Below are positions 1-64,000 of a DNA stretch of 64,000 nucleotides, piece by piece. The translations under genes and the position numbers were made by a program. This DNA comes from an uncultured Gammaproteobacteria bacterium (GTDB lineage: Bacteria > Pseudomonadota > Gammaproteobacteria > UBA9214). How positions within the stretch are numbered: the stretch's first letter is position 1; each line of letters starts with the position of its first letter. The stretch spans positions 65,770 through 129,769 of the forward strand of contig CAVOZZ010000009.1 of assembly GCA_963701505.1 (NCBI GenBank). The letters run 5' to 3'. The notes beneath the pieces are model-generated. The model was not told the DNA's origin. It saw only the letters and a program-made list of their open reading frames with translations, and made no database searches.

Positions 1-728
1 GCAAATACCAGTAGCGGCTTATTTATCTTCGGCAACAAATAGGGCGTATCCTTGCGCGGATCTGGAGCGTAATAGGAGACCATCGCCTGTGCACTGACAA
101 CCGCATCCGCACAGTAGATGAAGTCCGTGTGTTCCATCAGGGTTTCCGGGTGACCCGTAGCAACCAGGGATTGTGATTTTTTCAGCACTGGGGCCAGGGG
201 TTTACCATAGCTTTTCTCATAGCTGCTGGCTTCAGCTTCCGCATTCCAGGTCTGGGGAGCAATCAGGATCACCTTGCTGATAACCGGGTCATCCTGCTCG
301 GCCGCAAACCAGGCGGTCTGGTTGCCCCCGCGAGAATGCCCCAGCAAAACCACTTGTTCAACGCCCTGCGTTTTTAACCAGCCAAGCCAGGCACCGATCT
401 CGCCCAAGGCATCTTCATGCTGGTGGATATGGGGCGTGCTGCACTCGTAGGGGCCATGGCGGTCATTCAGGCCCAGGCCAAGATTGATCGCCAGTGAGCT
501 CACCCCGTTTTCCAGGAACAGTTGCTGCAAGACGCTGATGAGTTCGCTTTTGTTGTGTGAGAGGGTGCCGTGAGTAATCAGAACGGTCGGGCCTGCCGGC
601 CAGTCTTGCCGCTTTTCCAGGCTGGCATTCAGGGTCAGGTTCTCATAGTTCAGTTTCACCTCTTCTGCGTATACCCCGGGGGCAGACACAATGGAGACCA
701 GCACAAATATCGAAAAAATACGCAGCAT
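1..728 (-). CDS. secreted alpha/beta-fold hydrolase (start in window, 3' end runs off window edge)
   Basis: Absent from the supplied ORF track because it has no stop in the window. My reverse-strand translation from ATG (728-726) gives MLRIFSIFVLVSIVSAPGVYAEE (signal-peptide-like), then VVLLGHSRGGNQTAWFAA with a G-H-S-R-G nucleophile elbow. The frame is open to position 1. It makes the + strand ORF 570..980 spurious. Confidence 0.7.
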   Translation of the reverse strand, partial: MLRIFSIFVLVSIVSAPGVYAEEVKLNYENLTLNASLEKRQDWPAGPTVLITHGTLSHNKSELISVLQQLFLENGVSSLAINLGLGLNDRHGPYECSTPHIHQHEDALGEIGAWLGWLKTQGVEQVVLLGHSRGGNQTAWFAAEQDDPVISKVILIAPQTWNAEAEASSYEKSYGKPLAPVLKKSQSLVATGHPETLMEHTDFIYCADAVVSAQAMVSYYAPDPRKDTPYLLPKINKPLLVF

Positions 729-1021
729 CACGAGTACTCCTCCAGGTCAATAATCCAAGATTATCACGCTAGGAGACGACTGTTGATTTTCCTGTTTGAA
801 TCTTGCAATCATTTGCAGCTGACAGCCGTTCGAGACCGGGTACGTTTACTTCCTCAGTCCGACTGCCAGAAAACCACCACAGGGCAGTGCAGCCGGCAGC
901 CAGGGCTCGCTCCACTGCTCCACGCCGGTCCCTTGAGGAAGAAAAACGGCACTGCGCAACATAATCTTCCGGGTCACTAAAATGCGGCGCTTCTAAACTG
1001 TTCTCTGCTGTCCCCTGCAGA

Positions 1022-1987
1022 CTAGATCACCGGCAGGCCCGCCTCTATCCACTTTGTCATGCCACCACGCACCACGTGCACGTCGGCGAAACCCTCTTCC
1101 GTCAGCAACAACGCCGCCTTCGCGGAGCGCTTGTCGGTACGGCATACAATCGCAACCGGTTGTTCAAGGCGCTTACCTATCTCATCCATGCGCTGTTGCA
1201 GTTCTTCGACCGGGATATTCACGGCACCCTCGATATGTCCCTGTTCACCGACGAAGTCTTCAGCAGTGCGCACATCAAGCACCAGCAAATTCTTTTTGGT
1301 CTCGAGCAGCTGCTTGAACTCGGGTATGTCTATCATGGGGCCACGGCGCAGGTTGCCAATCAGGCGAGGCAGAAAGGCCACTACGGCCAGCAGTGCCAGT
1401 GCCAGCAGGCCTTTCTGGATCATGCCCTCGCCACCAGCGATTGCTTCGCGGCCCGCATAGCCCAGGTAGGTGTAGGCAATGGCACCTGGCAGCATGAACA
1501 CATAGGTCGCCAGGATGTAATGCAGTAACCGCAGGCGCGTCAGCCCAAGGGCATAGTTCAGCAAGTTGAACGGAAACAACGGCACCAGCCGCACGAAGGC
1601 AACAAAACGCCAGCCCTCACCCTCGACGCCATTGACCAATTGTTTCACACGCCCGCCTGTTTTATTCGCGACCCAGTCTGCGGCCAGGTAGCGTGCAATC
1701 AGGAAGGCCAGGGTGGCACCCAGCGTGGCGCCTGTCAGGTTATAGAAGGTCCCCAGTACCGGTCCGAACAAGGCACCGCCGGCCAGTGTAAGGACTGAAC
1801 CGGGAAGAAACAGCACGGCAGCCAGTGCGTAAATCAGCATGAACAGCAACGGGGCTACCGGCCCGGCATTCCGAACCCGGGACTCGAGTGCTGCCGCGTC
1901 GAACTGGTCACGGTAAATGATGGCCAGCGTGACTGCAGCAAACAGTCCCAGGAATAAAACGATTCGCATCAGACGCTTGCTATTCAT
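1022..1987 (-). CDS. TVP38/TMEM64 (DedA/SNARE-associated) membrane protein fused to a C-terminal rhodanese domain
   Basis: ORF 1022..1996. The likely ATG is at 1987 (MNSKRLMRIV). The N-terminal ~210 aa are multi-TM with LPGSVLTLAGGALFG and VRLVPLFPFNLLNYALG motifs. The C-terminal ~100 aa are rhodanese-like, with active-site loop CRTDKRS and GGMTKWIEAGLP. Confidence 0.75.
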   Translation of the reverse strand: MNSKRLMRIVLFLGLFAAVTLAIIYRDQFDAAALESRVRNAGPVAPLLFMLIYALAAVLFLPGSVLTLAGGALFGPVLGTFYNLTGATLGATLAFLIARYLAADWVANKTGGRVKQLVNGVEGEGWRFVAFVRLVPLFPFNLLNYALGLTRLRLLHYILATYVFMLPGAIAYTYLGYAGREAIAGGEGMIQKGLLALALLAVVAFLPRLIGNLRRGPMIDIPEFKQLLETKKNLLVLDVRTAEDFVGEQGHIEGAVNIPVEELQQRMDEIGKRLEQPVAIVCRTDKRSAKAALLLTEEGFADVHVVRGGMTKWIEAGLPVI

Positions 1988-2193
1988 GGCCACCACTACA
2001 CCGGCGCCGTGGGCTGATCATTTCCCATAGTGCCATGACACCGAACATGCCAGGGAAAAACCCGATCCGGATGGGCATTGCATTGCTCAAGATGAAGTTA
2101 TTGAGATTCACAGACAGTACCTCTCTGGAACAACGGATTGCCCCTTAGGGTCCACCGGCTGAAAATGCCTGTTGGCTGGATAAGGAGCTTGTC

Positions 2194-4275
2194 TCAGCGG
2201 CGTTCAAACACTACCACACTGCGGGGCTGCACCATGCAGGTGGGTGCTGACTGCAGCGGCTGATTCACAGGCCTGATGATATCCAGCGGGGACTCCCCGG
2301 CGGTATCGATGGCCAGGTGCCAGTCGCCCTCGGTAACCGGCGGCAAGGGCATGATCAGCTGCTTCGCCTGCATGTTCATAACCACGAACAGGTCTTCCTC
2401 CCAGGACTCAACCGCACCCAGCGTACAGGCCAGCACCCGCGCATCGTGATCCTCCCATGATGGCTGGTTGAAGCGTTCACCATGCCAGGTGATGTCCGGG
2501 AACCAGTGGCCTTCGCGCTCCAGTCCGTTCAGGAAGCGCGCATGCATGAGGCAGGCATGGCGCTTGCGAAAGGCAATCATCAGCCGCGTAAAGCGCAGCA
2601 TCTCGCTGTTTGTCTCCAGCAGCGTCCAGTCAAACCAGCCGAGTTCATTGTTCTGGCACCAGACATTGTTATTGCCATGCTGGGTTCGCAGCACCTCGTC
2701 ACCGGCATTGATCATGGGTATTCCCTGGCTGAGCAACAGGATCGCCATGAAGTTCTTCGCCTGCCTGCGCCGCAACCCGATGATATCGCCGTCATCGGTT
2801 TCGCCCTCAGTGCCGCAGTTCCAGCTGAGGACGTTGTTGTTGCCATCGCGGTTCTGCTCGCCGTTGCCCTCATTGTGTTTTTCGTTAAAGCTCACCAGGT
2901 CATGCAGGGTGAAGCCATCATGGCAGTTGATGAAATTGATGCTGTTGATCGGCAGCCGGTCATCATCCTGGTAGAGATCACTGCTGCCGCTGAAACGCCG
3001 CGCCAGTTCGCTGTGCATACCCTTGTCGCCGCGCACAAAGCGGCGCACCACATCCCGGTAACGCCCGTTCCACTCGGCCCAGCGAAAACCGGGGAAATCA
3101 CCGACCTGGTAAAGACCTGCCGCATCCCAGGCCTCGGCGATAATGCGCGTTTCACTGAGCACATTGGAAAACTCGATATTCCACAACACCGGCGCATGGT
3201 ACAGCGGCTCGACCATTCTCGCCGCGCGACAGCACGCTGGCCAGATCAAAACGGAAACCATCCACATGCATCTCGCGCACCCAGTACTCGAGACATTCCA
3301 GTATGAACTTCGCCACCAGCGGATGATTGCAGTTGAAGGTGTTGCCGCAACCGGTGTAATCACGGTAGATCGCGCGATCCTGCGGGATCCAGGTGGTAGA
3401 AGGTCTCGTTGCCGATGCCCTTGAAATTGATGACCGGGCCACCTGCCCCGCCTTCGGCCGTATGGTTAAAGACCACGTCGAGAATGACGCCGATGCCGGC
3501 CTCATGCAGCGCCTTCACCATGTCCCGGAACTCGTGGACATGGGCACCGGCATGTGGCGAGACACAATAACCGGGGTGCGGACTGAAATAACTGTGGGTG
3601 CTGTATCCCCAGTAATTGCGCAGACCCAGTTCCGCCACGCCCGGCGGGTACGTCCTGTTCATCAAAGGCCATGACAGGCAGCAGTTCGACATGGGTCACG
3701 CCCAGTTCCATCAGGTAGGGGATCTTCTCGATGACACCGAGGAAGGTCCCCGGCCGGCTGGCGCCGGCACTCGGATGCCGGGTAAAACCACCGACATGCA
3801 TTTCATAGATAATGGTTTTTTCCGGACGGATACAACCCAGTGGTTCATCATCCTCCCAGTCATACTCGCCGGACTGCACCACGCCACGCATGGAGGTGGC
3901 CATGTTGCTGCCGGGCGCCTCCGCCGCGGCGCGTTGCCACAGCGTGTCGGTCACGCCGCGCGCCCAGGGATCCAGCAGTACCTTCTCGCGGTCAAAACGA
4001 AATCCGGACTGATGCAGGTCATCCGGCCCGTCGATACGCCACGCATAGTGGGTACCCGCCGGCAGGTCCACCACCAGCACGCTCCAGAAAAAAAACATCC
4101 GCTGCAGCCGCGCTTCCAGGGGAATAATCTGAAAGGGCTCGACACTGTCCGCGGCAGCAAACAGCAGCAACTCGACATGCGTGGCATGCCGGCTGTAGAT
4201 GGAGAAATTGACACCGTCCGCAACCGCGGTGGCGCCCTCCGGGTAGCGGTTGCCGGGACGGATCTGGTAACTCAT
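2194..4275 (-). pseudogene. glgX: glycogen debranching enzyme GlgX (GH13), disrupted by 3 frame changes as sequenced
   Basis: Four colinear ORF fragments (3502-4299, 3360-3692, 3152-3505, 2194-3363). GH13 motifs present: [37 protein letters not shown]. Frame breaks lie near 3645, 3390 and 3212. The likely start is MSYQIRPG at 4275. Confidence 0.85.
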
Positions 4276-4658
4276 GGTGGCGTTGTCAGTCAATGGCATG
4301 GTTCCGCGGCTGTTTTATTCCGGTGCTGTCGCAGCAGCGCGGGTAGACAGGCACACCGTTATGGCTTGATCGGTGACAACCCCGACTACCCGCCGCTGGC
4401 TGTGGTGGTTCCCCGGTAACGGGGTTACGCTGCTGCTCGACTACGTCCAGCAGTTTATCAAAGGCCTCGATAAAAAGTCCCACACTCTCTGTGTGCAGCC
4501 TGTCCGCCCCATCACGGTGCCGCGTCACCCCCGATGAAGTTAATAAAAACGTAACATTCCCCCACTTTTACTTGAACAGGCAGCAGAGTAGACTTGCGCC
4601 GCAATGCTGTCACCCTCGATAAACCTGCCCCTGCAATTCCTCAACCTCTGGTTGACGC

Positions 4659-5118
4659 TTGCTGCTGATCTGGCTGATTGCCAACGGCACGCTGGCCACC
4701 GACACCGTGCTCACCGGCGTGGTGATCACCGCGGCCATCGCGCTGGCGTTCGCCGCCTATTCGCGCGTCTATAGCGTGATCCGCTGGTCGCCGCGGGTGA
4801 TCTACAATTACCTGCTTTACCTGGGCGTGTTTCTCCACGAACTGGTGAAGGCCAACCTTAACGTGATGCGGCTATGTGTTCAGCCGGCACATCGACATCC
4901 ACCCCGGCATCGTCGAGATCAAGACCCGCCTGGAGTCGCCCATCGGCCGCCTGGCACTGGCGAATTCCATCACGCTGACCCCGGGCACCCTGGTCGTGGA
5001 CATGCAGGGCGATTCGCTGTTCATCCACTGGATCAACGTCACCGCGACGGACCCGGTCGCGGCCACGCAGGCGATCGCCGGGCGCTTCGAGAAATACCTG
5101 AAGGTGATCTATGGCTGA
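4659..5118 (+). pseudogene. MrpE/MnhE-like antiporter subunit (MbxA-like), one frame change near 4866-4880
   Basis: ORF 4659..5129 (TTG start; N-terminal TM part ending HELVKANLNVMR) continues in ORF 4876..5118 (IDIHPGIVEIKTRLESPIGRLALANSITLTPGTLVVDM). This is typical MnhE. The stop overlaps the next start. Confidence 0.7.
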
Positions 5119-5371
5119 GATCGCCCTGAACATCGCTTTCGTGCTGATCTTCTTCAGCATCGTGTTCGGCATCATCCGTCTGGTCATCGGCCCCGACACG
5201 GTCGACCGGGTGGTCGCCGTCGACCTGCTGACCATCGTCGCCATCGCGGTGATCGCGCTGCTGGCACACATCGGCAACCGCTATATCTACCTCGATGTCG
5301 CCCTGGTCTACGGCCTGCTGAGTTTCCTCGGCGTGCTCGCGGTTGCCCGTTTCCTCGAAAAAGGCATCTAG
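5111..5371 (+). CDS. MrpF/MnhF-like subunit
   Basis: 86 aa, three TM segments. GPDTVDRVVAVDLL is the MnhF/PhaF signature region. The 8-nt start/stop overlap with the upstream gene suggests translational coupling. Confidence 0.8.
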   Translation: MAEIALNIAFVLIFFSIVFGIIRLVIGPDTVDRVVAVDLLTIVAIAVIALLAHIGNRYIYLDVALVYGLLSFLGVLAVARFLEKGI

Positions 5372-5393
5372 TCGCACAGGTAATTCACTGAAT

Positions 5394-5633
5394 ATGATCG
5401 TATTACTCACACTGCTGCTCTGTGGCGGCATCCTCATCAGCGGCCTGCTCGCCGTGCAGCTCGACAGCCTGGTCAGCGCGGTGATCAGCGCCGGCCTCGC
5501 CAGCCTGTTCGCTGCCGTGGTCTACGTGGTGCTGGCGGCGCCCGACGTTGCCATGACCGAGGCCTCGATCGGCTCGGGCCTGTCGACCATGATCTTTCTT
5601 TATGCCATCCGCAAGACGCGGGGCAAGGACTGA
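5394..5633 (+). CDS. small membrane subunit, MbhD/MrpB-N-terminal (DUF4040)-like
   Basis: ORF 5343..5633. The internal ATG at 5394 gives MIVLLTLLLCGGILISGL..., ~79 aa with 3 TM. The motif APDVAMTEASIGSGLSTMIF resembles the DUF4040 region of MnhB/MbhD. Confidence 0.6.
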   Translation: MIVLLTLLLCGGILISGLLAVQLDSLVSAVISAGLASLFAAVVYVVLAAPDVAMTEASIGSGLSTMIFLYAIRKTRGKD

Positions 5634-5636
5634 GCC

Positions 5637-5981
5637 ATGGGCGAGTTGATCGGCAGCCTGTTCCTGCTGGGTGGCTCGGTATTCCTGTTCTCGGCGGGTC
5701 TCGGCGTGCTGCGCATGCCGGACACCTATAACCGTATCCAGACCGGCACCAAGGCCACCACCCTGGGCACCATCCTGATCCTGATCGGTCTGGCCTTCCT
5801 GCACCCGGCCTGGACCTTCAAACTGATCATCCTGATCTTCTTCGTGATGCTTACCAACCCGGTGTCCTCGCACGCCCTGGCACGCGCCGCCCATGCCATC
5901 GGCACCGCAGAGACCGAGTCCACCGTGATCGACCAGCTGGAGGTCACCGCGAACGAAGACACCCGGGAGCAAGCGGAATGA
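5637..5981 (+). CDS. MrpG/MnhG-like subunit
   Basis: 114 aa. GVLRMPDTYNRIQTGTKATTLG is the classic MnhG/PhaG motif. Confidence 0.8.
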   Translation: MGELIGSLFLLGGSVFLFSAGLGVLRMPDTYNRIQTGTKATTLGTILILIGLAFLHPAWTFKLIILIFFVMLTNPVSSHALARAAHAIGTAETESTVIDQLEVTANEDTREQAE

Positions 5982-6015
5982 ACCGTGCAACGCCGCTGCC
6001 GGGTAGCGAGACCGT

Positions 6016-6756
6016 ATGATCAAGCGCATCGTCATCCTGCTGGTGCTGGTCATGCTGGCGATCATCTTTCTCGAGCTCGCGGCCAACTACAGCGAGAAAA
6101 CCTCGCTGTCACCACTGGGCCACTACTACGCCGAGCAGGGGCCATCGGAACTCGGCGCCGCCAACCTGGTGACTGCCGTGGTGGTCACCTACCGCGGCCT
6201 GGATACCCTGGGCGAGGTCACCGTGCTGTTCATCTCCGCTGCCGGTGTCGGCCTGCTGTTGCGCCGCACCCGGCGCACGGACGATGACGAAGATCTTGAA
6301 AAAGGCGACCGCGCCGAGGAAACCGCGGGCGCGCGCAAGCCCGCCAGTGAAATCGTCGAAACCGCCACCCAGCTGCTGCTACCGATGGTCATCCTGTTCG
6401 GCATCTACGTATTCCTGAACGGCCACCTGTCGCCCGGCGGCGGGTTCCAGGGCGGTGCCATCATCGCCTCCGGCACCATGTTCCTGTTGCTGGCCCTGCC
6501 CGAATCACACATCAGCCGCCTGATGATCGCCATGACCGAATCGCTCTCCGGCTTCAGCTACGTGGTCATCGGCGTGCTCGGCGTGCTGCTGGCAGGCGGT
6601 TTCCTCGACAACCGCATCATGGGCCTCGGCACCTACGGCAGTCTGTTCAGCGCCGGTGCCATACCGCTGATTTATGTGTTCGTCGGCATCAAGGTAGGCT
6701 TCGAACTCAGCGCGGTACTCGACCGCTTCCGCAAGGAGGACACGGGACCGTTATGA
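6016..6756 (+). CDS. MrpB/MnhB-like subunit (MbhE/F-like) with an acidic/basic linker
   Basis: 246 aa. Motifs NLVTAVVVTYRGLDTLGEVTVLF and GHLSPGGGFQGGAI are MnhB-domain signatures. The two halves are joined by a charged insert (RRTRRTDDDEDLEKGDRAEE). Confidence 0.75.
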   Translation: MIKRIVILLVLVMLAIIFLELAANYSEKTSLSPLGHYYAEQGPSELGAANLVTAVVVTYRGLDTLGEVTVLFISAAGVGLLLRRTRRTDDDEDLEKGDRAEETAGARKPASEIVETATQLLLPMVILFGIYVFLNGHLSPGGGFQGGAIIASGTMFLLLALPESHISRLMIAMTESLSGFSYVVIGVLGVLLAGGFLDNRIMGLGTYGSLFSAGAIPLIYVFVGIKVGFELSAVLDRFRKEDTGPL

Positions 6757-7133
6757 GTGTCCTCGCCGACATGCAGATTTCACTGATCGTGCTGTGCAGC
6801 GGCCTCGGCCTGGTCCTGATCGGGCTGTGGGGCATACTGACGCAACGCAATATCATTCGCATGATCATCGGCTTCTCGCTGCTGGATACCGGCATTCACA
6901 TGGTGATGGTATCCATCGGTTATGTCACCGGCGGCACCGCCCCCATCATCAACGACGCCGTGCCCATGGCCGAAGCCGTCAGCCGCGTCGTCGACCCGGT
7001 GCCGTCCGCGCTGGTGCTGACCGCCATCGTCATCGGCCTTGGCGTTACCGCCGTGATGCTGTCCTTCGCGGTACGCATGTACAGGGCACGCAGGACGCTG
7101 ATGATTGACGAGTTCACGGAGTCGAAATGGTAA
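6753..7133 (+). CDS. MrpC/MnhC (NuoK-like) subunit
   Basis: 126 aa, 3 TM. NIIRMIIGFSLLDTGIHMVMV is a NuoK/MnhC-type motif. Start and stop overlap both neighbours. Confidence 0.8.
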   Translation: MSVLADMQISLIVLCSGLGLVLIGLWGILTQRNIIRMIIGFSLLDTGIHMVMVSIGYVTGGTAPIINDAVPMAEAVSRVVDPVPSALVLTAIVIGLGVTAVMLSFAVRMYRARRTLMIDEFTESKW

Positions 7134-8440
7134 ACGCGCTGATGACAGAGGTACTGTTGCGGCCGCTGGGTATCTACGTGATCGCGCTCGGTGCGGGCTT
7201 CCTGATACCACTGTTTGACCGTGCACACCGCGGCTCGGCCATCCTGCTGTTCCTCGCGGCCCTCGCCGGCATGGTCGCCATTGCCGGCATCAACCTGCTG
7301 GCGATCCTGAACGGCGCAGCCGCCATCGAGATCGAAACCGCGGGCATTGCGCCGCCGTTTTCCATCAACCTGCGCTTCGGCCTGTATGAAGGCGGCTTTG
7401 TGCTTGCAGTCAACAGCATCGCGCTGCTGGGCGCCCTGCACTGGCTGCCGTCACTGCGGCAGCATGCCTCCGCGCTGTTGCTCTACCTCATCATGGTGAT
7501 GGGCATCAACGGCATGGTGATGACCCGCGACCTGTTCAACCTGTTCATTTTTATCGAGATTACCTCGATCGCCACCTACGCCCTGATCGGCATGGAGCGC
7601 AGCGGCGCGGTGCTCGCTGCCGGCTTCAAATACATCGTCGCGACCTCGGTGGCCTCGGCCTTCTTCCTGCTGGGCACGATCTTCCTGTATTACCTCACCG
7701 GTACGCTGAACATTGACGGCATGGTGGCACAGCGCGAGCTGATCAGTGGCCCGATCGGCTTCATCGCGACCCTGTTGCTGCTCACCAGCCTGCTGATCGA
7801 GCTCAAACCCTACCCCGCCAACGGCTGGGGACTGGACGTCTACGAGACGGCACCCGGCGGCATCGCCGCGCTGATCTCTGTCGGCGTCTCCGCCGGCGTG
7901 TTGTTCGCGTTGTTCAAGACACTGCCGCTGCTGGATGACTACCTGACGAGCATCGCCGTGGTCGGCGGCGCAACCTTCCTGGTCTCCAACCTGATCGGCC
8001 TGAAGCAGGACAACGCCAAACGCCTGCTCGGCTATTCCTCCATCGGCCAGATGGGCCTGCTGACACTGGCGCTGGCCGCGACGGCACAGCTTGGCAGCGA
8101 GTCACTGTTGCCGCTGATCGTGGGCGGCCTGTTCATCAATCATCTGCTGGCCAAGGCCGGGCTGTTCTGGCTGGCGGACGTGGTCAATCGCAAGACTACC
8201 CGGGACTGGTCGGTGCTCGCCGGGCGGCCCCTGCTGTTACTGGTGTTCGGTATCCTGCTGACCGCCCTGGTCGGTCTGCCACCTTTCCCCGGCTTCTGGG
8301 CCAAGTGGGTGCTGGTCATGGAACTCGCCACGGGTGGCCTGTACGGCTGGATTGCCGTGATCCTGCTGGGCTCGCTGCTGGAAGCCGCCTACCTGTTCCG
8401 CTGGTTTACGCAGGCGCTGGAGGCCCGGAAAACCGATGCC
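7127..8440 (+). CDS. MrpD/NuoM/N-type antiporter-like subunit 1 (MbxH-like); 3' end uncertain
   Basis: ORF 7127..8896. The first ~435 aa are a typical proton-conducting membrane transporter (FNLFIFIEITSIATYALI, LLGYSSIGQMG, PPFPGFWAKW). After ~8430 the reading becomes an Arg/Pro/Gly-rich tail that overlaps the next gene in another frame. The true stop has therefore been lost or shifted. Confidence 0.7.
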
Positions 8441-9818
8441 CCCGAGGCGCATCAGCCGCTGGAAACTGGCGCCCGTTGCCGTGGCCGCCCTGCTGCTGTT
8501 TGCCACCGGCTATGCCATGGCCATGCAACTCGAGAGCGACACCCTGGTCATGTTCCTGCCGCTGCTGGCCGGTGCCGCACTGTGGCTGCTGGACGGCCTG
8601 CCGGGCCGCCTGAAGAGCCTGCTGATGCTGGTGATAGTGGCCGCGGGCGGCGCCTGGCTGACGCTGGATCTCGAAGGCCTGAACCGTATCTTTGGCTTCA
8701 TCCTGGTCGGCGGCGGCGTGCTGGTGAGCCTCGCGACCCAGTACCGGGGCGATGCCCGCAAGGGCTTCTACCCGCTGCTGACCATCCTGCTGCTGTCGCT
8801 GGCGACACTGTTGTGCGCACACACCAGCCTGGCGTTCTTCTTCAGCTGGGAACTGATGACAGTGAGCTCCTACCTGCTGATCACCCTCGGCCGTAACGGC
8901 GTCAAGCCCTCACTGACCTACCTGCTGTTCTCGCTGGGTGCGGCCTATTGCATCCTTGCCGGTTTCGCCATCGCCTATGCGGCCACCGGCAGTCTTGAAC
9001 TGGCCGCACTCGGAGGCACGGGTGCGTCCACCGGCCTGGTATTCAGCCTGCTGGCGGCCGGCTTCCTCATCAAGACCGGCGCGCTCGGCGTGCATATCTG
9101 GGTGCCGGGCGCCTACGCGGAGGCCGACGACGACTTCAGCGCCTTGCTCTCCGCCGTGGTCAGCAAGGCCGCCATCTTTGGCCTGCTGCTGATTGCCGCA
9201 CAGCTCGGCGTGCGTTCCGACATCGGCCTCGACCCGGCCTACGTGCTCGGCTGGATCGGCATGCTTACCGCGACCTTCGGCGCGCTGATGGCCGTGTTCC
9301 AGGAAGACATCAAAAAACTGCTCGCCTACTCCAGCATGGGGCAGCTCGGCTATATCGTCACCGGCATCGCGCTGATGAGCCACCTCGGCTGGGTCTCCGC
9401 ACTGTACCTGACGGTGAACCACTTCCTCTTCAAGGGCATCCTGTTCCTCGCCGTCGCCGGCGTGGTACTGCGCACCAACCAGCGCTTCATGTACAAGATG
9501 GGTGGACTGATCAAGAACATGCCGTTCACCTTCGTCGCCACCATGATCGCCATCATCGCCATGTCCGGCGTGCCGCCGCTGACCGGTTTCGGCGGCAAGT
9601 GGCTGCTGTTCAACGCCATCATGGAAAAGGGCTGGTACTGGCTGGCCGCACTGGCGTTCTTCTCCAGCGCCGTCGCCTTCCTTTATATGTTCCGGCTGCT
9701 GCACACCGTCTTTCTCGGCCAGCGCAAGCTGGAGCATGCACAACTGCGCGAGGCGCCGGCGATCCTGCTGATTCCACAGTTCGTGCTGATCGGCATCATC
9801 ATGGTGTTTTCCGCCTAG
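8436..9818 (+). CDS. MrpD/NuoL-type antiporter-like subunit 2 (MbxH'-like)
   Basis: 460 aa. Motifs FFFSWELMTVSSYLLI, GVHIWVPGAYAEA, LLAYSSMGQLGYI and PPLTGFGGKW. It ends at TAG 9816-9818, which is in frame with the following ORF (see findings). Confidence 0.8.
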   Translation: MPPRRISRWKLAPVAVAALLLFATGYAMAMQLESDTLVMFLPLLAGAALWLLDGLPGRLKSLLMLVIVAAGGAWLTLDLEGLNRIFGFILVGGGVLVSLATQYRGDARKGFYPLLTILLLSLATLLCAHTSLAFFFSWELMTVSSYLLITLGRNGVKPSLTYLLFSLGAAYCILAGFAIAYAATGSLELAALGGTGASTGLVFSLLAAGFLIKTGALGVHIWVPGAYAEADDDFSALLSAVVSKAAIFGLLLIAAQLGVRSDIGLDPAYVLGWIGMLTATFGALMAVFQEDIKKLLAYSSMGQLGYIVTGIALMSHLGWVSALYLTVNHFLFKGILFLAVAGVVLRTNQRFMYKMGGLIKNMPFTFVATMIAIIAMSGVPPLTGFGGKWLLFNAIMEKGWYWLAALAFFSSAVAFLYMFRLLHTVFLGQRKLEHAQLREAPAILLIPQFVLIGIIMVFSA

Positions 9819-10286
9819 CCGAAACTGCTGCTCGAGCCGCTGTCGTCGGCCATCAGCCCGTGGCTGGCCGGCAACCTGGTGTGGGACGGCCTCTCGCTGC
9901 AGACCCATCTCGGCTACTGGAACGCACCCATGATCATGGGCGTCGTCGCCGGCGTGTGGATGGTGCCGCTGCTATTCCTGCTGCTGATGACGCTGACCCT
10001 GAAGATCCAGAAAGTCGGGCAGTTCAACATCGTGTTTGCCGCGGAGCGTCCGCATCGCCCGGAAGACACGCATTTCGCCTACAACTTCTTCGCGCACTAC
10101 GACCGGGCCCTCGGCATCCTGGTGCGGCCGCGCGCCACCGCTTTCTGGAAGTCCGTTGTCGAGTGGAGCCATTCCCTGGCCGCGTCCTTGCGGATTTTCT
10201 ATAACGGCAACGGCCAGACCTATGCACTGCATATCGTGATGTATCTGGTGGCGCTGTACCTGGTGAATGGAGGACTGCAGCTGTGA
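9819..10286 (+). CDS. either the C-terminal continuation of subunit 2 across an in-frame TAG, or a separate MbhI-like small membrane subunit (GTG 9879)
   Basis: Same frame as 8436..9818, with no further stop between 9819 and 9879. There are two or three TM segments (MIMGVVAGVWMVPLLFLLLMTL; IVMYLVALYLV). The stop overlaps the NuoH-like start. Confidence 0.55.
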   Translation, partial: PKLLLEPLSSAISPWLAGNLVWDGLSLQTHLGYWNAPMIMGVVAGVWMVPLLFLLLMTLTLKIQKVGQFNIVFAAERPHRPEDTHFAYNFFAHYDRALGILVRPRATAFWKSVVEWSHSLAASLRIFYNGNGQTYALHIVMYLVALYLVNGGLQL

Positions 10287-11209
10287 TTGCGGAATGGCTT
10301 GGCAGAATCGGTAATTTCAGCCTGACACTGCTGATCGTGGCCGTCTACGGACTGCTCGTGGGTGCCTTCATCGAACGCACCATCGCCAAGGTGCAGGGCC
10401 GCATCGGCATTCCCTACCGGCAACCGTTTATCAATATCCTGAAAACGCTGGTGAAGCGCACCGCCGTCAGTCACGGCATCATGTTCTACCTCGGGCCGGT
10501 GTTCCGCCTCGCCGGCGGCGTCGGTACGCTGGCCTTCATACCGGTGATCTACGGCAGCGACACCTTCGCGAATTTCAGCTACGCCGGCGACCTGTTCCTG
10601 GTGATCTACTTCATGTTCTTCGGCCAGCTCGGCATGGCGCTGGGCGCCGGCGAAAGCGGCCATCCCTACAGCGCCATCGGCATCGCCCGCGGCCTGTCGC
10701 AAATGACCGCCTACGAGGTGCCCTTCGCGCTGGCAGTGATCTCCATCGTCATCCAGTACGACACCCTGTCGATCACCGAGATCGTGGCCGCGCAGCAGGG
10801 CGGCTGGCAGCACTGGACGCTGTTCACCAACTGGGTGGCGACGCTGGCCGCGATGCTGGCATTTCTCGGCATGACCGGCTATTCGCCCTTCGACATCTTC
10901 CTGGCGCCGCAGGAGATACCGATTGGCCCGCCGACCGAGTTCCACAGCGCCTTCCTGTCGATGCTGCAGACCAACCGCGCCTTGTTCGGGGCCACCAAGC
11001 TGATCCTGTTCATGAACCTGTTTTTCGGCGGCGCCACCGGCTGGATCGAATTGATGATCAAAACCCTGGCAATCTACATGGTTGCAGTGGTCGTCGGTGT
11101 GGCGTTTCCGCGCTTCCGCGTCGACCAGTCGATCCGCTTCTTCTTCAAGTACCCGACACTCATCGGCATCGCGTCTATAGTGTATGTACAGATGGTAATC
11201 GCACCCTGA
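10283..11209 (+). CDS. NuoH-like membrane subunit (MbxM/MbhM/HyfC/CooK family)
   Basis: 308 aa, polytopic. Motifs IERTIAKVQGRIGIPYRQPFINILK and GESGHPYSAIGIARGLSQMTAYEVPFAL are NuoH/ND1-type. Confidence 0.85.
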   Translation: MIAEWLGRIGNFSLTLLIVAVYGLLVGAFIERTIAKVQGRIGIPYRQPFINILKTLVKRTAVSHGIMFYLGPVFRLAGGVGTLAFIPVIYGSDTFANFSYAGDLFLVIYFMFFGQLGMALGAGESGHPYSAIGIARGLSQMTAYEVPFALAVISIVIQYDTLSITEIVAAQQGGWQHWTLFTNWVATLAAMLAFLGMTGYSPFDIFLAPQEIPIGPPTEFHSAFLSMLQTNRALFGATKLILFMNLFFGGATGWIELMIKTLAIYMVAVVVGVAFPRFRVDQSIRFFFKYPTLIGIASIVYVQMVIAP

Positions 11210-11246
11210 AAACGCGGCGCGACATGCCGAGCGTGAGGACCTGACC

Positions 11247-11879
11247 ATGACAAAAGACCTGAGCACCGAAGCAACCCTGGAAAATGCCGGCTTATCCGTC
11301 GAGGACCGGCAGCTGTTCTCCAATGCGCGGCCGCGCGCCTATGAACCCTACCCGATCAAGGCGGTGGAGGATTTCGCCAACTGGGCGCGGGCGAATTCGC
11401 TGTGGATCCTGGCCTTCGGCACCGGCTGCTGCTCGATCGAGCTGCGCCCGCTGATGACGGCGCGCTTCGACGCCAGCCGCTTCGGTGTTGCCGGCCGGCC
11501 GACGCCGCGGCAGTCGTCGCTGTTCATCATCGGCGGCTACGTCTCGGTAAAAACGCTGAAGCGCATCGTGCGCAGCTACGAGCAGATGCAGGGGCCGAAA
11601 TTCATCATCGCGCTCGGCAGCTGTCCGGCCAACGGCGGCATGTACTTCGACAGCTACAACACCATCAACCAGTTCGACCTGTACCTGCCGGTGGACCTGT
11701 ACGTCACCGGCTGCATGCCGCGGCCGGAAGCGCTGCTCGGCGCCATCCTGGAACTGCAGGATGACATCAAGGCGGGCAAGTGTGACGGCGCCAACCGCTA
11801 TATCGAACACTTCGACGAATACAAGGCCAACCAGAAGAAGGTCATCAAGGACTGGAACATGCCGGATTACAACTGGTAA
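11247..11879 (+). CDS. NuoB-like [4Fe-4S] subunit (MbxJ / hydrogenase small-subunit-like)
   Basis: 210 aa. All four N2-type cluster Cys are present: GTGCCSIE (two), GSCPANGG, VTGCMPRPEAL. Confidence 0.9.
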   Translation: MTKDLSTEATLENAGLSVEDRQLFSNARPRAYEPYPIKAVEDFANWARANSLWILAFGTGCCSIELRPLMTARFDASRFGVAGRPTPRQSSLFIIGGYVSVKTLKRIVRSYEQMQGPKFIIALGSCPANGGMYFDSYNTINQFDLYLPVDLYVTGCMPRPEALLGAILELQDDIKAGKCDGANRYIEHFDEYKANQKKVIKDWNMPDYNW

Positions 11880-11914
11880 TCCCATGACACACGATCGAGC
11901 CCGGAAATACAATT

Positions 11915-12457
11915 ATGAGTGAACTGCTGGACAGACTGGTGCGCGATTTCGGTGTCACGGAGATCACCGAGCGCCTTCCGGCGATCACCACGCTGAAAGT
12001 GAGCAAGGAAAACGGCGAACGGCTGATCCGTGAACTGCGCGACCGCGAGGGCTTCACCCACCTGAATTTCATCGCCTGCACCGACTGGATCGAGGACGGC
12101 ATTTTCAGGCTGGTGTACATGCTGCACAACTACGACAGCAAACAGAACCTCGGCGTACACATCGACATCGACCGCGACAACGCCGAGATGACTTCCATCC
12201 ATACGCTGTGGGCGCAGGCCTGGACCTACCAGCGCGAACTGCGCGAGATGTACGGCATCCACTTTCCCGGCAGCCCGCGACTCGAGGAGAATTTCTGCCT
12301 CGAAGGCTGGGACGCAATGCCGCCGATGCGGCGTGATTTCGACACCGCGAAATACAGCGCGGAACGCTTCGGTCACCGCGAGGGCCGCGTCAGCCTGGTG
12401 CCGCGCGACCATATGAAGGTGCAGCTCTATCCGAATCGTGGAGGGGATAAGTCATGA
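11915..12457 (+). CDS. NuoC-like subunit (MbxK-like)
   Basis: 180 aa. Motifs FTHLNFIACTDW and TYQRELREMYGIHFPGSP are the NuoC/30 kDa family signature. Confidence 0.85.
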   Translation: MSELLDRLVRDFGVTEITERLPAITTLKVSKENGERLIRELRDREGFTHLNFIACTDWIEDGIFRLVYMLHNYDSKQNLGVHIDIDRDNAEMTSIHTLWAQAWTYQRELREMYGIHFPGSPRLEENFCLEGWDAMPPMRRDFDTAKYSAERFGHREGRVSLVPRDHMKVQLYPNRGGDKS

Positions 12458-13623
12458 CGTTATCAACCGGCCATTCCGCCGCGCTGGACTTCGCCCAGCC
12501 CGAACCGGTCGACCTGTCATCGGGTAAATACGTCAAGCTGTGGCAGGGTCCGCAGCATCCCGGCATCACCGGCAACATGTCGCTGGAACTGACACTGGAC
12601 GGCGACACCATCATCGAGTGCAAGACCCACGTCGGTTACCTGCACCGCGGCTTCGAGAAGCTGATGGAGCAGCGCAACTTTATCCAGAACTTCACCGTGG
12701 TGTGCCGCATCGCGGTTCCCGAACCGGCCTTCAACGAATACCTGTACGCGGCCGCGATCGAGGCGATCAGCGGCGTCGAGTCACCGCCGCGCGCGCAGTG
12801 GCTGCGCACGCTGAACCTCGAAATGATGCGCCTCGCCAGTTTCCTGATGTGGATCGGCGGCCAGGGCGGCGCCTTCGGCCAGTACACCGTGGCCAACTGG
12901 ACGCTCACCTACCGCGACTACGTGCTGGATCTGTTCGAGGAAATGACGGGCGCGCGCATCTACCACATGTACATGGTGCCCGGCGGCGTACGCGCCGGAC
13001 TGCCGGCTGGATTCGAGCAACGCATCCTCGAGCTGATGAACAACACCGACAAGCTGCTCGACCAGGTCGAGCGCGTGATGTACAACAACGTGGTGTTCAA
13101 GGCGCGCGCCAGGGGCCTCGGCGTGATTACCCCGGAACTGGTAGATCCGTACGGTGTGGTCGGTCCGAATGCGCGCGCCAGCGGTTTCCGCCGCGACCTG
13201 CGCAAGGACGAACCCTACCTGGTGTACGACCAGCTCGATTTCAGCGTCATCAGCGGCAGTGCCGGCGATGCCTACGAACGCGCCTGGCTGCGTTTGCAGG
13301 AAACCCGCCAGAGCATCAACCTGATCCGCCAGGTAATTGCCGGCGCACCGTCGGACGGTCCGTTCCAGGCAGACATGCCGAACTTGCTGCACTGGAAGGT
13401 GCCGGCCGGCGAGACCTACGTCAAGGCCGAGTGCACCCGCGGCGAATACGGCTACTACATGGTTACCGACGGCACCGAGATCGTGCGCCGCGTGCACGTG
13501 CGCGGTCCGAGCTACACCCATGCCATCGCATTGATGGAGCGCCTCGCGGTCGGCACCAACATCGCGGACATCGCCGGCCTGATGGTATCGCTGCACACCT
13601 ATCCGCCCGAGATTGAGAGGTAA
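12454..13623 (+). CDS. NuoD / [NiFe]-hydrogenase large-subunit-like catalytic subunit lacking the NiFe Cys ligand pairs (MbxL/Ehr-like)
   Basis: 389 aa. GPQHPGITGNMSLEL and GYLHRGFEKL are NuoD/group-4 motifs. The N-terminal RxCGxC position reads VVCRIAVPEP. The C-terminal DPCxxC position reads SLHTYPPEIER, with no Cys. Confidence 0.9.
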   Translation: MTLSTGHSAALDFAQPEPVDLSSGKYVKLWQGPQHPGITGNMSLELTLDGDTIIECKTHVGYLHRGFEKLMEQRNFIQNFTVVCRIAVPEPAFNEYLYAAAIEAISGVESPPRAQWLRTLNLEMMRLASFLMWIGGQGGAFGQYTVANWTLTYRDYVLDLFEEMTGARIYHMYMVPGGVRAGLPAGFEQRILELMNNTDKLLDQVERVMYNNVVFKARARGLGVITPELVDPYGVVGPNARASGFRRDLRKDEPYLVYDQLDFSVISGSAGDAYERAWLRLQETRQSINLIRQVIAGAPSDGPFQADMPNLLHWKVPAGETYVKAECTRGEYGYYMVTDGTEIVRRVHVRGPSYTHAIALMERLAVGTNIADIAGLMVSLHTYPPEIER

Positions 13624-13635
13624 GCAGTAAATATC

Positions 13636-15444
13636 ATGAGCCTGAAAGACCTGCTATCCCCGTTCTATGTCTGGCAACGCGCCTTCGAGAAACCCTATAC
13701 CTCCATCCGTCCGATCCAGGAGCGCCCCGGTGCGGCCGCCTATCGCGGCTTTCACATCAATATCAGCGAGGAATGCATCGGCTGCGGCACCTGCCACAAG
13801 ATCTGCCAGAACGACGCGATCGATATGGTCCGGGTCGAGGCATACGAAGGTCGCAGTGGCGACAGTGGCTTGCGCCCGCGCTTCGACTATGGCCGCTGCT
13901 GCTGGTGCGCCCTGTGCGTCGATATGTGTCCCGCCGGTTCCCTGCGCATGAGCAACGAGTACACCTGGATCACCAGCGACCCAACCACGTATCACTTCAC
14001 CGCGGGCGTTGAACACACCACCTGGCAGGAGAATCCGCTGGGCTACCGCCGCGCGGAAGGCTACCATCTCTACCCGCCCAAACGCATCGACATGGAGATG
14101 CGGCCACCGGCAGAGAGCGTACAGTCATTCGATGAAGTGGTGCTGGGCTACAGCGAGTCACAGGCGCTGCTGGAAGCCGACCGCTGCATCGAATGCGGCA
14201 TCTGCGTCGCCACCTGCCCGGCGCACATGGACGTTCCCGACTACATCCGCAGCATCCGTGACCGCGATTACGAGAAGGGTCTGCAGCTGATGTACCGCAC
14301 CAATCCCTTCCCCGCCACCTGCGGGCGCATCTGCACGCGCCGCTGCGAGTCGGTGTGCCCGGTTGGCATCCAGGGAGAACCGATCGCCATTCGCTGGCTG
14401 AAACGTTTCATCGTCGACCAGATCCAGCCGCAGGACTATGCGCGCATACTTGCCGACCAGAGCGGACACAGTGGCCGCCGCATCGCCATCATCGGCGCCG
14501 GCCCCGGTGGTCTGAGTGCCGCCTATTACCTGCGCAAGCAAGGCCACGCGGTGACGGTGTTCGAGGCGCAGGAAAGCGCCGGCGGCATGCTGCGCTACGG
14601 CGTGCCCAGCTACCGCCTGCCGGACGCGGATCTCGACAAGGACATCAATTACATCGTGTCACTCGGTGTGGACATCCGCTACAACACACGTGTCGGCAAG
14701 GACATCGCCTTCGAAGAACTGCTGCAGGACTACGATGCCCTGTTCCTGTCCACCGGCCTGTCGGTGCCCTCCAGCATGCGCATCCAGGGCGAGGACCATC
14801 CGCGCGTGCTGTCCGGCCTGCAGGTGCTTGCCGATGTCGCCAGCGGTCGCGACCCGGGCATCGGCCACAAGGTTGCCGTCATCGGCGGCGGCAACGTTGC
14901 CATGGACGCAGCACGGGTCGCGCGGCGTCTCGGCGCCGCTGTCACCATCCTCTACCGCCGTCGGATCGCCGACATGCCGGCGGATGTCGAGGAAATAAAC
15001 GAGTCACAGGAAGAAGGCTGCCGCATCGTCACCCAGGCGATCCCGGTTGAAATCATTGCGGCGGACAGCCCGCAACAGGTTGCGATCAAGTGGGGAGAAG
15101 CCGAAATGGTGCAGGACCCGAAAGGCGGCCGGCCACGCCCGGTGCTGCAGGAAGACAGGATGCATGTAGAAACTTACGACTGCATCGTCTCGGCCATCGG
15201 CCAAAGCAGCGACCTCGACTTCCTGTCAAAGGAGATACAGGACCAGCTGGCCATCGAGTGGGGCAAATTCACGCCGGGTGAATACCAGCACACATCGCTG
15301 GCGAAGATTTTCGCCGGCGGTGACGTCGCCAATCGCACCGCCGATGCCATCAGCGCCATCGAGGACGGCCATCATGCCGCGCGCGGCATCGACCGGTTCC
15401 TGAACCCGGATACCCGGATGCATACAGACGAGGAGGTGAACTGA
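13636..15444 (+). CDS. fusion protein: NuoI/MbxN-like 2x[4Fe-4S] ferredoxin domain + GltD/SudA/NfnB-like FAD/NAD(P)H oxidoreductase
   Basis: 602 aa. The N-terminus has CIGCGTCHKICQ and CCWCALCVDMCP. The GltD-type Fe-S region follows (CIECGICVATCP...CGRICTRRCESVCP). Then come two Rossmann motifs, IAIIGAGPGGLSAAYYL and VAVIGGGNVAMDAAR, and GGDV near the C-terminus. Confidence 0.85.
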   Translation: MSLKDLLSPFYVWQRAFEKPYTSIRPIQERPGAAAYRGFHINISEECIGCGTCHKICQNDAIDMVRVEAYEGRSGDSGLRPRFDYGRCCWCALCVDMCPAGSLRMSNEYTWITSDPTTYHFTAGVEHTTWQENPLGYRRAEGYHLYPPKRIDMEMRPPAESVQSFDEVVLGYSESQALLEADRCIECGICVATCPAHMDVPDYIRSIRDRDYEKGLQLMYRTNPFPATCGRICTRRCESVCPVGIQGEPIAIRWLKRFIVDQIQPQDYARILADQSGHSGRRIAIIGAGPGGLSAAYYLRKQGHAVTVFEAQESAGGMLRYGVPSYRLPDADLDKDINYIVSLGVDIRYNTRVGKDIAFEELLQDYDALFLSTGLSVPSSMRIQGEDHPRVLSGLQVLADVASGRDPGIGHKVAVIGGGNVAMDAARVARRLGAAVTILYRRRIADMPADVEEINESQEEGCRIVTQAIPVEIIAADSPQQVAIKWGEAEMVQDPKGGRPRPVLQEDRMHVETYDCIVSAIGQSSDLDFLSKEIQDQLAIEWGKFTPGEYQHTSLAKIFAGGDVANRTADAISAIEDGHHAARGIDRFLNPDTRMHTDEEVN

Positions 15445-15445
15445 C

Positions 15446-15892
15446 ATGAACAGCGTGGATGAAATACTCGACTATGCCATTGACCAGGAACAGCAGGCCG
15501 CTGACTTCTACGCGGAGCTGGCCGGCCGCGCCGAAAAGGCCGGCATGAAAGATATCCTGCTGGATTTCTCCGCAGAGGAACAAAGCCACAAGCAACGACT
15601 GCTGGCGGTAAAGGCCGGTGACCACGAGCTGACACCGGAACAGCAGGTGCTGGACCTGAAGATCTCCGACTACCTTGTCGAGGTCGGCGCCAGCGCCAAC
15701 ATCTCCTACCAGGACGCCCTGATCGTCGCCATGAAACGTGAACGTGCTGCCTTCCAGCTGTACAGCGACATGGCCGCAAAGGTTCCGGAGGGCCATCTGA
15801 AGGAAGTCCTGCAGGGCCTCGCCAAGGAAGAGGCCAAGCACAAGCTGTTCTTTGAATCCGAGTACGACGAGCGCGTCTTGATGGATAACTAG
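15446..15892 (+). CDS. rubrerythrin/ferritin-like diiron four-helix-bundle protein (no rubredoxin domain)
   Basis: 148 aa. Two E-x-x-H motifs (EEQSH, EEAKH), each preceded by a helix carrying a conserved Glu (ADFYAEL, MKRERAAF). The start lies 1 nt after the upstream stop. Confidence 0.7.
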   Translation: MNSVDEILDYAIDQEQQAADFYAELAGRAEKAGMKDILLDFSAEEQSHKQRLLAVKAGDHELTPEQQVLDLKISDYLVEVGASANISYQDALIVAMKRERAAFQLYSDMAAKVPEGHLKEVLQGLAKEEAKHKLFFESEYDERVLMDN

Positions 15893-16075
15893 TGCTCTTC
15901 CCGCCTGATACCAACGGTATGCTGAACTGTAGTTAAACTGGGCACCAAATTTTTTTACTGGCCACGGAAGCACACGGAATTACACGGAAAAAAGTATTTT
16001 ATGGTTTTTATTCTTCCGTGTTTTCCGTGTGTTTTCGTGGCAATCCTGTCCGTCTTTATCAGATTGAGGCAGTGC
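15890..16075. repeat. left copy of a ~190 bp inverted repeat flanking ppsA; contains the palindromic CACGGAA-rich core (15961-16041)
   Basis: Aligns by eye at roughly three-quarters identity with the reverse complement of 18600-18794. Matching stretches include tagtgctctt..., gctgaac, gggcacc(a/c)aattt, ccacggaagcacacgg and atcctgtccgtctttat(c/t)agattgaggcagt. Confidence 0.8.
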
Positions 16076-16158
16076 TCCGCAGGCTGGGCTTCGTACCTCA
16101 GCCCAACCTGCAAATGACTTTTTTCTGTATTTTCTAAATACACCCGGGGGGCAGACCA

Positions 16159-18582
16159 ATGCAGCAGTTCGAGTACGTACGCCGTTTTCGGGAGCTCGGC
16201 ATCGACGACGTGTCGCTGGTCGGCGGCAAGAATGCCTCACTGGGGGAGATGTACCAGGCCCTGTCGGGTGAAGGCGTCAGGGTTCCCAACGGCTTTGCCA
16301 CCACGGCACAGGCCTATCGCGACTACCTGACACACAACCAACTGGAGGCACCCATTCAGCAGGCGCTGGCACAGCTGGATGTCGATGATGTCGATGCGCT
16401 GGCCAAAACCGGCGCGCAGATACGCGGCTGGATCGTCGACGCGGAACTGCCGCCACAGCTGGTCAGCGAGATTACCGCTGCCTACGCGGAGATGACCGCA
16501 GAATACGGCGTTGATACCGATGTTGCCGTGCGCAGTTCGGCAACCGCCGAAGACCTGCCGGATGCCTCCTTTGCCGGCCAGCAGGAGACCTATCTGAATA
16601 TCTGCGGCACGGAGCACCTGCTGCGTACCTGCAAGCGGGTGCTGGCCTCGCTGTTCACGGACCGCGCCATTCATTACCGTGTCGACAAGGGCTTTGAGCA
16701 CATGAGCATTGCGCTGTCCATCGGAGTGCAGAAGATGGTGCGTTCCGACCTTGGTGCCTCGGGTGTGATGTTTACCCTCGACACGGAGAGCGGTTTCCGC
16801 GACGTGGTCATGGTCACCTCGGCCTACGGCCTGGGCGAGAATGTCGTACAGGGCGCGGTCAATCCGGACGAGTTCCTGGTGTTCAAGCCGACCCTGGAAC
16901 AGGAAAAGCGGCCCATTATCCGTCGCCACCTCGGTGAAAAGGCCATCAAGATGATCTACACAAAGGATCCGGTCACGGCCGAGGCCACCCGCAACGTCGC
17001 GGTGAAAAAGTCGGAACAGCAACGCTTCTCGATCAGCGATGACGAGGTGCTGCAGCTGGCGCGCTACGCCACCATCATCGAGCGTCACTATTCCGCACAT
17101 GCCGGCAAGCCGCGCCCCATGGATATTGAATGGGCAAAGGACGGCATCAGCGGTGAACTGTTTATCGTGCAGGCGCGCCCGGAAACCGTGCACTCGATGC
17201 GCAGCGATGCCTTCCAGGAGATCTACAGCATCAAGGAACGCGGCAAGGTACTGACACAGGGCAAGAGTGTCGGCGCCAAGGTGGGTGCCGGGCGGGCACG
17301 CATTATCCTCGAAGCGGCACACATGCATGACCTGCTGCCGGGCGAGGTGCTGGTCACCGATATTACCGACCCGGACTGGGAACCGGTCATGAAGATCGCC
17401 AGCGCCATTGTCACCAATCGTGGCGGCCGTGTCTGCCATGCGGCGATCGTAGCACGCGAACTCGGTATCCCGGCCGTGGTCGGCAGCGTTGACGCCACCC
17501 ATGACATCCCGGACGGCCAGGAGGTCACGGTCTCCTGTGTCGAGGGGGATACCGGTTTTGTCTATGAGGGCCTGCTGCCCTACTCCAGTGAACGGGTTGA
17601 CCTGGGCGGACTGCAGCGCCCGCAAACCCGCATTATGCTGATCGTCGGCAACCCGGTGCAGGCGCTGGAATTTGCGGCCTTCCCGAATGACGGCGTCGGT
17701 CTGGCGCGACTGGAATTCATCATCAACAACAGCATCGGCATTCACCCGCGTGCCATCCTGGAACACACCCGCCTGGACGAGGATATCCAGCAACAGATTG
17801 CCAGCCGCTCCGCAGGTTATGCCAGTCCACGCGATTTCTACATCAACCGGCTGGCCGAGGGCGTCGGCACCATTGCCGCGGCCTTCTATCCAAAACCGGT
17901 GACCGCTCGCCTCAGCGATTTCAAGTCAAATGAATACGCCGCCCTGCTCGGCGGTGAAGGTTTCGAGCCGCGCGAGGAAAACCCCATGATCGGCTTTCGC
18001 GGTGCCAGCCGCTATCACTCGGATGCCTTTGCAGAGTGTTTTGCACTGGAATGCGCCGCCATGAAGAAGGTGCGTGAGGAAATGGGGCTCGATAACCTGG
18101 AATTGATGATTCCCTTTGCCCGCACGGTCGGGGAAGTACAGCAGGTACTGGAGGTGATGTCACGGCAGGGCCTGCGGCGGGGAGAAAACGGACTGAAGAT
18201 CAAGCTGATGTGCGAGATCCCGGCCAATGCGCTACTCGCCAGCCAGTTTCTCGAACACTGTGACGGTTTCTCCATCGGTTCCAACGACCTGACCCAGCTG
18301 ACGCTCGGTGTGGACCGCGACTCCGGGTTGCTGAGCGGTTATGACGAACGCAACGAGGCCGTCACTGCCCTGATGGGGATGGCCATCAAGGCCTGCCAGG
18401 CAGCCGGCAAGTTTGTCGGTATCTGCGGGCAGGCGCCCTCCGATTTTCCGGAGGTTACCCGCTGGCTGGTGCAACAGGGGATCGAGTCCATTTCACTCAA
18501 CCCGGACAGTATTCTGAAGATGACCGGGGTCGTGCTGGAAATAGAACGCGAACTGCACCGGGGCAACAGCGACAGCCCTTGA
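16159..18582 (+). CDS. ppsA: phosphoenolpyruvate synthase (pyruvate, water dikinase)
   Basis: Uninterrupted 807 aa ORF. Motifs VGGKNASLGEMY (ATP-grasp N-terminus), TNRGGRVCHAAIVARELGIPAVVG (phosphohistidine domain) and the C-terminal PEP-utilising domain GFSIGSNDLTQL. Confidence 0.95.
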   Translation: MQQFEYVRRFRELGIDDVSLVGGKNASLGEMYQALSGEGVRVPNGFATTAQAYRDYLTHNQLEAPIQQALAQLDVDDVDALAKTGAQIRGWIVDAELPPQLVSEITAAYAEMTAEYGVDTDVAVRSSATAEDLPDASFAGQQETYLNICGTEHLLRTCKRVLASLFTDRAIHYRVDKGFEHMSIALSIGVQKMVRSDLGASGVMFTLDTESGFRDVVMVTSAYGLGENVVQGAVNPDEFLVFKPTLEQEKRPIIRRHLGEKAIKMIYTKDPVTAEATRNVAVKKSEQQRFSISDDEVLQLARYATIIERHYSAHAGKPRPMDIEWAKDGISGELFIVQARPETVHSMRSDAFQEIYSIKERGKVLTQGKSVGAKVGAGRARIILEAAHMHDLLPGEVLVTDITDPDWEPVMKIASAIVTNRGGRVCHAAIVARELGIPAVVGSVDATHDIPDGQEVTVSCVEGDTGFVYEGLLPYSSERVDLGGLQRPQTRIMLIVGNPVQALEFAAFPNDGVGLARLEFIINNSIGIHPRAILEHTRLDEDIQQQIASRSAGYASPRDFYINRLAEGVGTIAAAFYPKPVTARLSDFKSNEYAALLGGEGFEPREENPMIGFRGASRYHSDAFAECFALECAAMKKVREEMGLDNLELMIPFARTVGEVQQVLEVMSRQGLRRGENGLKIKLMCEIPANALLASQFLEHCDGFSIGSNDLTQLTLGVDRDSGLLSGYDERNEAVTALMGMAIKACQAAGKFVGICGQAPSDFPEVTRWLVQQGIESISLNPDSILKMTGVVLEIERELHRGNSDSP

Positions 18583-18599
18583 AGGCTTGCCGGCCGCTA

Positions 18600-18794
18600 G
18601 TACTGCCTCAATCTAATAAAGACGGACAGGATAGCCACGGAAGCACACGGGATTACACGGGATTACACGCAAAAAAGTATTTTATGGTATTTATTCTTCC
18701 GTGTTTTTCCGTGTGCTTCCGTGGCGATTAAATAAATTGGGTGCCCAACGTAATGTCGTTCAGCACCGGTTATTATCAGGTTGAAAGAGCACTA
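18600..18794. repeat. right copy (inverted) of the ppsA-flanking repeat; core 18634-18725 with a 10-bp tandem duplication (gattacacgg x2)
   Basis: See the left copy. The flanks are reverse-complemented relative to the left copy. The asymmetric centre of the core (aaaaaagtattttatggt.tttattcttccgtg) is in the same + orientation in both copies. Confidence 0.8.
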
Positions 18795-18810
18795 GCAGCA
18801 TACGCTACTC

Positions 18811-19809
18811 GTATTGCGCCTTGTAGTTTTCCAGGATCTTGATGTAGTTGGCGCGCTCGAAGGCGCCGGGATTGAGGCAGTTGACCTGGCTCATGGAGCC
18901 TCTTCAGCTGGGCCACGGAATCGTACTGCCTTGCCTCCATCCAGTCCTGCAGGCCTGTCCACCAGGGTGCGTGAGAAAGCCGATGCCGTTGCGCAGCATG
19001 CCGGAGGTGGTCATGACGGCATCCGCGCCGGCCAGCAGGTACTTGATGAGTTCCAGCGGGCTGTGCACGCCGGTGGTGGCGGCGAGCGAGGCGTTGATGC
19101 GGCCGTGCAGCACGCCGATCCACAGCAGCGGCAGGCGGATCTCGGCGGGCGTGCTGAGTTTCAGGTCGGTGATGACCTCCATTTCGTCCAGGTCCAGGTC
19201 CGGCTGGTAGAAGCGGTTGAACAGCACCAGCGCGTCGGCGCCGGCCTCGTCGAATTGCCGCGCCATGTTGCCGGTGGCGCTGAAGAAGGGGCTGAGTTTC
19301 ATGGCCACCGGGATGGAGACCGCCGCCTTCACCGCCTTGAGCACATCCAGGTAGCGCTGCTCGACCTCGCGCCCGTCCATGTAGAGGTTGGCGGGGATGT
19401 AGTAGGCGTTCAGTTCGATGCCGCTGGCGCCGGCATCCTGCATCAGGCGGGCGGTGTCCACCCAGCCCTCGTTGGTGATGCCGTTGAGGCTGCCGATGAC
19501 CGGGATGTCCACCGCCTCGGTGGCACGCCGCAGCAGGTTCAGGTATTCGTCCGGCCCGGTCTCGTAGTCCTCGAACTCCGGAAAGTAACTCAGCGACTCG
19601 GCATAGCTCTCGCTGCCCGAGGTGATCAGGTGCTCGATGGCCGCATTCTCGTGCTTGATCTGTTCCTCGAACAGCGAAAACATGACCACCGCCGCGGCGC
19701 CGGCATCCTCCATGCGCCTGAAGTTGTCGAGCTTCTCCGACAGGGGCGAGGCGGAGGCGACGACCGGGTTCTTCAGTTCCAGCCCCATGTAGGTGGTGCG
19801 CAGGTCCAT
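18811..19809 (-). pseudogene. dihydroorotate dehydrogenase-like (class 1 DHOD/DPD FMN-domain-like) protein, C-terminus disrupted by two frame changes
   Basis: ORF 18904..19809 is a TIM-barrel DHOD-like sequence (MGLELKNPVVASASPLS, GIELNAYYIP, VAMKLSPFF, LVLFNRFYQPDLD). The C-terminus continues in two other frames ([17 protein letters not shown], then [31 protein letters not shown]-stop at 18811-18813). Confidence 0.8.
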
Positions 19810-19837
19810 GGCGTTATCCTCTGTTATTCAGTTTCGC

Positions 19838-25141
<5,304 letters not shown>

Positions 25142-25877
25142 GTCGGGTGGATCTCCTGGAAACCGGTAGCACGGCACGGTATGTCGGCAGCCGCCCGAAA
25201 AGTTGTTCCTGTCATCATTGAGCGGCGCCGGTCTTCTTCCTGGTGTGCGGATGACCCGAGCTACAGGATGCCGGCACTCCCTTGCCGTGACTCGTTGCCG
25301 GCATCTTAAACAGCACGGCGTGCCGCAGCAACAAGACACAGTGCGGAGAATCATTACAATCCTGTTACAGCAGCGGCGGGATAAAAAAAGGACTGTATCA
25401 GCGGATCGAAAATATGTTCTTATCTACCACACGGGACGCCGGGATACTACCGGGTCGAGGCAGCGACATCAGCGCAGGCGCCGGATACCAAGATGGGAAA
25501 AGCGACTTTCTGCATAAGCCGTCAGATTCAGCAACTGGGCCAGCGTGTCAATGTGCGTCTCACCATACAGGATAATCAGGCATTGCAGGCAGTCCCTGGC
25601 ATCTTCCGGTGACCAGCATGGGTGTTTGCAGAGGTGATTGCTTCACCGGCGTGCTCCTGCATGATCTGTGCCCCCGTGGACAGATAGCCATGGCGGATAG
25701 TATATGAACAGAACAGAGTATATAGCATATTTCCCCTGCACCGGTTAACAATCATCCACGGGGATGTGCTGGATTATGGCGTCTGCAGGCAGGGCTGCGA
25801 GCCATGCAGTGGGGCAAGCAACGCTATACACCCGGTGACAACAGAGATAACAGAGACAACAACAGCGGAGCACACCC

Positions 25878-28484
25878 ATGAGTGACAGCCAACCAGTCAG
25901 GCAACAGACGGCCGGTACCAATTTCAGCATCGAGATCCAGCCGGTTCTGCCGGCGCAGTTTGCACGTCTACCGGAACTGGCGAACGACCTGTATTACAGC
26001 TGGAACAATACCCTCAGGGGGCTGTTCCGCCACCTGGATGAAGACTGCTGGAATGCCTGTTCCCACAATCCCAAGGTGTTTCTGCGACGCCTGCGTCAGC
26101 ACAAGATCGACGCGGCCGCCAGGGACCCGATCCTGCTGGCCGAGTACCGCCAGGTGCTGTCGACCTATGATACCTACCTAGAACAGAAGCCGACCATCAG
26201 TATCGAAGAGTACCTCGACCATGAAACCGACCTGGTCGCCTACTTCTCCGCCGAATATGGCTTCCACGAGAGCATGCCGATCTATGCCGGCGGGCTTGGC
26301 ATCCTGGCGGGTGATTACTGCAAGGCCATGAGCAATCTCTGGGTGCCGTTTGTGGGTGTCGGAATTCTCTACCACGAGGGCTATTTCAGGCAGCGCATCG
26401 ACTGTGATGGCATCCAGATTGCCGAACGCCTGCGCAGCAAACCAGCCGACATGCCTGTGTCACCAGCACTGGATGCCGGCGGTAACGAGGTGACCGTGCA
26501 GGTTGACCTGCCGGGGCGGCAGATTGATCTCAGGGTCTGGCAGGTCAATGTCGGCCACATCCGTCTCTATCTGCTGGACAGCGATGTCCCCGCCAACACA
26601 CCGCAGGATCGTCAGTTGACGGCGCAGCTCTACGGGGGTGACAGTGATATGCGCATTCAGCAGGAGATTATTCTTGGCATCGGCGGGGTACGCGCGCTGC
26701 GTGCACTGGGTCTGAAACCCACGGTGTGGCATATCAACGAAGGCCATGCTGCCTTCCAGATACTGGAACGCTGCAGGGAGCATATCAGTGCCGGCATGAC
26801 TTTTGACAGCGCCATCGAACTGGTCGCCGCCGGTACCGCCTTCACCACCCACACACCGGTACCGGCCGGTCATGATGTGTTCCATCAGGATGTCATGCGC
26901 AACTATTTCAGCAGCTTCATCCAGCAGCTGGGTATACCCGAGAAACAGTTTCTGGCAACTCGGCAGCAACCCGCGTGATGCCACCGGCTTCTGCACGACT
27001 ACCCTTGCCATACACGGCTCGCGATTCCGCAATGGTGTCAGCCGCATCCACGGCGAGATCGCCTCGCAGATGGAGTCCTACCTGTGGCCCGATATCCAGC
27101 CCGACGAGAACCCGATGGCCGCGATCACCAATGGTGCGGATGTCGATACCTACCTTGCACGTTCCTGGGTTGCGCTGTTCGAGATGTACATGGGCGGCGG
27201 CTGGCGCGCGCAGCTGACCCAGGTCCAGTTCTGGGAAACCTTTATCAGCAACATACCGGACCATGTGTTCCGCAGCGTACGCCAGCTGCTCAAGGCAGCG
27301 GCACTCGAGGAAATCAGGCGCCGCGCCAGCATTCAGTATGAACGCTGCGCACAAACCAAGTCGCTGCAAAAACATCTGACCCGCAACCTGACCTCAAACA
27401 ACATCGATACCCTGCTGATCGGCTTTGCACGCCGCTTTGCCGTGTATAAACAGGCCGGGCTGGTATTCAGGGACCTGGAGCGGCTGGCACGACTGGTGAA
27501 TGACCCGGAACGTCCGCTGACACTGGTGTTCGCCGGCAAGGCCCACCCGAGTGACAGGCCGGGACAGGCACTGCTCAGAAGGGTGTACGAGATCAGCCTG
27601 TTACCGGAATTCCAGGGCCGGGTCATCCTGCTGGAGGACTACAACCTGTCCATGGCCCGTGATCTGCTGCTCAGGTGTCGATGTCTGGCTGAACACACCG
27701 AAATACCCGATGGAGGCCTGTGGCACCTCGGGCATGAAGGCCGGCATCAATGGTGTGCTCAATCTCAGCGTGGCGGATGGCTGGTGGGCCGAGGCCTACA
27801 ACGGCGACAATGGCTGGGCCAATCACACCGCACCCGGAGTTCGATGACAACACCCGCGAAAAACTCGAGGCCGAGGAGTTGATGAACATACTGGAGCACC
27901 ACGTCATCCCTGCCTACTATGCCCGCAATGAGGAAGGCGAGCCGGAGAGGTGGACCCGCATGGCGAAGGCATCCATGATGACCATACTGCCCCGCTTCAA
28001 TACCATTCGCATGGCGCTGGACTATCTGCGGGACGCCTACGCACCCGCCGCGCGGGAAAGCCGCAAGCTGCTGCAGAATAACGCCAGGGGTGCGCAGGAA
28101 CTGGCGGCCTGGAAGCAAAAGATCGCAAGCAACTGGGACGGGATCCACGGCCGCCTGACCAGTCCGATACCGGCATCCATCAGTACCCGCGAGCACTTGC
28201 CCGTGGAAGTCGAGGTCCACCTCAACGGGCTGGATGCCAGTGATATTGTCGTGGAGTGTATATTCGGCCGGCAAACCGCTGCGGGACACTTTGAAACAGA
28301 GAGCTGTCTGCCCTTTGCCCTGGCTGACAGCACGCCCGGCGAGGTAGCCAGATACAGTTGCAAGCTGTTCGACACGGCAGAATCCTGCCAGTGGGGCGGA
28401 CAACAGGTCTTCAAGATCCGGATATACCCGTGTCACACGCTCCTCAACCATCCGCTGGAGTGTGGCCGCATGATCTGGCTGTAG
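25878..28484 (+). pseudogene. glgP: alpha-glucan (glycogen/maltodextrin) phosphorylase, GlgP family with DUF3417-type N-terminus, 3 frame changes
   Basis: Colinear fragments 25878-26978, 26803-27882, 27551-27847 and 27750-28484. Motifs: [78 protein letters not shown]. Breaks lie near 26955, 27668 and 27818. Confidence 0.85.
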
Positions 28485-28626
28485 CCATGCATACGGCGGG
28501 CATCAGCGGCCACCGTGGCAGCGGTCTGCGATTTTGCCGAGCCCGGGCAAAAAATACTGTGCGGGTAAATTACACTGTAGAATACGCAACATTCACTCTA
28601 ATGACCCAGCGATCGACACCACCCGT

Positions 28627-30081
28627 ATGACAAACAGCACTCCCGAACTTCCCAGCCTGCGCAAGACAAAAATTGTTGCCACCATTGGCCCGGCATGCGG
28701 CTCACTGGACCGGCTTGTCGCCATGATCAGGGCCGGCATGAATGTGGCGCGTTTAAACCTCTCGCACGGCACCCTTGCCGCGCATGAACAGCAGATCAGG
28801 GTGCTGCGCCAGGCTTCGGAACAGCTTGGCACCAACATCGCCATCATGATCGACACCCGGGGAATCGAGATCCGCACCGGCCTGCTGGCGGATGAGAAAG
28901 TCGAGCTGCTGCCGGGAGCCAGCTTCTCCCTGTTCACTGATGGACGGCCAAGGCGATGCAAACGGTGTCAGCATTACCTACCGGAAACTGTTTGAGGAAG
29001 TCAGGGCCGGTACGCCGATCCTGATCGATGACGGCGCCATAGAACTTGAAGTCACGGCAGTCGCTGACGCATCCATTATCTGCCGTGTCATCCACGGTGG
29101 CTGGCTGGGTAACAGCAAAAGCGTAAACCTGCCCAATACCCGGCTTGCCCTCAGCGCCGTCAGCCCCGAGAACCGCGAGGATGTGGTCAGGGAGATGGGC
29201 TTTGCTGCCGAGAACGACGTGGACTACATCGCGGCCTCTTTTATCCAGTCCGCGGACGACATCTACAAAATGCGGGAAATTCTCATCGAAAAAGGGGTGA
29301 ATATTCCCATCATTGCCAAGATCGAAAACAAGGCCGGCGTGGAAAATCTTGAGGAGATCGTCAGTGCCGCAGACGGTATCATGGTGGCACGCGGTGACAT
29401 GGGTGTGGAGTTACCGCTGGCCGATGTGCCCGCCACCCAGAAAAACATCATCCGCACGACAGTGAGCAATGGCAAACCTGTCATTACCGCAACACAAATG
29501 CTGGCCTCCATGGAACTCAACCCGAAACCAACCCGGGCCGAAGCCAGCGATGTCGCCAATGCCATTCTGGACGGGACCTCGGCGGTGATGCTCTCCGGCG
29601 AAACCGCTGTTGGCAAATATCCGGTGGAGGCGGTCACGTACCATGGCCACCATCGCCCGGCGCGCGGAAGCGTCCTTGAGTGAATACGGCTATCTGCAGC
29701 GGATCAAGCCACATCCATCCAATGTTGTCACCGAAGCTGTCAGCCAGGCAGCCGTCAGCATGTCGGCACACCTCAAGGCGGCGGCGATTATCAGCCTGAC
29801 CGAAACCGGTTTTACCTCGCGCCTGATCTCGAAATACCGGCCGGAAATTCCCATCCTTGCCATCACCTCTTCCACGATGGTGGCGCGCAAGCTGTCAATG
29901 AACTGGGGAGTCATTCCGATGCTTTATCAGGGCGAACCCACAGACCGCGCGCGTCTCGATTTTGCCATCAAGCAGGCAAGAACACTGGGATACCTGAAAA
30001 CCGGCGACATCGTGGTATCAACAGCCGGTCAGCACCAGCAGGCCGGCGGAACCGACCTGATTCGCGTCATTACGCTGGTGA
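28627..30081 (+). pseudogene. pyk: pyruvate kinase, at least 2 frame changes; 3' end uncertain
   Basis: ATG at 28627 (MTNSTPELPSLRKTKIVATIGPA). Motifs: [58 protein letters not shown]. Breaks lie near 28945 and 29637. After GGTDLIRVITL the frame reads on without a stop. Out-of-frame TGAs at 30079 and 30085 suggest a further indel. Confidence 0.85.
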
Positions 30082-30179
30082 GACTGATCACCCGCAGCCG
30101 GGTGCGGATGCACCCTGCACTGAGCAATGCTCTGCCGGTACGGCGTCCTGCCGAAACATCCCGGGAACACCGGCGCAAC

Positions 30180-31917
30180 TTATTCATCGTGCTGCGACAG
30201 CTTTTCACGCATCCCCTTGCTGATTCGATCATAATAATTCTTGCGGAATTGTTTCAGTGCAACGGTTACTTCGGCAACCTTCCACGCCCATATGCAGCAA
30301 TGCAGCACGGGCAAGTCCGGCACTGGCCTCCAGGGTCTCTGAAACCGTGAAATGCGCACCAAGTTCTATAAGCTCGCGACACTTGTTGAGGTCATGGCCG
30401 CGCGCAAATACAGGAATATGCAGGAAAGGCGGAATGCAGGGTCGACACGACCCGCTCTGCCGCCTCTAAATCATCGATTGAAACGATCACAAGGGGCGCA
30501 TCGGCAACACCGGCCGCTCTCAGCACGTCGGGCCGCACGGCATTTCCAAAATACACAGACCTGCCATCTGCACGTTCACGATCCACCATCGATGCATCCT
30601 TGTCGATCGCCACATAAGGCACCTTCATCAACTCCAGGATATAGCCGATTCTGTGACCCATGCGTCCAAACCCGGCAAGAATGACAGGCCGTGTATCCTG
30701 CTCTGTGACGGTTCAAATCAACAGCAGGTGCCCCGTTGATATCTCTACGCGACGCCGAGAAGACCCGGTAGGCGAGTTTTTCCAGCGCCGGCGTAGCAAG
30801 CATGCTCAGCAGAACAACAATAAGAAGCTGCTGGAACAGGATCTCGTCCAGCAGCCCCTTGGCATTCGCCAGGGCGAACAGCACCAGTGCGAATTCACCG
30901 CATTGGGCCAGCAGCAAGGCCACGGCTGCAGCAGCCGCCCCTGCAGGCCGAAGAGCCGTGACAAAGGCCACAGAGCGCAGGAACTTGACGGTCATTAACG
31001 CAATCACAATAGCCAACAGCACCAGCGGGTTGTCCAGGAAACGATCAAGATTTAACGACATACCCATGGTCATGAAAAACAGACCAAGCAACAAACCGCG
31101 AAACGGCTGGATCTCGGCAATAATCTGGTGACGATAGGATGAATCGGCAATCAGCAGGCCGGCAATGAACGCGCCCATGGCCATCGATAGCCCGATCTTC
31201 TCCATGGCTTGCGCTGAACCCAGCACCAGCAACAGGGCAGAGGCGGTGAAGATTTCCGGGGTGAACTGAACCGGACAAGCAGTTTCAGCAGCGGGATTCA
31301 GGATATAGCGTGTCGTGACAATAATCAGCACCAGAATGACGAGCGCCTCGGCCAGTGCAAGAAAAACATTTTCCGCAATCGTCAGTTCCGGTGCGTCTAT
31401 CAATGAGACAAAAGCCAGCAACGGAACAACCGCCAGGTCCTGTAACAGCAATACGGCTACAGAGGTCTTTCCGTACTCGGTAGCAAGGACCTTCCTGTCA
31501 GTTAGCAATTGCAGTACAAAAGCGGTCGAGGACAGTGCCAGCGCCATTCCTGTTAACAGCGACATTTCCCAGGAAGTACCAGGAATTCATGTGCAATGAG
31601 GGTTACCACAGCACGCGGTGATCAGTACCTGCAGCGACCCAAGCCCAAGCACCAGAGACTTCATTTTCCAGAGACGGGACGGTTTGATTTCTACTCCGAT
31701 CACAAACAACAGCAACACCACGCCCAGCTCGGCAAGGTGCGTTATCTCATCATAATTTTCGATATATCCCAGCCCTGATGGTCCCAGCACCAGCCCTGCG
31801 ACCAGCAAGCCCGGTATTGCGCCAAGCCCCAGGAATTGAAACACGGGAACGACTATGACTGCCGCAGATAACAGCAGGATAATGTCAGTCAGGTATTCAA
31901 TATTCACCAACAGCCCC
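30180..31917 (-). pseudogene. CPA2-family K+(cation)/H+ antiporter with C-terminal TrkA-N (KTN) domain (KefB/KefC-like), at least 7 frame changes
   Basis: GTG at 31917 (VNIEYLTDIILLL). The transmembrane core is in fragments 31587-32075 and 30576-31565. The KTN domain (ILAGFGRMGHRIGYILE, fragment 30392-30661) and the C-terminal fragments follow. Two pairs of compensating shifts lie near 31625/31572 and 31290/31255. Confidence 0.8.
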
Positions 31918-32216
31918 CATCTCTGCAAAAACGGCACATCCTTAGGGATTGACCGCCCGCTGCTCACGGATTGCAGGCAATGATCACTGACGCCCCAGCG
32001 AGTGTTCAAGCAGCTTTTTCCCGGCAGAGTAGTATGCACACTGCCAGCTTTATAAGTCATCCCTGAGGATAGCAAGCGGCACTAGCAAGCAGCCTTGACA
32101 GCCGCTATGCCTGCTCGCTGGCCGCTGCAGGTCAGGCCATGGCGTCGGTTGCCCGATAACTGGCACTGGAGTACATTGACTGGATCGCCTGAATTAGCAC
32201 AGATACTGTAATAGCA

Positions 32217-32976
32217 ATGCGGACAAAGTCACTCCTGATTCTTGCAGTGCTGCTGCTCACCCGGCAATCCGTTGCTGAGACCGGCATCGATGCCAGCGAC
32301 ATTATCCGCGATGCCATTGACCACTACCGCGGTCTGAGCTCGTATTCCGAACTCACCATGACCATCCACCGGCCCGACTGGGAACGCCGCATGTCGATGC
32401 AGGCCTGGTCTTCCGGCAGCAAGAAGACCCTGGTACGTGTGACCGCACCGCCACGCGATGCAGGCAATGCCACGCTGGTGCTGGACTGACAACAAGGTCT
32501 GGAATTTTGCACCCAGGATCAACCGTGTCATTCGCATACCTTCCAGCATGATGAGTCAGAGCTGGATGGGTTCGGATTTTTCCAACAAGGATATTTCGAG
32601 AACAGATGAGATTGTCGATCAGTATGACCATCGACTGCTGCGCATCGATGACCATGAGGGTCACAAGGTCTATGTAATCGAGTCCATCCCGCATGAAGAG
32701 GCCGCGATTGTCTGGGGCAAGGAAATCAGCCACATTCGCGATGACTATGTCGAACTGCAGCACCAGTTCATCGACCAGGACATGCAAACAGTGAAAGTAC
32801 TGAAGACACTGGATATCCAGAAAATGGGTGGACGCATGTTCGCCGTCCAGCAACGCATGAACATCCTCGAAAAAGCCGATGAGTGGACCGAGATCCGCGT
32901 GCAAACCCTCGATTTCGACCGGGAGATCCAGGATTACCTGTTCACCCTGTCGAATCTGAGAAATCCAAGGCAGTAG
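32217..32976 (+). pseudogene. LolA-like outer-membrane lipoprotein-sorting protein family, one frame change near 32485
   Basis: Signal peptide MRTKSLLILAVLLLTRQSVA. Fragments 32217-32489 and 32458-32976 are colinear (NATLVLD | NKVWNFAPRINRVIRIP). The C-terminus is LFTLSNLRNP. Confidence 0.65.
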
Positions 32977-33036
32977 ACATGCCCCCTGGTGCGAATGCTG
33001 CTCACTTACGTGGTGTCTTCTTTAGATACGTCCAGC

Positions 33037-33110
33037 TGGCCAACGAAGCACACGGAAAGACACGGAACAATAAATGCCTGACTAGAAAGTTTTCCGTGCG
33101 CTTCCATGGC
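33037..33110. repeat. degenerate copy of the CACGGAA-rich palindromic element
   Basis: ggccaacgaagcacacggaaagacacggaac...gttttccgtgcgcttccatggc. It is intergenic, between the LolA-like gene and the first permease gene. Confidence 0.6.
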
Positions 33111-33142
33111 GAGCCTGGCAAGCCAGTGCCATTCCCCCGTGG

Positions 33143-34415
33143 TTGTGGATTACAGCTGTGCGGCGTGGGCCTGCCTTGATCAGCCTTAGCACCACCGCTA
33201 CCCTCGCCTGGCGCAACCTGTGGCGCCACCCGCGCCGTACGCTGCTGACCATTGCGGCGATGGTGTTTGCGGATACCCTGCTGGTATTCATGCTCGGTCT
33301 GCAGTTCGGGCAATACCGCATGATGATCGATAATTCGCTGCGCATCTTTACCGGCCAGATGCAGGTACAGGTCAGCGGTTATCTCGACGAACCGCATATG
33401 TATCGCAGCATTCCCGCGGCAGACAAGCTGGCAGCAAGCATACGCAACAACACCCAACTCGATGCCGTGTCGGTGCGCGGCTATGGCTTTGCGCTGCTGT
33501 CGTCCGGGACACGCACCATCGGCGCACAGATCAGCGGCATCGATCCGCAACATGAGCCACTGGTATCGAGCATGCCGGGACTGGTGAAACAGGGGCGCTA
33601 CCTGCAGGGCAGCAACAGCAATGAACTCGTGGTCGGCAGCATCCTCGCACGCAATCTGAAAGTCAGTCCAGGCGATGAACTGACGCTGCTGGGCAGTGGC
33701 CGGGATGGTTCTATCGCTGCAACCGTGGCGCCGGTGGTCGGTATCTTCGAATCCGGCAACCGCGATCTCGACCGGCAAATGCTGAGCATGCCGGTTGATA
33801 CCTTCCGCGAGGTGTTCAGCATGGGCGACCATGCGCACAGCATTATCATCGGTGGAGAGCGCAACCAGGCCGTCAGCATTGCCGCTGGCGCCAGCGCTGC
33901 GTTGCCAGGCACATGACGGAGATCTGGTGCTGCTCTCCTGGGAGACATTGCTGCCGGGGCTGAAACAGGCCATCCAGGCAGACTTCACCAGTGCCTGGTT
34001 CATGTACGCCGTGCTGATCGTGCTGGTCGCTTTCGGCATGCTCAACACCATGCTGATGTCGGTGCTTGAACGCACCCATGAATTCGGAATTTTGCTGGCA
34101 CTGGGTGTGCGGCACGGCAGGCTCGGGCGAATGATCATCACCGAGTCGGCAGTGCTCGCCATGATCGGCCTGCTGCTCGGCATGCTCGCAGGCAGCATGG
34201 TAATCTGGTACTTCCTGGTCAATGGCTTCACCTATCCGGGCATGGAAGCAATGGGCGAACGTTTTAATATCCCGTCGGTGCTGCACCCGGAGGTATCGCT
34301 GCGCAGTCTACTGCCCGGTCCGCTGGCAGTATTCATCGCGGCGCTGCTGGCCTCGCTGTATCCGATCTGGCACATGCGCAAGCTGCGCCCGATCGAGGCC
34401 TTGCAGACGATCTGA
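33143..34415 (+). pseudogene. ABC transporter permease, FtsX/MacB/LolCE family (1 of 2), one frame change near 33910
   Basis: N-terminus LAWRNLWRHPRRTLLTIAAM, then a periplasmic domain. The C-terminal FtsX 4-TM part is in fragment 33795-34415 (MSVLERTHEFGILLALG). The true start is probably internal (about 33176). Confidence 0.75.
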
Positions 34416-34416
34416 C

Positions 34417-35660
34417 ATGAAGACGCCCTTCCCCATGCTGGTCACTGTCGCGTGGCGCAACCTGTGGCGCAATCATCGCCGCAGCCTGATCATGCTGGCC
34501 GCCATCGCGATCGGGCTGTGGGGCATGATCTGGATGACGGCGTTGATGCGCGGCATGGTCGACCAGATGATCGATGATGCCATCAGCACGCTTTCCGGGC
34601 ATATCCAGATTCATGCCCCGGGCTACCTGGACGACCCCTCGGTCGAGCACACCATTGCGGCAGTCGGTGACAACCCGGAGCTGGAAAAATTGCTGCATTC
34701 ACCACAAGTGACCGCCTGGTCGCAGCGCATTCGGGTACCCGCCGTGATCCGCAGTGAACGCGATGTCTATGGCATCACCCTTGTCGGCATCGACCCGCAA
34801 CGCGAACGAGGCCTGTCATTTATTGCCGACAGTGTGGTGGCCGGTCACTACCTGGAATCTGTCGATGACAACCATGTGCTGCTGGGACGCAAGCTGGTTG
34901 AGCAACTGGAGACCAGGCTGGGGCGGCGTATCGTGCTCATGAGCCAGGACCCCGACAACAACATCGCCGAACGCGGTTTCCGTATCGGCGGCATTTACGA
35001 CACCGACCTGCAGGCGACGGAAACCAGCTACGTGTTCGCAGGCATCGAGACCGTCCGCCGCATGCTGAAGATGGGCAGTGGCGTTTCGGAAATATCATTA
35101 CTCGGACATGATTACCGCAATGTGGATGGACTGGCCGCCGAGGTGCGCGCCGTCGCAGGGGCTGCGGAAACACAGCACCTGGCTGCAACTGGATCCCTAC
35201 ATGGCCTCGATGCTGGATGTCATGGACGGCTTCATTATCGTCTGGTTCTGCATCATCTTTCTGGCACTGTCGTTTGGCCTGATCAATACCCTGCTGATGG
35301 CGGTGTTCGAACGCACGCGTGAAATCGGCCTGATCCAGGCACTGGGCATGCCGCCCGGCAATATCCTGTTGATGGTGCTGGTCGAGTCACTGATCATGCT
35401 GCTGATCGGACTGCTTGCGGGCAACCTGCTCAGCTGGCTGACGATCTTGCCCATACGCGACGGCATTGATATTTCCGGCGGTTGCGCAGGGCCTGGAATG
35501 GGCCGGTATGAGCAGTATTCTGTTGCCGGCCGTGAAGACATCAGATGTGCTGCTGGCGAATACGATTGTGCTGGTGCTGGGTGTTCTGGCAAGCCTGTTT
35601 CCGGCCTGGCGCGCATCTCGCAAGGTACCTGTCGAAGCCATCACAAGGATCTGGCAATAA
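34417..35660 (+). pseudogene. ABC transporter permease, FtsX/MacB/LolCE family (2 of 2), 2 frame changes
   Basis: ATG at 34417, 1 nt after the upstream stop (MKTPFPMLVTVAWRNLWRNHRRSL). The FtsX domain is MAVFERTREIGLIQALG. Breaks lie near 35170 and 35475. It ends with PVEAITRIWQ. Confidence 0.75.
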
Positions 35661-36365
35661 TGAATTCCAATGCAGTCAGTTGCCGCAAGGTCAACAAGAT
35701 ATTCGCACAGGGCGAACTCGCCGTGCATGCGCTCACCAACTATCGATCTGGAGATCACGAGCGGCGGTTTCGTCTGCCTGTCCGGTCCTTCAGGGTCCGG
35801 CAAGACCACGCTGCTGAACATGATCGGCGGTCTGGACCGTCCCACCGATGGTGAGATCACCGTGGCCGGTCAACGCGTCGACCGGATGAGCATGTCGGAT
35901 CTCGCCGAATTGCGTTTGCAGCACATCGGCTTCGTATTCCAGGCCTATAACCTGATCCCGGTGCTGAGTGCGCGGGAAAATGTCGAGTTCGTCATGCAGC
36001 TGCAGGGGGTACCGGCCATTGAACGCAGGGACCGGGCCATGGCAATACTCGCTGAAGTCGGGCTCCAGGGCATGGAGGACCGTCGTCCGGGTGAGTTATC
36101 CGGCGGCCAGCAGCAGCGCGTGGCGGTGGCGCGTGCGATCGTCAGCAAGCCGGCGCTGATCCTCGCCGATGAACCGACCGCCAATCTGGACTCGGTGACT
36201 GCCGAGAAGCTCATGCAACTGATGCGCGAACTAAATTCGCAAATTGGCACGACCTTCGTCATCTCAACGCATGACAAGCTGATGATGAGCTATGCAAAAC
36301 GCCTGCTCAAGCTGCATGACGGCAGGATCATTGACGACATCACTCAGGATGACAGGCAGGAATAA
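35660..36365 (+). pseudogene. ABC transporter ATP-binding protein (MacB/LolD-like), one frame change near 35740
   Basis: ATG overlaps the upstream TAA (taATG). Walker A GPSGSGKTT, Q-loop, signature LSGGQQQRVAVARA, Walker B ILADEPT. Confidence 0.85.
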
Positions 36366-36374
36366 GCGCTTGCC

Positions 36375-37665
36375 ATGGTAAACAGTGGCAGCTGCAGGAA
36401 GGCGGCGTACCGGCAGAGGCGCCTCTGGCTGACTGCACTGCTGCTGTGGCCCGGCATGTCGCTGGCTGCAGAAGTCGATTACGGCGGTCACCTGAAATAC
36501 TTTTTCAGCTATTCGGATTTTCCTGAACAGTCAGTATTTGCCGGTGATGAAAACCCCTACCGTGAACAGCTTGGCAATCTGCGCCTGAAACTGGGTACCC
36601 GCGCTGCCAACTGGTCGGGTGAAATTCACTACGTGATGGACGCCCTCTACAGCAAGGACCTGGCAAGTTGCCAGATCCGTGGCGCACTGGTGGCCGACGG
36701 TTGCGAACTTTGCGGACAGTGATGCAAGGCAGCTGTTTGATTTGTCGACCAGCTCGTCCCCGGGGACAATACCCTGCTGCTGCAGTGCCTCGATCGCCTG
36801 TGGCTCGGTTATACAAGCGACCGCCTGGTTGCACGCTTCGGTCGCCAGGCGATCAGCTGGGGCAATGGCATGGTGTATAACACCCTCGACCTGTTCAATC
36901 CGTTTGCACCGGATACCATCGACACGGACTACAAGCACGGCGAGGATATGCTCTATCTGCAGCGGCTGTTTGATAACGGCAGTGACCTGCAGGCATTGCT
37001 GATCCCGAGACGCGATGTAAGTTAGCGGTGACTGGAAAGCCGGGAATCCGCTGTTGCCGCCAAGATGCACTGGCTGGTGGAAGACTATGAACTGGACCTG
37101 CTGGCCGCAAGGAACTATGGCGATAACATACTGGGCGCCGGCTACACCACCGAGCTGGACGAGAATGTCATCAATGCCAACTCAGCGTAACCGATACCGG
37201 CAGTGACACGGTGTTCTCGGCGGTTGCCAATTACAATTTTTCTGCCGTCATTCGTGAGCGTAACCTGAGCGGCTTCATCGAATTCTTCTATAACGGCTTT
37301 GGCTTGTCCGGCGGCGAACCATTCCATGCAGGATGTCATCGACGATGAGGCGCTTTACTCACGCCTGCTGCGCGGCGAGCTGTTCACGACCGGCCGCTAC
37401 TACCTTGCAGGCAGTCTACTGATCGAGATGACGCCGTTGCTGCAGTTAAACCCGACCCTGTTCATCAACCTCGGCGATGGCAGCGGCATGCTGCAATTTA
37501 TCGGCAGCTACAGCCTGGCAGAGAACCTCGATCTGCTGGCCGGATTCAACCTGCCGGCCGGCCCTGATGGCAGCGAGTTCGGTGGACTGGAGACGGCGGA
37601 CTGCAGACGGCCGTTTGCTGACGCCGGCAAACACCCTGTTCGCGCGTCTCGCCTGGTATTTTTGA
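36375..37665 (+). pseudogene. putative outer-membrane beta-barrel protein, heavily frame-disrupted
   Basis: Signal peptide (LWLTALLLWPGMSLAAE), with alternating-residue beta-strand-like segments spread over three frames (RQAISWGNGMVYNTLDLFNPFAPD; LAGSLLIEMTPLLQLNPTLFINLGDG). The C-terminus ARLAWYF-stop is a typical OMP terminal aromatic residue. No family could be assigned by eye. Confidence 0.45.
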
Positions 37666-37695
37666 GGCGCAGATCAACCCGCCTTAAGAAACCCT

Positions 37696-37797
37696 GCCAC
37701 GGAAACACACGGAATGACACGGAATTATTCCGGCAAGGCATTTCTTCTTCTGTGCCTTTCTGTGCCTTTCCGTGAGTTTCAGTGTGTTTCCGTCGCT
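37696..37797. repeat. degenerate copy of the CACGGAA-rich palindromic element
   Basis: ccacggaaacacacggaatgacacggaatt...ttccgtgagtttcagtgtgtttccgtcgc. It is intergenic, between the convergent OMP gene and cbbO. Confidence 0.6.
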
Positions 37798-37849
37798 AAA
37801 ATGGCAGGTTTATATTGATGATGCAGCCCAGGCAAGCAGCAGCTCGTTG

Positions 37850-40190
37850 CTAGGCAGTCAGGCTGGCAAACAGCGTCGGCAGCTTTTCAGGCAACCGGTC
37901 GACGTTGTCGATGATCGTATAATTGTTCGCACCGAATATTCGTTTCACGTAGTCATCGGCATTCGGATCCAGCGTCAGGCAATAACTGAGCACGCCGCTG
38001 CTATAGAGTTCTTCCACGGCCTTCTTGGTGTCATGGCGAAGGTGCTGCGGATCCCGTTCATCGATATCCGCCGGTTCGCCATCGGTCACCAGCAGGATCA
38101 GTTTGCGTTTCTCCGGCTGCTTTAGCAAATGATGCCCCGCGTGTCGCAGGGCCGCACCCATGCGCGTGGAAAGCCCACCCTTCATGCCGGCCAGGCGCGC
38201 CTTGGCCTCATCCCCAAAATGCTGGGTGAAATCCTTGAATCGATAATACTGCACATCGTGACGTCCATCGGAGGCGAAGCCGTGAATCGCATAGGGGTCG
38301 CCGATACCCTCGATAGCAGTGGAAACCAGGGTCGCCGCTTCGCGCGTCAGTTGCAGGACGGTTTTATCCGAACCGGACATTGCTTCGTTGGTGGACTCGG
38401 ACAGGTCCAGCAGCAACACGACGGACAGGTCACGAGCCTTCAGGACATTGCGCATGGTGATGCGGGTATTGGGTTGCTGCCCCATGCGAATCGCCACCAT
38501 GGCATCAATAGCCGCATTGATATCGATTTCGTCACCGTCCTCCATATTGCGCACCCGCTGGACGCCCTCGGGAGTTAGCAGGTCAATGATCTGCTTGATG
38601 CGATGCGCAATCGGCTTGTATTCGGTAATAATGTCGCGAATATCATCCGGGTCACCAATAGGCTGGCGACGCTCGTAGACCGTAACCCAGTCCGGACGCG
38701 CCAGCTGGATGTGATAATCCCATTCGGGATAGTGGAAACGGATCCGAGACCGGCTCCTTGCCCCACATTTCATTGAAACTCCTGGTGTTCTCCAGGTCAT
38801 CCTCGTAGGGATACATTTCGGTTGCACAGGTCCAGATTTCCTGGGCGTCATCACCGGCGAGTTCACAATCGACTTCATTCGCCATCTCGATGACACTGAC
38901 CTGTTTGCGAACCTGGCGCTGACTGGCCGGCACGTATTCATGCTCAACGTCCCAGGACAATTCCGCAAATTCCCACACGAAACGGTTGTCGTCCCGGTAC
39001 GGGAAGCGGATGCGCTCCAGGATGCGCAGGCTGGGCACTTCCTTGCGAGCAGAGAAGTAATTGAACAGCTCAAGACCCATGTGCCAGGAGAATTGCGGGT
39101 CATCCTGGCGCGCATCGATCTGCTGGTGGAAGCGCTCGGCAAACTCGTTGAGTTCGGGCTGGTCACAGCGAACCTCTGCATCAAGCAGCATCAATGCCAC
39201 CCGTTCAAGCACCACGATGGTCGGGTGCTCGGGCGCCTCGTCATATTGCAGCGACAGCAACGAGCACCACAGATTCTTCAGGCCGGGAAATTCCTGAATG
39301 GCTTTAAATTCGACACGGGCATCCTCGAGCAGCCCGATGAAACTCATCTGCGCAGGAGACAGCTCCTCGGCTGACAGCGCGCTACGGGTATAGCTCATAT
39401 GCGCGGCCATATGCGCGGCCGTCGCACGATACACCTCGAGTCCAGGAACGCCGCCAGTGTCATCAACCGCATCGGGCATGTGCAGCACGTGCGTTTCTAT
39501 ATAGGGGCGAAAATCGGCAAAGTCGGCACCCGTGGGACGCAGAAAGAAATCCCTGCCCCACAGCGCGCGCAGGTAGAAATTGAGCTTGCGCTGGGTATTC
39601 ACAAACAGAATTCCGCGCCGTTCTTTCTGCAGCACGGCCCGACTGTCCTTGGACTCCAGGTTGAAGTAGGCCGTCAGGTTGTTGTAGTCACGCCGGTAGG
39701 CCTGCGTTCCGAAGTTGGCCCAACGACGCAGTCCGCTTAACGTCAGCTTGGACAGCAGGTCATCAATGTGATTCAGCATCGGGCGGACGCCGCGCGCTGC
39801 CGTCGAGGCAACCTGATGAATCAGGGTCAGATAGCCACGGAACAGTTCGGCATCGCCGAGACGGCGCGCGGCTGTTGGCATACTGTTGAAGAACAACACG
39901 ATAACCTCGCCCGAGGTCATCGATGAAAGTTTCATCGCAGCGGTCAGACAATCCGTAATGATGTCTTCACCGCACTCCTTGGCAACGAGCGGAATTTCCT
40001 GCAGATACGTTGTGACAACCCCGCTGCCGCGACCGAGGTTTGAGAGCGCCTTGGCGCCATCCAGATACTTCTCGAGGCCAGCTGGAGACATCACCCGTGA
40101 GGCTTCCAGGAACGTTGCTTCCAGCACGCTGCGGATTTCGGGCGCCGCGTCCCTGAGAGCCTCGTCGTAGTCTTCGAGTTTTACTGACAT
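37850..40190 (-). pseudogene. cbbO: RuBisCO activase adaptor CbbO (C-terminal von Willebrand A domain), one frame change near 38750
   Basis: Fragments 38652-40190 (N-terminal) and 37850-39184. The VWA/MIDAS motif is LLLDLSESTN, followed by LILLVTDGEPAD. It lies immediately downstream of cbbQ. Confidence 0.85.
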
Positions 40191-40221
40191 GTCAGCGCTC
40201 TGACAATTACCGGGTTAAAAA

Positions 40222-41034
40222 TCAACCGAAAAACGTTTGCACGGCTGCATTCAGGGTATCGCGCATGTCCGGATCATCGGTCAGCGGCGTCACCATGGTC
40301 ATGCTACAGGCAGCCTCGGCAGCGACACCCTTGGAGATCAACTGACCGGCATAGACCAGCAGGCGTGTAGAAATCCCTTCATCGAGACCATGTCCCTTCA
40401 GGTTACGTGCCCGGTGAGCGATCTGCACCAGTTTCTTGGCAGTTGCCTCATCCACGCCGGATTCTTTCGCCACGATCTGGACTTCCAGTTTTTCTGCCGG
40501 ATAGTCAAAGTCGAGACCACCGAAGCGCTGTTTGGTCGACTGCTTGAGATCCTTCATCAGGCTTTGGTAGCCTGGGTTATAGGAAATCACCAGCTGAAAG
40601 TCTGCGTGTGCCTGGATCAGCTCACCTTTTTTATCGAGCGGCAGGGTGCGACGATGGTCGGTCAACGGGTGGATGACGACGGTGGTATCCTGGCGTGCCT
40701 CCACCACTTCATCCAGGTAGCAGATTGCCCCAAGGCGCGCCGCTGTGGTCAACGGCCCGTCCTGCCACTTGGTGCCTTCCTTGTCGAGCAGAAAGCGGCC
40801 GACCAGATCGGATGCAGTCATATCCTCATTACAGGCAACCGTAATCAGAGGCTTGCCGAGTTTCCAGGCCATGTACTCAACAAAGCGCGACTTGCCGCAA
40901 CCCGTCGGGCCCTTGATCATCATCGGCATGCGTACTTCGTATGCCGAGCTGTAGAGCTCAAGCTCATTGCCTACAGGCTGGTAATACGGCTCGGCCTTGA
41001 TCTTGTACTGTTCGATATTCACTAATTCAGACAT
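40222..41034 (-). CDS. cbbQ: RuBisCO activase CbbQ (MoxR-type AAA+ ATPase, CbbQ/NirQ/NorQ family)
   Basis: Intact 270 aa. Walker A GPTGCGKS, Walker B ICYLDEV, then VISYNPGYQ. Confidence 0.92.
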   Translation of the reverse strand: MSELVNIEQYKIKAEPYYQPVGNELELYSSAYEVRMPMMIKGPTGCGKSRFVEYMAWKLGKPLITVACNEDMTASDLVGRFLLDKEGTKWQDGPLTTAARLGAICYLDEVVEARQDTTVVIHPLTDHRRTLPLDKKGELIQAHADFQLVISYNPGYQSLMKDLKQSTKQRFGGLDFDYPAEKLEVQIVAKESGVDEATAKKLVQIAHRARNLKGHGLDEGISTRLLVYAGQLISKGVAAEAACSMTMVTPLTDDPDMRDTLNAAVQTFFG

Positions 41035-41057
41035 AACGCACCCTTTTCCAGTCGTTG

Positions 41058-41369
41058 TTACTTGTCATCGTAGGTTTCCAGTTCACCTGACCAGCCGGCC
41101 TGCTTTGCCTCGGCGATTGCCTTGGCATGTATTCGCCGGTGGCGCTCACGCAAGTCCGCGGGTAAGAGGCTGACCATGCAGCCATATTTGTCCCATTCGG
41201 CATTGACCTTGTCCAGCAGGACATCAACCTGGCCCTGGTTCCAGCCCGCGCAGGTTTCCGTTTCCGGAATCAATTCAAACACCCAGGCATCACGAATAAT
41301 CTTCCCGATGGTGGTCATCGCACCATGGACATCATTGTCAATTCCTACGTATGTACGTGGTTTTGTCAT
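41058..41369 (-). CDS. hypothetical 103-aa soluble protein embedded between cbbS and cbbQ
   Basis: Intact ORF (MTKPRTYVGIDNDVHGAMTTIGKIIRDAWVFELIPETETCAGWNQGQVDVLL...). Its codon usage looks like that of its neighbours. I recognised no family. The 23-nt gap to cbbQ suggests co-transcription. Confidence 0.55.
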   Translation of the reverse strand: MTKPRTYVGIDNDVHGAMTTIGKIIRDAWVFELIPETETCAGWNQGQVDVLLDKVNAEWDKYGCMVSLLPADLRERHRRIHAKAIAEAKQAGWSGELETYDDK

Positions 41370-41370
41370 G

Positions 41371-41415
41371 TAAATAAAAAGGCCCCTGGCCGTAAGGTTT
41401 CCGGGCAGGGGCCTT
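41371..41415 (-). terminator. Rho-independent terminator/attenuator just downstream of cbbS
   Basis: Perfect 10-bp stem aaggcccctg (41379-41388) / caggggcctt (41406-41415). On the minus-strand transcript it is followed by tttttattt. It ends 2-3 nt before the orf103 ATG. Confidence 0.7.
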
Positions 41416-41440
41416 GATCAATCGCTCCTGACCGTACGAC

Positions 41441-41800
41441 CTAAACAGACACCCCGCGGTAAACCACCATAGCGGTGCCGGCAGACTGTGCAAAGTTATC
41501 GAAACCCAGCAAGCGCACATGATTTTTCGGGTGCGCCTTGTGGCAGGCTTCCAGCTCGGCCAGGATGGTGTCGACGTTGGTCTCGCCAAACATGGGCAGC
41601 TTCCACATGTACCAGTAGTTACTGCGTGCATTTTCTGGTTCAGTGTGTTCGATACCCGGGTTCCAGCCCTTGTCGACAATGTACTGGATCTGGGCACGAG
41701 CAGATTCCTTGCTCAAGGGCGGCAGGTAGGAAAAGGTTTCATACTTGCGGCTCTGGGCGGCGTCACTCAGGCTCGAGTTGTAATCTTGTATATTACTCAT
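41441..41800 (-). CDS. cbbS: RuBisCO form I small subunit
   Basis: Intact 119 aa. Motifs [33 protein letters not shown]. Confidence 0.95.
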
Positions 41801-41833
41801 ATTAATTTCTCCAATAAAACAGTGAATTTGACT

Positions 41834-41865
41834 GCCCGGGCGGGACCCGCAGGACCCGCCCGGGC
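41834..41865 (-). other. stable GC stem-loop in the cbbL-cbbS spacer
   Basis: Perfect 11-bp stem gcccgggcggg (41834-41844) / cccgcccgggc (41855-41865) with a 10-nt loop. There is no downstream U-tract. The cbbS RBS (ggag) follows. Confidence 0.6.
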
Positions 41866-41891
41866 CGTATCCGTATCAGGCGACAGCGCGC

Positions 41892-43310
41892 TTACTTGTG
41901 CGCAACGTCGATCTTGTCAACGGTATCAAATTCGAACTTGATCTCTTTCCAGGTATCCATGGCAGCAGCCAGTTCCGGGCTGTGCTTGGCAGCAGCGGTA
42001 AGAATGTCCTTGCCCTCTTTCTCCAGCTCACGGCCCTGGTTGCGTGCTTCAACGCAGGCTTCAACAGCCACCCGGTTGGCAGCAGCACCAGCGGCGTTGC
42101 CCCATGGGTGACCCAGCGTACCGCCACCAAACTGCAGGCAGGAATCGTCGCCAAAGATGCTGACCAGTGCCGGCATGTGCCAGACATGGATACCACCGGA
42201 AGCAACCGGAATCACACCCGGCATGGCACCCCAGTCCTGATCGAAGAAGATACCGCGGGTACGGTCTTCCTTGATGTAGGAATCGCGCATGATGTCAATC
42301 CAGCCCAGCGTCGCATCACGGTCGCCTTCCAGCTTGCCGACCACGGTACCGGAGTGCAGGTGATCACCACCTGACAGACGCAGACACTTGGCCAGTACGC
42401 GGAAGTGGATACCGTGGTGCGGGTTGCGGTCGAGCACGGCGTGCATGGCACGGTGGATGTGCAGCAAGATGCCGTTGTTCTGACACCATTGTGCCAGTTG
42501 GGTATTTGCAGAGAAGCCGCCGGTCAGGAAGTCATGCATGATGATCGGTGCGCCAATTTCCTTGGCGTACTCGGCACGGCGCATCATTTCGTCAGCCGTC
42601 GGCGCGGTCACATTCAGGTAGTGGCCCTTGCGCTCGCCGGTCTCGGCTTCAGCCTTGTGAATGGCTTCCATGACGAAGTCGAAACGGTGACGCCAGCGCA
42701 TGAAAGGCTGTGAGTTGACGTTCTCGTCATCCTTGGTGAAGTCCAGACCACCGCGCAGACCTTCGTAGCAGGCACGGCCATAGTTCTTCGCAGACAGACC
42801 CAGCTTCGGCTTGATGGTGCAGCCCAGCAGCGGACGACCATACTTGTTGAGGATGTCACGTTCAACCTGGATACCCTGAGGTGGCCCGTTACAGGTCATC
42901 ACGTAGGCAACCGGGAAGCGGATGTCTTCCAGGCGCAGGGCGCGCAGCGCCTTGAAGCCGAAGACGTTACCGACCAGCGAGGTCAGTACGTTAACAACAG
43001 AACCCTCCTCGAACAGATCGATCGGGTAGGCGACGAAGGCATAGAAGCAGGTGTCATCACCCGGGACGTCCTCGATCGCGTAGGCACGGCCCTTGTAATA
43101 GTCCAGGTCGGTCAGCAGGTCGGTCCAGACCGTGGTCCAGGTACCGGTTGAAGACTCGGCAGCAACCGCGGCTGCAACTTCTTCACGCGGCACACCCGCC
43201 TGCGGGGTAATCTTGAAACACGCCAGAAGATCGGTATCTTTTGGTGTGTAGTCCGGCATCCAGTACGTTTCGCGGTATTCTTTTACGCCTGCATCGTATT
43301 TCTTGGCCAT
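41892..43310 (-). CDS. cbbL: RuBisCO form I (IA, green-type) large subunit
   Basis: Intact 472 aa. Motifs [19 protein letters not shown] (carbamylated-Lys loop), [29 protein letters not shown]. Confidence 0.97.
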
Positions 43311-43405
43311 AGTTGTTTTCTCCTGATTGAATCTGCTTGCACTCGGAACCAGTGGGGCCAGCCAGGGTCTAGCCGGTGATCTCCACTGCTTCGATCCAGG
43401 TATTA

Positions 43406-43418
43406 TTACAGTATGTAA
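43406..43418. promoter_or_regulatory. candidate LysR-type (CbbR-like) T-N11-A box in the AT-rich cbbL upstream region
   Basis: Palindrome TTAC-AGTAT-GTAA, ~100 nt upstream of the cbbL ATG, inside a markedly AT-rich island (about 43400-43484). Confidence 0.35.
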
Positions 43419-43484
43419 CTATAAATAAAATTAAATATTAATGATTATTTTCATAAATGATTACTTATCTTTTGAGCTATTGTT

Positions 43485-44406
43485 TTATTTAGCTTTCTCT
43501 TCATCTTCCCCGTCCAGGGGCATCTCATAGGCCGCCATGCTCGGGCGTGCCATGTCATCATGTACCGTGGACTCGCGATCGCCGCGGCGGGCCAGGTGCT
43601 GATCCAGTGCATCCGCCTTCAGATCGATGCTTTTCTCACCGTACATGATCTGGCGAATCATGCGGTCACCAAAACGCAGCAGAGCCATGTCATCGCTCAG
43701 CAATTCATCCCGGGTGGCCTCGTCAATATCGAAGGTGGTACTGAAACCGGTACTCTTGATAAATTCGCGAAAGCGGTCCAGGTCATAGCAGGCCATGAAG
43801 AAAAATTTCAGGCTGGTCTTCGACATATTGCCGATCGCCGGTCCGGCTGACTTGACCTTGAGTATCAGCTGTCGCCAGGCGCGGCCATGTTCATCATATT
43901 CCTCCAGCCCCTGCTCCTCGCGGTATTCATCAATGGTGAGCTTGCGGTCCTCAAAATGACCGTGGCAATGATCTTCCTTGACCAGTGCGTAGGACGCCCG
44001 GTCGAAAGTTCTCGTCCTGGCGACGCAGTGACAGCAGGCCGACCGGGTAATAGCGGCATGCCGTGGGACGGTCCTCGTAGACACTGCAGCCCTCATCCGT
44101 GACAAACTGGCACTCGCTGGTGCCTTCTTTCGGCTTGTACTTGACGCCACCAATACTGTTCCTGGCGAACTCGAAGGGATCCGTGTACTGCCTGAGGAAC
44201 TCTGTTGAAGTAATACCAAGACGCTTTTTTAGACGCAGGATGTCATACGGCGTCAGCATGATATCGATATTCTTGCAGCAGGCATTGAAACAGTCGATGT
44301 CCTTGTGACAGCGGAACTGGATGACGGCATTACCCTCAAGCTGTGCGGGGATAACCGGTGAACCGGGCAGCGCGGAATCGACAGTCAATTTCGTTTCATC
44401 AGACAT
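43485..44406 (-). pseudogene. YkgJ-family (CxxCxxCC-type) Cys-cluster protein with an unrecognised acidic C-terminal domain, one frame change near 44010
   Basis: Fragment 43951-44406 has FRCHKDIDCFNACCKN and ECQFVTDEGCSVYEDRPTACRYYP (UPF0153/YkgJ pattern). It continues in fragment 43485-44219 (HCHGHFEDRKLTIDEYREEQG...EDEEKAK). Confidence 0.65.
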
Positions 44407-44477
44407 GAGTTTTACCTCTAGGAAAACAACGATTTTATCCTGCAGTTTATTTTAAAAAACGCTTTGCTACATCGCAG

Positions 44478-44515
44478 AAAAATAAAAAGTCCGGGCACCG
44501 CAAGGCACCCGGACT
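44478..44515 (-). terminator. Rho-independent terminator downstream of aprA
   Basis: Stem agtccggg/cccggact (8 bp) plus 2 inner bp, with a GNRA-type loop (44488-44515). On the minus-strand transcript it is followed by ttttatttttc. Confidence 0.65.
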
Positions 44516-44540
44516 TTCAGGTCAAGCGACTGTTCGGGTG

Positions 44541-46524
44541 TTACTTGAACAGCTTGGACTTGTCGACCAGATCAACATGGGCACGCTTGAAGCAGGTCCA
44601 CTTCTGGGTTTTCTTGTCATAGATCGAGTTAACAAAACACTTCCAGTTTTCCTCATCGACAAAGTTCTTGTCCATGCGGTAGTAGAAACCCGGATAACGG
44701 GATTCCTGACGGAACTCGATGTGCTTCATGTGGGCTTCAGCCGTGATGATGCGGTGGTAGTTCTCCCAGGCACGCAGCAGTTCATGCAGGTCCTTGGCAC
44801 GCATCTTCTCGGCATCTTCCTTCAGCATGTCGATCTTCTCACCCGCCACTGCCAGCATGTGGGCATTGGTGGTGTAGTAGGTCGCAACACCGGCCACATA
44901 CTCGTCCATGATCTTCTGCAGACGGAACTGCAGCATCTTCGGCGTAATGTAGTGCGGGTTGATATCGATAGCTGTGGTGTAGTCCTTGAACTCAAGGTAG
45001 TTTCTGACCGGCTTGTAGATCTCGGCGACCAGGTCTTCAACAGAGGTATCCAGCTCGGGCTTCAGGTCCTTGTTGTCCAGGCAGTACTTGACCATGGCCT
45101 TGGCAGCGATACGACCTTCTGCATGGGAACCGGAAGAGAACTTGTGACCGGATGCACCCACACCGTCGCCGGCAGTCCACAGACCGGTAACAGTGGTCAT
45201 GGCACGGTAGCCCCAGTTCCAGCCCTTCGGCAGATGCTCGGGTACACCGGCTTCTGTCTCGTCTGTCGGCGCACCGACATCAGTCGGACCGGAAACCCAG
45301 ATGCCGCAGCAACCGGAGTGTGAGCCCAGCAGGTAGGGTTCGGTCGGCATCAGCTCGGAGTTCTTCTTCTCCGGCTCGATGTTCTCACCCACCCAGATAC
45401 CACACTGGCCAATACACATGTCGAGGAAGTCTTCCCAGGCTTCTGCCTCGAGGTGCTTCACTTCGCGCGGTGTCAGTGTTTCACGCAGGTTGGCAAGGGC
45501 GGTTACGGTATCCATCCAGATCGGACCACGGCCTTCCTTCATCTCTTTCAGCATGAGGTGGTTACGCAGGCAGGAGGCAGGTACGGCAGCCTGACCATAA
45601 GGAGGATAGTCAGTCCAGCATCTCCTTGTTGCGGTCCATGTAGATCTCGCCCTCGGCGTTGGTGGCCTTGGACTTGAACAGCAGGAACCAGGCACCAACC
45701 GGGCCGTAACCGTCCTTGAAGCGGGTCGGTACGAAGCGGTTTTCCATCAGCGTCATCTCGGCGCCGGCTTCAGCAGCCATGGCGTAGGTGGAACCGGCAT
45801 TCCACACCGGGTACCAGGCACGACCCGTGCCTTCACCCACGGAGCGCGGACGGAAGATGTTCACGCAACCACCGGCAGCCAGCAGAATGGCCTTGGCCTT
45901 GTAGATGAATACCTTGTCTTCACGAACCGAGAAACCGACTGCACCGGCGATGCGGTTAGGATCGTTCTTGTCATTGACCAGCTTGACGATGAAGACACGC
46001 TCCTGGATGTTGTCGGTACCGAGAGCCTTCTTGGCCGCCTCGGCAACGATCCACTTGTAGGATTCACCATTGATCATGATCTGCCACTTGCCTGAACGGA
46101 CCGGCTTGCCGCCGTCCTTCAGTGGTGTCATGCCCTTGGAACCGTCAAAACGTTCACCGTTCTCGTCGGTCTTCCAGATCGGCAGACCCCATTCCTCGAA
46201 CAGGTGAACAGACTCGTCCACGTGGCGACCTACGTCATAGGCGAGATCGTCGCGGGTAATGCCCATCAGGTCGTTGGAGACCATACGGGTGTAATCGGCC
46301 GGGTCCTGCTCGGTGCCGATGTAGGTGTTGATAGCAGACAGACCCATTGCCACGGCACCGGAACGGTCCATGGCGGCCTTGTCCACCAGTCTGATTTTAA
46401 GATCTGTGCCTTCTGCCCAGCGCATTACCTCGTAGCCAGCGCCGCAACAGGCCATACCACCGCCGATAAGAAGAATATCAACTTCTTCTTCGACGACTTC
46501 AGGATTTCCAAATTCACCTGCCAT
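44541..46524 (-). pseudogene. aprA: adenylylsulfate (APS) reductase alpha subunit, one frame change near 45612
   Basis: Fragments 45610-46524 (VDILLIGGGMACCGAGYE FAD motif) and 44541-45698 (GLWTAGDGVGASGHKFSSGSHAEGR) are colinear. Confidence 0.9.
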
Positions 46525-46583
46525 GATAAATACCTCTTTCTTGAATTACTTGTTATGTACCGGATTACGCTCTGATCAGTTCG

Positions 46584-47033
46584 CTACGATCGCCTTCGCG
46601 GTAACCGTTGCACTGAACGAAAGAAACCAGGCTCTTCGATCTTGGACAAATCGGCTGCCGGCTTGCCACCGTAAGGATCAATAGAACCTTCCGGCGTGGT
46701 ACGAATCGGGAACTTGAAGCGCTTCAGGGTGCCGTTACGGAACTTGATGGTCCACATAATGGAATCAGAACCACGCAGTGGCTGCACGGAACCGCCCAGC
46801 GGTACGATGTCAGCATAGTGACGTGCCTCGATGGCCTGCTGCGGGCAGATCTTCACGCAGGAATAGCATTCCCAGCACTGTTCCGGCTCCTGGTTGTAGG
46901 CTTTCATGGCATGGCCGGTTTCGGAACCGTCCTTGTCAAGCTTCATGAGGTCGTGCGGGCAGATGTACATGCAAGCAGTCTTGTCCTGACCCTTACAGCC
47001 GTCGCACTTATCTGTACGTACAAATGTTGGCAT
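46584..47033 (-). CDS. aprB: APS reductase beta subunit (2x[4Fe-4S])
   Basis: 149 aa. MPTFVRTDKCDGCKG...CMYICPHDLM and CWECYSCVKICPQQAI. The last ~15 aa may be affected by a further indel. Confidence 0.88.
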   Translation of the reverse strand: MPTFVRTDKCDGCKGQDKTACMYICPHDLMKLDKDGSETGHAMKAYNQEPEQCWECYSCVKICPQQAIEARHYADIVPLGGSVQPLRGSDSIMWTIKFRNGTLKRFKFPIRTTPEGSIDPYGGKPAADLSKIEEPGFFRSVQRLPRRRS

Positions 47034-47117
47034 GTTATTTCTCCATCTTCTTTGATAGTTACTGCAGTTTAATACTCCGTTGCCCCGGACTGGCTGCAGC
47101 GGTCTCTAGAGTCGCAA

Positions 47118-48335
47118 CTATTTAGCGGAATGTCCGCTCATCTTGATCTCTACCTTCTCGTCATCCTTCAAACTACCGTAGTACTCGCGCAGGATGGTGA
47201 GCACTTCCGGACGCGAGAACTTGTCAGACACGTCTTCACCTTCCGACAGTGCCTTGCGCAACTTGGTGCCGGACAGCAGGATGCGGTCGCTGCCTTCATG
47301 CGGACAGGTCTTCATCGAGGCCATGCCGTCACACTTGTTGCACCAGAAGGTCCAGTCGATTTTCAATGGCTGGGTTTCCAGGGAACCGGCCGGGATCTCG
47401 TCGAAGATGTGGTGCGCATCGAATGGCCCGTAGTAATCACCGACACCGGCATGGTCACGACCAACGATCTGGTGAGAACAGCCGTAGTTCTGGCGGAAGA
47501 CGGCGTGCAACAGGGCCTCGCGCGGGCCGGCATAACGCATGTCCAGCGGATAACCGGCCTGGATCACGGTGTTGTCGGCAAAGTAGTTTTCGATCAGGGT
47601 GCCAATGGCATTGCTGCGCACATCGGCCGGGATATCACCGGGTTTCAGCTTGCCCAGCAGGGAATGAATCAGTACACCGTCCAGCGTCTCGATGGCAATC
47701 TTGGCCAGGTATTCGTGGGAACGATGCATGGGATTACGCGTCTGGAAGCAGGCAATCGAGGTCCAGCCGCGCTTTTCGAATTCTGCGCGGGTCTGCGCGG
47801 GGGTCATGAACTGATCACCGTACTGTTCCGGAAAACCGCCCTGTGACAGTACCCTGATCGGACCGGCGAGATTCACATCCCCCTGTGCCATGACCATCTT
47901 CACGCCCGGGTGCTCTTCGTCGGTGGTCTTGTAGACCATCATGCACTCGTGCTTTTTATCGATAGTGTACTTCTCGGTGACCGTCATGGTGGCGAGGATT
48001 TCACCGGACTCGGAATCGGCCAGCGCGATGTCGTCACCTTCACTGATCCCCTTGGCCGCGGCATCATCAGCCGACAGTGTGATCGGAATCGGCCAGAACA
48101 GGCCGTTGGCCATTTTCATGCCGTCACAGACGCCTTCCCAGTCGGCACGGGTCATAAAACCGTCCAGCGGCGTAAACCCGCCGATGCCCAGCATGATGAT
48201 GTCACCGGCTTCGCGGGATGAAACATTGATCTTCGTCAGGCCTGCTGCACGCGCCTGCTCGGCTGCCAGTGCATCGCCTTCAAGCAGCAACGGTTTCAGA
48301 TCACCGCCGCCATGTGGCTTTACTAATGTGGACAT
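47118..48335 (-). CDS. sat: sulfate adenylyltransferase (dissimilatory-type ATP sulfurylase)
   Basis: ATG at 48335, preceded by AAGGAG ([11 protein letters not shown]). Motifs [22 protein letters not shown]. The ORF-track extension to 48440 is unlikely to be translated. Confidence 0.92.
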
Positions 48336-48648
48336 GAGACTCCTTAACGTTGTCGCTTTTTGAAAATTGTTTTCATGCTCACGTGCATGCCTGCTAACTG
48401 CTTGAACGCGCACGCACTCCGACCTGCTGTGGGGTGGCATACAATACCCCTTTGGCCACGATTTTCAAACCAGTAATATCTTGTCGTTAATAAAACCAGT
48501 TTATCCCAAAAATATTCGCCCTGATGAACGTCAACCGATTGTTATTATTAATATAATTCTCCATTGATACATCTGAATACGGTAATTTAATCATGCGCCT
48601 ACCCCTGTATTAGCGGGGCTTCTGCAGGCGCCTGCAACCTCGGCCACT

Positions 48649-49441
48649 TCAGGCGGCGCCCAGGATCATTTTCATAGCGATTACCAGCAGCAGCAGCGCG
48701 AACACCCGTTGCAGGGTTGCCCTTGGCAGGTAGTGGGCCAGCCCCGCACCCAATGGCGCCATGGGTACACTGGCGAGCACCACACCTGCGACCGCTGGCC
48801 AGATAGACGAAGCCACTGTTGTTTCCGGGCTGTGCAGGTACGTTCAGCCCAGTGAGGACAAAGCCAGTGGCCCCGGCAATGGCGATCGGCAAGCCGATGG
48901 TCGCCGCGGTACCCACGGCAAGGCGTATGTCCACCCGGTTCCATAGCAGAAACGGCACCGTCATTGTGGCACCGCCAATACCGAGCAGGCCCGACAGCAG
49001 CCCGATCACGCTACCCGCAACACCCAGCCCAACGGCTCCCGGCAGTTGCCGATGCGGCGCAGGCTTCACCCCAAGCAGTAATTGCACCGCAACCAGGAGC
49101 ACAAATACCCCGAACAGCATCCCCAGCCCGGCACTGCTCATTTGCCTTGCCAGCCAGGCACTTGCAATCGCGCCCAGCAGGATACCCGGCACCATGGAGC
49201 GCACCACCGGCCAGTGCACGCTGCCGTGCCGCTGATGCGCCAGCAAGGAAGAAATCGAGGTAGGGATGATGGTCGCCAGCGAGGTGCCAACGGCATAGTG
49301 CATGACCGCATCAACACTAAAACCGTGCCGGGTAAACAGTATCGCCAGCACCGGCACGATCACCAGACCGCCACCGATGCCCAGCAGTCCGGCCATGAGA
49401 CCGGCAACAGCACCGGTCAGCAGATAGGTCAGGAGTTCCAT
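48649..49441 (-). pseudogene. TauE/SafE-family anion (sulfite/organosulfonate) exporter, one frame change near 48800
   Basis: Repeated GLLGIGGG motifs. The C-terminus is recovered in another frame (ALLLLVIAMKMILGAA-stop at 48649-48651). Confidence 0.75.
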
Positions 49442-49535
49442 GGCGGCATTGTAACCAACCCGGGATTAGCAGCGGGTCCTCAGGTTTGACCACAGGTGTT
49501 ACTCTGATGGTGAGGCACTTATCCAGCTTCTCAAT

Positions 49536-49737
49536 TTCGCCCTATTGGGCGAGGTACTTTCTCTTGCTTGCCCAAGAGAAAGTACCCAAAGAGAAGGGCG
49601 CCCCGGTGCACTCATCGGCTGCGCCGATGCCCTGCGTTCCTCGCCACTCCGGGGGCGCGCACAACTCGGCAGGTAAACCTGCCTCAAACAGGGTGCGCGC
49701 CTTGATCCCGGACTGGCTGCGGTACTCGGTGAGTGCC
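49536..49737 (+). repeat. copy A of a ~200 bp intergenic repeat (contains hairpin 49554-49585)
   Basis: Homologous to the reverse complement of 49772-49960. The internal 13-bp perfect stem is gtactttctcttg/caagagaaagtac, with a 6-nt loop. Confidence 0.75.
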
Positions 49738-49771
49738 AACGGGTAACGGTTAACGGGTTTCACCCCCGTCT

Positions 49772-49960
49772 GGCGCAGCCGAGCATCGCAGTAAAGGCCG
49801 GATGAAGCTCGCGCCTGTTTGAGTGCAGCGAGTTGCGCGAGCGCCGGGCTTTACGAGAAGCGCAGGGAACCCGCGTAGCGGGCAAGCCTCCGGGATCGCC
49901 TTTCTTTTGGATACTTTTCTTTGGCGGAGCAAAGAAAAGTATCTCGCCCGAGTGGGCGAA
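49772..49960 (-). repeat. copy B (inverted) of the same repeat (contains hairpin 49910-49943)
   Basis: ttcgcccactcgggcgagatacttttctttg...caaagaaaagtatc has a 14-bp perfect stem and a 6-nt loop. It lies tail-to-tail with copy A, ~35 bp apart. Confidence 0.75.
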
Positions 49961-50067
49961 ACCAAAAGGCAAAAGAAGAATCCCGCCCGAATGAACGGAA
50001 CAGATCCGTTAAAAGAAGCCCCTCACCCGAAGCAATGAACCCTTTTGAATCAACGCCTAAAAACGAC

Positions 50068-51432
50068 TCACCGAATCCAGATCGTCTTGGCATTGACGAA
50101 CTCAAGGATACCGAGACGCGACAGTTCACGCCCATAACCGGAGTTCTTGATACCACCGAAAGGCAGGCGCGGATCGCTCTTCACCAGGCCGTTGACGAAG
50201 GCACAGCCGCACTGCAACTGCCGGGCAATACGTTCGCCACGGGCGCTGTCCCGGGTCCAGACGCTGCCGCCCAGGCCAAAGTCGGTATCGTTGGCGATGC
50301 GCACCGCATCCTCCTCGTCAACGGCACGAATGACACTGGCAACCGGGCCAAACAGTTCCTCGCGGTAGGCACGCATGCCGGGTTTTACATGGTCGATGAT
50401 GGACGGCTGGTAGAACGCACCGCTGCCTGCCTCCGGGTTGCAGCCGGTGACGGCGACCGCGCCGTGCGACAGGCTTTCCAGCACCTGGTGGTGCAGCTCA
50501 TCGCGCAGGTCCACCCGCGCCATGGGGCCAAGGGCATTGGCCTCGTTGAGCGGATCGCCGACGGTCATGGCCTCGACAGCCTGCTTGAAACGCGCCACGA
50601 ACTCGTTGGCAATCGGCTCCACTACAATAAAGCGTTTCGCCGCGATACAGCTCTGGCCGGTATTCAGAAACCGGGAAGTCACGGCCTGCTCGACCGCCAG
50701 ATCGAGATCCGCATCCTGCAGCACGATAAACGGGTCGGAGCCACCGAGTTCCAGCACCGTCTTCTTCACCTGCCCGCCGGCGATTGCCGCCACCTGGCGG
50801 CCGGCCGCTTCACTGCCGGTCAACGTCACCGCATGCACCCGCCCATCCTCGATGATCTCTGCGACGCGGGAAGACGGGACCAGCAGTGTCGTGAATACGC
50901 CGCGCGGAAACCCGGCCTCGGTGAACACAGATTCAATGGCCTGCGCACACTGTGGTACGTTGGAGGCATGTTTCAGGAGTCCGGTATTACCGGCAACCAG
51001 CGCCGGTGCGGCAAAACGGAACACCTGCCAGAAGGGGAAATTCCAGGGCATAATAGCCAGCACCGTACCCAGTGGCTGGTAGGTCACGAGGCTGCGGCCG
51101 GCGTCGGAGGCAATTAGCTCGTCAGCCAGAAACCGCTGACCTTCGCTGGCATAATAATCGCAGCCCAGGGCGCACTTTTCGATTTCGGCGCGCGCCTCCC
51201 TGATCGGTTTGCCCATTTCCAGTGTCATCATACGGGCGAAATCCTCGACATGCCCGCGCAACACCGTTGCCGCCCGGCGCATCAGCTCGCAGCGCTCGGC
51301 AAGCGCCGTGCCTGCCCACAGTGGCGCAGCCTGTGCCGCTTGCTGCAAGGCCTGCTCGATCTCGGCATGCGTGAAGGCTGAGAAGTCCCCGAGCGTAGTA
51401 CCATTGAACGGATTAACGGATTTGAATGTCAC
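50068..51432 (-). CDS. NAD(P)+-dependent aldehyde dehydrogenase (succinate-semialdehyde dehydrogenase-like, short ~455 aa type)
   Basis: Intact 454 aa. Motifs FPFWQVFRFAAPALVAGNT, ELGGSDP, and the catalytic Cys region NTGQSCIAAKR. Confidence 0.85.
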   Translation of the reverse strand: MTFKSVNPFNGTTLGDFSAFTHAEIEQALQQAAQAAPLWAGTALAERCELMRRAATVLRGHVEDFARMMTLEMGKPIREARAEIEKCALGCDYYASEGQRFLADELIASDAGRSLVTYQPLGTVLAIMPWNFPFWQVFRFAAPALVAGNTGLLKHASNVPQCAQAIESVFTEAGFPRGVFTTLLVPSSRVAEIIEDGRVHAVTLTGSEAAGRQVAAIAGGQVKKTVLELGGSDPFIVLQDADLDLAVEQAVTSRFLNTGQSCIAAKRFIVVEPIANEFVARFKQAVEAMTVGDPLNEANALGPMARVDLRDELHHQVLESLSHGAVAVTGCNPEAGSGAFYQPSIIDHVKPGMRAYREELFGPVASVIRAVDEEDAVRIANDTDFGLGGSVWTRDSARGERIARQLQCGCAFVNGLVKSDPRLPFGGIKNSGYGRELSRLGILEFVNAKTIWIR

Positions 51433-51497
51433 GGTAATAACCCTTTGTTAATATGCGAGCCGGGAAACGTCCCGGTTTCCTGCAACTATAACGGACT

Positions 51498-53448
51498 ATG
51501 CAAAAAATACTCACTACATTCATCACAACTTGCTGGCTGCTTGCCACGGCGACAGCGTCCGCCTCGGGTGACCCCTACGAGAAGGAGCGTGCCCTGTTCC
51601 TGACAGCCTACAAGGCGCTCAACGAACACCGCTATGCCGAGTTCGATCGACTGTCAAAACAACTCAAGGATTACCCTCTCTATCCCTACCTGGAATTCTG
51701 GGAGATGCGCGGCAATCTGCAGCATGTCAGCAACGAGGATATTGCTGCCTTCATCACGCGTTACCAGGGCGACTCGGTCAGTGCACGCATGCGACAATCG
51801 TGGCTCTATCAGCTGGCTCGCCAGCGTGACTGGGCAAAATTCCTGGAAGTCTATCGCGGCAATCAGCCGGTCACCTTGCAGTGTTACAAGCTGCAGGCGC
51901 AGATCAACACCGGGCAGACCAGTGGCCTGGTGGAAGAAGCGCTGCAACTGTGGATGATCGGTAAATCCCAGGTCAAGAACTGTGACCCGGTGTTCAAGTA
52001 CCTCGATGACAAGCAACATCATCACAACGGAACTGTTGTGGCAACGGATACGCCTCGCCATGGAGCAGGGCAATCCCAGCCTCGCCCTTTACCTGGCACG
52101 CAGGTTGTCAGACGAGGACCGCGCCTGGGTCGAACTGTGGGGCGATGCACGTAAGCGGCCGGCACAAACGCTTGATTCGCCGCAGCTGAAAAAGGATACC
52201 CCGCAGGCACGGGAAATCATTCTCTACAGTGTGCGCCGCATAGCCAGCAGCGATGCCGACCTGTCCCACAAGAAATGGGCGCAACTGAAACCCCGTTATA
52301 AATTCAGCGAAGCGGAAATCGCAGAACTGGAAAAGAACATGGCGCTGTCAGCCGCCTGGCAGCGAAACCCGCGTGCGCATGAGTGGCTGGTGGCCGTACC
52401 GGACAGTGCCGTCGACGAAAAACTCAGGGAATGGCGGATACGCACGGCGGTATCCATCGGCGACTGGCCCGCCGTTGTCAAACACACGGCGGAGCTGCCG
52501 CCAGAAGAGGCAGAGCGTGAAGAATGGCGCTACTGGCGTGCGCTGGCACTGGAGCAGACTGGTGAGCATGCACAGGCACTTGACGGCTTTGCACAACTTG
52601 CCCGGGAGCGCGACTACCACGGCTTTCTTGCTGCTGATTTCATGAACTGGCCGTACGAGATGGGCAACAAACCCATCGAGTACGATGCAGCAAGCCTGGC
52701 GGCACTCGGCCGGCAAGCCGGCTTCGTCCGTGCCCGTGAATTGTACAGGGCCGAATTGTTTATCGATGCACGGCGCGAGTGGGCCCATATTACCCAGGGA
52801 CTTTCAACGGATGATCTGAAACTGGCTGCGGTACTGGCTGAACAATGGGGCTGGCATGATCGCGCCATACTCACGGTTGCGCAGACCGGAGACTACAGCG
52901 ACCTGAACCTGCGCTTTCCGATTGACTACCAGAGCGAGGTGCGCAAGATTGCCGGTACCTACAAACTCGAGCCGGCACACGTGTATGCGGTTATCCGTCA
53001 GGAGAGCGCATTTAACAAGGATGCACGCTCCCCTGCAGGGGCCCTGGGGCTGATGCAGCTGATGCCAAAAACCGGCAGCCTCACGGCCAAAAAGCACAAT
53101 ATCCCCCTTGCCAGCACCAGCCTGCTGTATGAGCCGGACAAGAACATCACCATTGGCTCTGCTTACCTGAAACAGGTCATGGAAGAGTATGATGACAACA
53201 TCGTGCTTGCATCGGCCGCCTATAATGCGGGGCCCCACCGGGTAAAGCGCTGGCTGCCGGAGGATGAGGAAAAGCCCGCGGCACGCTGGATTGCGATGGT
53301 GCCGTTTAATGAAACACGCAATTACATTCAACGCATACTTGCCTATATGGCCATCTACGACTGGCGCATGGAGCAACCGGCGACACCCATCAAGAAACAC
53401 ATGCCCGATATTTTACCGACCATGCCTACAAGGCCTACGGCAAGTAAG
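51498..53448 (+). pseudogene. slt: soluble lytic murein transglycosylase (Slt70 family), frame change near 52012; 3' end uncertain
   Basis: Signal peptide, a superhelical U-domain, and catalytic ESAFNKDARSPAGALGLMQLMP...AYNAGPHRV. As sequenced, the frame reads without a stop into the next gene. An out-of-frame TAA at 53446-53448 is the likely true stop. Confidence 0.8.
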
Positions 53449-53481
53449 CAATCGCACCACCAGCAGGGACAGGAACAACAC

Positions 53482-54455
53482 ATGCATCAAGAAACCATCT
53501 GCCTTCTGGGTGGCACCGGCTTTGTCGGCAAACATCTGGTAAACCGGCTGACGCAACAGGGACACACGGTGCGCGTCTTGACACGCCGGCGTGAATGGCA
53601 CCGCGAGCTTATCGTTAACCCGGCCGTCACGCTCATTGAAACCGACATGCATGACGCAGACGCAGCTGCGCCAGCAGTTTAGAGGTGTCGACGTGGTCAT
53701 CAACCTGGTGGGCATCCTCAATGAAAGCGGCAAAAAAGGCGCCGGCTTCAGACGCGCACATGTCGAGTTGCCGGAAAAGATTGTCGAGGCCGCACTCGCC
53801 GCGGGTGTCGGTCGCCTGTTGCACATGAGCGCGCTCAATGCCGATGCCCGTGAACAACACAGCCTCTACCTCAAGACCAAGGGCGAAGGCGAGGAGCTGG
53901 TGCATGCAGCCTCAGCAAGGGGACTGGTTGTCACCAGCTTTCGGCCGTCGGTCATCTTCGGTGTCGGTGACAGTTTTTTTAACCGCTTCGCAACCCTGTT
54001 GAAACTGTCACGGCCGGTGATGCCACTCGCCTGCCCCGACAGCCGCTTTGCACCGGTGTGGGTAAGCGACGTCACCGCGGCCATGTGCCGCTCGCTGGAT
54101 GACGCGACCGGCGGTGAACGCCTGGACCTGTGCGGGCCGGAGGTCTACACACTGAAGGAACTGGTGAGCTACACGCGCGACCAGCTCGGACTGCGCTGCA
54201 GATTGCCGGCCTCGGACACGGGCCCGTCACGCCTGCAGGCAAGGGTGCTCGGCAGCCTGCCGGGCAAACCGTTCTCACTGGACAATTACTACTCGCTGCA
54301 AAAAGACAGCATCTGTACGGACAACGCCCTGCCCACCCTCGGCATCACACCGACACCGATTGCCGCCGTGGTCCCGGGCTACCTCGCTGACCGCAATGCG
54401 CGCGGTCATTACGACGGCTTTCGTCGACAGTCCCGACGTCAGCAGGCAACGTTAA
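53482..54455 (+). pseudogene. NAD(P)-binding epimerase/dehydratase family protein (NDUFA9-like), at least 2 frame changes
   Basis: ATG at 53482 (MHQETICLLGGTGFVGKHLV Rossmann motif). It continues in fragment 53591-55225 (VVINLVGIL...YLKTKGEGE). Break near 53655. The stop is inferred in another frame at 54453-54455. Confidence 0.7.
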
Positions 54456-54467
54456 TCCTGACGCGCG

Positions 54468-55646
54468 ATGGAGATCTACCTGGTCGGCGGGGCCGTACGG
54501 GACAAGCGACTCGGGCTGCCGGTGCGGGAACGCGACTGGGTGGTTGTCGGCGCGACACCGCGGAAGACCTGCTGGCACTGGGTTATCAACCGGTCGGCAA
54601 GGATTTCCCGGTGTTCCTGCACCCCGAGACCAAGGAGGAGTACGCGCTGGCGCGCACCGAGCGCAAGACAGGTCACGGGTATACCGGCTTTGAAACCCGT
54701 GCAGATCCCGGCATCACCCTCGAGGAAGACCTGTTGCGGCGTGACCTCACCATTAACGCCATGGCTGAAACACCCGAGGGCGTATTGATCGATCCCTTTC
54801 ACGGTCTGGAGGACCTGAATAACGGCGTGCTGCGGCATGTTTCAGCCGCCTTCGCGGAGGACCCGGTACGCATCCTGCGCACGGCACGTTTTGCTGCTCA
54901 CTTTGCGCAACGGGGTTTCCACGTCGCACACGCAACCAATGCCCTGATGCGCCGCATGGTGCAAAACGGCGAGGCCAGTCACCTGGTCGCGGAACGCGTC
55001 TGGGCAGAACTGGTAAAGGCGCTGGACACCCGGACACCGGCACGCTTCTTCAAGGTGCTGGCCGGCTGCGGCGCACTGGCTGTGCTGTTTCCCGAACTCG
55101 TGCCCGCGGCCAACAGCGCTGCAGTGCCGATGGACATGGGCACGCTATCGCGCTGCCGGTGCTGGAACAGGCCGTCACCCTCAGTCACCAGCACCACCGA
55201 TCCGCTTCGCCGCGCTGGCCTGTGACATGGACAACCTGCACCCCGAGGGTCAGGGCGAGGATGCGCTGGCATCGCTGTGTGAACGCTACCGGGTACCGAA
55301 TGCCTGTCGCGATCTCGCACGGCACGCAGTCCAGCAACGTCGCCAGCTGCAGGCAGCAACCGGCCTGTCACCGGAGATCATTGCTGGGGCTGTTGAACAG
55401 CGTCGATGCCTTCCGCCGGGCAGAGCGTTTCGGCGAACTGCTGCAGGTGTGCGCGGCCGATGCCGCCGCCAGTCATCGCGACGTTCAGCAGCGACTACCT
55501 GCTACAGGCACTGGCCGTCGCGCAGTCTGTGAACACCGCCGGGTTGCAAGCTGCACGGATTATCCGGCAGGAAATCGGCAGAGGCCTTGCAGCAAAGCCG
55601 CATCGAGGCCATCGACGCCTCAATCGCACAACGCATGCCTCAATAA
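54468..55646 (+). pseudogene. cca: tRNA nucleotidyltransferase (CCA-adding enzyme), multiple frame changes
   Basis: [31 protein letters not shown]; [21 protein letters not shown]; [10 protein letters not shown]; [13 protein letters not shown]. The C-terminal HD region is scattered over three frames. Confidence 0.8.
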
Positions 55647-56441
55647 AACAGCAGCAGCAGAATAGACGCCCAGCAACAGCCGGTATACCACGAACGGCAG
55701 CATCCCGACGCGCTCGATCAGGCGCATAAAACAGCTCTATACAGAGATAGGCACTGACGGCGGCGACCGTCGTACCCAGCAGGAGTCTCGCTCCACGCGA
55801 CCGGTCCTGGCTGCTGCAGCAGTTTCAGCGACTCGTACCCCCCGGCCATCAGGATCACCGGAATGGACAGCAGGAACGAAAAGCGTGCCGACGCCGAACG
55901 CGTCAGACCCAGTGCCAGCGCCGCGGTCATGGTGATACCGGAACGCGAGGTACCGGGTATCAGGGCCAGTGCCTGGGCCATGCCGATCCAGATGACATCG
56001 GTCACCGTCAGGCTGTTCTCACTGCGGGATTGCCTGCCGTACCGGTCTGCCAAGCCCAGCAATACCCCGAACCCAATCGTCGTCAGGGCAATGACCAGCG
56101 GTGATCGCAGGTAGGTCTCGACCAAGTCGTGCAGGAACAGGCCGGCTCACAGCGACCGGTATGGTAGCCAGCAGCAGCAGCCACGCGAGGCGTGCATCGG
56201 CATCCATGCGGCGATTCAGGCAGGACGCTGACCAGGCGACAGACAGGCGCTGCAGCTCATCCCGGAAGTAGAACATGACCGCCAGCAGGGTTCCGACATG
56301 CACGGCGACATCAAAGGCCAGACCCTGATCGCCCCAGCCGAGCAGGCGCGGCAACAGGATCAGGTGTGCGGAACTCGATATCGGCAAGAATTCAGTCAGG
56401 CCCTGCAACAGCGCCAGTAGCAGGATGTGCAATGTGTCCAT
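55640..56441 (-). pseudogene. uppP: undecaprenyl-diphosphate phosphatase (BacA/UppP), multiple frame changes
   Basis: [27 protein letters not shown]; IPGTSRSGITMTAALALG. The C-terminus (VVYRLLLG) is recovered in another frame. Confidence 0.8.
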
Positions 56442-56454
56442 AGGAAACGTGTTA

Positions 56455-57585
56455 TCAAAGCCGGTTGCGGTAATCCTGCAGGCGGAAACCGGGAACAGCC
56501 GTTGTCAGGCCGCGCGTCAGGCCGATGCACTTGAAGCGCTCGCCCATTTCACCCGGCAGTATCAGTGTTTTCGCCTGCTGTGCAAGCTGTAAATAGTGTA
56601 TGGAATCCGTCGGACCGGCCTGCTTGCAACAAATTATCCAGACCACTGTCGAGCAGGAAAACAGGCCTGCGTAGTATAGCCGCTGACTTCAAGGTCCGAG
56701 GCAAGTGCCGCTTCGGCAACCGCCGTAAAATCCACATGTGCAGTGATGTCCTGCAGCCCAGGCCACAGGAACGGATCGTCATGCGCACGCTGCCGGTAAT
56801 GGCACATCAAGGTGCCGCTGCTGTGTTGCGGATGATAATACTCATGGCGCGGATAGCCGTAATCGATCAGCAGCAGCATGCCCTGCTCAAGCCGATGCAG
56901 CCACGCTCTGCAACCAGGCAGGTAACGCGACATTGAGCTCCGAAATATAACCGGGCTGTCAGCTGGCAGCTCGCAGGCCAGCGACTCAACAGCAGCGGTC
57001 GTCTCATCCTGTTGCTGCCTGCAGGCGCCACTGGAAAGCATCGCCCTCACAGCCCACGTGGAACAGGCTGGCGGTCTTGCCGTCCCACTGAAAGCGTTCA
57101 ACGGCCATCGCGTCCAGCACCTCGTTGGCCAGCATGACGCCACGAAAACCGGCGTCCGGCAAGTGATCAATCCAGGACACCCTGTCCAGCAAGTGCGGCA
57201 ACTGCTGCTGCAGCGCCTGTTGTTGTCGCTGCCTGAGCTCGGCACTGCGCTCCAGTATCAGGTAGCGCCGCGGCAGGCAGGCACTGCGTTGCAGTTCGTC
57301 GAGCAGGTCAATGGCCAGCTGGCCACTGCCTGCACCAAATTCCAGGATATCGCCACCACTGCCAGACTCCAGTACCGCGCGACAGCTGTGTGCCAGACAA
57401 CGTCCGAACAACGGTGAAATTTCCGGTGCCGTGACAAAGTCCCCACCGGCACCGAACTTTCGCTGACCGGCACTGTAGTAGCCAAGGCCCGGTGCATACA
57501 GACACAGCTCCATGTAGCGGGCAAACGGGATGGAGCCACCTGCCGCCCTGATTTCGCCGCGGATGACAGCTCGACAGTTCGGCAC
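56455..57585 (-). pseudogene. SAM-dependent methyltransferase, MidA/NDUFAF7 (DUF185) family, 2-3 frame changes
   Basis: IPFARYMELCLYAPGLGYYS, DFVTAPEISPLFG, ILEFGAGSGQLA, LLIDYGYP, DITAHVDF. Confidence 0.7.
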
Positions 57586-57590
57586 TCAGC

Positions 57591-58138
57591 TCAAGCGCCT
57601 GCTGTGATGGAACGGGGTACTCGATCGCCTATTCCCCGTGCGAGTCTGCTACGGGCGGCCAGTCGACCGCTGTCCAGCGGCTGGCTCTCGTCATCGAAGC
57701 CTGCCCACATGTCCGCATAACTGACACCCGTTACCGGATGCCGCGCACGCGCCGGCAATCTCTGCCAGCGGTCGCAGCACAAAGGCGTAACGACTGATGT
57801 CCTCGCGCGGCAATACCAGTTTGCCCTGCTTCATGACCAGGTCATCATACAGCAGCAGATCCAGGTCCAGGGTGCGCGCCGAAAGTGTTGCTGTACGCTG
57901 CCGGCCACAACGATTCTCGATGGCATGCAGCTGGTCCTGGATGGACTGCGGTGATTCCTGTGTCGAGAAACCCAGCACCAGGTTATAAAACGGTGCACTG
58001 TCAAACCCGACGGCCGCGCTTTCATACACCGGCGACAGCTGCAGTTCACCATAGAGCTCCGTCAGTGCCTGCAATGCAGCTGGCGATATTCCGCTGCCGG
58101 TCAATATTGCTGCCGACACTGACATACACCTGCGGCAT
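57591..58138 (-). pseudogene. folK: 2-amino-4-hydroxy-6-hydroxymethyldihydropteridine diphosphokinase (HPPK), about 2 frame changes; 3' end uncertain
   Basis: ATG at 58138 (MPQVYVSVGSNIDRQRNI). Then LSPVYESAAVGF, RTLDLDLLLYDD, RYAFVLRPLAEIA. Confidence 0.75.
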
Positions 58139-58501
58139 GCAACTCCGACCCCGGTCACCGCGCTCTATAATGACGCCGACATCACGAGAACCGCGCACGG
58201 CACCCGGCTTGTGCACCGTGAGCTTCACCCACGGTACACTGAATTCTGTCAGCACAATCGCGGCAATCTTTTCCGCCAGCGTTTCTACCAGCTGGAATTC
58301 ACTGGCCTCGACGAAGGCAATCAGGCGCTTGGCAACGGCCTTGTAGTTGAGCGTATCTTCAATGGCATCCGTCTCTGCAGCGCGGCGGATGTCGGTACCC
58401 ATTTCCAGGTCAAGACTGATGGTCTGCCGGACCTTGCGCTCCCAGTCGTAAATGCCAATGATGGTTTCAATCCGCAAGTCATTAATAAAAACTGTATCCA
58501 T
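58139..58501 (-). CDS. folB: dihydroneopterin aldolase; no stop codon before the folK ATG as sequenced
   Basis: ATG at 58501 (MDTVFINDLRIETIIGIYDWERKVRQ...VGVIIERG). It reads in frame directly into the folK start. Confidence 0.8.
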
Positions 58502-58624
58502 AGTGTCACATGCCCTGTTGATGTGCTCATCAATATAGAGCCTCGCCGCCTGCTTGACCAGTGGCGACAAGCAGCCGCGCAGGTTGTCCTTGACGTCCAG
58601 TCTGTTAACGATTCCAATGGCGCC

Positions 58625-59297
58625 ATGACACAAAATCATTCTGCTGATCGCGGGTGGTTATCTGTTCGGTTCGATATCCACGGCCATTATTGTTTGCAAA
58701 CTGATGGGGCTGCCGGACCCGCGCACCGACGGTTCACGCAACCCGGGGGCCACCAATGTCGCGCGGCTCGGCGGAAAAAAGGCAGCAGCGCTGACGCTCG
58801 CGGGAGACATGCTGAAAGGGCTGGTCCCGGTGCTGATTGCGAAGGCCCTGCACGCCGACCCGACCATTCTTGCTGCGACCGCACTGGCGGCTTTCCTCGG
58901 TCACCTTTACCCGGTCTTTTTCGGCTTCCAGGGTGGCAAGGGCGTGGCAACGGCACTGGGCGTGATTTATGGCCTCTACTGGCCGGTGGGGTTGCTGACC
59001 ACGGGCATCTGGCTCGCCATGGCCCTCGTGTTCCGCTATTCCTCGCTGGCAGCACTCACGGCCATCCTGCTGACACCGCTGTGTTTCATGTGGTTGCTGC
59101 CGGAAACGCCGATTGTGATCGCCATGGTGGTACTGACCGTGCTGCTCTACTGGCGGCACCGCAGCAACATTGCCAACCTGCTGAGCGGCAAGGAAGGCAA
59201 GATCAGTTTCGGCAAGCGGACAAGGCGTAGCCGCGGACAGCGTCCACGAATAGATCAAGCGCTGAACAGACGGACCCAGCGCATCGGTTGCACCTGA
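58625..59297 (+). pseudogene. plsY: glycerol-3-phosphate acyltransferase PlsY, one frame change in the A-run at about 58633
   Basis: ATG at 58625 (MTQ). Removing one A from caaaat restores IILLIAGGYLFGSISTAIIVCKLMGLPDPRTDGSRNPGATNV, then FGFQGGKGVAT. Confidence 0.85.
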
Positions 59298-59318
59298 ATC
59301 GCGCCGGGGGCGGCGCTC

Positions 59319-60333
59319 CTACACGGCCGGCAATTCTTCCAGCGACCAGCGCGGCATGGCCTTGATACTCAGGCTCTCGTGCTGCCCTGCCTGCAGGCGC
59401 TGGTAGCCGGCATAGGCAATCATGGCGCCATTATCGGTACAGAATTCGGGACGCGGATAACACACACGTCCACCCTCGGCAGTCCATCAACTCGCCGAGA
59501 CGTTCACGCAGGCGCTGATTGGCACCCACGCCACCGGCAATCACCAGCGTCTTCAGACCGGTCTGGGCAACCGCGCGGCGGCACTTGATGACCATGGTAT
59601 CGACGACGGCCTCCTCGAAGGCACGTGCGATATCGGCACGGTCCTGCTCGCTCTGCCCTGATTCACGCCAGGTATTCAGTGCAAAGGTCTTCAGACCACT
59701 GAAGCTGAAATCCAGACCGGGCCGGTCGGTCATGGGCGCGGAAAGCGGAAACGCCCGGCATCACCCTGCAGCGCCAGCGCCGCCAGCGCGGGTCCACCGG
59801 GATAGGACAGTCCCAGCAGGGTCGCGGTTTTGTCAAAGGCCTCACCGACCGCATCATCGACAGAATCGCCCAGCACCCGGTAGCGCCGATGCCCTCGACC
59901 TCCACCAGCAGGGTATGCCCGCCCGAAACCAGTAACGCCAGGAACGGAAAATCCGGCGGGTCGGGCTCCAGCATCGGCGCCAGCAGGTGTCCCTCCATGT
60001 GATGGACAGCGACTGCCGGCACCCCCCAGGTCCAGGCCAGGCTGCGCCCGGTGGTCGCGCCCACCAGCAGGGCACCCACCAGACCGGGACCAGCGGTATA
60101 CGCCACCCCGCTGATATCTTTTCTTTGTAATTCCTGATATTATCAATTACTTGCCTGACAAGCGGCAGCAGCTTGCGGACATGGTCACGGGACGCCAGCT
60201 CCGGCACCACACCGCCGTAACGCGCATGCAGATCGATCTGGCTGTACAGGGCATGGCCCAGCAGGCCGCGGTCAGCGGCGTACAGGGCCACCGCGGTTTC
60301 ATCACAGGAGGTTTCGATACCGAGCACGATCAT
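59319..60333 (-). pseudogene. tsaD: tRNA N6-adenosine threonylcarbamoyltransferase TsaD, at least 5 frame changes
   Basis: [18 protein letters not shown]; [15 protein letters not shown]; [10 protein letters not shown]; VSGGHTLL; [11 protein letters not shown]; [10 protein letters not shown]. The C-terminus is CTDNGAMIA...EELPAV-stop. Confidence 0.85.
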
Positions 60334-60376
60334 GACCGGTATGGTAAACGCCGGCGCTTGTTACACAAGGCAAATT

Positions 60377-60405
60377 TTGCCTTTTCGTGTGGACGTGTAT
60401 AGAAT
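60377..60405 (+). promoter_or_regulatory. candidate sigma70 promoter for rpsU operon
   Basis: TTGCCT (60377-60382) - 17 nt - TAGAAT (60400-60405), ~40 nt upstream of the rpsU ATG, in the tsaD/rpsU divergent region. Confidence 0.4.
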
Positions 60406-60445
60406 GCGCAGCCCCAATATAACTGCTGTAAGTACCGGAATTTGT

Positions 60446-60661
60446 ATGCCAAATGTACGTGTAAAAGAAAACGAACCCTTTGAGATCGCGATCCGCCGTT
60501 TCAAGCGCGCCTGTGAAAAAGCCGGAATTCTGGCCGATGTCCGTCGCCGTGAGTTCTATGAAAAGCCCACGCAGGAACGCAAACGCAAAATGGCTGCTGC
60601 CGTCAAGCGCACCCAGAAAAAGGTTTCCCGCGAACTCGCCCGCCGCGTGCGTCTCTACTAG
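60446..60661 (+). CDS. rpsU: 30S ribosomal protein S21
   Basis: [42 protein letters not shown]..., 71 aa. The ORF-track extension from 60332 is non-coding. Confidence 0.95.
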
Positions 60662-60683
60662 TACCCAGCCCCCGTTTCTCCAC

Positions 60684-61127
60684 ATGTCCCTCAAGGACCG
60701 CATTCAGCAGGATGTCAAGGATGCCATGCGCGCCAGGGACAAGGAGCGCCTTGCCGCCATTCGCCTGATTACCGCAGCGATCAAGCAGCGCGAGGTGGAT
60801 GAGCGCATTGAGCTGGATGACGAACAGGTGCTGCTGGTACTCGACAAGATGTGCAAGCAACGGCGCGAATCGATCAGCCAGTTTGAGAAGGCCGGGCGCG
60901 ATGACCTGGTCTCCAAGGAAGTCAGTGAACTGGACATCATCCAGGGCTATCTGCCCAAACAACTGGATGACGATGAAATAGCTGCACTGATCGACGCCGC
61001 CATGATCGAAACCGGCGCTTCCTCTATCAAGGATATGGGCAAGGTCATGGGCCAGCTGAAGCCCAGACTGCAGGGCCGTGCGGACATGAGCGCAGTCAGC
61101 GCCATGATCAAGTCCAGACTCGGCTGA
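60684..61127 (+). CDS. GatB/YqeY domain-containing protein
   Basis: ATG at 60684 (MSLKDRIQQDVKDAMRARDKERLAAIRLITAAIKQ...), 147 aa. This is the typical gene between rpsU and dnaG. Confidence 0.85.
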   Translation: MSLKDRIQQDVKDAMRARDKERLAAIRLITAAIKQREVDERIELDDEQVLLVLDKMCKQRRESISQFEKAGRDDLVSKEVSELDIIQGYLPKQLDDDEIAALIDAAMIETGASSIKDMGKVMGQLKPRLQGRADMSAVSAMIKSRLG

Positions 61128-61272
61128 CAGCCACCCCGTAACGGCTGCTTGCAGCCACGCCACCGCAGACGTCTGGATTTCATCGCCGCGACATCCGTCT
61201 GCCTGACCCGATCCAGCCTGCCGAGCAATAAGCCGCTTTCCTTCCCGACCCGTCCCTTTTACCCTACTCCAC

Positions 61273-63047
61273 ATGGCTGGCCGGATACCGCAATCGTTTA
61301 TCGACGAATTACTCAACCGCACGGATATTGTTGAGGTCATCGATGCGCGCGTCCCCTTGAAGAAGGCCGGCCGTGAATACAAGGCGTGCTGCCCGTTCCA
61401 CGGTGAAAAAACCCCCTCGTTTACCGTCAGCCAGGTAAAGCAGTTCTATCACTGTTTTGGCTGCGGCGAACACGGCACGGCCATCACCTTCCTGATGGAT
61501 TACGAACACATGGAGTTCGTTGAGGCCATTGAGGAACTGGCGCGACGCGCCGGACTCGAGGTGCCGCGTGAGGCCGGCATCGAGCCACATACTCCCTCAA
61601 CACTGCCGCACTATGCACTGCTGGAGCGTATCTCCGAGTATTACCAGGCACAGCTGCGCGAACACCCGCAGGCCGGCCGCGCGGTTGCTTACCTGAAAAA
61701 CAGGGGACTGAGCGGTGAGGTTGCCGCGCGTTTCCATATCGGCTTTGCCCCACCGGGCTGGGAAAACCTGGCCGCTGCACTTGGCGCAGACAACAAGGAC
61801 CAGCAGCTGTTGCTGGAGCTTGGACTGACCATCAAGCGTGATGATGGCAACGGCGCCTACGATCGCTTCCGTGACCGGATACAGTTTCCCATCCACGACC
61901 GGCGCGGACGCACCATCGGCTTTGGCGGCCGCGTACTGGATGACAGCACACCCAAGTACCTCAATAGCCCCGAGTCACCGGTGTTTCACAAGGGCAAGGA
62001 ACTGTACGGGCTGTTTGAAGCACGCAAGGCCGTTCGACATCTCGAGCGTATCCTGGTGGTGGAAGGCTACATGGACGTAGTGGCACTGGCGCAGTTCGAT
62101 ATCAACTACACGCGTGGCGACACTGGGCACAGCCACGACACACGAGCACCTCGAGCAGATTGTTTCGCACCGTGCCGGAAGTCGTCTTCTGTTTTGATGG
62201 CGACCGCGCCGGTCGCGAGGCTGCCTGGCGCGCGCTGGTAAACACCCTGCCGGTATTGCGTGACGGGCGTGAAGCACGCTTCCTGTTTCTTGCCGGACGG
62301 CGAGGACCCCGATTCGCTGGTAAGAAAGATTGGCAAGGATGCCTTTGAAGAACAGTATCGAAACAGCCACGCACCTGTCCGACTTTTTCTTCGAGCGTCT
62401 TGCCAGTCAACTGGATATCAACAGCATTGATGGACGTGCACGCCTGGTGACACTGGCAAAACCGCTGTTGACCAGCCTGCCTGACAGCGTCTTCAGGCAA
62501 CTGATGGTCGAGCGGCTGGCTGAACTGGCCCATACCTCAACAGCCCGTGTCGCCGGCCCTGCGGATGACGTGCCAGGCGGACCAGACCCCAGGCCGTCCG
62601 TCAAGCCACCCGCGGCACAGCATCCCGGACAAAAGAGCCCGGTACGACAGGCGATTGAATTGCTGCTCTACCAGCCGTCACTGGCCACGGACATCACACT
62701 CCCCGCGACCATCGGGCAGTGCAGCCAGCCGGGAGTGCCTTTACTGATTGAAATCATTGAATTACTTCAACAAGCAACCGGAACTTAATACTGCTGCGCT
62801 ACTCGAACACTGGCGTGACGATGAGGACGGCCGATATCTTGAACAGGCTGGCGTGCTGGACACCTCCTCTGGACGACCTGGAGCTGGCGGCCGACCTGCA
62901 GGGCAATCTCAACGAGATAGAACGCCAACACATTGAAAACAGGATAAATTATCTTGATTCAGAGCATAAACAGCGCGCCCTCAGCAGTGCAGAAAAGCAG
63001 GAATATGGCAACTGCTGCTGCAAAGCCACGCCGCACGTCAACACTGA
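61273..63047 (+). pseudogene. dnaG: DNA primase, at least 4 frame changes
   Basis: Zinc-ribbon motif CCPFHGEKTPSFTVSQVKQFYHCFGCGEHG, the RNA-polymerase core, and Toprim EGYMDVVALAQ...FCFDGDRAGREAA. The C-terminal helicase-binding region lies in shifted frames. The stop is inferred at about 63045-63047. Confidence 0.85.
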
Positions 63048-63183
63048 TGGTCAATTGCGACAACTATCAGACACCGTCTTGTTTACTAATTGGCTCAGCC
63101 CAATATACTGGTTTATACTGGTGCGATTAATTTCGCACCCCTTATGTGTACTTTTTGGGCCATCGATTTGCCCGCGGATGATT

Positions 63184-64000
63184 ATGGACAAGAAACAACA
63201 ATCACGACTGAAACTGCTGATCGAAAAAGGCAAGGAACAGGGTTTCCTGACCTATGCCGAAGTCAACGACCATCTGCCGGAAGATATCGTCGATCCACAG
63301 CAAATCGAAGACATCATTGGCATGATCAATGATATGGGCATCCTGGTGCACGAAGTGGCACCGGACAGTGATTCCCTGTTGCTTGCCAGCACCAAGAATT
63401 CCGCTGATGAAGATGCGGCGGAAGAAGCCGCTGCCAACCTGGTGACCGTTGACAGTGAATTCGGCCGTACCACCGATCCGGTTCGCATGTACATGCGCGA
63501 AATGGGTACCGTTGAACTGCTCACGCGTGAAGGTGAAATCGTTATCGCCAAGCGCATCGAGGATGGACTCAACCAGGTGCTGCTGGCACTGGCATCCTAC
63601 CCGGAAACAGCGGCTACCCTGTTACGGGGATATGAACGGGTCGATGCCGGTGAAATGCGTCTGAACGACCTGATTTCCGGCTTTATTGACCCCAATGCCG
63701 AAGAACCCCAGATACCGGAACCTGCACAGGTACAGGCAACAAACAGCAGCAAGGATGATGACGACGATCCGGATGACGAAAGTGATGAACCGGTTGATAC
63801 CGGTCCAGACCCGGAAGAGGCAAAGCAGCGCTTTGCGGAAATCGAGAAGGTTTACACTCAGCTGGTTACGGCTCATAGCGAAGGGCGGTAAAAATAGCTG
63901 CCCGTATAGAGAAACTTCGCACCCAGCTCTCGGAACAGATCGGTACCCTCAAGCTGGTTCCACGCATTATTGACATTCTGACCACCAACCTGCGCCACGC
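63184..64000 (+). pseudogene. rpoD: RNA polymerase sigma factor RpoD (sigma70), 3' end outside window; frame change in the A-run near 63890
   Basis: MDKKQQSRLKLLIEKGKEQGFLTYAEVNDHLPEDIVDPQQIEDII; DPVRMYMREMGTVELLTREGEI; an acidic spacer. After gtaaaaatag the frame shifts (KIAARIEKLRTQLSEQ...). Confidence 0.9.

Follow-up and report, generated by a model that had tools for sequence, protein, structure and literature searches.

Nearly all of the ~100 frame breaks that interrupt genes in the 64,000-nucleotide stretch of DNA analyzed here (hereafter the window) are, with high probability, consensus-calling errors of the deposited assembly. We show that the indels occur in this assembly alone, do not behave like mutations, and are spread genome-wide; selection on the affected genes is unrelaxed, nonsense changes are missing from the compared codons, insertions predominate, and other assemblies with few contigs are broken alike, all of which bears out the proposal of an initial annotation that most of the breaks are assembly indel errors. 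The breaks are blind to gene function (rpoD, dnaG, tsaD, cca, plsY, uppP and folK are all affected), and the apparent loss of essential genes would be an artefact of data quality rather than biology, because the breaks are almost certainly stray consensus-calling bases. Under this explanation, mostly single spurious extra bases, and fewer missing bases, would have been left at random positions in a few-contig (long-read style) metagenome assembly built from data too scant or noisy and polished incompletely, and the organism's actual genes would be intact.

Frame breaks in the window

The window was aligned to its closest relative, a genome of the same genus (G010) with 87-92% nucleotide identity that is syntenic over positions 2194-64000, and the frame breaks are present in the deposited sequence itself. 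Among the 232 alignment gaps there are 114 single-base insertions (+1) and 53 single-base deletions (-1) in the window. A reading frame was accepted where a G010 ORF showed pN/pS < 0.5, and an indel was considered uncompensated if no balancing indel lay within 45 nt. By these definitions 108 indels of a length not divisible by three (non-3n) fall inside accepted ORFs, 85 of them uncompensated; with a GltD-like gene, a Methyltransf_28 gene and the start of rpoD added, and two intergenic events removed, the final tally is 93 uncompensated non-3n indels in validated frames, or ~100 once small ORFs dropped by the filter are counted (events 4869, 5377, 44004, 60430 and 60682). The initial annotation had recognized the breaks correctly, and its count of roughly sixty was too low. 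About 33 of the ~50 genes are broken, with rpoD, dnaG, tsaD, cca, plsY, uppP and folK carrying 2-12 breaks apiece. Gene identities, given below in window coordinates, were confirmed on the intact G010 orthologues.

2194..4389, minus: glgX (glycogen debranching enzyme); +1 at 3212, 3386, 3644; at the 5' end +2 at 4315 and +1 at 4387
4659..15891, plus: Mrp/Nuo-like (Mbx-type) membrane complex cluster; nearly error-free, only +1 at 4869, 5377, 8449 and an in-frame TAG at 9816-9818
16159..18582, plus: ppsA (PEP synthase); intact, 807 aa
18597..19809, minus: dihydroorotate-dehydrogenase-like gene; +1 at 18904, 18957, 18973
19842..23444, minus: PFOR (nifJ type); 8 internal single-base indels at 20387, 21287, 21568, 22203, 22208, 22360, 22558, 22633
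23521..25141, minus: GltD-like NAD(P)H flavoprotein; +1 at 24043
25878..28484, plus: alpha-glucan phosphorylase; +1 at 26954, 27671, 27819
28627..30087, plus: pyruvate kinase; net +1 at 28947/28950, +1 at 29637, 30079
30230..31939, minus: KefC/KefB-type K+ efflux gene; 10 non-3n events (4 isolated and 3 compensated pairs)
32217..35660, plus: LolA-like gene and two LolC/E-like permease genes; +1 at 32487, 35172, 35477; +4 at 33911
36375..37665, plus: 430-aa gene, no family assigned; 6 uncompensated events
37852..40190, minus: cbbO (NorD-like VWA protein); one break only, +1 at 38735
40222..43310, minus: cbbQ, a 103-aa ORF, cbbS and cbbL (form I RuBisCO); all intact
43485..44406, minus: Cys-rich gene; +1 at 44004, giving two overlapping ORFs
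44541..47033, minus: aprA, +1 at 45612; aprB, -1 at 46572 and +1 at 46623
47118..48335, minus: sat (sulfate adenylyltransferase); intact
48649..49441, minus: TauE/SafE-like exporter; +1 at 48803
50068..51432, minus: succinate-semialdehyde dehydrogenase; intact
51498..53447, plus: Slt-type murein transglycosylase; +1 at 52014, -1 at 53423
53482..54461, plus: NAD-dependent epimerase-like gene; +1 at 53661, 54450; one compensated cluster
54468..55646, plus: cca (CCA-adding enzyme); 12 non-3n events, 8 uncompensated
55640..56441, minus: uppP; +1 at 55663, 55728, 55785, 56140
56455..57505, minus: Methyltransf_28 family gene; six +1 at 56622, 56662, 56897, 56957, 56975, 57018
57629..58142, minus: folK; 5 events
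58625..59230, plus: plsY; +1 (A) at 58638, -1 at 59221
59319..60333, minus: tsaD; 5 events at 59482, 59734, 59885, 60119, 60137
61273..63047, plus: dnaG; 7 events at 62112, 62155, 62286, 62356, 62772, 62837, 63012
63088..64000, plus: rpoD, 5' part; +1 at 63124, 63877, 63899

The glgX orthologue in G010 is a single 721-aa ORF, and relatives of cbbO, which number in the thousands, are 779-780 aa long. Earlier estimates for individual genes agree with the alignment: PFOR does lie in 7 pieces, glgX and the glucan phosphorylase (glgP) each have the 3 internal events ascribed to them, and the lower bounds given for tsaD (5), dnaG (4), cca (5) and the KefB-like gene (7) compare with 5, 7 and 8 uncompensated events and, for the last, 10 non-3n events.

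Comparison with relatives and the rest of the genome

Comparison with related genomes, which had been recommended as a check, placed the breaks in this assembly alone, the orthologous ORFs being uninterrupted in G010. Over the same validated genes, isolated non-3n indels relative to G010 number 75 in the window, but 0 in G003 and 1 in G013 when these short-read relatives are compared with G010, so that neither divergence nor chance would yield so many. At 65 of the 90 indel sites covered by a third genome, that genome sides with G010, and in three-way alignments at PFOR, pyk, cca, tsaD and dnaG the lone extra base is visible in the window.

Across nine contigs of the source genome (G000; 12 contigs, 83% marker completeness), 281 kb aligned to G010 contain 289 isolated 1-2-nt indels, or ~1.0 per kb, and on the eight contigs other than that of the window there are 165 insertions vs 50 deletions. 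Breakage goes with the type of assembly rather than with phylogeny: internal splits of ppsA occur in three of the four other genomes of the genus with 50 or fewer contigs and in none of the 14 many-contig genomes (Fisher P = 0.005), and PFOR is fragmented into at least 8 pieces in G008 and into 2 in G017. In the protein collection the best match had 91% identity, and no second assembly of this strain was among the entries.

These observations resemble the gene fragmentation by indels that is known from long-read (nanopore or PacBio CLR) assemblies, and is recognized from length ratios of the IDEEL type and from correction that takes frameshifts into account (PMC6785717, PMC8103633, PMC12007338), in the many assembly-private +/-1 indels, the function-blind truncation of proteins, the intact orthologues in short-read assemblies, the few long contigs, the depressed marker completeness, and the denser breakage of some stretches. 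Correcting frameshifts raised the completeness of nanopore metagenome-assembled genomes from ~85% to 94-95%, with the clearest gain where coverage was low (PMC8103633).

Uneven distribution of the breaks

Two blocks depart from uniform placement of the 93 events beyond chance:

8450..18903, no strand: cold block; 10,455 nt without a frame-disrupting coding indel
54400..59400, no strand: hot block; 28 indels that disrupt a frame within 5 kb

The gap between 8449 and 18904 has P < 5e-5, as has the hot block at 54.4-59.4 kb, for which the median expectation is 14 events. Three clean blocks had been singled out from the sequence (10283-18582, 40222-43310 and 50068-51432); none of them contains a coding indel, but only the gap that includes the first is exceptional, since the 3.2-kb gap around the third and the stretch around the second, which is no longer than 3.2 kb, are within Poisson expectation. 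Error density showed no clear relation to GC or, in the 281-kb sample, to distance from contig ends. The errors would be patchy because their density follows local data quality, leaving one 10-kb stretch clean and another of 5 kb with ~5-6 errors per kb; the type of sequencing, and a shallow or irregular read coverage as the source of the patchiness, are inferred. The clean blocks may, as the initial annotation proposed, reflect higher coverage or another data source.

A minority of genuine lesions may hide among the errors, the candidates being the TAG at 9816-9818 and, close to gene ends, some events of -1/-2 or 4 nt, although we consider this doubtful. The TAG (for TAT) is the lone in-frame stop, it lies outside the codons compared below, and the clean 10-kb stretch around it shows no other detectable error; it could be a real lesion, but a lone substitution error in 64 kb would be plausible as well. 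Indels at the ends of genes (4315, 4387, 6012, 19847, 41370 and 43373) may represent true start or stop differences, and compensated indel pairs are seen between good assemblies too, with 16 and 13 clusters in G003 and G013, respectively, relative to G010. No individual frameshift, however, is marked out as real.

Sequence context of the indels

There are 58 insertions of an extra base vs 15 deletions (P = 4e-7). The homopolymer-prone error mechanism put forward in the initial annotation is refuted for the window: tested against expectation, breaks are not enriched in runs of 3 nt or longer, which hold 5 of the 58 extra bases vs 17% expected, and most of the inserted (42/58, 72%, vs 54% expected for random insertion; P = 0.006) and deleted bases (13/15) are singletons. 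In plsY and rpoD, two of the examples named, the break is displaced from the run. In plsY the extra A comes after ATC, downstream of the A-run of caaaat and not inside it, and in rpoD the A5 run of gtaaaaatag, at 63890, is as long as in G010, with an extra T past TAGC, so that both extra bases are 3-5 nt off the A-runs. Extra bases are spread uniformly over the three codon junctions (21/20/17; P = 0.8), and no sequence motif was found around the 58 insertions examined. The errors are random single-base insertions, not homopolymer slips.

Programmed ribosomal frameshifting, known from prfB and dnaX, likewise has a gene read in two frames, but it occurs at single sites that are conserved among relatives and on slippery motifs, whereas the shifts in the window are missing in relatives, reach 12 per gene and lack a motif; recoding was therefore rejected.

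The spectrum also bears on a collapsed mixture of co-occurring strains, in which the consensus would have kept both alleles of a polymorphic site side by side, giving one-base insertions unlike the adjacent base, and hot blocks would mark high microdiversity. The singleton share fits the ~75% expected for the alternative allele of a neighboring base (P = 0.65) and misfits that of random insertion, and the transition partner is adjacent in 21 of the 42 singletons, yet that half is close to chance (about 44%). Moreover, polymorphisms in genes this constrained are mostly at third codon positions, so that ~15% of the insertions would be expected at the 1|2 codon junction, which holds 20 of the 58 (34%; P = 3e-4), while the insertions use all three junctions equally, which makes this artefact very unlikely.

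The error signature counts against ordinary consensus error: a non-homopolymer, insertion-biased one is unusual for polished long-read assemblies. Homopolymers accounted for more than 70% of the indels left in PacBio assemblies, and GC-rich genomes had G/C deletions there; errors that persist in consensus from well-covered PacBio or nanopore data are usually linked to homopolymers and are often deletions (PMC8574707), unlike those of the window, which are not concentrated in homopolymers and are ~4:1 insertions.

Selection and mutation spectrum

Substitutions specific to the window branch gave N/S values of 0.16 in unbroken genes, 0.18 where a gene has 1-2 breaks and 0.17 where it has at least 3, compared with 0.15-0.20 on the G010 branch, and pairwise pN/pS in broken genes was 0.06-0.25. 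If the indels were real and substitutions arose about 10 times as often, ~40 nonsense changes would be expected; the 11,031 codons compared contain not one nonsense substitution specific to the window, vs 93 frameshifts, and there were no large deletions within genes in the alignment to G010.

Very recent, real mass pseudogenization in a host-restricted or relaxed lineage, with the intact blocks representing genes still under selection, is highly improbable on this evidence. The intact genes do include a consistent set for autotrophy and energy metabolism (RuBisCO, cbbQ, sat, ppsA and the Mrp/Nuo-like complex), and the genome is smallish, at 2.55 Mb vs 2.8-3.7 Mb in several relatives. However, aprA, aprB, cbbO and PFOR are broken despite functional links to intact neighbors, and the cold block is one contiguous stretch rather than a functional class. 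N/S in heavily broken genes, as in intact ones, indicates no relaxation, and the 4:1 insertion bias with no association to runs is the opposite of what spontaneous indels in bacteria show, namely a bias towards deletions and a clustering in runs. In Mycobacterium leprae, Sodalis glossinidius and other bacteria that became host-restricted recently, the pseudogene-rich genomes mix nonsense changes, deletions, IS insertions and frameshifts under relaxed selection, and spare truly essential genes. The window shares with them a large fraction of interrupted genes beside blocks of intact ones, but it has only small indels, and essential genes, including rpoD, dnaG, tsaD, cca and plsY, are not spared, some having up to 7-12 breaks each.

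That the extra bases are truly in the population's DNA, through an unusual insertion-biased, homopolymer-independent mutational burst too recent for substitutions to have followed, or with a novel correction at the RNA or translational level, is scarcely credible; if true, such correction would let a gene carrying many +1 insertions keep its function and remain subject to purifying selection.

Implications

Consensus-calling error thus remains our explanation for nearly all of the breaks, and the warning that pseudogene calls in this stretch cannot be trusted was well founded, as the breaks behave like assembly errors and not like mutations. Error and decay can be told apart without reads, by whether the indels are private, by N/S on the branch concerned, by the ratio of nonsense changes to frameshifts, and by the direction and context of indels. 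The source organism is an uncultured sulfur-oxidiser, and the value of the result is practical rather than biological. Its assembly serves as the species representative, and with ~1 spurious indel per kb, or ~2,500 genome-wide as extrapolated from the 281-kb sample, gene calls, pseudogene counts, the 83% completeness estimate and metabolic reconstruction are distorted. Claims of gene loss or decay for this genome, and likewise for its few-contig relatives G008, G017 and G018, should first be checked against relatives or reads.

Results

Gene content of the window

The window (G000:C9:65770-129769; GC 55-66%) belongs to a genome of 2.55 Mb in 12 contigs, with a marker completeness of 83%, and its genes are those of a sulfur-oxidising autotroph, comprising the following features:

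form I RuBisCO with cbbQ and cbbO
sat and aprAB
ppsA
a Mrp/Nuo-like membrane complex
PFOR, flanked by a GltD-like gene and a DHOD-like gene
glgX, a glucan phosphorylase and pyk
a housekeeping stretch with slt, cca, uppP, folK, plsY, tsaD, dnaG and rpoD

Two repeat families are also present. An intergenic repeat of ~85 nt, which looks REP- or MITE-like, occurs on both strands (15959-16043, 18634-18725, 33039-33110, 37695-37774), with two copies flanking ppsA in inverted orientation and dozens of copies in the relatives G003, G013 and G010. A repeat of ~430 nt (49535-49962) has five more copies elsewhere in the genome (contigs C4, C5, C8 twice, and C12; 88-95% identity) and many in relatives. 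Between pyk and kefC, G010 carries a 257-aa ORF (L010:13531-14562) that the source genome lacks, the interval in the window (30088-30230) being only 142 nt.

Frame disruptions relative to the closest relative

Breaks were counted against G010, a genome of the same genus (160 contigs, 87-92% DNA identity) that is syntenic with the window over 2194-64000 and in which the corresponding ORFs are long and unbroken (glgX 721 aa, PFOR 1,279 aa, phosphorylase 868 aa, KefC 584 aa, dnaG 590 aa, rpoD 642 aa). BLASTN alignment gave 232 gaps, including 114 insertions of +1 and 53 deletions of -1 in the window; 108 indels of a length not divisible by three fell within G010 ORFs with a validated frame (pN/pS < 0.5), and 85 of these were uncompensated within 45 nt, alongside 11 compensated clusters. 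After addition of the GltD-like gene, a Methyltransf_28 gene and the 5' part of rpoD, which had been lost to the composition filter or coverage rule, and removal of two intergenic events, the adjusted total was 93 frame-disrupting indels, or ~100 with five further events in small ORFs (4869, 5377, 44004, 60430, 60682). The disruptions are thus real in the deposited sequence, and the roughly sixty frame changes proposed in the initial annotation were of the right order but an undercount; its per-gene break figures agreed with the indels found against the G010 ORFs.

The breaks are private to this assembly. With the same genes and procedure, 75 isolated events were found in 47.2 kb of the window vs G010, compared with none in 27.8 kb for G003 and one in 18.8 kb for G013, both many-contig relatives. 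In 65 of the 90 cases for which a third genome is available at the site, it shares the G010 state, and multi-genome alignment of seven sampled sites, at least one relative being present at four of these, showed a single lone extra base in the window. Errors in G010 itself were ruled out because G010, G003 and G013 mutually agree and their ORFs are intact.

Compensated gap clusters, by comparison, numbered 11 in the window and 16 and 13 in the two control comparisons; since such pairs are present in all three, they mostly represent ordinary divergence or alignment effects, and since they are equally frequent between short-read relatives, a pair alone is no evidence of error. In the window they lie 10-36 nt apart (55550/55569, 31264/31296, 31575/31610 and eight other clusters), and a few, e.g. 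55550/55569, are private to it against two relatives.

Mutation or assembly error

Four independent properties, namely selection, spectrum, direction and context, and placement, indicate that the breaks are errors rather than mutations. When substitutions were polarised by a third genome and changes unique to the window branch were scored (461 substitutions), N/S was 0.16 for unbroken genes, 0.18 for those with one or two breaks and 0.17 for those with at least three, next to 0.15-0.20 on the G010 branch; genes with up to 12 frameshifts are fully constrained on the same branch that carries the frameshifts. Substitution rates are usually about ten-fold above indel rates, so that ~40 stops would be expected if the 93 indels were real, and no window-specific nonsense substitution was found in the 11,031 codons compared. 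The sole nonsense difference seen is an in-frame TAG (9816-9818; TAT, Tyr, in G010) in a fused MrpD/NuoM-like gene (7112-10286, + strand), inside an otherwise error-free 10-kb block, and it may be either a true lesion or truncation, or a lone substitution error. True bacterial indels are deletion-biased and clustered in runs, whereas insertions here outnumbered deletions 58:15 (P = 4e-7), 42 of the 58 extra bases were singletons unlike both neighbours, and 13 of the 15 missing bases are singletons in G010. The extra bases are spread evenly over codon junctions (21/20/17; P = 0.8) with no sequence motif common to their surroundings, and essential genes were struck as readily as others.

As to how the extra bases arose, one candidate is the collapse of strain polymorphisms, with both alleles kept at SNPs; this would fit the share of singletons, but it is contradicted by the even use of codon junctions (P = 3e-4), and we reject it. 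A homopolymer-prone mechanism, suggested in the initial annotation, is ruled out: only 5 of 58 insertions fall within runs of at least 3, vs 17% expected, singletons exceed random expectation (72% vs 54%; P = 0.006), and the sites it had placed in runs lie elsewhere, the extra A of plsY after ATC, 3 nt beyond the A-run, the extra T of rpoD after TAGC, with its A5 the same as in G010, and the KefC events outside the C-runs. In well-covered PacBio assemblies, by contrast, >70% of residual errors are in homopolymers (PMC8574707). The signature in the window looks like unfiltered random insertion noise, from which we infer thin or poorly polished data, whatever the platform.

Uneven distribution of the breaks

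Under uniform placement of the 93 events (20,000 simulations; median largest gap 3.2 kb), none of the simulations reached the 10,455 nt without an event observed at 8449-18904, nor the 28 events in 5 kb at 54.4-59.4 kb (median maximum 14); with bins of 2 kb, the dispersion index was 3.1. All three stretches initially described as clean have no coding indels, although only the 8449-18904 gap is exceptional and the other two are within chance (second-largest gap 3,211 nt; P = 0.13). Density had no clear link with GC, identity to G010, clean-block duplication or distance to the contig end. Blocks of a few kb would match the depth fluctuation expected at the scale of read length.

Extent across the genome and the genus

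When a further 270 kb of G010 was aligned to the whole source genome and pooled with the window's own region, 289 isolated indels of 1-2 nt were found in 281 kb on nine contigs (~1.0 per kb), with insertions and deletions at 165:50 on the eight contigs besides the window's own. This alignment replaced two reference-free measures, a genome-wide overlapping-ORF signature of low sensitivity (27 of ~93 events detected) and long-ORF coverage, which does not discriminate in this GC-rich genome. A protein collection searched with the cbbO fragment held thousands of 779-780-aa relatives, none above 91% identity.

Discussion

Private indels, unrelaxed selection, the lack of nonsense changes, the insertion bias and the genome-wide effect together support the original suspicion that most of the frame breaks are assembly errors, which they almost certainly are, and they represent no biological novelty. 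The same syndrome has been published for long-read MAGs (PMC8103633, PMC6785717, PMC12007338), where frameshift correction raised completeness from ~85% to 94-95%, most clearly at low coverage (PMC8103633). Among the other assemblies of the genus, three of the four with few contigs (G008, G017 and G018) have an internal split in ppsA, compared with none of the 14 with many contigs (P = 0.005), and PFOR lies in at least eight pieces in G008 and two in G017, some of the fragmented genes in these genomes having internal stops. As the splits are confined to few-contig assemblies, fragmentation tracks assembly style, not descent, and the gene calls of G008, G017 and G018 probably call for the same caution.

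Follow-up and report, generated by a model that had tools for sequence, protein, structure and literature searches.

The window analysed here, 64,000 nt of a contig from an uncultured gammaproteobacterium, carries a co-directional operon of Mrp and NuoH/B/C/D/I-like genes at 4604-15892 on the forward strand (Table 1). The genes were assigned by Pfam profiles, with E-values across the operon from 5e-10 to 7e-67, far past chance level, and stop/start overlaps are confirmed at 6753/6756, 7127/7133, 10283/10286 and 12454/12457. A preliminary description made from the sequence had recognised the overlapping genes and the same subunit types, both of which hold, but had placed the start at 4659 and counted 14 genes. 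The operon starts with the ATG at 4604 and has 13 genes, because the two antiporter-like genes and the ORF at 9879-10286 form a single fused gene in intact relatives. The last gene, previously left unnamed, encodes a rubrerythrin-like protein. As had been stated, the block 10283-15892 is free of frame disruptions and NuoE/F/G genes are missing: there are none within about 10 kb on either side of the operon, and none near the operon in relatives. The MrpF-like subunit is 76-95% identical across 20+ loci. The MbhD-like subunit, whose relatives are 80-100 aa long, probably starts near 5394 (ATG), judging by gene calls in two related loci (L033 and L034).

Table 1. Genes of the operon, with coordinates in the window.
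Product	Position	Strand	Evidence and remarks
MrpE-like subunit	4604..5118	+	170 aa once repaired; two +1 insertions; Pfam MNHE 5e-10 on intact middle piece
MrpF-like subunit	5111..5371	+	Pfam MrpF_PhaF 5e-18
MbhD-like subunit	5343..5633	+	Pfam MbhD 2.5e-18
MrpG-like subunit	5637..5981	+	Pfam PhaG_MnhG_YufB 7e-26
MbhE + MrpB-like subunit	6016..6756	+	Pfam MnhB 1.5e-21, MbhE 1.7e-10
MrpC/NuoK-like subunit	6753..7133	+	Pfam Oxidored_q2 1.3e-23
Fused MbsH-MbsH' antiporter-like double pump	7127..10286	+	Two Pfam Proton_antipo_M modules; 1052 aa once repaired
MbsM/NuoH-like membrane anchor	10283..11209	+	Pfam NADHdh 3e-47
MbsJ/NuoB-like proximal [4Fe-4S] subunit	11247..11879	+	Pfam Oxidored_q6
MbsK/NuoC-like subunit	11915..12457	+	Pfam Complex1_30kDa 7e-25
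MbsL/NuoD-like subunit	12454..13623	+	Pfam Complex1_49kDa; best PDB match 6u8y_L
NuoI-like + NfnB/SudA/GltD-like fusion, 602 aa	13636..15444	+	Pfam NuoI-type Fer4 dicluster, Fer4_20, Pyr_redox_2
Rubrerythrin-like di-iron four-helix protein	15446..15892	+	Pfam Rubrerythrin 9e-12

The window also carries RuBisCO, Sat and AprA-like genes, which identify the host as a sulfur-oxidising autotroph with the CBB cycle, in line with the earlier suggestion. Genes of glycogen and sugar catabolism (GlgX, GlgP, PK, PpsA/PPDK, alpha-amylase, PGM and 6PGD) adjoin the operon here and in relatives; the association of flanking genes is loose and differs among relatives.

Frame breaks in the membrane-arm genes

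Comparison with four close relatives identified four lesions in this copy of the operon: three +1 insertions and one nonsense codon. The MrpE-like gene has an extra T at 4660 and an extra G at 4871 (seen on aligning the DNA with L002-L005 and L033), and the MbsH-MbsH' gene has an extra G at 8447 and a change of TAC/TAT to TAG at 9816-9818. Once repaired, both proteins match their relatives in length (for the MrpE-like protein, that in L033). Frame breaks are spread over the whole window, hitting genes for a LolC/E-like permease, glycogen phosphorylase, pyruvate kinase, PFOR, GlgX, an AprA-like protein and an SLT/epimerase/CCA-type chimera, and the lesions are therefore most likely sequence errors. 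Alternatively, the operon could be a decaying pseudogene cluster in this genome that has lost its membrane arm and keeps at most the soluble arm; all four lesions lie in membrane-arm genes, leaving 10283-15892 intact, and one of them is not an indel but a substitution to a stop codon. We consider decay improbable, however, since unrelated and housekeeping genes are broken window-wide at roughly one break per 4-5 kb, a density equal to that in the operon, at which a clean 5.6-kb block would arise by chance about 30% of the time (Poisson estimate). Moreover, outside the lesions the broken genes retain 89-96% protein identity to intact relatives.

Relationship to the membrane-bound sulfane sulfur reductase

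[quoted passage not shown] On this pattern of similarity, the complex very probably belongs to the Mbx/MBS family, within the energy-converting hydrogenase-related class of the complex-I superfamily, which agrees with the preliminary assignment to an Mrp-linked complex that is neither complex I nor a hydrogenase. It shares the 13-subunit logic of MBS: an Mrp module, two antiporter-like pumps with the MbsH' C-terminal extension, an MbsM anchor and a J/K/L/N peripheral arm, with a "RIxVPEP" motif and neither a NiFe site nor quinone ligands (H38/Y87 equivalents). P. furiosus is a hyperthermophilic sulfur reducer, the host here a mesophilic sulfur oxidiser.

The NuoD-like protein matches 6u8y_L at 8e-92, compared with 9e-67 for Nqo4, 6e-38 for MbhL and 2e-25 for HycE. 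It lacks the NiFe cysteine pairs, as first reported, with A87, E90, Y383 and E386 at the four positions; close homologues were checked for retention of these cysteines, and 23 of 23 aligned gammaproteobacterial proteins are likewise non-Cys there. The VPEP motif behind the former NiFe site is common to this protein and MbsL, whose vestigial C85 and C385 are Ala and Tyr in the window. The quinone ligands H38/Y87 of Nqo4 are replaced by T39/V88, which weakens quinone among the substrates originally put forward. Automated pipelines label the D subunit "NADH-quinone oxidoreductase subunit D". The NuoB-like subunit is closest to 6u8y_J (5e-59, versus about 1e-38 for NDH/complex I). MbsJ has C25-x-x-C28 and three-Cys ligation, whereas in the window C25 is Gly and the candidate cluster ligands are C61, C62, C126 and C156, the first two in tandem as at cluster N2 of complex I. 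This could mean that the proximal cluster is fully ligated and has no open iron of the kind proposed for MBS catalysis. In a sister subclade with orthologues 83% identical overall, the second Cys of the pair is Gly (CG), leaving exactly three Cys.

MbsH and MbsH' are separate genes in P. furiosus but fused here; six relatives and public gene calls likewise have one ORF, 1052-1079 aa long. In the window, the N-terminal half aligns with 6u8y_H (8e-47) and the C-terminal half with residues 55-614 of 6u8y_X (3e-64), the C-terminal extension aligning with the MbsH' C-terminus up to residue 614 of 618. Most named pump residues are retained (MbsH E138, E219 and K393; MbsH' E128, K217, K248 and K399), but the MbsH K250 equivalent is not conserved. 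The anchor is closest to 6u8y_M (2e-41, versus 1e-15 for MbhM) and keeps the equivalents of MbsM E203, E211 and D196, but not E104 and E193.

In the 602-aa subunit a NuoI-like ferredoxin is joined to a FAD/NAD(P)H module of the GltD/SudA kind, a fusion that Pfam, NCBIfam and PDB matches corroborate; in MBS the counterpart, MbsN, is a free ferredoxin-accepting subunit. An MbsN/NuoI-like 2x[4Fe-4S] domain (aa 1-~120; residues 6-112 match 6u8y_N at 2e-17) is followed by an NfnB/SudA/GltD-like 2x[4Fe-4S]-FAD-NADPH module (aa ~150-602), of which residues 150-591 match the P. furiosus NfnI large subunit (5jca_L) at 2.5e-83; the match of this part to GltD is 5e-53. The whole protein matches NCBIfam NF010590 over its full length (686 bits). 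Its gene is free of interruptions, and an independent metagenome contig carries it with 100% identity. The last 450 residues belong to the 2x[4Fe-4S] + FAD + NADPH fold family of NfnAB, SudAB and GltD and retain every cluster Cys as well as the two dinucleotide motifs. Across 14 diverse fusions the 16 cluster Cys are invariant and the FAD and nicotinamide motifs are also kept (here GxGxxG at 285, GGGNVAMD at 416 and LYRRR at 438). By sequence, the subunit has four [4Fe-4S] clusters, FAD and a nicotinamide site. The nicotinamide site reads LYRR-R in the gammaproteobacterial type and SLE/CLE in the Thermosipho type, which by the usual Rossmann beta2 rule indicates NADPH and NADH, respectively; NADPH is the likely cytoplasmic substrate here. 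Since the domain is attached to a NuoI-type ferredoxin and sits within a membrane complex, and since the operon lacks the NfnA/SudB partner of NfnAB and SudAB, Nfn-like bifurcation is unlikely.

The operon is conserved as a unit: its carriers are 29 gammaproteobacterial MAG loci, Thermosipho and one spirochaete, and it is intact in the MAG loci and in Thermosipho. Thermotoga, Pleomorphochaeta and Thiogranum are also named carriers. The implied novelty of the architecture does not stand. A comparative-genomic, not biochemical, study had already described the same layout in Thermotoga and proteobacteria, including a gltD-type subunit in place of NuoI and a rubrerythrin at the end (Degli Esposti 2015, PMC4758237); expression data exist for the Thermotoga maritima MBX (PMC9431562), a "putative Mrp-Mbx complex" has been discussed for the Riftia symbiont (PMC11636981), and NF010590 already models the fusion. 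A literature search for measured activity of any fusion-type complex found none. The operon is a further member of a type known since 2015, the biochemically uncharacterised mbx-like operon of Thermotogae and proteobacteria. The Thermosipho melanesiensis locus (L031) has the identical architecture, with Mrp genes, two MrpD-like genes, NuoH/B/C/D-like genes, a NuoI-GltD fusion 45% identical to that in the window and a terminal rubrerythrin-like gene. It differs in keeping MbsL C85/C385 and MbsJ C25/C28, in its separate MrpD-like genes (450 and 614 aa), in having MrpG upstream of MbhD, and in an SLE nicotinamide site with a 9-residue insertion (NADH-type) where the window has YRR.

Proposed function and its alternatives

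The sequence shows that the Mrp-type Na+/H+ module is complete, that the two antiporter-like pumps share one polypeptide, and that the operon also supplies an MbsM-like anchor and an MbsJ/K/L-like peripheral arm; the MbsN-like ferredoxin subunit continues covalently into an NfnB/SudA/GltD-type flavoprotein. By analogy with MBS, we propose that the complex is a reversible, ion-translocating NADPH:sulfane-sulfur (polysulfide) oxidoreductase of the Mbx/MBS family, with a probability of roughly 0.55. Electrons would pass between NADPH, FAD, the two [4Fe-4S] clusters of the GltD-like domain, those of the NuoI-like domain, the proximal [4Fe-4S] cluster of the NuoB-like subunit and a substrate in a chamber to which the NuoD-, NuoB- and NuoH-like subunits and the MbsH' loop all contribute. 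As in MBS, turnover in this chamber would power both pumps together with the Mrp module. Under anoxia, a sulfur-storing autotroph could unload NADPH from glycogen breakdown onto stored sulfur; reverse electron flow, with ion-gradient-driven NAD(P)+ reduction, is also possible. By textbook values, the span from NADPH to polysulfide is only about 50-60 mV at standard potentials, a value similar to the 12 kJ/mol given for MBH, yet small for a two-pump complex.

The identity of the second substrate, sulfane sulfur as polysulfide or persulfide, is a more tentative element of this proposal. In MBS, polysulfide is reduced at a proximal cluster with three Cys ligands, and neither MbsJ C25 nor MbsL C85/C385 is required (PMC7684303). 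Sulfane sulfur is favoured by the three-Cys orthologues of the sister subclade and by the 4.4-fold induction of T. maritima mbxA by S0 (PMC9431562), and energy coupling by the key residues retained in the MbsH, MbsH' and MbsM equivalents. The adjoining genes of glycogen and sugar catabolism, the sulfur oxidation of the host and the conservation of the operon also fit the proposal. Against it are the small driving force, the three unconserved MbsH and MbsM residues, the four inactivating lesions, the loose association of flanking genes and the N2-like tandem Cys.

An unlikely alternative is an ion-translocating ferredoxin:NADP+ oxidoreductase, Rnf-like in function, which in reverse would use the ion gradient to drive NADPH-dependent ferredoxin reduction for PFOR/OGOR-type CO2 fixation. 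This was the original "Mbx" model and is what Degli Esposti proposed for gltD-type operons of exactly this architecture (PMC4758237); the flavoprotein domain is structurally nearest to ferredoxin-linked enzymes of the NfnB type, genes for a PFOR-like protein and a PEP synthase/PPDK are found shortly downstream of the operon, and in the Riftia symbiont the Mrp-Mbx genes are expressed together with the rTCA cycle, a pathway dependent on reduced ferredoxin (PMC11636981). In P. furiosus, however, direct polysulfide reduction displaced this model, and coupling in all solved relatives depends on chemistry at the proximal-cluster chamber; a reaction limited to the distal end of the peripheral arm would have no known means of driving the pumps. 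The [4Fe-4S] end of the NfnB-like domain, which faces ferredoxin in Nfn, is probably wired to the NuoI-like domain, and the window points to a CBB autotroph, with no rTCA genes seen within it.

Another alternative is a NAD(P)H:quinone oxidoreductase, quinone being one of the substrates named in the preliminary description, which found reverse operation attractive for an autotroph. Such an enzyme would be an NADPH-specific alternative complex I, also able to run in reverse from quinol to NADP+. Its driving force would fit a two-pump complex, the operon has NuoH/B/C/D/I/K and antiporter-like homologues, the tandem Cys of this NuoB-like subclade is the usual motif at cluster N2 of complex I and NDH-1, and the NuoD-like protein scores 398 bits against NCBIfam NF004739, over the NuoD cut-off of 360. 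We nonetheless regard quinone as distinctly improbable: the quinone ligands are replaced as in MBS, an enzyme that makes no use of quinone, the CC motif is lost in the sister subclade, and all subunits are far nearer MBS than complex I or NDH-1. The membrane arm is Mrp-type, with MrpE/F/G, and the operon has neither NuoA nor NuoJ. A group 4 [NiFe]-hydrogenase evolving or consuming H2 with NAD(P)H, suggested by homology to Mbh in all subunits, is rejected, as the metal ligands are missing here and in the relatives and the MbhL match is far weaker than that to MbsL.

Relative to MBS, the operon has an added rubrerythrin-like gene, which follows the fusion gene in every gammaproteobacterial locus with downstream sequence and in Thermosipho. 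Its product has two ExxH motifs and no rubredoxin domain, and would be a conserved accessory protein, acting as a scavenger of peroxide/O2 or docking as a subunit. NF009413, which describes a ferritin-like domain fused to a GltD-like protein, gives only a weak match here (1e-4).

Gene content and family of the operon

A tight co-directional run of open reading frames extends from about 4600 to 15892 on the forward strand, and each was identified by Pfam. In order they are MNHE (MrpE), MrpF, MbhD, MrpG, MbhE with MnhB, Oxidored_q2 (MrpC/NuoK), two Proton_antipo_M modules, NADHdh (NuoH), Oxidored_q6 (NuoB), Complex1_30kDa (NuoC), Complex1_49kDa (NuoD), a 602-aa protein with a NuoI-type 2x[4Fe-4S] domain followed by Fer4_20 and Pyr_redox_2, and a 148-aa rubrerythrin-like protein. 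MrpE/F/G, MbhD/E, MrpB/C, two MrpD-like modules and NuoH/B/C/D/I-like proteins are all encoded in this one operon, which is the inventory of Mbx/MBS complexes. Overlaps of 4-8 bases at several junctions (6753/6756, 7127/7133, 10283/10286 and 12454/12457) are typical of translationally coupled subunits. On this evidence, the Mrp plus NuoH/B/C/D/I-like inventory of the preliminary description is right, far beyond chance, but its operon start and its count of fourteen genes need correction. For the forward strand, neither promoter nor terminator scans of 4250-4750 and 15800-16250 yielded anything useful.

We mapped lesions in the window's copy by DNA alignment to four close relatives whose fusion proteins are 88-93% identical: the MrpE gene has an extra T at 4660 and an extra G at 4871, and the pump gene has an extra G at 8447 and a TAC/TAT codon changed to TAG at 9816-9818. 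Deleting the three extra bases and restoring the sense codon yields a 170-aa MrpE, starting at the ATG at 4604, and one 1052-aa open reading frame, both equal in length to those of intact relatives. Since relatives carry a single fused MrpD-like protein of 1052-1079 aa (ORF scan of six; public gene calls for loci L033 and L034), what had been read as two MrpD genes and an extra ORF at 9879-10286 is a single gene, bringing the intact operon's total to 13. Split or chimeric genes also occur throughout the window, at about one break per 4-5 kb; they include a LolC/E-like permease, glycogen phosphorylase, pyruvate kinase, PFOR, an SLT/epimerase/CCA-type run, GlgX and the AprA-like gene, suggesting an error-prone assembly or genome-wide decay. 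Because the breaks are not special to the operon, its lesions most likely reflect errors of assembly or sequencing or, at the very most, decay of the whole genome; operon-specific pseudogenisation is unlikely, and the lesions are no evidence for selective loss of the membrane arm.

Coordinates of features in the window, with E-values for PDB matches of the core subunits
Feature	Coordinates	Strand	Best match	Further matches
VTT-rhodanese fusion	1022-1996	-		
Broken region	2194-4299	-		
Operon	4604-15892	+		
Fused pump, N-terminal half	7127-10286 (whole gene)	+	MbsH 8e-47	
Fused pump, C-terminal half		+	MbsH' residues 55-614, 3e-64	
NuoH-like	10283-11209	+	MbsM 2e-41	MbhM 1e-15
NuoB-like	11247-11879	+	MbsJ 5e-59	NDH-1/complex I about 1e-38; MbhJ 1e-25
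NuoD-like	12454-13623	+	MbsL 8e-92	Nqo4 9e-67; MbhL 6e-38; HycE 2e-25
Fusion protein, NuoI-like domain	13636-15444 (whole gene)	+	MbsN 2e-17	
Rubrerythrin-like	15446-15892	+		
PFOR-like gene and second GltD/NfnB-like gene	19800-25354	-		
Broken region	19824-21873	-		
Second GltD/NfnB-like gene	23426-25354	-		
Broken region	25878-28484	+		
Broken region	28534-30350	+		
Broken region	34222-35854	+		
RuBisCO large subunit	41892-43310	-		
AprA-like pieces (broken region)	44541-46524	-		
ATP sulfurylase (Sat)	47118-48440	-		
TauE-type exporter	48599-49441	-		
Broken region	51982-55225	+		

Family placement was by bit score in sequence searches against all PDB chains. [quoted passage not shown] Against chain X the fused pump aligns as far as residue 614 of 618, and the aligned tail probably corresponds to the extension of the second antiporter-like subunit, the C-terminal TMH15-helix HL-TMH16 element described for MBS (PMC7684303). 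Charged-axis and pump residues, taken as those named in the MBS structure paper (PMC7684303), are mostly kept: there are equivalents of MbsH E138, E219 and K393, of MbsH' E128, K217, K248 and K399, and, in the NuoH-like subunit, of MbsM D196, E203 and E211, with losses at MbsH K250, at the first His of the TM11 pair in both modules, and at MbsM E104 and E193. We retain the family and architecture originally proposed, and assign the predicted complex to the Mbx/MBS type, neither complex I nor the related hydrogenase Mbh. Genes for NuoE, F and G, the NADH-oxidising N-module, are absent from the operon flanks, as first described, and also from four relatives' loci with gene calls. Complex I is ruled out by this absence, by the lack of the quinone ligands H38/Y87 and by a similarity weaker than that to MBS; a group 4 [NiFe]-hydrogenase is ruled out because the NiFe cysteines occur in none of the relatives.

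The former active site and the fused electron-input subunit

Hydrogenase ligand positions in the NuoD-like protein were mapped via Nqo4 (86 and 403, the first and third NiFe ligand positions; PMC4758237) and MbsL (C85 and C385). The four positions are occupied by A87, E90, Y383 and E386, and the hydrogenase motifs RxCGxC and DPCxxC read R85-I-A-V-P-E90 and H-T-Y383-P-P-E386. All 23 gammaproteobacterial NuoD-like homologues share VVCRIAVPEP and [TNS]YPPEIER; the same residues in 23 independent assemblies rule out a local sequence artefact, and the reported loss of the NiFe cysteines is genuine. The Nqo4 quinone ligands H38 and Y87 are T39 and V88 here, as in MBS. The vestigial cysteines C85 and C385 of MbsL are likewise replaced, by A87 and Y383, in the window and in all 23 relatives, but are kept in Thermosipho. 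Mutagenesis has shown both to be dispensable for MBS catalysis (PMC7684303), so this feature is descriptive, not functional. Among carriers of the fusion, Thermosipho has both vestigial cysteines as well as MbsJ C25/C28, a spirochaete has the C85 equivalent only, and the gammaproteobacteria have none, a series that reads as stepwise loss of the last hydrogenase cysteines, with a complex-I-type tandem cysteine arising in one subclade.

Two further cysteines of the NuoD-like protein, C84 and C327, are conserved in gammaproteobacteria and the spirochaete and absent from MbsL. C84 immediately precedes the Arg of what was the RxCGxC motif (VVC-RIA), and C327 lies two residues ahead of the Arg of ECTRGE; both flank the former NiFe site and are candidates for a redox-active thiol pair close to the proximal cluster. 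Public names are "NADH-quinone oxidoreductase subunit D" for the NuoD-like protein and "glutamate synthase (NADPH/NADH) small chain" for the fusion. The NCBIfam NuoD model NF004739 scores the NuoD-like protein at 398 bits, above its cut-off of 360, so mis-annotation as complex I is systematic.

The proximal [4Fe-4S] cluster of MBS has only three cysteine ligands (MbsJ C28, C93 and C123), leaving an iron open (PMC7684303). Their equivalents in the NuoB-like subunit are C61, C126 and C156, and MbsJ C25 corresponds to Gly. The window's subclade has an extra C62 beside C61 (GTGCCSIE), the pattern of complex I cluster N2, whereas a sister subclade, about 83% identical, has GTGCGAIE and exactly three cysteines (the contrast was noted for loci L007-L009 and L019-L030). 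With Gly in place of C62 in the sister subclade, a fourth cysteine appears dispensable within the orthologue group, which is compatible with an MBS-like three-cysteine cluster; C62 is nonetheless among the window's candidate ligands.

Unlike P. furiosus MBS, in which ferredoxin donates electrons via a free MbsN, the window encodes an MbsN-like domain fused to an NfnB/GltD-like, putatively NADPH-dependent flavoprotein. In the PDB search, residues 6-112 of the fusion matched MbsN and residues 150-591 matched NfnB/SudA-type enzymes (NfnI-L, 2.5e-83; GltD, 5e-53), with Pfam E-values of 5e-29 for Fer4_20 and 2e-31 for Pyr_redox_2. Cysteines between 184 and 241 are invariant, dinucleotide motifs lie at 285, 416 and 438, as in NfnB/SudA/GltD flavoproteins, and 16 cysteines (four [4Fe-4S]), the FAD motif GxGxxG and the nicotinamide motif GGGNVAMD are kept across 14 diverse fusions. 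These Pfam, PDB and NCBIfam matches uphold the original reading of a NuoI-like ferredoxin joined to a GltD/SudA-like FAD/NAD(P)H module. An identical 602-aa protein is encoded on an independent metagenome contig, with B-, C- and D-like and rubrerythrin-like genes. The PDB search found no chain with a NuoI-GltD-type fusion, and no NfnA/SudB or GltB partner subunit is encoded in the operon. A separate NfnA/B-like pair adjoins the spirochaete locus only, where it follows the operon in place of the rubrerythrin-like gene (L032, 12112-14540).

The end of strand beta2 divides the fusions (compared with homologues P0154 and P0156-P0162): LYRR-R (residues 438-443) is found in gammaproteobacterial, spirochaete and some other clusters, and SLE or CLE with a 9-residue insert in the Thermosipho group. 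Rossmann folds generally use Arg for the 2'-phosphate and an acidic residue for NAD. By this rule, the window's fusion would use NADPH and those of Thermotogae NADH.

The last gene encodes a protein with ExxH at 45 and 129 (Pfam Rubrerythrin, 9e-12), without the C-terminal rubredoxin domain of classical rubrerythrins. One speculative role for this conserved protein, a predicted di-iron four-helix bundle, would be to give the NfnB-type flavin a high-potential outlet.

Distribution and precedents

We scanned species-representative genomes by pattern and obtained 29 loci; every one lies in a gammaproteobacterial metagenome-assembled genome (MAG), with labels such as Ectothiorhodospiraceae, Thiotrichales/Thiotrichaceae and Arenicellales. 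In an exhaustive HMMER search the full-length fusion fell into about 11 clusters at 50% identity, whose named carriers are Thermosipho melanesiensis, a Spirochaetaceae MAG and Candidatus Hydrothermae/WOR-3; at 90% identity, a search with the fusion yielded over 120 clusters, each at least 77% identical to the query. The family is thus frequent among uncultured sulfur-oxidising Gammaproteobacteria of marine and sediment habitats. Gene order is identical, with the rubrerythrin-like gene last, in all loci with enough flank, so the operon is conserved as a unit in more than 20 loci and in Thermosipho, which has the same operon including the last gene but separate MrpD-like genes (450 and 614 aa).

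The novelty implied in the preliminary description was overstated. An mbx-like subfamily with a gltD-related flavoprotein at the NuoI position and a rubrerythrin ending the operon has been published (PMC4758237), and the window's operon has both traits. A full-length model of such a fusion already exists too, since NCBIfam NF010590 spans the whole protein (686 bits, below its cut-off of 946). The operon is a further instance of this described, uncharacterised Mbx/MBS-like subfamily, in a lesion-ridden assembly; a literature search turned up neither biochemistry nor a structure for any fusion-type bacterial complex. The new points, all of them small, are the MbsH-MbsH' fusion in the gammaproteobacterial clade, the complete loss of vestigial NiFe cysteines, the CC/CG dichotomy at the proximal cluster and the YRR/SLE dichotomy at the nicotinamide site.

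Candidate reactions and host setting

The cofactor-binding motifs and the MBS-type scaffold are present in the encoded proteins. We propose that NADPH would reduce the FAD, that electrons would travel along the four clusters in the fused subunit and on to the proximal one, and that a substrate would be reduced in the chamber where the D-, B- and H-like subunits meet the MbsH' loop; turnover there would power both pumps as well as the Mrp module, all of it reversibly. By analogy with MBS, and given a sulfur-oxidising, probably sulfur-storing host, sulfane sulfur is our first-choice substrate, at a probability of roughly 0.4. The sole indirect support for ion-coupled polysulfide reduction is the 4.4-fold induction of mbxA with S0 in Thermotoga maritima, whose complex is a predicted sulfur reductase (PMC9431562).

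The main rival is an older model of an ion-translocating ferredoxin:NADP+ oxidoreductase. It draws on the adjacent PFOR gene and on the "putative Mrp-Mbx complex" of the Riftia symbiont, which is co-expressed with the rTCA cycle (PMC11636981) and whose gene composition, with or without a GltD fusion, is absent from that paper's supplements; it comes without a coupling mechanism, however, and we consider it unlikely. Quinone reduction is less probable again, as the quinone ligands are missing.

Returning to sulfane sulfur, electron transfer from NADPH to polysulfide yields about 10-12 kJ per 2 e- at standard potentials. The literature figure for MBH is similar, so either direction is thermodynamically accessible. 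A bolder and doubtful extension is that the enzyme is the missing respiratory link between the pyridine-nucleotide pool and intracellular zero-valent sulfur. Running forward, it would be an ion-pumping NADPH:sulfane-sulfur reductase with which sulfur-storing bacteria respire their own sulfur globules while fermenting glycogen in anoxia; in reverse, the ion gradient would let it pass electrons from sulfide or polysulfide straight to NADP+ and bypass quinone-level reverse electron flow. If such ion-translocating coupling of NADPH to sulfane sulfur is real, it would account for energy conservation on stored sulfur by sulfur-storing autotrophs in darkness or without O2, and NADPH would be a fourth donor type for complex-I-like machines.

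Genes for the RuBisCO large subunit, AprA-like pieces, Sat and a TauE-type exporter confirm, as far as gene content goes, the sulfur-oxidising autotroph first proposed as host, with a predicted CBB cycle. Genes for glycogen and sugar breakdown (GlgX, GlgP, PK and PpsA) adjoin the operon; only the closest relative (L002) has the same glycogen and PpsA neighbours, and flank comparison shows different sugar-metabolism neighbours elsewhere, among them PPDK, alpha-amylase, PGM and the NADPH-forming 6-phosphogluconate dehydrogenase. The association is loose, and is compatible with disposal of NADPH on stored sulfur in anoxia.

Two other loci in the window are of interest. A PFOR-like gene (EKR and Fer4 pieces) stands beside a separate, second GltD/NfnB-like protein with Fer4_20 and Pyr_redox_2, about 35% identical to the flavoprotein part of the fusion, and together they may form an NADPH-linked pyruvate:ferredoxin module. 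A gene lying just upstream of that for the glycogen debranching enzyme encodes a rhodanese domain joined to a VTT (DedA-type) membrane domain, and its product could serve in sulfur transfer or sulfur transport.

Follow-up and report, generated by a model that had tools for sequence, protein, structure and literature searches.

A bacterial Mrp-Mbx/MBS-type L subunit with a putatively de-metallated NiFe pocket and clade-specific cysteines

By sequence comparison, the open reading frame at 12454-13623 codes for the MbsL/NuoD-fold L subunit of an Mrp-Mbx/MBS-type complex from bacteria, in which the N subunit carries a fused GltD/NfnB-like flavoprotein. As the alignments indicate, the pocket of L derives from a NiFe site, is now fully de-metallated and was not turned into a quinone site, and Cys84 and Cys327 are clade-specific conserved cysteines that replace an ancestral vestigial pair at positions 87 and 383, not leftover ligands. 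A tandem Cys-Cys in the J subunit, together with loss of Arg73 of L, appears to be a feature of the window's gammaproteobacterial subclade that is new here. The window denotes the whole 64,000-nucleotide stretch of DNA that was analysed.

The open reading frame (+ strand) encodes 389 amino acids, and all strings quoted in the earlier note were located in its translation: VVCRIAVPEPAFNEY spans residues 82-96, AECTRGEYGYY spans residues 325-335, and SLHTYPPEIER forms the C-terminus. The protein matches Pfam Complex1_49kDa (PF00346, E=7e-67), its best PDB sequence match is MbsL (6U8Y_L, a full-length match at 311 bits), and the gene has a dN/dS of 0.087 against its closest relative; on these three grounds, it is a genuine gene. 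An AF2 monomer model (pLDDT 88.4) had 6u8y_L as its best fold match (TM 0.89/0.93). The protein contains only three cysteines, at positions 56, 84 and 327. Its gene lies in the following operon:

4659-11209, + strand: membrane module with MnhE, MrpF, MbhD, MnhG, MbhE/MnhB, MnhC, antiporter-like subunit(s) and a NuoH/MbsM-type anchor
11247-11879, + strand: J subunit (NuoB/MbsJ-type), which holds the proximal [4Fe-4S] cluster; 6U8Y_J, 203 bits
11915-12457, + strand: K subunit (NuoC-type); PF00329, E=7e-25
12454-13623, + strand: L subunit (MbsL/MbxL-type, NuoD fold), 389 aa; PF00346, 6U8Y_L, AF2 model and 6u8y_L fold
13636-15444, + strand: N subunit, a fusion of a NuoI-type 2x[4Fe-4S] domain with a GltD/NfnB-like NADPH flavoprotein
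15446-15892, + strand: rubrerythrin-like diiron protein, the closing gene of the operon

The stop codon of K overlaps the start codon of L (ATGA). The L protein is closest to MbsL, and its operon joins an Mrp module to NuoH/B/C/D/I homologues, a make-up (full Mrp set, NuoC, NuoI-GltD) that fits Mbx/MBS. The NuoI-GltD fusion stands directly 3' of L in 80 of 80 related loci, and rubrerythrin was found in 25 of the 80. An mbx-like operon of bacteria, with an N subunit related to gltD and rubrerythrin at its end, was described in 2015 from Thermotoga and Magnetococcus (Degli Esposti, PMC4758237). The window, with its NuoI-GltD fusion after L and the rubrerythrin that often accompanies it, shares this operon architecture and is a member of that family, and Magnetococcales fall in its clade. 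In the tree, the bacterial GltD-fused family formed one clade (branch value 100), sister to archaeal MbsL; its members are frequent among sulfur oxidisers, spirochaetes, Cloacimonadota and Bacteroidota. The earlier note had filed the protein with Mbx/MBS-type rather than H2-evolving enzymes, a placement borne out by MbsL as best sequence and fold match, by the Mrp operon and by the absence of quinone-site residues.

Like MBS, the window's complex has an R-I-x-V-P-E-P segment, a C-terminal PP[DE]I[DE]R and an Mrp-type arm with two antiporter-like units, and it is without a NiFe site and without a quinone site; most members of its family also share the three cluster cysteines of J. The two systems differ at several points: MbsL keeps Cys85 and Cys385, whereas the window L has Ala87 and Tyr383, plus Cys84, Cys327 and Cys56; MbsN is of the plain ferredoxin type and the window N is an NADPH flavoprotein fusion; MbsJ reads C25xxC28G and the window J reads G58xxC61C62; and the window's host, unlike that of MBS, is a mesophilic sulfur-oxidising gammaproteobacterium. 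With group 4 hydrogenases (MbhL, HycE, EchE), the protein shares ancestry, fold, the EAPRG-loop Arg and a C-terminal ...R, but these enzymes have four ligand cysteines, and the similarity is weak (MbhL 134 bits, HycE 93 bits).

The pocket was examined in alignments with group-4 hydrogenases, NuoD and MbsL, using the motif segments ERICGICSHIH (true group-4 hydrogenases), TDRLDY (NuoD) and LRICVPEP (MbsL). The relevant positions of L are:

12619-12621, + strand: Cys56, third and last Cys of L, clade-specific
12703-12705, + strand: Cys84 (codon TGC), preceding the invariant Arg85, a non-ligand position
12712-12723, + strand: Ala87-Val88-Pro89-Glu90; the first NiFe ligand once stood at 87 and the second at 90
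13432-13440, + strand: Cys327-Thr328-Arg329 of the ECTRGE hairpin; Cys327 replaces Ala of EAPRG, and Arg329 is the motif Arg
13600-13602, + strand: Tyr383, at the position of MbsL Cys385 (third NiFe ligand)

The hydrogenase E-R-I-C-G-I-C aligned with C84-R85-I86-A87-V88-P89-E90. Cys84 thus takes the Glu/Asp position directly before the invariant Arg85, which is Glu in hydrogenases, and the ligand positions hold Ala (87), Glu (90) and Tyr (383), none of them Cys. In MbsL, the residues that correspond to Cys84, Cys327, Gln73 and Cys56 are Leu82, Ala329, Tyr71 and residue 54. The earlier note had taken Cys84 for the one cysteine kept at the first NiFe motif; given its Glu/Asp position and the non-Cys residues at 87 and 90, it is not a retained NiFe ligand. 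Its statement that the C-terminal motif has no Cys holds for SLHTYPPEIER. None of the four ligand cysteines of the group 4 [NiFe] signature (RxCGxC ... DPCxxC) is present, and a hydrogenase identity of the protein was rejected. The vestigial first and third NiFe cysteines of MBS, Cys85 and Cys385, are likewise missing, Cys85 aligning with Ala87; vestigial cysteines at these positions have been described in mbx-like NuoD homologues (PMC4758237), but the window has neither.

Both cysteines highlighted in the earlier note proved to be conserved among relatives. Cys84 is kept in 120/120 close clusters and in 80/80 genome loci, and it is invariant in every relative of at least 61% identity (80 species-level genomes, five phyla). 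The position shows one change on the family tree, and Bacteroidota carry Cys83 instead. The whole segment VCRI[AC]VPEP is invariant, with Cys84 no more conserved than its neighbours. The counterparts of Arg85 and Arg65 are second-sphere residues of N2, and a Tyr at the Val88 position touches the tandem Cys loop (PMC8042128); by homology, Cys84 would therefore adjoin an Arg in the proximal cluster's second coordination sphere. Arg65 is the HRG Arg that is dimethylated in NDUFS2 (PMC3829151). Our literature search returned nothing usable on such a complex in sulfur-oxidising Gammaproteobacteria, nor on Y. lipolytica K407.

Cys327, which ends strand 319-327 of the AF2 model, is the cysteine that had been noticed in the EAPRGE-type loop, where it indeed stands for the Ala of E-A-P-R-G. 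It lies two residues ahead of Arg329, the counterpart of the Arg hanging over the hydrogenase NiFe site. It is present in 96% of close clusters, with five changes on the tree, and is replaced by Ser, Ala or Thr in Cloacimonadota, Calditrichota and Bacteroidota, which have the same operon; in certain family members Cys84 is the sole pocket Cys. Cys56 is found in 98% of close clusters, with Ala or Ser in Bacteroidota and eight changes on the tree. All tree outgroups carry both Cys87 and Cys383. A Cys stands at position 87 in 11% of close clusters and throughout the Bacteroidota clade (100%). Position 383 is Tyr in the window's clade, and MbsL, every archaeal outgroup, Bacteroidota and Calditrichota have Cys there. 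The Bacteroidota and Calditrichota branches, like MbsL, retain the full 87/383 pair. Cys327 and Cys383 occurred together in 0 of 86 sequences, a pattern that offers only 2-5 independent contrasts, too few to give a sign test any power.

The J subunit carries its cluster cysteines at positions 61, 126 and 156, plus an extra Cys62. This doublet and one position of L distinguish the window's subclade:

11427-11432, + strand: tandem Cys61-Cys62 of J (TGC TGC) in FGTGCCSIE, where relatives read FGTGCGAIE
12670-12672, + strand: Gln73 of L, Arg in nearly all relatives

The tandem Cys-Cys occurs in 17 of 117 J clusters, all of them near the window, and the other 100 have a single Cys (FGTGCG[AS]xE), as do Bacteroidota (L093) and MbsJ. 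In place of the three-Cys pattern of MBS, the window has four candidates (Cys61-Cys62, Cys126 and Cys156), the pattern of complex I. Position 73 is the only position of L that separates the tandem-Cys from the single-Cys lineage: it is Q/H/G in 6/6 tandem-Cys paired loci and Arg in 18/18 single-Cys gammaproteobacterial loci. The NuoH-type subunit has 0 separating positions. The rows without Arg73 form one clade (branch value 97), and one single-Cys locus, L058, has Gln73; in view of the single evolutionary event and this exception, strict coupling of Arg73 with the J motif was rejected. The tandem Cys-Cys and the loss of Arg73 suggest that the fourth iron is probably Cys-ligated in this subclade, which keeps both Cys84 and Cys327. 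The NuoB tandem Cys has been dated to Fpo and complex I (PMC4758237), whereas the window's doublet appears to have arisen separately, inside the mbx-like family.

We see about an even chance that the L gene product serves a bacterial NADPH-flavoprotein-fused, Mrp-Mbx/MBS-type ion-translocating oxidoreductase that works as follows. The clusters of N would carry electrons between the proximal cluster of J and the GltD-type domain with its NADP(H). In the L/J/M pocket, a small sulfur compound (polysulfide or persulfide) would be reduced, or it would be oxidised there in the sulfur-oxidising autotroph host, and this reaction would drive, or be driven by, ion translocation. In MBS, catalysis has been placed at a three-Cys cluster with an open iron (PMC7684303), a feature matched by the three-Cys J motif of the family, and in most members the chemistry would take place on that iron. 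The cysteines of L would be helpers in sulfane handling, tuning or stability rather than essential catalysts. In the window's subclade, the cluster site may have the hemilability that has been proposed for N2 of complex I, or may depend more on the thiols of L. The identity and anatomy of the complex come from the comparisons above, and its substrate and direction are what we infer. Among the points against the sulfur model, standard potentials give an estimate of little driving force from NADPH to polysulfide, and the Cys-Cys and Arg73 changes represent a single evolutionary event.

The genomic surroundings bear on the choice of substrate. PFOR and ppsA adjoin the operon in the window. The host genome carries DsrA, RuBisCO, Rnf and a separate canonical NuoD, and the mbx of T. 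maritima is induced by S0 (PMC9431562); both observations favour the sulfur model. No recurrent sulfur genes were found among 102 downstream ORFs of 51 loci; the only repeated downstream partners in these loci were NfnAB-like pairs (in 5-7 spirochaete loci) and rubrerythrin, which points towards NADPH/ferredoxin balancing. This would suit an ion-coupled ferredoxin:NADP+ (or NADPH:ferredoxin) oxidoreductase, in which the pocket is a coupling element only and its cysteines are structural or redox-tuning, a role that we consider possible but rather unlikely. Such a function was proposed by Degli Esposti in 2015 (PMC4758237) and in a Mesotoga model (bioRxiv 10.1101/322537), and it is favoured by the spirochaete NfnAB-like genes, by the adjoining PFOR and ppsA, and by a VCRI[AC]VPEP segment that is invariant throughout, Cys84 being no better kept than the rest. 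The MBS pocket pair, Cys85/Cys385, also fits: its distance from the cluster is ~12 A, its mutation costs no activity and it is dispensable in vitro, so conservation need not mean catalysis (PMC7684303). However, all known relatives (MBH, MBS, complex I) couple energy through a small-molecule reaction in the L/J/M pocket, a path from ferredoxin to NADP+ would leave out the J cluster, Rnf is already present in the host, and the family retains the unusual three-Cys cluster that marks MBS catalysis. The non-catalytic behaviour of the homologous MBS pair also weighs against the strict reading of the earlier note, in which Cys84 and Cys327 form a catalytic thiol/disulfide or persulfide site with the chemistry on Cys and not on the cluster. 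We regard this as improbable, since residue 327 is Ser, Ala or Thr in three phyla despite the same operon, members with Cys84 alone exist, and the independent-pairs contrasts for 327/383 number just 2-5. In its favour, two of the protein's only three cysteines are conserved, the mutual exclusion of Cys327 and Cys383 (0/86) suggests that a single thiol persists close to where the third ligand used to be, and the tandem-Cys subclade, in which the open iron is probably closed, has kept both Cys84 and Cys327.

The complex I pattern of the J doublet raises the question of quinone chemistry. Complex I NuoD/Nqo4/NDUFS2 resembles L in fold (TM ~0.86), in the loss of all four NiFe cysteines, and in the HRGxE motif, Arg65 and Arg85 (Y. 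lipolytica R121 and R141), and NuoB/Nqo6/NDUFS7 shares the tandem Cys-Cys of J. However, the T. thermophilus residues His38, Tyr87 and Asp139 are Thr39, Val88 and Ala140 in L, with Val88 corresponding to Tyr87 of Nqo4; the Tyr/His pair that the earlier note had named as the quinone-site residues of NuoD is thus absent, and a quinone-reductase reading was rejected on these site residues. The window also lacks NuoEFG, its membrane arm is Mrp-type, and its L protein is nearer MBS than any NuoD (311 vs ~225 bits). The TIGR01962 NuoD score of 311 falls below the cut-off of 459, and the score of 398 against NCBIfam NF004739 'NuoD', a generic model, lies above the cut-off of 360. That the window's subclade turned into an NADPH:quinone, complex-I-like reductase, with the tandem Cys-Cys as an N2 signature, seems to us most improbable. 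The NF004739 score would favour it, as would the ubiquinone that gammaproteobacterial hosts contain. A further point in its favour is that, elsewhere, tandem Cys has been linked with reactivity towards quinone or phenazine (PMC4758237). The equivalents of Thr39/Val88/Ala140 are nonetheless identical between the tandem-Cys and single-Cys lineages, no position of the NuoH-type subunit separates the two, TIGR01962 is below its cut-off, and the genome owns a canonical NuoD. It is also quite unlikely that the operon is decaying in the host, with a pocket without current function. This idea draws on the antiporter-like gene, which is split in the window and a single ORF in relatives; compared with the closest relative, its frame shifts by +1 near 8446, and TAC has become TAG at 9816-9818. 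Against decay, dN/dS values relative to locus L001 are 0.02-0.14 for all operon genes, the pieces of the split gene included, and the L, J, K and N genes are intact. The gene for the host's canonical NuoD, which lies on another contig, is likewise spread over several frames, and this suggests indel errors of the assembly.

Returning to the working model of an ion-translocating sulfur oxidoreductase, we also entertain a more far-reaching version of it, to which we assign a low probability. The subclade would be a natural intermediate in which an MBS-type three-Cys cluster was converted to a complex-I-like tandem-Cys form via point mutations, Gly62Cys/Ala63Ser in J and loss of Arg73 in L. The conversion would be independent of the Fpo/complex I lineage and would precede any quinone-site residues. 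In sulfur-oxidising autotrophs, an ion gradient would drive the complex in reverse, as a sulfide/polysulfide:NADP+ oxidoreductase, with Cys84 and Cys327 handling sulfane sulfur. If this were true, NADPH for CO2 fixation would be far cheaper for the host than by reverse electron flow via quinone and complex I.

The single-Cys and tandem-Cys enzymes, at ~85% identity, form a matched natural pair that could test whether the three-Cys cluster is the MBS-type catalytic site, and what role the tandem Cys of N2 plays. The family stands between hydrogenases, sulfur-reducing MBS and complex I, and its bacterial branch is defined by pocket residues: an invariant Cys84, and the exchange of Cys87/Cys383 for Cys84/Cys327.

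The L subunit gene, an ORF at 12454-13623 (+) encoding 389 residues, overlaps the stop of the upstream NuoC-type gene with its start codon (ATGA), which is preceded by a GAGGGG motif. It lies in a co-directional operon, arranged as follows.

4659-15892: whole operon, in the order MnhE, MrpF, MbhD, MnhG, MbhE/MnhB, MnhC, antiporter-like subunits, NuoH-, NuoB-, NuoC- and NuoD-type subunits, NuoI-GltD fusion, rubrerythrin-like protein
7127-10286: antiporter-like (MbsH/H'-type) gene
11247-11879: NuoB-type gene (J subunit)
12454-13623 (+): NuoD-type gene (L subunit)
13636-15444: NuoI-type domain fused to a GltD/NfnB-like NADPH flavoprotein
15446-15892: rubrerythrin-like gene

An identical "mbx-like" layout was identified in Thermotoga and proteobacteria by Degli Esposti in 2015 (PMC4758237). 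The antiporter-like gene is one ORF of 1056-1152 aa in relatives and is split in the window, where comparison with the closest relative revealed an extra base (+1) near 8446 and a TAC to TAG change at 9816-9818. Since dN/dS is 0.02-0.14 in all operon genes, including the split pieces (0.10-0.14, similar to intact genes), these lesions are probably recent or else assembly errors.

Other genes of the host genome (2.55 Mb, 83% complete) include a separate NuoD fragment, RnfC, DsrA and RuBisCO, a gene set that fits a sulfur-oxidising autotroph. The window also contains the RuBisCO large subunit gene (PF00016, 461 bits), at 41892-43310 (-). The NuoD fragment is of the canonical type and sits at the end of a contig outside the window (C11, ~312292-312947), where it occupies three different frames, which suggests indel errors in the assembly. 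Upstream, also outside the window, C9:13831-14115 may encode a [NiFe] hydrogenase large subunit.

The L subunit matches Pfam Complex1_49kDa (E=7e-67) and exceeds the cut-off of the generic NuoD model NF004739, while TIGR01962 falls below its own. Of the solved structures, MbsL from the P. furiosus sulfane reductase MBS (6U8Y_L, 311 bits, residues 27-389) matches it best, followed by complex I NuoD homologues (~225 bits), MbhL (134) and HycE (93). An AlphaFold2 model built from an 80-sequence alignment (pLDDT 88.4) likewise had 6u8y_L as its top Foldseek match (TM 0.89/0.93, rmsd 2.5 Å). The earlier assignment to the Mbx/MBS-type large subunits is thus borne out by both sequence and fold, and we firmly place the protein as the L subunit of a GltD-fused bacterial family.

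Cysteine occurs only at positions 56, 84 and 327. The strings quoted in the earlier note were all correct: VVCRIAVPEPAFNEY (residues 82-96), AECTRGEYGYY (325-335) and the C-terminal SLHTYPPEIER. Its reading of Cys84 as a retained NiFe-motif cysteine was not. Motifs were aligned using the structure-database matches and a MAFFT alignment that included 150 cluster representatives. Where the window has C84-R85-I86-A87-V88-P89-E90-P91, true hydrogenases have E-R-I-C-G-I-C-S-x-x-H, NuoD has T-D-R-L-D-Y and MbsL has L-R-I-C-V-P-E-P; Cys84 therefore occupies the acidic position preceding the invariant Arg, and the two former ligand positions are Ala87 and Glu90. Tyr383 aligns with MbsL Cys385, and Cys327 stands in place of the Ala in E-A-P-R-G. 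The quinone-site Tyr/His pair of NuoD is absent from the protein, with Nqo4 His38, Tyr87 and Asp139 corresponding to Thr39, Val88 and Ala140.

In the model, helix 77-83 gives way at Cys84 to coil 84-91, and strand 319-327 terminates at Cys327, before a Thr328-Arg329 hairpin turn. Arg329 is the Arg of EAPRG, which we take to be the one that lies above Ni and Fe in hydrogenases. An arginine sits directly above both metals in those enzymes (PMC10430524); in Y. lipolytica, R121 and R141, counterparts of Arg65 and Arg85, lie in the second sphere around cluster N2, and a Tyr at the Val88-equivalent position is near the NuoB-type subunit's tandem cysteines (PMC8042128; PMC3829151). The Cys85/Cys385 pair of MBS is ~12 Å from the cluster (PMC7684303). 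By homology with these residues, Cys84 and Cys327 plausibly lie near the cluster or cavity.

A database search recovered >5,600 relatives, and among the best 120 clusters (at least 66% identity) Cys84 was present in 120/120 and Cys327 in 115/120. When species-representative genomes were scanned, 591 stretches were confirmed to contain relatives; the 80 best of them (61-94% identity) came from sulfur-oxidising Gammaproteobacteria, Magnetococcales, Spirochaetota, Cloacimonadota and Calditrichota. Cys84 and a downstream GltD fusion were found in all 80. Cys327 is kept in Gammaproteobacteria and most spirochaetes and is Ser, Ala or Thr in Cloacimonadota and Calditrichota. Seven spirochaete loci (L018, L024, L029, L035, L040, L045, L073) have an NfnA-like (DHODB_Fe-S_bind) gene and then a second GltD/NfnB-like gene beyond the operon, ~1 kb past the fusion gene, making NfnAB a recurrent neighbour there. 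In the Bacteroidota locus L093, a DHO_dh gene (dihydroorotate/dihydropyrimidine dehydrogenase-like, 12710-13693) follows the fusion, together forming a DPD-like pair.

Among the 80 species-representative loci, residue 87 is either Ala or Cys, and residue 383 either Tyr or Cys. A Bacteroidota sister set with the same operon (~51% identity) has Cys83 in 75%, Cys87 and Cys383 in 100%, and Ser327. A rapid ML tree placed the bacterial family in a single clade (SH-aLRT 100) adjoining MbsL and archaeal relatives, all of which have Cys87 and Cys383. Changes between Cys and non-Cys within the family numbered one at position 84, four each at 87 and 383, five at 327 and eight at 56. Cys327 and Cys383 never co-occurred (0/86 sequences), with too few independent contrasts for statistics. 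The window state Cys56/Cys84/Ala87/Cys327/Tyr383 stands at the derived end of a series replacing a vestigial Cys pair.

The J subunit (203 bits to 6U8Y_J) is MbsJ-like except for a tandem Cys61-Cys62 (11427-11432) in the motif FGTGCCSIE, versus FCTGCGGIE in MbsJ. Tandem cysteines are shared with the complex I/NDH counterpart, which carries cluster N2 in complex I. The motif is FGTGCG[AS]xE in 75/76 related loci, the exception being the closest relative; it is also FGTGCG[AS]xE in L093, and YCTGCGAVE in a classical Mbx locus (L094). Among 117 J clusters with a readable motif (of the best 120), 17 have the tandem, all at least 79% identical to the window and all from one gammaproteobacterial subclade. 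Between 6 tandem and 18 single-Cys paired loci, residue 73 was the sole separating L position (Gln/His/Gly versus Arg), and no difference was found at quinone-site positions. J Val99 and Asp173 also accompany the tandem. Arg73 is kept in 119/120 Bacteroidota-clade sequences, and the sequences with another residue there group in one 28-member clade (97*), a single loss followed by relaxed variation; Gln73 also occurs at L058, a distant single-Cys locus. The tandem-Cys/Gln73 subclade is the only feature for which we found no earlier description.

A ferredoxin/NADPH role of the complex is kept alive by PFOR and ppsA, which adjoin the window operon, by the NfnAB-like neighbours in spirochaetes and by the finding that no sulfur genes recur in the neighbourhood. 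For MBS, the non-cysteinyl iron of a proximal cluster bound by three cysteines (MbsJ C28, C93, C123) has been assigned as the catalytic site, and mutants C25A and C85A/C385A are still active (PMC7684303); mbx of T. maritima is induced by S0 (PMC9431562). Because of this induction, the homology to MBS and the family-wide three-Cys J motif, we favour a reaction with sulfane sulfur, at the cluster or in the pocket, in which NADP(H) is the partner, a chemistry that is putative for every bacterial member. The pocket cysteines are sufficiently conserved to matter, and the precedent of MBS and the occurrence of Ser or Ala at position 327 lead us to argue that they would assist the reaction rather than carry it out.

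Follow-up and report, generated by a model that had tools for sequence, protein, structure and literature searches.

A conserved NuoI–NfnB/GltD-type fusion protein in a bacterial Mrp-Mbx(MBS)-type operon: a probable NAD(P)H-linked electron input subunit

Organisation of the Operon

The window, a stretch of 64,000 nucleotides from contig CAVOZZ010000009.1 of an uncultured gammaproteobacterium (assembly GCA_963701505.1), carries an operon of the 13-gene Mrp-Mbx(MBS) type at positions 4659-15892 (Table 1). The last catalytic gene of this operon encodes a protein in which a NuoI-type iron-sulfur domain is fused to an NfnB/GltD-type flavoprotein, and a rubrerythrin-like gene occupies the terminal position. 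The mrp-like genes and the nuoH-, nuoB-, nuoC-, nuoD- and nuoI-like genes are collinear in the window, as they are in all related loci for which upstream DNA is available, and in each case the fusion gene directly follows the nuoD/mbxL-like gene. The window operon shows the subunit set and gene order mbsABCDEGHH'MJKLN, with the H/H' position interrupted here and occupied by a single gene in the relatives that were checked. The NuoH-like protein has an identical copy on an ENA contig (L082). A scan of positions 4200-16300 for promoters and terminators revealed nothing above chance and the operon boundaries are therefore based on gene spacing and synteny.

Table 1. Genes of the operon and domains of the fusion protein, with positions in the window.
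Feature	Position	Strand	Evidence
MrpE/MbsA-like membrane subunit, first gene	4659..5129	+	Pfam MNHE 5e-10; conserved upstream in relatives
MrpF/MbsB-like subunit	5111..5371	+	Pfam MrpF_PhaF 5e-18; syntenic in relatives
MbhD-type subunit	5343..5633	+	Pfam MbhD 2.5e-18
MrpG/MbsC-like subunit	5637..5981	+	Pfam PhaG_MnhG_YufB 7e-26
MbhE + MnhB-type subunit	6016..6756	+	Pfam MnhB 1.5e-21, MbhE 1.7e-10
NuoK/MrpC (MbsG)-like subunit	6753..7133	+	Pfam Oxidored_q2 1.3e-23
Antiporter-like MbsH + MbsH' homologue, interrupted	7127..10286	+	Proton_antipo_M twice
NuoH/MbsM-like membrane anchor of peripheral arm	10283..11209	+	Pfam NADHdh 2.8e-47
NuoB/MbsJ-like subunit, proximal [4Fe-4S]	11247..11879	+	6U8Y_J (MbsJ) 5e-59
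NuoC/MbsK-like subunit	11915..12457	+	Pfam Complex1_30kDa 7e-25
NuoD/MbsL-like subunit	12454..13623	+	6U8Y_L (MbsL) 8e-92
Fusion gene, single uninterrupted ORF, 602 aa	13636..15444	+	ORF list and translation
NuoI/MbsN-type domain, two [4Fe-4S] motifs (fusion residues 1-113)	13636..13974	+	6U8Y_N, NCBIfam
Linker (fusion residues 114-150)	13975..14085	+	without domain match (Pfam, NCBIfam)
NfnB/GltD N-terminal domain, two [4Fe-4S] clusters (fusion residues 151-275)	14086..14460	+	Fer4_20 5e-29
FAD- and NADPH-binding Rossmann domains (fusion residues 276-602)	14461..15444	+	Pyr_redox_2 2e-31, Foldseek
Rubrerythrin/ferritin-like di-iron protein, last gene	15446..15892	+	Pfam Rubrerythrin 9e-12

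As assembled, the antiporter-like gene of the window is disrupted by a +1 frameshift near 8446-8449, placed there with tblastn and a DNA alignment, and by a TAG codon at 9816-9818 which stands in place of a conserved Tyr/Trp/Phe codon that is read through in all of about 55 relatives. The C-terminal piece (9879-10286) falls at the end of PRK08668, the NCBIfam model that the rest of the gene also matches, and in four relatives (L001, L013, L004 and L006) the gene forms one ORF of 1045-1152 aa. No database record exactly matching the truncated 460-aa MbsH' product was found, and contig L082 ends before the TAG codon. Given this frameshift and stop codon in the assembly, the complex may be non-functional in the window organism. 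Many further genes of the window are fragmented, including those for pyruvate:ferredoxin oxidoreductase (PFOR), glucan phosphorylase, AprA and a GlgX-like protein.

The rubrerythrin-like gene begins 2 nt past the stop codon of the fusion gene and encodes a protein without a rubredoxin domain. Gammaproteobacterial loci that extend past the fusion gene all have it immediately downstream, L011 excepted, as do some loci of Spirochaetota and Bacteroidota. In one protein (P0128) a homologous rubrerythrin-like domain is fused onto the C-terminus of the fusion protein itself. A PDB sequence search with the rubrerythrin-like protein yielded only spurious matches to TALE repeats. The product is likely to have an accessory role, accepting electrons or protecting the complex. 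On either side of the operon lie glycogen-catabolism genes, both in the window and in locus L013, and a pyruvate:ferredoxin oxidoreductase gene lies near the operon in the window. The host is a respiring sulfur-oxidising autotroph, and genes for RuBisCO, AprA and Sat are present in the window.

Domain Structure of the Fusion Protein

The fusion gene starts with ATG and has no internal stops. Pfam assigns a 4Fe-4S dicluster domain to residues 44-105, the Fe-S domain of the GltD/DPD type (Fer4_20) to residues 163-264 and Pyr_redox_2 to residues 282-578, whereas among the NCBIfam models those for NuoI cover residues 6-115 and those for GltD/gltA residues 149-590. These matches, together with the sequence motifs, bear out the first-pass annotation, which had read the ORF as a NuoI/MbxN-type subunit joined to a GltD/NfnB-type NAD(P)H flavoprotein, complete with the GltD Fe-S region and both dinucleotide folds. 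The linker was overestimated at about 60 aa; it spans about 35-40 aa (about 113-150), and NfnB homology begins at about residue 150 in alignments to 4YLF_B, 5JCA_L and 6S6S_G.

The N-terminal domain carries the cysteine set C47-x2-C50-x2-C53-x3-C57 and C88-x2-C91-x2-C94-x3-C98P, and its best match among solved structures is the MbsN chain 6U8Y_N (residues 6-112, E 1.3e-18), with whose cluster cysteines all eight align. A second set of eight cysteines follows at positions 184, 187, 190, 194, 229, 233, 237 and 241, and the two dinucleotide folds are marked by GAGPGG (287-292) and GGGNVA (417-422). In alignments of fusions that are 38-58% identical to the window protein, all 16 Fe-S cysteines and both glycine motifs are invariant. 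A YRRR motif of the 2'-phosphate type is located at residues 440-443 and the YRR motif recurs in 70 of 79 related loci; its presence points to specificity for NADPH rather than NADH.

An AlphaFold2 model depicts the fusion as one compact protein (pTM 0.82, mean pLDDT 85). The linker, with a pLDDT of 65-79, is predicted not to be disordered; its conservation is 0.78 in close homologues and 0.40 in distant ones, with aromatic and Gly positions kept. Foldseek matched the C-terminal approximately 450 residues best to the large NfnI subunit (5JCA_L; TM 0.87, rmsd 2.6 A, 36% identity). A glutamate synthase was rejected as a candidate function: no GltB gene was found in the operon, and the GltD models TIGR01317 and TIGR01318 score 198 and 255 bits, below their respective cut-offs of 448 and 483.

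Distribution and Earlier Description

Broken genes are abundant in the window (PFOR, glucan phosphorylase, AprA, GlgX-like and antiporter-like), so that indel errors or gene decay are common there, and the fusion might in principle have arisen as an artefact in which adjacent nuoI-like and gltD-like genes were joined by a sequencing indel. This possibility is negligible and is refuted by several lines of evidence. An independent JGI contig (L081), with 98.9% nucleotide identity to the window, carries the ORF intact; within the fusion gene the two sequences differ at 2 positions, both third codon positions, and the 602-aa proteins are identical. A splitting of the ORF into separate genes had been named beforehand as evidence against the fusion, and it is this intact copy that was found instead. 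Moreover, more than 120 cluster representatives of about 600 aa each align at 98-100% coverage, and eleven divergent 50%-identity clusters contain the fusion at full length. Nor is the fusion peculiar to this assembly, an outcome that had also been envisaged, since it is present in every relative examined: all 80 of the best related loci carry it, 76 essentially complete and four truncated where the contig stops. These 80 loci extend over Gammaproteobacteria, Spirochaetota, Cloacimonadota, Bacteroidota, Chlorobiota and others, and the family also includes a protein of Thermosipho (Thermotogae). Among its cultured carriers are Thermosipho melanesiensis, Thermotoga maritima, Marispirochaeta associata JC231 and Saccharicrinis sp. 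FJH62.

The architecture is on record as a curated full-length NCBIfam model, NF010590/PRK13984 ('putative oxidoreductase'), to which residues 2-591 of the window protein match at model positions 7-608 of 611 (E 3.7e-206). Because its score of 686 bits falls under the curated equivalog cut-off of 946 bits, the window protein is best placed as a divergent branch of the PRK13984 architecture and not as an equivalog of the seed proteins. The Thermotogae fusion was reportedly discussed earliest, in all probability, by Schut et al. in 2013 (FEMS Microbiol Rev). A later account of 'mbx-like operons of Thermotoga and proteobacteria' described a gltD-related flavoprotein in place of NuoI, with rubrerythrin in the terminal position, and had already assigned the NAD(P) site to that gltD-like subunit (Degli Esposti 2015, PMC4758237). 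A paper on an rTCA cluster was discarded as a source on the fusion, its GltD-like gene being a different one. The novelty implied by the first-pass annotation is thus forestalled by the 2015 description and by the NCBIfam model. The fusion is real, conserved, widespread in bacteria and already described and, because its architecture is both widespread and previously described, the window protein is an ordinary member of a known family. The window contributes a further example that is well supported, and with it a variant of the NADPH type bearing the tandem Cys, but no new kind of system.

Catalytic-Site Residues of the NuoB- and NuoD-Like Subunits

In most relatives the NuoB-like subunit carries the motif FGTGCGA[IV]E, while in the window it reads FGTGCCSIE, with the tandem Cys61-Cys62 encoded at 11427-11432; the CC form occurs in 18 of 120 cluster representatives. 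The family motif FGTGCGAIE provides a single Cys which, with the equivalents of C126 and C156, makes three Cys for the proximal cluster. What marks MBS catalytically is a proximal cluster held by only three Cys, which leaves a free Fe to serve as the catalytic site. The GCCS[IV]E motif of the window aligns exactly onto the N2 tandem cysteines of NdhK/Nqo6, and the additional neighbouring Cys might supply a fourth ligand to the proximal cluster. If so, the tandem Cys-Cys of the sub-clade to which the window belongs could restore a four-Cys cluster, which would argue against MBS-type cluster chemistry in this organism.

The NuoD-like subunit is closest among solved structures to MbsL (6U8Y_L, 8e-92), ahead of Nqo4 (9e-67) and MbhL (6e-38). 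The quinone ligands of Nqo4 are replaced in the window and in all relatives examined, H38 by Thr and Y87 by Val. Only one of the four [NiFe] cysteine positions is retained (VVC84RIA) and a hydrogenase was rejected, the other three being missing. The positions of MbsL C85 and C385 are occupied in the window by Ala and Tyr, respectively; both of these cysteines, retained in MbsL, have been shown to be dispensable.

Relationship to Known Systems

The first-pass annotation placed the gene in a setting of the Mbh/Mbx type, and the best solved matches of the NuoD-, NuoB- and NuoI-like parts agree with this (6U8Y_L 8e-92, 6U8Y_J 5e-59 and 6U8Y_N 1e-18). [quoted passage not shown] Both lack a [NiFe] site and the quinone-binding His/Tyr, and most of the fusion family has, like P. 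furiosus MBS, three Cys for the proximal cluster, to which the tandem Cys of the window might add a fourth ligand. There are also clear differences. MbsN of P. furiosus is a stand-alone, ferredoxin-dependent protein of 208 aa whereas the window version is fused to an NADPH flavoprotein; MbsL C85/C385 are Ala/Tyr in the window; the position of MbsJ C25 is Gly, and the window sub-clade adds a second Cys after the C28 equivalent; MbsH and MbsH' form one gene in four bacterial relatives checked; and the window operon has the additional rubrerythrin-like gene.

Among bacterial systems, the mbx-like operon of Degli Esposti 2015 (PMC4758237) has the same fusion, in the same position after nuoD, and the same terminal rubrerythrin-like gene. 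For ABR31076.1 of Thermosipho melanesiensis, the alignment runs from end to end at 43-45% identity. The Thermosipho-type branch carries an S/A-L-E motif with an insertion, whereas the window protein belongs to the YRR (NADPH-type) branch. The window further differs from the mbx-like operon and its carriers in the tandem Cys-Cys of its NuoB-like subunit and in that its host is a sulfur-oxidising autotroph and not a fermenter.

The flavoprotein part, approximately residues 150-590, shares with the large subunit of NfnB/NfnI (4YLF_B, 5JCA_L) the fold, two [4Fe-4S] clusters, FAD and the NADPH site (E about 1e-82, identity 36-37%, TM 0.86-0.87). However, an NfnA-type small subunit is absent from the vicinity in the window, and with it the second, high-potential branch, and the Fe-S chain of the fusion runs on into the NuoI-type domain, whereas that of Nfn ends at the ferredoxin site. 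GltD (6S6S_G) exhibits the same fold and the same input role from NADPH to Fe-S at 26-27% identity. Complex I/NDH-1 has homologous NuoH, B, C, D, I and K and antiporter-like subunits and shares the N2 tandem Cys-Cys with the sub-clade, but the window operon lacks NuoEFG and the quinone ligands, has an Mrp-type membrane arm and encodes peripheral subunits nearer to those of MBS.

Possible Function

We consider it probable, at roughly 70%, that the fusion protein, as N subunit, links an MBS/Mbx-type complex to NAD(P)H through a linear electron wire. The ORF would then encode the N subunit, in the NuoI/MbsN position, of a bacterial Mrp-linked, ion-translocating Mbx/MBS-type oxidoreductase, with an NfnB/GltD-type NADPH flavoprotein permanently attached to it. 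Electrons would pass reversibly between NADPH, FAD, the two [4Fe-4S] clusters of the NfnB-like domain and the two of the NuoI-like domain, and on to the proximal [4Fe-4S] cluster of the NuoB-like subunit and a substrate in the NuoB/NuoD/NuoH-like chamber, whose turnover would be coupled to H+/Na+ movement via the Mrp-like arm. The fused module would be the counterpart of NuoEFG in complex I and of free ferredoxin in archaeal MBS. The earlier proposal that the fusion makes pyridine nucleotide the soluble redox partner was judged reasonable. The fused flavoprotein suggests that NADP(H) is used instead of free ferredoxin at the MbsN-type subunit, and the most likely function is that of an ion-translocating oxidoreductase resembling MBS in which NADP(H) has taken over from ferredoxin as soluble partner.

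An older model for Mbx has ferredoxin docking on the NuoI-like domain and electrons leaving via the flavoprotein to NADP+, driving the Mrp-like arm, so that the complex would be an ion-pumping ferredoxin:NADP+ oxidoreductase analogous to Rnf. This was the interpretation in the literature both of Mbx and of the gltD-fused bacterial form; many hosts (Spirochaetota, Cloacimonadota, Thermotogae) are fermenters that need to re-oxidise ferredoxin, and the window has a pyruvate:ferredoxin oxidoreductase gene nearby. We nevertheless regard the model as unlikely for the fusion family, since Mbx of P. furiosus was later shown to be a sulfane reductase and not a ferredoxin:NADP+ oxidoreductase, complex-I-type machines all couple at the proximal cluster and substrate chamber, and a route from ferredoxin through NuoI to flavin would bypass the NuoB/D/H module that is strictly conserved here. 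In the compact model (pTM 0.82) the ferredoxin docking surface is, moreover, probably taken by the fused domain. A quinone as the membrane-side substrate, making an alternative complex I with GltD-type input, is somewhat less likely again. Such an NADPH:quinone oxidoreductase would best suit the tandem Cys-Cys sub-clade, where GCCS[IV]E, found in the window and in 18 of 120 representatives, coincides with the tandem cysteines of N2, and a host that respires and oxidises sulfur autotrophically, with genes for RuBisCO, AprA and Sat; but the NuoD-like subunit lacks the head-group ligands, with Thr for H38 and Val for Y87 in all relatives examined, and the peripheral subunits are all nearer to MBS than to complex I/NDH-1.

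The first-pass annotation also left room for a bifurcating or confurcating role, in which FAD would split the electrons of NADPH between low- and high-potential branches, or merge them. The C-terminal module is nearer to NfnB-type chains of bifurcating enzymes (36-38% identity to 5JCA_L, 4YLF_B, 9N5U_A, 9BOV_A and 8OH5_C) than to true GltD (26-27%), although the non-bifurcating GltD and DPD have the same fold. Bifurcation in Nfn requires a second acceptor beside the flavin, the [2Fe-2S] cluster of NfnA leading to a second FAD, and searches of the operon (4659-15892) against Pfam and NCBIfam found no NfnA/SudB-like gene ([2Fe-2S]/FAD, NAD site), while across the 80 related loci the gene order is conserved, with no place for such a gene. 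Since this partner is lacking from the operon, the flavin has one visible outlet, the [4Fe-4S] chain, and the NfnB-like Fe-S domain retains its full set of eight Cys, which lead into one linear chain. Such a role is therefore highly improbable.

For the NAD(P)H-linked MBS/Mbx-type complex, sulfane sulfur or polysulfide is our best guess for the membrane-side substrate, a tentative one held at somewhat less than even odds. It is put forward because the family is closest to MBS, has neither the quinone His/Tyr nor a [NiFe] site and for the most part possesses a three-Cys cluster. The mbx operon (mbxA) of T. maritima, an MBS homologue, is induced 4.4-fold by S0, which is indirect evidence, and the fusion family includes a Thermotogae (Thermosipho) protein. 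A point against the proposed function is that, on established redox potentials, electron transfer from NADPH to polysulfide spans only about 50-100 mV and would yield little energy for pumping compared with ferredoxin-driven MBS. In one direction, NADPH could drive a reduction through which the cell sheds reductant, for instance when stored glycogen is consumed under anoxic conditions; the other direction is just as conceivable, with the ion gradient driving NADP+ reduction in a sulfur-oxidising autotroph.

Implications for the Host and the Family

A more speculative extension, to which we attach a low probability, concerns the sulfur-oxidising autotrophic Gammaproteobacteria. Here, a reverse-running NADPH-linked MBS-like complex may draw on the H+/Na+ gradient to lift electrons from the level of sulfide/polysulfide (about -270 mV) up to NADP+. 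If true, NADPH for CO2 fixation would be obtained far more cheaply than by reverse flow from quinol via complex I. Linked to this is the suggestion that the tandem-Cys sub-clade, otherwise MBS-like, may be a living intermediate on the path from sulfur-reducing MBS to quinone-reducing complex I.

More generally, the fused subunit marks a large and phylogenetically broad complex-I-like family in which NAD(P)H, and not ferredoxin, appears to be the soluble partner. Knowledge of its function would alter how metabolism is reconstructed in many uncultured anaerobes (Cloacimonadota, Spirochaetota, Marinimicrobia, Bacteroidota) and in sulfur-oxidising Gammaproteobacteria, and would be relevant to the evolutionary exchange of the electron-input module in complex I.

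The Fusion Protein

The gene for the fusion protein reads from an ATG start through 602 codons with no internal stop (ORF call and translation), and its product joins a NuoI/MbsN-type domain to an NfnB/GltD-type flavoprotein module. The protein has two NuoI-type CxxCxxCxxxC motifs, eight further cysteines in its GltD-type domain and both GxGxxG/A dinucleotide motifs, all of them invariant in alignments with full-length homologues at only 38–58% identity. NfnB-type subunits are the nearest relatives of the C-terminal module (about 1e-82, 36–38% identity), with true GltD more distant (5e-53, 26–27% identity). An AlphaFold2 model is compact and of high confidence (mean pLDDT 85.4, pTM 0.82) and its C-terminal ~450 residues superimpose on NfnI-L with a TM score of 0.87 and an rmsd of 2.6 Å, while a search of solved structures with the model yielded no chain spanning both domains.

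The linker, put at about 60 residues in the first-pass annotation, is shorter, since NfnB homology begins at residue ~150 and leaves only ~35–40 residues (~113–150). It is less conserved than the domains, both in close homologues (0.78 vs 0.86–0.88) and in distant ones (0.40 vs 0.57–0.67). Its length is roughly constant, aromatic and glycine positions are conserved, and disorder is not predicted (pLDDT 65–79).

In the second Rossmann fold, strand beta-2 ends in YRRR (residues 440–443). Motifs of this type in thioredoxin-reductase/GltD-type folds bind the NADPH 2'-phosphate, and the protein is predicted on this basis to be NADPH-type. YRR-type motifs occur in 70 of 79 related loci, whereas a second branch, including the Thermosipho type, carries S/A-L-E with an insertion, which suggests a preference for NADH.

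Coordinates of features in the window and of domains in the fusion protein
Feature	Window position (strand)	Fusion protein residues	Source
Operon	4659–15892 (+)		
Antiporter-like MbsH/MbsH' gene	7127–10286		
Extra base	near 8446–8449		
TAG codon	9816–9818		
NuoB-like protein	11247–11879		
Cys61-Cys62	11427–11432		
Fusion gene	13636–15444 (+)		
NuoI models		6–115	NCBIfam
4Fe-4S dicluster domain		44–105	Pfam
GltD/gltA-type models		149–590	NCBIfam
Fer4_20, GltD/DPD-type Fe-S domain		163–264	Pfam
Pyridine-nucleotide-disulphide oxidoreductase fold		282–578	Pfam
Rubrerythrin-like gene	15446–15892		
PRK12771 protein, PRK07565 gene, PFOR fragments	23426–25354 (-), 18904–19809 (-), 19824–23507 (-)		
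Fragmented or partial genes	19824–23507 (-), 25878–28484 (+), 44541–46524 (-), 2194–4299 (-), 28892–29683 (+), 30576–31565 (-)		
Form I RuBisCO large subunit, CbbQ/GvpN-like AAA protein, AprA, sulfate adenylyltransferase	40222–48440 (-)		
REP-like palindrome	15961–16041, 18636–18723, 33041–33108, 37698–37794		

Integrity and Distribution

Whether the fusion is an assembly artefact was a fair question because the window is full of broken genes. Adjacent ORFs match consecutive parts of single family models for a nifJ-type PFOR, an alpha-glucan phosphorylase, AprA and a GlgX-like gene, and the pyruvate kinase and KefC genes are partial; such fragments reflect either an indel-rich, error-prone assembly or a decaying genome. 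Within the operon, a single ORF of 1045–1152 aa spans the MbsH and MbsH' homologues in all four relatives checked (L001, L013, L004 and L006). The corresponding antiporter-like gene of the window is interrupted twice, by an extra base that shifts the frame and by a TAG in place of a conserved Tyr/Trp/Phe codon where ~55 relatives read through. These breaks are either sequencing errors or the marks of a pseudogene; if they are genuine, this genome may lack an active complex.

For the fusion gene itself an artefact is refuted. The identical 602-aa protein is also encoded by L081, a 4.8-kb JGI metagenome contig of independent origin with 98.9% DNA identity, and within the gene the two sequences differ at two nucleotides, both in third codon positions. 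In a 90%-clustered protein collection, each of the best 120 matches has ~600 aa and covers 98–100% of the query, and against 50%-identity representatives an exhaustive HMMER search revealed about 11 separate full-length fusion clusters, a distant one represented by Thermosipho melanesiensis ABR31076.1. A scan of species-representative genomes yielded at least 578 confirmed relatives, for the best 80 of which the fusion is claimed, while those beyond could include unfused NuoI-type genes. All of these 80 loci carry it, 76 essentially full-length and four ended by a contig edge, and they belong to Gammaproteobacteria (48–88% identity), Spirochaetota, Cloacimonadota, Bacteroidota, Chlorobiota, Deferribacteres and Marinimicrobia. 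Thus the gene fusion proposed in the first-pass annotation stands, on its intact form in the independent contig and its presence throughout the best 80 loci.

The architecture is not new, although novelty had been implied: a full-length NCBIfam model, NF010590/PRK13984 "putative oxidoreductase", matches the protein end to end, at 686 bits against an equivalog cut-off of 946. We know of no purified member or structure of the fused family. A bacterial mbx-like operon of Thermotogae and proteobacteria with a gltD-related subunit and a terminal rubrerythrin, exactly the layout of the window, was described earlier (Degli Esposti 2015, PMC4758237).

Operon Organisation

The fusion gene stands second to last in a tightly packed operon encoding, in order, MrpE-, MrpF-, MbhD-, MrpG-, MbhE/MnhB- and NuoK-like proteins, two antiporter-like modules, NuoH-, NuoB-, NuoC- and NuoD-like proteins, the fusion protein and a 148-aa rubrerythrin-like protein. 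This order is the same in the Pyrococcus mbx/mbs operon and, by tblastn, in every related locus having upstream DNA. The membrane-bound sulfane reductase of P. furiosus (MBS, PDB 6U8Y) is the best solved match for each peripheral part: the NuoD-like subunit matches MbsL at 8e-92 (Nqo4, 9e-67; MbhL, 6e-38), the NuoB-like subunit MbsJ at 5e-59 and the NuoI-like domain MbsN at 1e-18.

The rubrerythrin-like gene starts 2 nt past the stop codon of the fusion gene. Of the gammaproteobacterial loci that reach beyond the fusion gene, all but L011 have this gene directly downstream, as do some Spirochaetota and Bacteroidota loci. Moreover, P0128, the 764-aa representative of a 50%-identity fusion cluster, is a triple fusion of NuoI-like, NfnB-like and C-terminal rubrerythrin-like domains, the last homologous to the separate gene of the window (25% identity, E 1e-10). 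This Rosetta-stone evidence argues for a functional link between the rubrerythrin-like protein and the flavoprotein, and the former may serve as an alternative acceptor or protect against peroxide.

Active-Site Residues and Proposed Electron Path

In the L subunit of MBS, only two of the four [NiFe] cysteines remain and the quinone-binding His38 and Tyr87 of Nqo4 are missing; the proximal [4Fe-4S] cluster of MbsJ is held by only three cysteines, its free iron being the proposed site of S-S cleavage, and MbsJ C25 and MbsL C85/C385 are dispensable (Yu et al. 2020, PMC7684303). The NuoD-like subunit of the window aligns Thr with Nqo4 H38, Val with Y87, Ala with MbsL C85 and Tyr with C385, and keeps a single [NiFe] cysteine position. 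The pattern is the same across the family, although some members retain CxxC or the C385 equivalent. Most NuoB-like members carry FGTGCGA[IV]E, with Gly at the C25 position, so that the C28 equivalent and two downstream cysteines form a three-Cys cluster with no spare cysteine nearby; this is the strongest sequence argument for MBS-like cluster chemistry in the family, rather than quinone or proton reduction.

The NuoB-like protein of the window instead reads FGTGCCSIE, its tandem cysteines aligning exactly on the N2 cysteines of NdhK/Nqo6 of complex I/NDH-1. Since the related locus L001, contig L081 and 18 of 120 cluster representatives (79–89% identity) share the motif, it defines a real sub-clade and is not an error. 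It suggests NADPH:quinone activity, which the missing quinone ligands contradict. The older Mbx model, a ferredoxin:NADP+ oxidoreductase, leaves the strictly conserved NuoB/D/H module without a role and has been superseded for Pyrococcus (Yu et al. 2020, PMC7684303). Flavin-based bifurcation, entertained in the first-pass annotation, requires a second branch and is not supported, as no NfnA/SudB-like gene occurs in or beside the conserved operon; of that interpretation, the fusion and the link to NAD(P)H hold, while bifurcation and novelty are not borne out.

The best-supported reading is a linear wire that would link NADPH, by way of FAD, two [4Fe-4S] clusters, two further [4Fe-4S] clusters and the proximal [4Fe-4S] cluster, with a substrate chamber, whose turnover would be coupled to the Mrp-like arm. 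The fused module would stand in for the NuoEFG of complex I or the free ferredoxin of MBS. Sulfane sulfur is the most likely membrane-side substrate, the sole experimental, though indirect, hint being a 4.4-fold induction of the T. maritima mbx operon by S0. NADPH to polysulfide spans only ~50–100 mV (standard potentials), and the complex may therefore pump little or run backwards.

Genomic Neighbourhood and Host

The window encodes another NfnB/GltD-like NAD(P)-binding protein, which scores 535 bits with NCBIfam PRK12771, above cut-off. Its gene lies beside the PFOR fragments and a gene of the dihydroorotate-dehydrogenase-like type (PRK07565), and the protein may constitute a separate NAD(P)H-linked module for pyruvate:ferredoxin metabolism. 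A REP-like intergenic palindrome of 10-nt-spaced CACGGAA units occurs at four sites, two copies flanking the PEP synthase gene; the unit motif is matched 16 times, where chance would give 0.12 matches.

Form I RuBisCO (large subunit), a CbbQ/GvpN-like AAA protein, AprA and Sat are all encoded here, and the host is therefore, judging from gene content, a sulfur-oxidising autotrophic gammaproteobacterium. An ENA contig with an identical NuoH-like protein is labelled Gammaproteobacteria_UBA9214. The fusion gene thus belongs to a known family, in its NADPH-type branch and tandem-Cys sub-clade, and resides in an autotrophic sulfur oxidiser.

Neighbours of the operon include glycogen debranching, glucan phosphorylase, pyruvate kinase, PFOR and PEP synthase genes. 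In a Thiotrichales MAG (L013, 12408–19874) the region 3' of the operon carries phosphoglucomutase, a NuoE-NuoF fusion, a NuoG-N-terminal-like 2Fe-2S protein and an amylase/debranching gene, which places glycogen genes beside the operon in a second lineage, with an NADH-oxidising NuoEF-like module nearby. The host context would pull both ways on direction, towards autotrophic sulfur oxidation on one side and glycogen use on the other, and the glycogen neighbours would fit a use of stored sulfur as the sink for reductant when glycogen is consumed under anoxic conditions.

Follow-up and report, generated by a model that had tools for sequence, protein, structure and literature searches.

The window analysed here, the whole stretch of 64,000 nucleotides, carries two repeats of about 190 bp around the phosphoenolpyruvate synthase gene ppsA. 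Upstream lies a rubrerythrin-like gene on the + strand (15446-15892, 148 aa, Pfam PF02915), followed on the same strand by ppsA itself (16159-18582), whose 807-aa product is 96% identical to its closest relative and contains three full Pfam domains (PPDK_N, PEP-utilizers and PEP-utilizers_C), bearing out an earlier note on this DNA that had described the gene as intact. Downstream, a DHOD-like gene is encoded on the - strand (18805-19809, Pfam DHO_dh; 333 aa in relatives). It matches the protein of the related locus L123 with 88% identity over 336 columns (tblastn) and is broken in the window at about 18916-18990. Its in-frame TGA was considered as a selenocysteine codon and rejected, because the approximately 25 residues around it are out of frame relative to L123, and the interruption is for that reason assigned to a local double frameshift. 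The window contains many indel errors; compared with locus L121, its PFOR gene shifts frame six times or more.

Two inverted copies around ppsA

The segments on either side of ppsA had been read by eye as reverse complements of about three-quarters identity. Pairwise alignment of 15880-16090 (+) with 18585-18805 (-) confirms the relationship, with 84% mean column identity over 225 columns. Without gaps, the inverted arms align in three blocks, of 54 nt (87% identity), 52 nt (90%) and 27 nt (81%), and the longest unbroken match between the two copies is about 19 nt. Their limits could be refined to 15889-16078 for the left copy and 18597-18795 for the right one.

The left copy, which runs from A arm to B arm on the + strand with a loop of type F, is 86% identical to the family consensus described below. 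Its left terminal inverted repeat (15889-15922, +) consists of CTAG and a sequence of TL type, with 6 of 30 nt mismatched against the TL consensus, and its right one (16045-16078, +) is of TR type, with 4 of 30 nt mismatched against the TR consensus; this right end has decayed, reading GCAGTGCTCC where GCAGTACTAG is expected. The inner palindrome (15961-16041) is composed of GC, three CACGGAA decamers, a loop, three TTCCGTG decamers and GC, and the loop is an AT-rich stretch of 24 nt, aaaagtattttatggtttttattc (15990-16013, +). The right copy lies on the - strand, so that the B arm precedes the A arm on the + strand, and is 90.5% identical to the consensus with both end CTAGs intact. Its inner palindrome (18634-18725) has an extra 10-nt unit in one arm, giving four decamers against three in the other, and its 24-nt loop (18673-18696, +) has the same absolute orientation as that of the left copy, which makes it type R relative to its own arms.

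Both copies adjoin the ends of genes, as the earlier note had stated in placing the start of each repeat a few nucleotides from the stop codon of its neighbour, although the details required correction. The TAG stop of the rubrerythrin-like gene (15890-15892) lies inside the left copy as part of its terminal CTAG, where a 150-codon open frame ends, and the end of the DHOD-like gene was moved to 18805-18807, 9 nt past the right copy. On the other side of that copy, the TGA of ppsA (18580-18582) precedes it by 14 nt.

A dispersed gene-less element with CTAG borders

A metagenome scan with the junction of A arm and core yielded 31 stretches, and these, together with the copies flanking ppsA and those of locus L059, make up a set of 25 distinct full-length copies that are 86-99.5% identical to a 189-bp consensus. 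They occupy about 20 distinct, unrelated insertion sites in related metagenomes, six contigs from one sample among them; most of the other copies come from short-read metagenome assemblies, in which mosaic flanks (L149/L155/L158 and L146) may result from chimeric joining at the repeat. Similarity among the copies ends exactly at CTAG on either side, beyond which the flanks are unrelated. At its ends the element has terminal inverted repeats, imperfect and about 30 nt long, CTAG-TGCTCTTTCAACCTGATAATAACGGAT ... ATCCGTCTTTATTAGATTGAGGCAGTA-CTAG; in an ungapped comparison the TL and TR consensus sequences agree at 23 of 34 positions, and each is conserved from copy to copy. The middle is an 80-nt palindrome with three CACGGAA decamers per arm and a 24-nt AT-rich loop. 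The consensus has no coding capacity, its longest stop-free stretch being 57 codons in 189 bp, and every TL or TR end pairs into an element of 178-199 bp, save for one 385-bp copy with a nested second MITE.

Small size without genes, terminal inverted repeats, dispersal of the copies among unrelated flanks, and presence or absence at orthologous sites are the features of a MITE, and both repeats around ppsA are very probably copies of this 189-bp gene-less MITE. Overall, the locus presents an ordinary MITE pair. The suggestion that ppsA was inserted into a formerly shared terminator is not supported, the repeats being a dispersed mobile element found at some 20 unrelated sites. The 1.2 Mb of fetched loci yielded neither an autonomous element with these ends nor any gene for a transposase; TL...TR pairs longer than 385 bp and unpaired or widely spaced ends were likewise absent from all fetched loci, and blastn of plasmid records gave no match to the consensus element.

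CTAG is present on both sides of nearly all copies, with a diverged outer flank at the left copy, and could be part of the repeats themselves. The tetranucleotide is very rare here, with 15 occurrences in the window where base composition predicts 232 and a Markov model 48. At about 14 of the roughly 20 insertion sites the terminal TAG closes an open frame of 100 codons or more, and five to seven of the 12 other CTAGs of the window likewise end an open frame with TAG. The copies would sit at gene ends because CTAG is so scarce in this genome and many of the surviving CTAGs overlap TAG stops. As for the mode of insertion, the borders are compatible with either a TA duplication within a CTAG target (IS630 type) or a 4-nt YTAR/CTAG duplication (IS5 type). 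Under the proposed mechanism, the whole element would be cut and pasted into CTAG by a DDE transposase supplied elsewhere in the genome, with TA or the entire CTAG duplicated; one copy would have landed on the stop codon of the rubrerythrin-like gene and the other between ppsA and the DHOD-like gene, which converge on a short spacer, with ppsA already in place. The family would represent a CTAG-specific transposon that, because its host genome has few CTAGs, comes to lie on stop codons and does no harm there.

Several known groups of bacterial repeats share part of this design. IS630 elements target CTAG and duplicate TA, and RUP of Streptococcus pneumoniae is a bacterial MITE derived from the IS630/Tc1-mariner group. 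Like the ppsA element, MITEs of this group are short and have terminal inverted repeats, and CTAG...CTAG borders fit a TA duplication, although neither an IS630-type transposase nor a full-length relative was found in the 1.2 Mb fetched. The Correia elements (CREE/NEMIS) of Neisseria, dispersed sequences of about 100-160 bp with terminal inverted repeats and TA borders, often adjoin genes, are co-transcribed with them and fold into long hairpins; they have no sequence relation to the ppsA element and belong to a different host group, and they are not known to show either a decamer-array core or loop flipping. REPIN/REP doublets and ERIC are also multicopy intergenic repeats that form hairpins, but REPs are defined by a head of GTAG type and a partner gene of RAYT type, neither of which is seen for the ppsA element, and consist of a single short palindrome where that element has arms of tandem 10-nt units. 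For the IS5 type, the closest comparison is MITEPsy1 of Pseudomonas syringae pv. phaseolicola, a bacterial MITE derived from the IS5 family whose insertion duplicates CTAG or YTAA (PMC3189936). Both elements are small and gene-less, have terminal inverted repeats and are bordered on both sides by CTAG (in MITEPsy1 also by YTAA), but the ends of the ppsA element are unlike the MITEPsy1/ISPsy2 repeats printed in that paper. MITEPsy1 is 100 nt long with 18-nt repeats that resemble ISPsy2, whereas the ppsA element measures 189 nt and contains the inner heptamer-array palindrome.

ppsA as a resident gene in related lineages

From the geometry of the locus, two inverted repeats of about 190 bp that bracket a single gene between convergent operons, the earlier note had proposed that ppsA is an invertible or excisable cassette, the repeats serving as recombination sites at which the 2.5-kb segment is flipped or removed. 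The note had itself named a fixed orientation in related genomes as evidence against this proposal, and such is the case: the direction of ppsA with respect to its right-hand neighbours, the DHOD-like and PFOR genes, is unchanged in all seven relatives of at least 90% protein identity, four of which are lineages with no element on either side (L121/122, L163, L126 and L127/128). Moreover, in the three assemblies L123-125 the two copies around ppsA are direct, not inverted, repeats. RecA-dependent exchange usually needs roughly 23-27 bp, and the longest match of about 19 nt between the copies in the window falls under this length; no recombinase gene or domain was detected by Pfam between 12.4 and 21.9 kb. 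Flipping or excision of ppsA is accordingly regarded as highly improbable.

Position and orientation of ppsA are kept both in relatives with neither site occupied and in those with both. In L163, where the gene order is that of the window, a single CTAG stands at the rubrerythrin stop, the empty allele reading ...gacaaCTAGggcc, and the spacer between ppsA and the DHOD-like gene is 38 nt long and has no copy. In the ppsA tree, the window (both copies) is sister to L121 (none) and L123 (both) is sister to L163 (none), so that presence and absence of the element are polymorphic within each pair. Orientation is polymorphic as well: the window and L123-125 share the site of the right copy, which is reversed between them down to the last terminal bases. 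The left copies of the window and L123 may derive from one insertion, an origin moderately supported by their shared GCAGTGC end variant.

Mis-assembly of the repeats or of their orientation can be given almost no weight. The frame changes in the PFOR gene and the double frameshift in the DHOD-like gene do speak for errors in the window, but 190-bp repeats are not created by indel errors, and L123, L124 and L125, three independent assemblies, carry both copies at the same two sites.

In three lineages, namely the window, L123-125 and L059 (the last with a different upstream gene), ppsA stands between two copies, which might point to the MITEs as ends of a composite transposon that carried ppsA in. 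This is very unlikely: L163 and L121 have ppsA in the same place without copies, the adjacency of ppsA, DHOD-like and PFOR genes is conserved wherever it can be checked at 90% identity or more, and the copies are gene-less. In L059, the downstream copy lies 376 nt past ppsA, at the contig end and among other repeats. ppsA is a resident gene and not a movable cassette, and this removes a tempting but wrong reading of the locus, as the gene is neither mobile nor switchable. The repeats on its flanks are junk-like, present in some close relatives and absent from others, and the same few sites are struck repeatedly and in either orientation.

On a further reading, the repeats would not be mobile DNA but regulatory modules that the host retains at the ends of its genes for some function, for example as bidirectional hairpins at transcript ends or as arrays that bind proteins. 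The predicted RNA hairpins of the element are very stable (-66 to -83 kcal/mol, z-scores of -5 to -10.6), the copies are placed at the 3' ends of genes, and in L123 the element lies about 35 nt from the ppsA start codon, so that transcription of ppsA must cross the element or begin inside it. Against this stand the empty sites in sister lineages, the sharp ends, the unrelated flanks and the CTAG borders. Scans of 15700-18950 gave no sigma-70 promoter-like site and no terminator inside the elements, the tails after the hairpins not being T-runs. No Rfam family reached its gathering score anywhere in the window, and relaxing the limit to E = 1 for the locus added only sub-threshold miRNA-like hairpin matches. 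The sequence TGGGCACC-N5-TTTA of the A arm, which resembles a sigma-54 motif, was considered by eye and set aside as too weak. Although a purely regulatory identity is thus quite unlikely, a secondary effect of the MITE on transcripts is possible.

The inner palindrome, its flipped centre and GxxExxY genes

The earlier note had observed that the cores of the two copies point the same way in absolute terms while their flanks are inverted, and this holds: the centre of 32 nt, AAAAAGTATTTTATGGTnTTTATTCTTCCGTG, is present at 15989-16020 and again at 18672-18703, on the + strand in each case, where shuffled sequences give an expectation of 0. Its further suggestion that the core has flipped relative to its flanks in one copy is also supported. 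The R type corresponds to the F type with the unit of inner spacer, heptamer, loop, heptamer and inner spacer reverse-complemented, and the inner spacers carry the signature of this inversion, tta|ttt in F becoming aaa|taa in R, and tga|ttt becoming aaa|tca. Because the spacers swap as reverse complements, the flipped centre is, to judge from its sequence, a true inversion within the inner palindrome of the element. The copy upstream of ppsA is of type F in the window and of type R in L123. The segment inside the palindrome would invert now and then, which would account for centres that point the same way, and the likely route may be recombination or template switching between the 19-nt outer stems of the palindrome. 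Segments within a perfect inverted repeat are found in both orientations in the minute hairpin-loop inversions of non-coding chloroplast DNA and in the flip/flop of parvovirus terminal repeats; there, as here, the enclosed segment occurs both ways among otherwise identical copies, and the ppsA case differs in lying within a bacterial MITE.

The palindrome is not confined to this locus. CACGGAAN3CACGGAA with up to two mismatches has 17 matches in the window against 0.6 expected, and two more CACGGAA-decamer palindromes with other flanks lie at 33041-33108, without A and B arms, and at 37698-37794, the latter resembling a family in locus L007. The architecture seen at ppsA (GC, at least two CACGGAA-type units at 10-nt spacing, a loop, the inverted units and GC) recurs in 92 arm pairs from 120 loci, with GC..GC bracketing in 81 of the 89 analysed. 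The family is spread over several phyla, and its full form encloses a GxxExxY gene, which codes for a PD-(D/E)XK nuclease (TIGR04256 / Pfam PF13366 PDDEXK_3). Among arm pairs more than 300 nt apart, those of L077 and L056 led to these genes, and a further case, in L083, spans 1.7 kb. A GxxExxY gene lies exactly between inverted arrays in L056, L077, P0159, P0208 and the Bacteroides locus L165 (arms CACAGAG); P0230 is a sixth gene lineage with inverted arrays, of looser fit, and in P0224 and Gemmatirosa (L167) whole palindromes of variant heptamers stand beside the gene. Four of these lineages had been picked by protein similarity alone. The heptamers differ by lineage (CACGGAA, CACAGAC, CACAGAG and CGCGGAT).

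The catalytic D...ExK residues of the GxxExxY proteins are conserved, and a confident structure model resembles Cas4 and lambda exonuclease; a survey of PD-(D/E)XK proteins lists PDDEXK_3 as of unknown function. The GxxExxY loci share with the ppsA core its arms of GC, CACGGAA decamers ... TTCCGTG decamers and GC, but they enclose a gene where the ppsA copies enclose only a gene-less loop of 24 nt, and hmmsearch found no GxxExxY gene in the window. Phages gave no tblastn match to the protein. The inner palindrome is tentatively considered, at a little under even confidence, a derivative, lacking the gene, of a selfish element some 0.5 kb long, made up of a GxxExxY nuclease gene between inverted, 10-nt-phased heptamer arrays that would be its putative recognition sites. 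No description of such an element, or of a link between a heptamer-array palindrome and a GxxExxY gene, was found in the searchable literature, where sequence terms for the heptamer and for GCCACGGAA/TTCCGTGGC returned unrelated papers only.

If this derivation is correct, the abundant palindromes of many phyla would be non-autonomous offspring of the GxxExxY element, able to ride inside other MITEs, as at ppsA, and their centres would flip between two orientations. The inner palindrome is therefore the more valuable lead, since it connects a widespread family of proteins, known from annotation only as "GxxExxY protein" and without an assigned function, with a defined DNA structure that occurs in many phyla, and this link makes the function of GxxExxY proteins directly testable, in terms of binding or cleavage of the heptamer arrays and of mobility.

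The repeats flanking ppsA and their distribution among relatives

The two repeats that flank ppsA (16159-18582, + strand) extend, within refined limits, from 15889 to 16078 and from 18597 to 18795. Pairwise alignment of 15880-16090 with the reverse complement of 18585-18805 gives a mean column identity of 84%, and a repeat finder reports inverted arms of 54 nt (87%), 52 nt (90%) and 27 nt (81%). With an intact ppsA in between (807 aa, three Pfam domains), this confirms the description, in the earlier note, of reverse-complementary segments bracketing the gene. The middle of each repeat is a palindrome composed of GC, three or four CACGGAA units at 10-nt spacing, a 24-nt AT-rich loop, inverted TTCCGTG units and GC. 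The window contains two occurrences of the loop plus right-hand heptamer, against a chance expectation of none, and both are on the + strand, so that the centres share one absolute orientation although the flanks are inverted, just as the sequence had first been read. The palindrome is not confined to the ppsA locus, as two more, with flanks other than those of the ppsA repeats, lie at 33041-33108 and 37698-37794.

A metagenome scan retrieves 31 stretches carrying the junction between outer arm and core, and most copies from outside the window stem from metagenome assemblies. When copies are aligned side by side, similarity runs from CTAG to CTAG and the outside flanks are unrelated. The distinct full-length copies, 25 in number, match a 189-bp consensus at 86-99.5% identity (86.4% for the left and 90.5% for the right window copy). 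The consensus has no coding capacity, and its terminal inverted repeats are imperfect and about 30 nt long. In the fetched loci, each end has a partner 178-199 bp away, with the sole exception of a 385-bp copy in whose loop a second, different MITE is nested. By its sequence, the anatomy of the repeats flanking ppsA is that of a MITE, and the element is a new family of an already known kind. An end-pair search found no parent element among the fetched loci, and the consensus has no plasmid match. The nested MITE (L156:1922-2306, also in L138 and L140) is about 196 bp long, has ends GTAACTATTCAGCTC.../...GAGGTGAATAGTTAC and carries a CACGGAA core of its own.

From its geometry, the earlier note took the locus for an invertible or excisable segment, or for an insertion of ppsA into a former shared terminator region. 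Comparison of the locus in relatives, set beforehand as the test of the cassette reading, refutes it: among contigs fetched at graded ppsA protein identity, the gene has a single orientation with and without elements. At 96% (L121/L122), the end of a rubrerythrin-like gene lies upstream and the DHOD-like and PFOR (pyruvate:ferredoxin oxidoreductase) genes downstream, no element is present on either side, and the stop codons of ppsA and the DHOD-like gene are 13 nt apart. At 94%, gene order is identical to the window both in L163, which has no elements and spacers of 74 and 38 nt, and in L123-125, from three samples, which have elements at both sites. At 92% (L126) and 90% (L127/128), the upstream neighbour is another gene, DHOD-like and PFOR genes follow, and elements are absent. 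The rubrerythrin stop of L163, gacaaCTAGggcc, holds a lone CTAG at the exact start point of the left window copy. The right copy of L123-125 has the flanking sequence seen in the window and is inverted to its outermost bases, which makes the two copies direct repeats there. The ppsA tree pairs the window with L121 and L123 with L163, and in each pair one member has both copies and the other none. These filled and empty alleles indicate that the two sites have acquired, lost or re-acquired elements around a ppsA fixed in one orientation.

L059, one of the heptamer loci from the genome-collection scan described below, has ppsA at 80% nucleotide identity and the entire left repeat (87%) upstream, next to a different upstream gene. 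A further MITE copy begins downstream, where the contig ends, and a palindromic repeat of about 300 bp (TTAACCCGCACTTCTCACCGCG ... CGTGGTGAGAAATGCGGGTTAA, L059:4220-4520) separates it from ppsA. In L146, the ppsA 3' end and an element are followed by an unrelated gene, and in L149, L155 and L158 one MITE copy is joined to differing combinations of left and right flanks across samples; these joins reflect either true rearrangement at the repeat or chimerism in the metagenome assemblies. As for the neighbourhood in the window (12454-21873), PFOR and the DHOD-like gene converge on ppsA (pyruvate to PEP), and an operon with a Complex1_49kDa-type subunit, an Fe-S flavoprotein and rubrerythrin lies upstream. 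This context is metabolically sensible, and the adjacency of ppsA and PFOR is a conserved pairing in the clade. The window sequence contains many indel errors. Its PFOR gene (19858-22632, - strand) shows at least six reading-frame changes relative to L121, and the DHOD-like gene a local double frameshift (18916-18990, - strand) and an apparent in-frame TGA (18904-18906). Both genes are intact in relatives (1199-1204 aa and 333 aa), and indel errors of assembly, not pseudogene formation, are the probable cause of the changes.

Orientation of the element centre

When copies are ordered by their outer arms before the centres are compared, two forms emerge: F (gca, tta or tga, loop aaaagtattttatggtatttattc, ttt, tgc) and R (gca, aaa, loop gaataaataccataaaatactttt, taa or tca, tgc). 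R is F reverse-complemented throughout the interior of the 19-nt perfect outer stems, inner spacers included. Of the two origins first considered for the core, a flip relative to its flanks or independent acquisition, only the former holds, since spacers swapped along with the loop are the signature of inversion. The full-length copies comprise 20 F and 5 R, some R copies being otherwise near-identical to the consensus (L131, 99.5%), and two more R-like copies (L134, L143) lie outside this set. Upstream of ppsA, the window has an F copy and L123 an R copy, and the variant end GCAGTGC common to both suggests one insertion that was later flipped. Inner spacers are perfectly complementary in some copies (aaa/ttt in L129, tga/tca in L147) and the number of units varies from two to four, as would be expected were each arm to serve as template for the other in replication or repair. 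At one orthologous site with the same flanks (L145 and L154), loop alleles differ at several positions and each recurs in copies elsewhere, a pattern suggestive of gene conversion among copies or of same-site replacement.

The RNA of either strand of the element is predicted to form a hairpin of -66 to -83 kcal/mol, and the element has no U tract and, in consensus scans, no terminator or promoter match. In L123, only about 35 nt separate element and ppsA start codon, so transcription of ppsA must traverse the element or start within it.

CTAG borders and stop codons

The window contains 15 CTAG sites, three of them MITE ends, where base composition predicts 232 and a Markov model 48. Of about 20 distinct insertion sites, about 14 have a terminal CTAG whose TAG closes an open frame of 100 codons or more. 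Among the 12 other CTAGs in the window, five to seven likewise terminate long open frames, examples being those at 1022, 9815, 37850 and 60658. In a CTAG-poor genome, a CTAG-specific element would persist mainly at CTAGs that are part of a stop codon. IS630 elements duplicate TA within a CTAG target, and the borders of the element at ppsA fit a duplication of this type. They also fit the 4-nt CTAG duplication of the IS5-derived MITEPsy1 (PMC3189936), the two patterns being alike on sequence.

CACGGAA palindromes and GxxExxY genes

Beyond ppsA, a scan of genome collections finds at least 120 loci with three phased heptamers, in Gamma- and Betaproteobacteria, Planctomycetes, Verrucomicrobia and other phyla. 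GC..GC brackets are present in 81 of 89 analysed arm pairs (92 pairs among the 120 loci listed), and only about a quarter of the arm pairs among the loci listed lie inside longer inverted repeats; the core therefore mostly stands by itself. In a further composite family (L007:3480-3660, L040, L042), the core sits within longer inverted repeats containing ...CTTACTTAAG, and the window copy at 37698-37794 has inner flanks (ccttaagaaaccctgc / ...tatattgatga) in common with this family.

At two loci (L077:3935-4411 and L056:438-847), the loop is about 0.4 kb long and encodes a protein of 120-123 aa that matches TIGR04256 (GxxExxY protein) and PF13366 (PDDEXK_3) at 138-143 bits. Four GxxExxY proteins were sampled solely by protein similarity. 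The genes of P0159 and P0208 lie exactly between CACGGAA arms; that of P0159 has two or more upstream contexts and is found in tandem elements too. The genes of P0230 and P0224 are surrounded by CACGGAC/CACAGAC heptamer arrays. Among plasmid matches, CACAGAG arms flank the gene on both sides in Bacteroides, a CGCGGAT palindrome lies beside it in Gemmatirosa, Persicobacter has AATCC arrays as direct repeats, and a Fusobacteria plasmid has only a 22-nt direct repeat. The heptamer is CACGGAA, CACAGAC, CACAGAG or CGCGGAT, depending on the lineage. Such PD-(D/E)XK genes of about 120 aa between inverted, 10-nt-phased heptamer arrays are seen in L077, L056, L168-L200 and L164-L167. The family conserves D66, E76 and K78, and its structure model (pLDDT 93.5) has Cas4 (4ic1), lambda exonuclease, MGME1 and RecE as the nearest solved folds. 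A survey of PD-(D/E)XK proteins lists PDDEXK_3 as being of unknown function and multiply transferred (PMC3424549), and GxxExxY is scarcely mentioned in the searchable literature.

The 64-kb window holds no GxxExxY gene. Palindromes that lack a gene, among them the core of the MITE at ppsA, resemble derivatives of GxxExxY units, and a lead from these comparisons is that the ppsA core is a gene-less relative of such units that may have joined a CTAG-targeting MITE before the MITE spread. The link between the core palindrome and the putative GxxExxY nuclease genes deserves attention.
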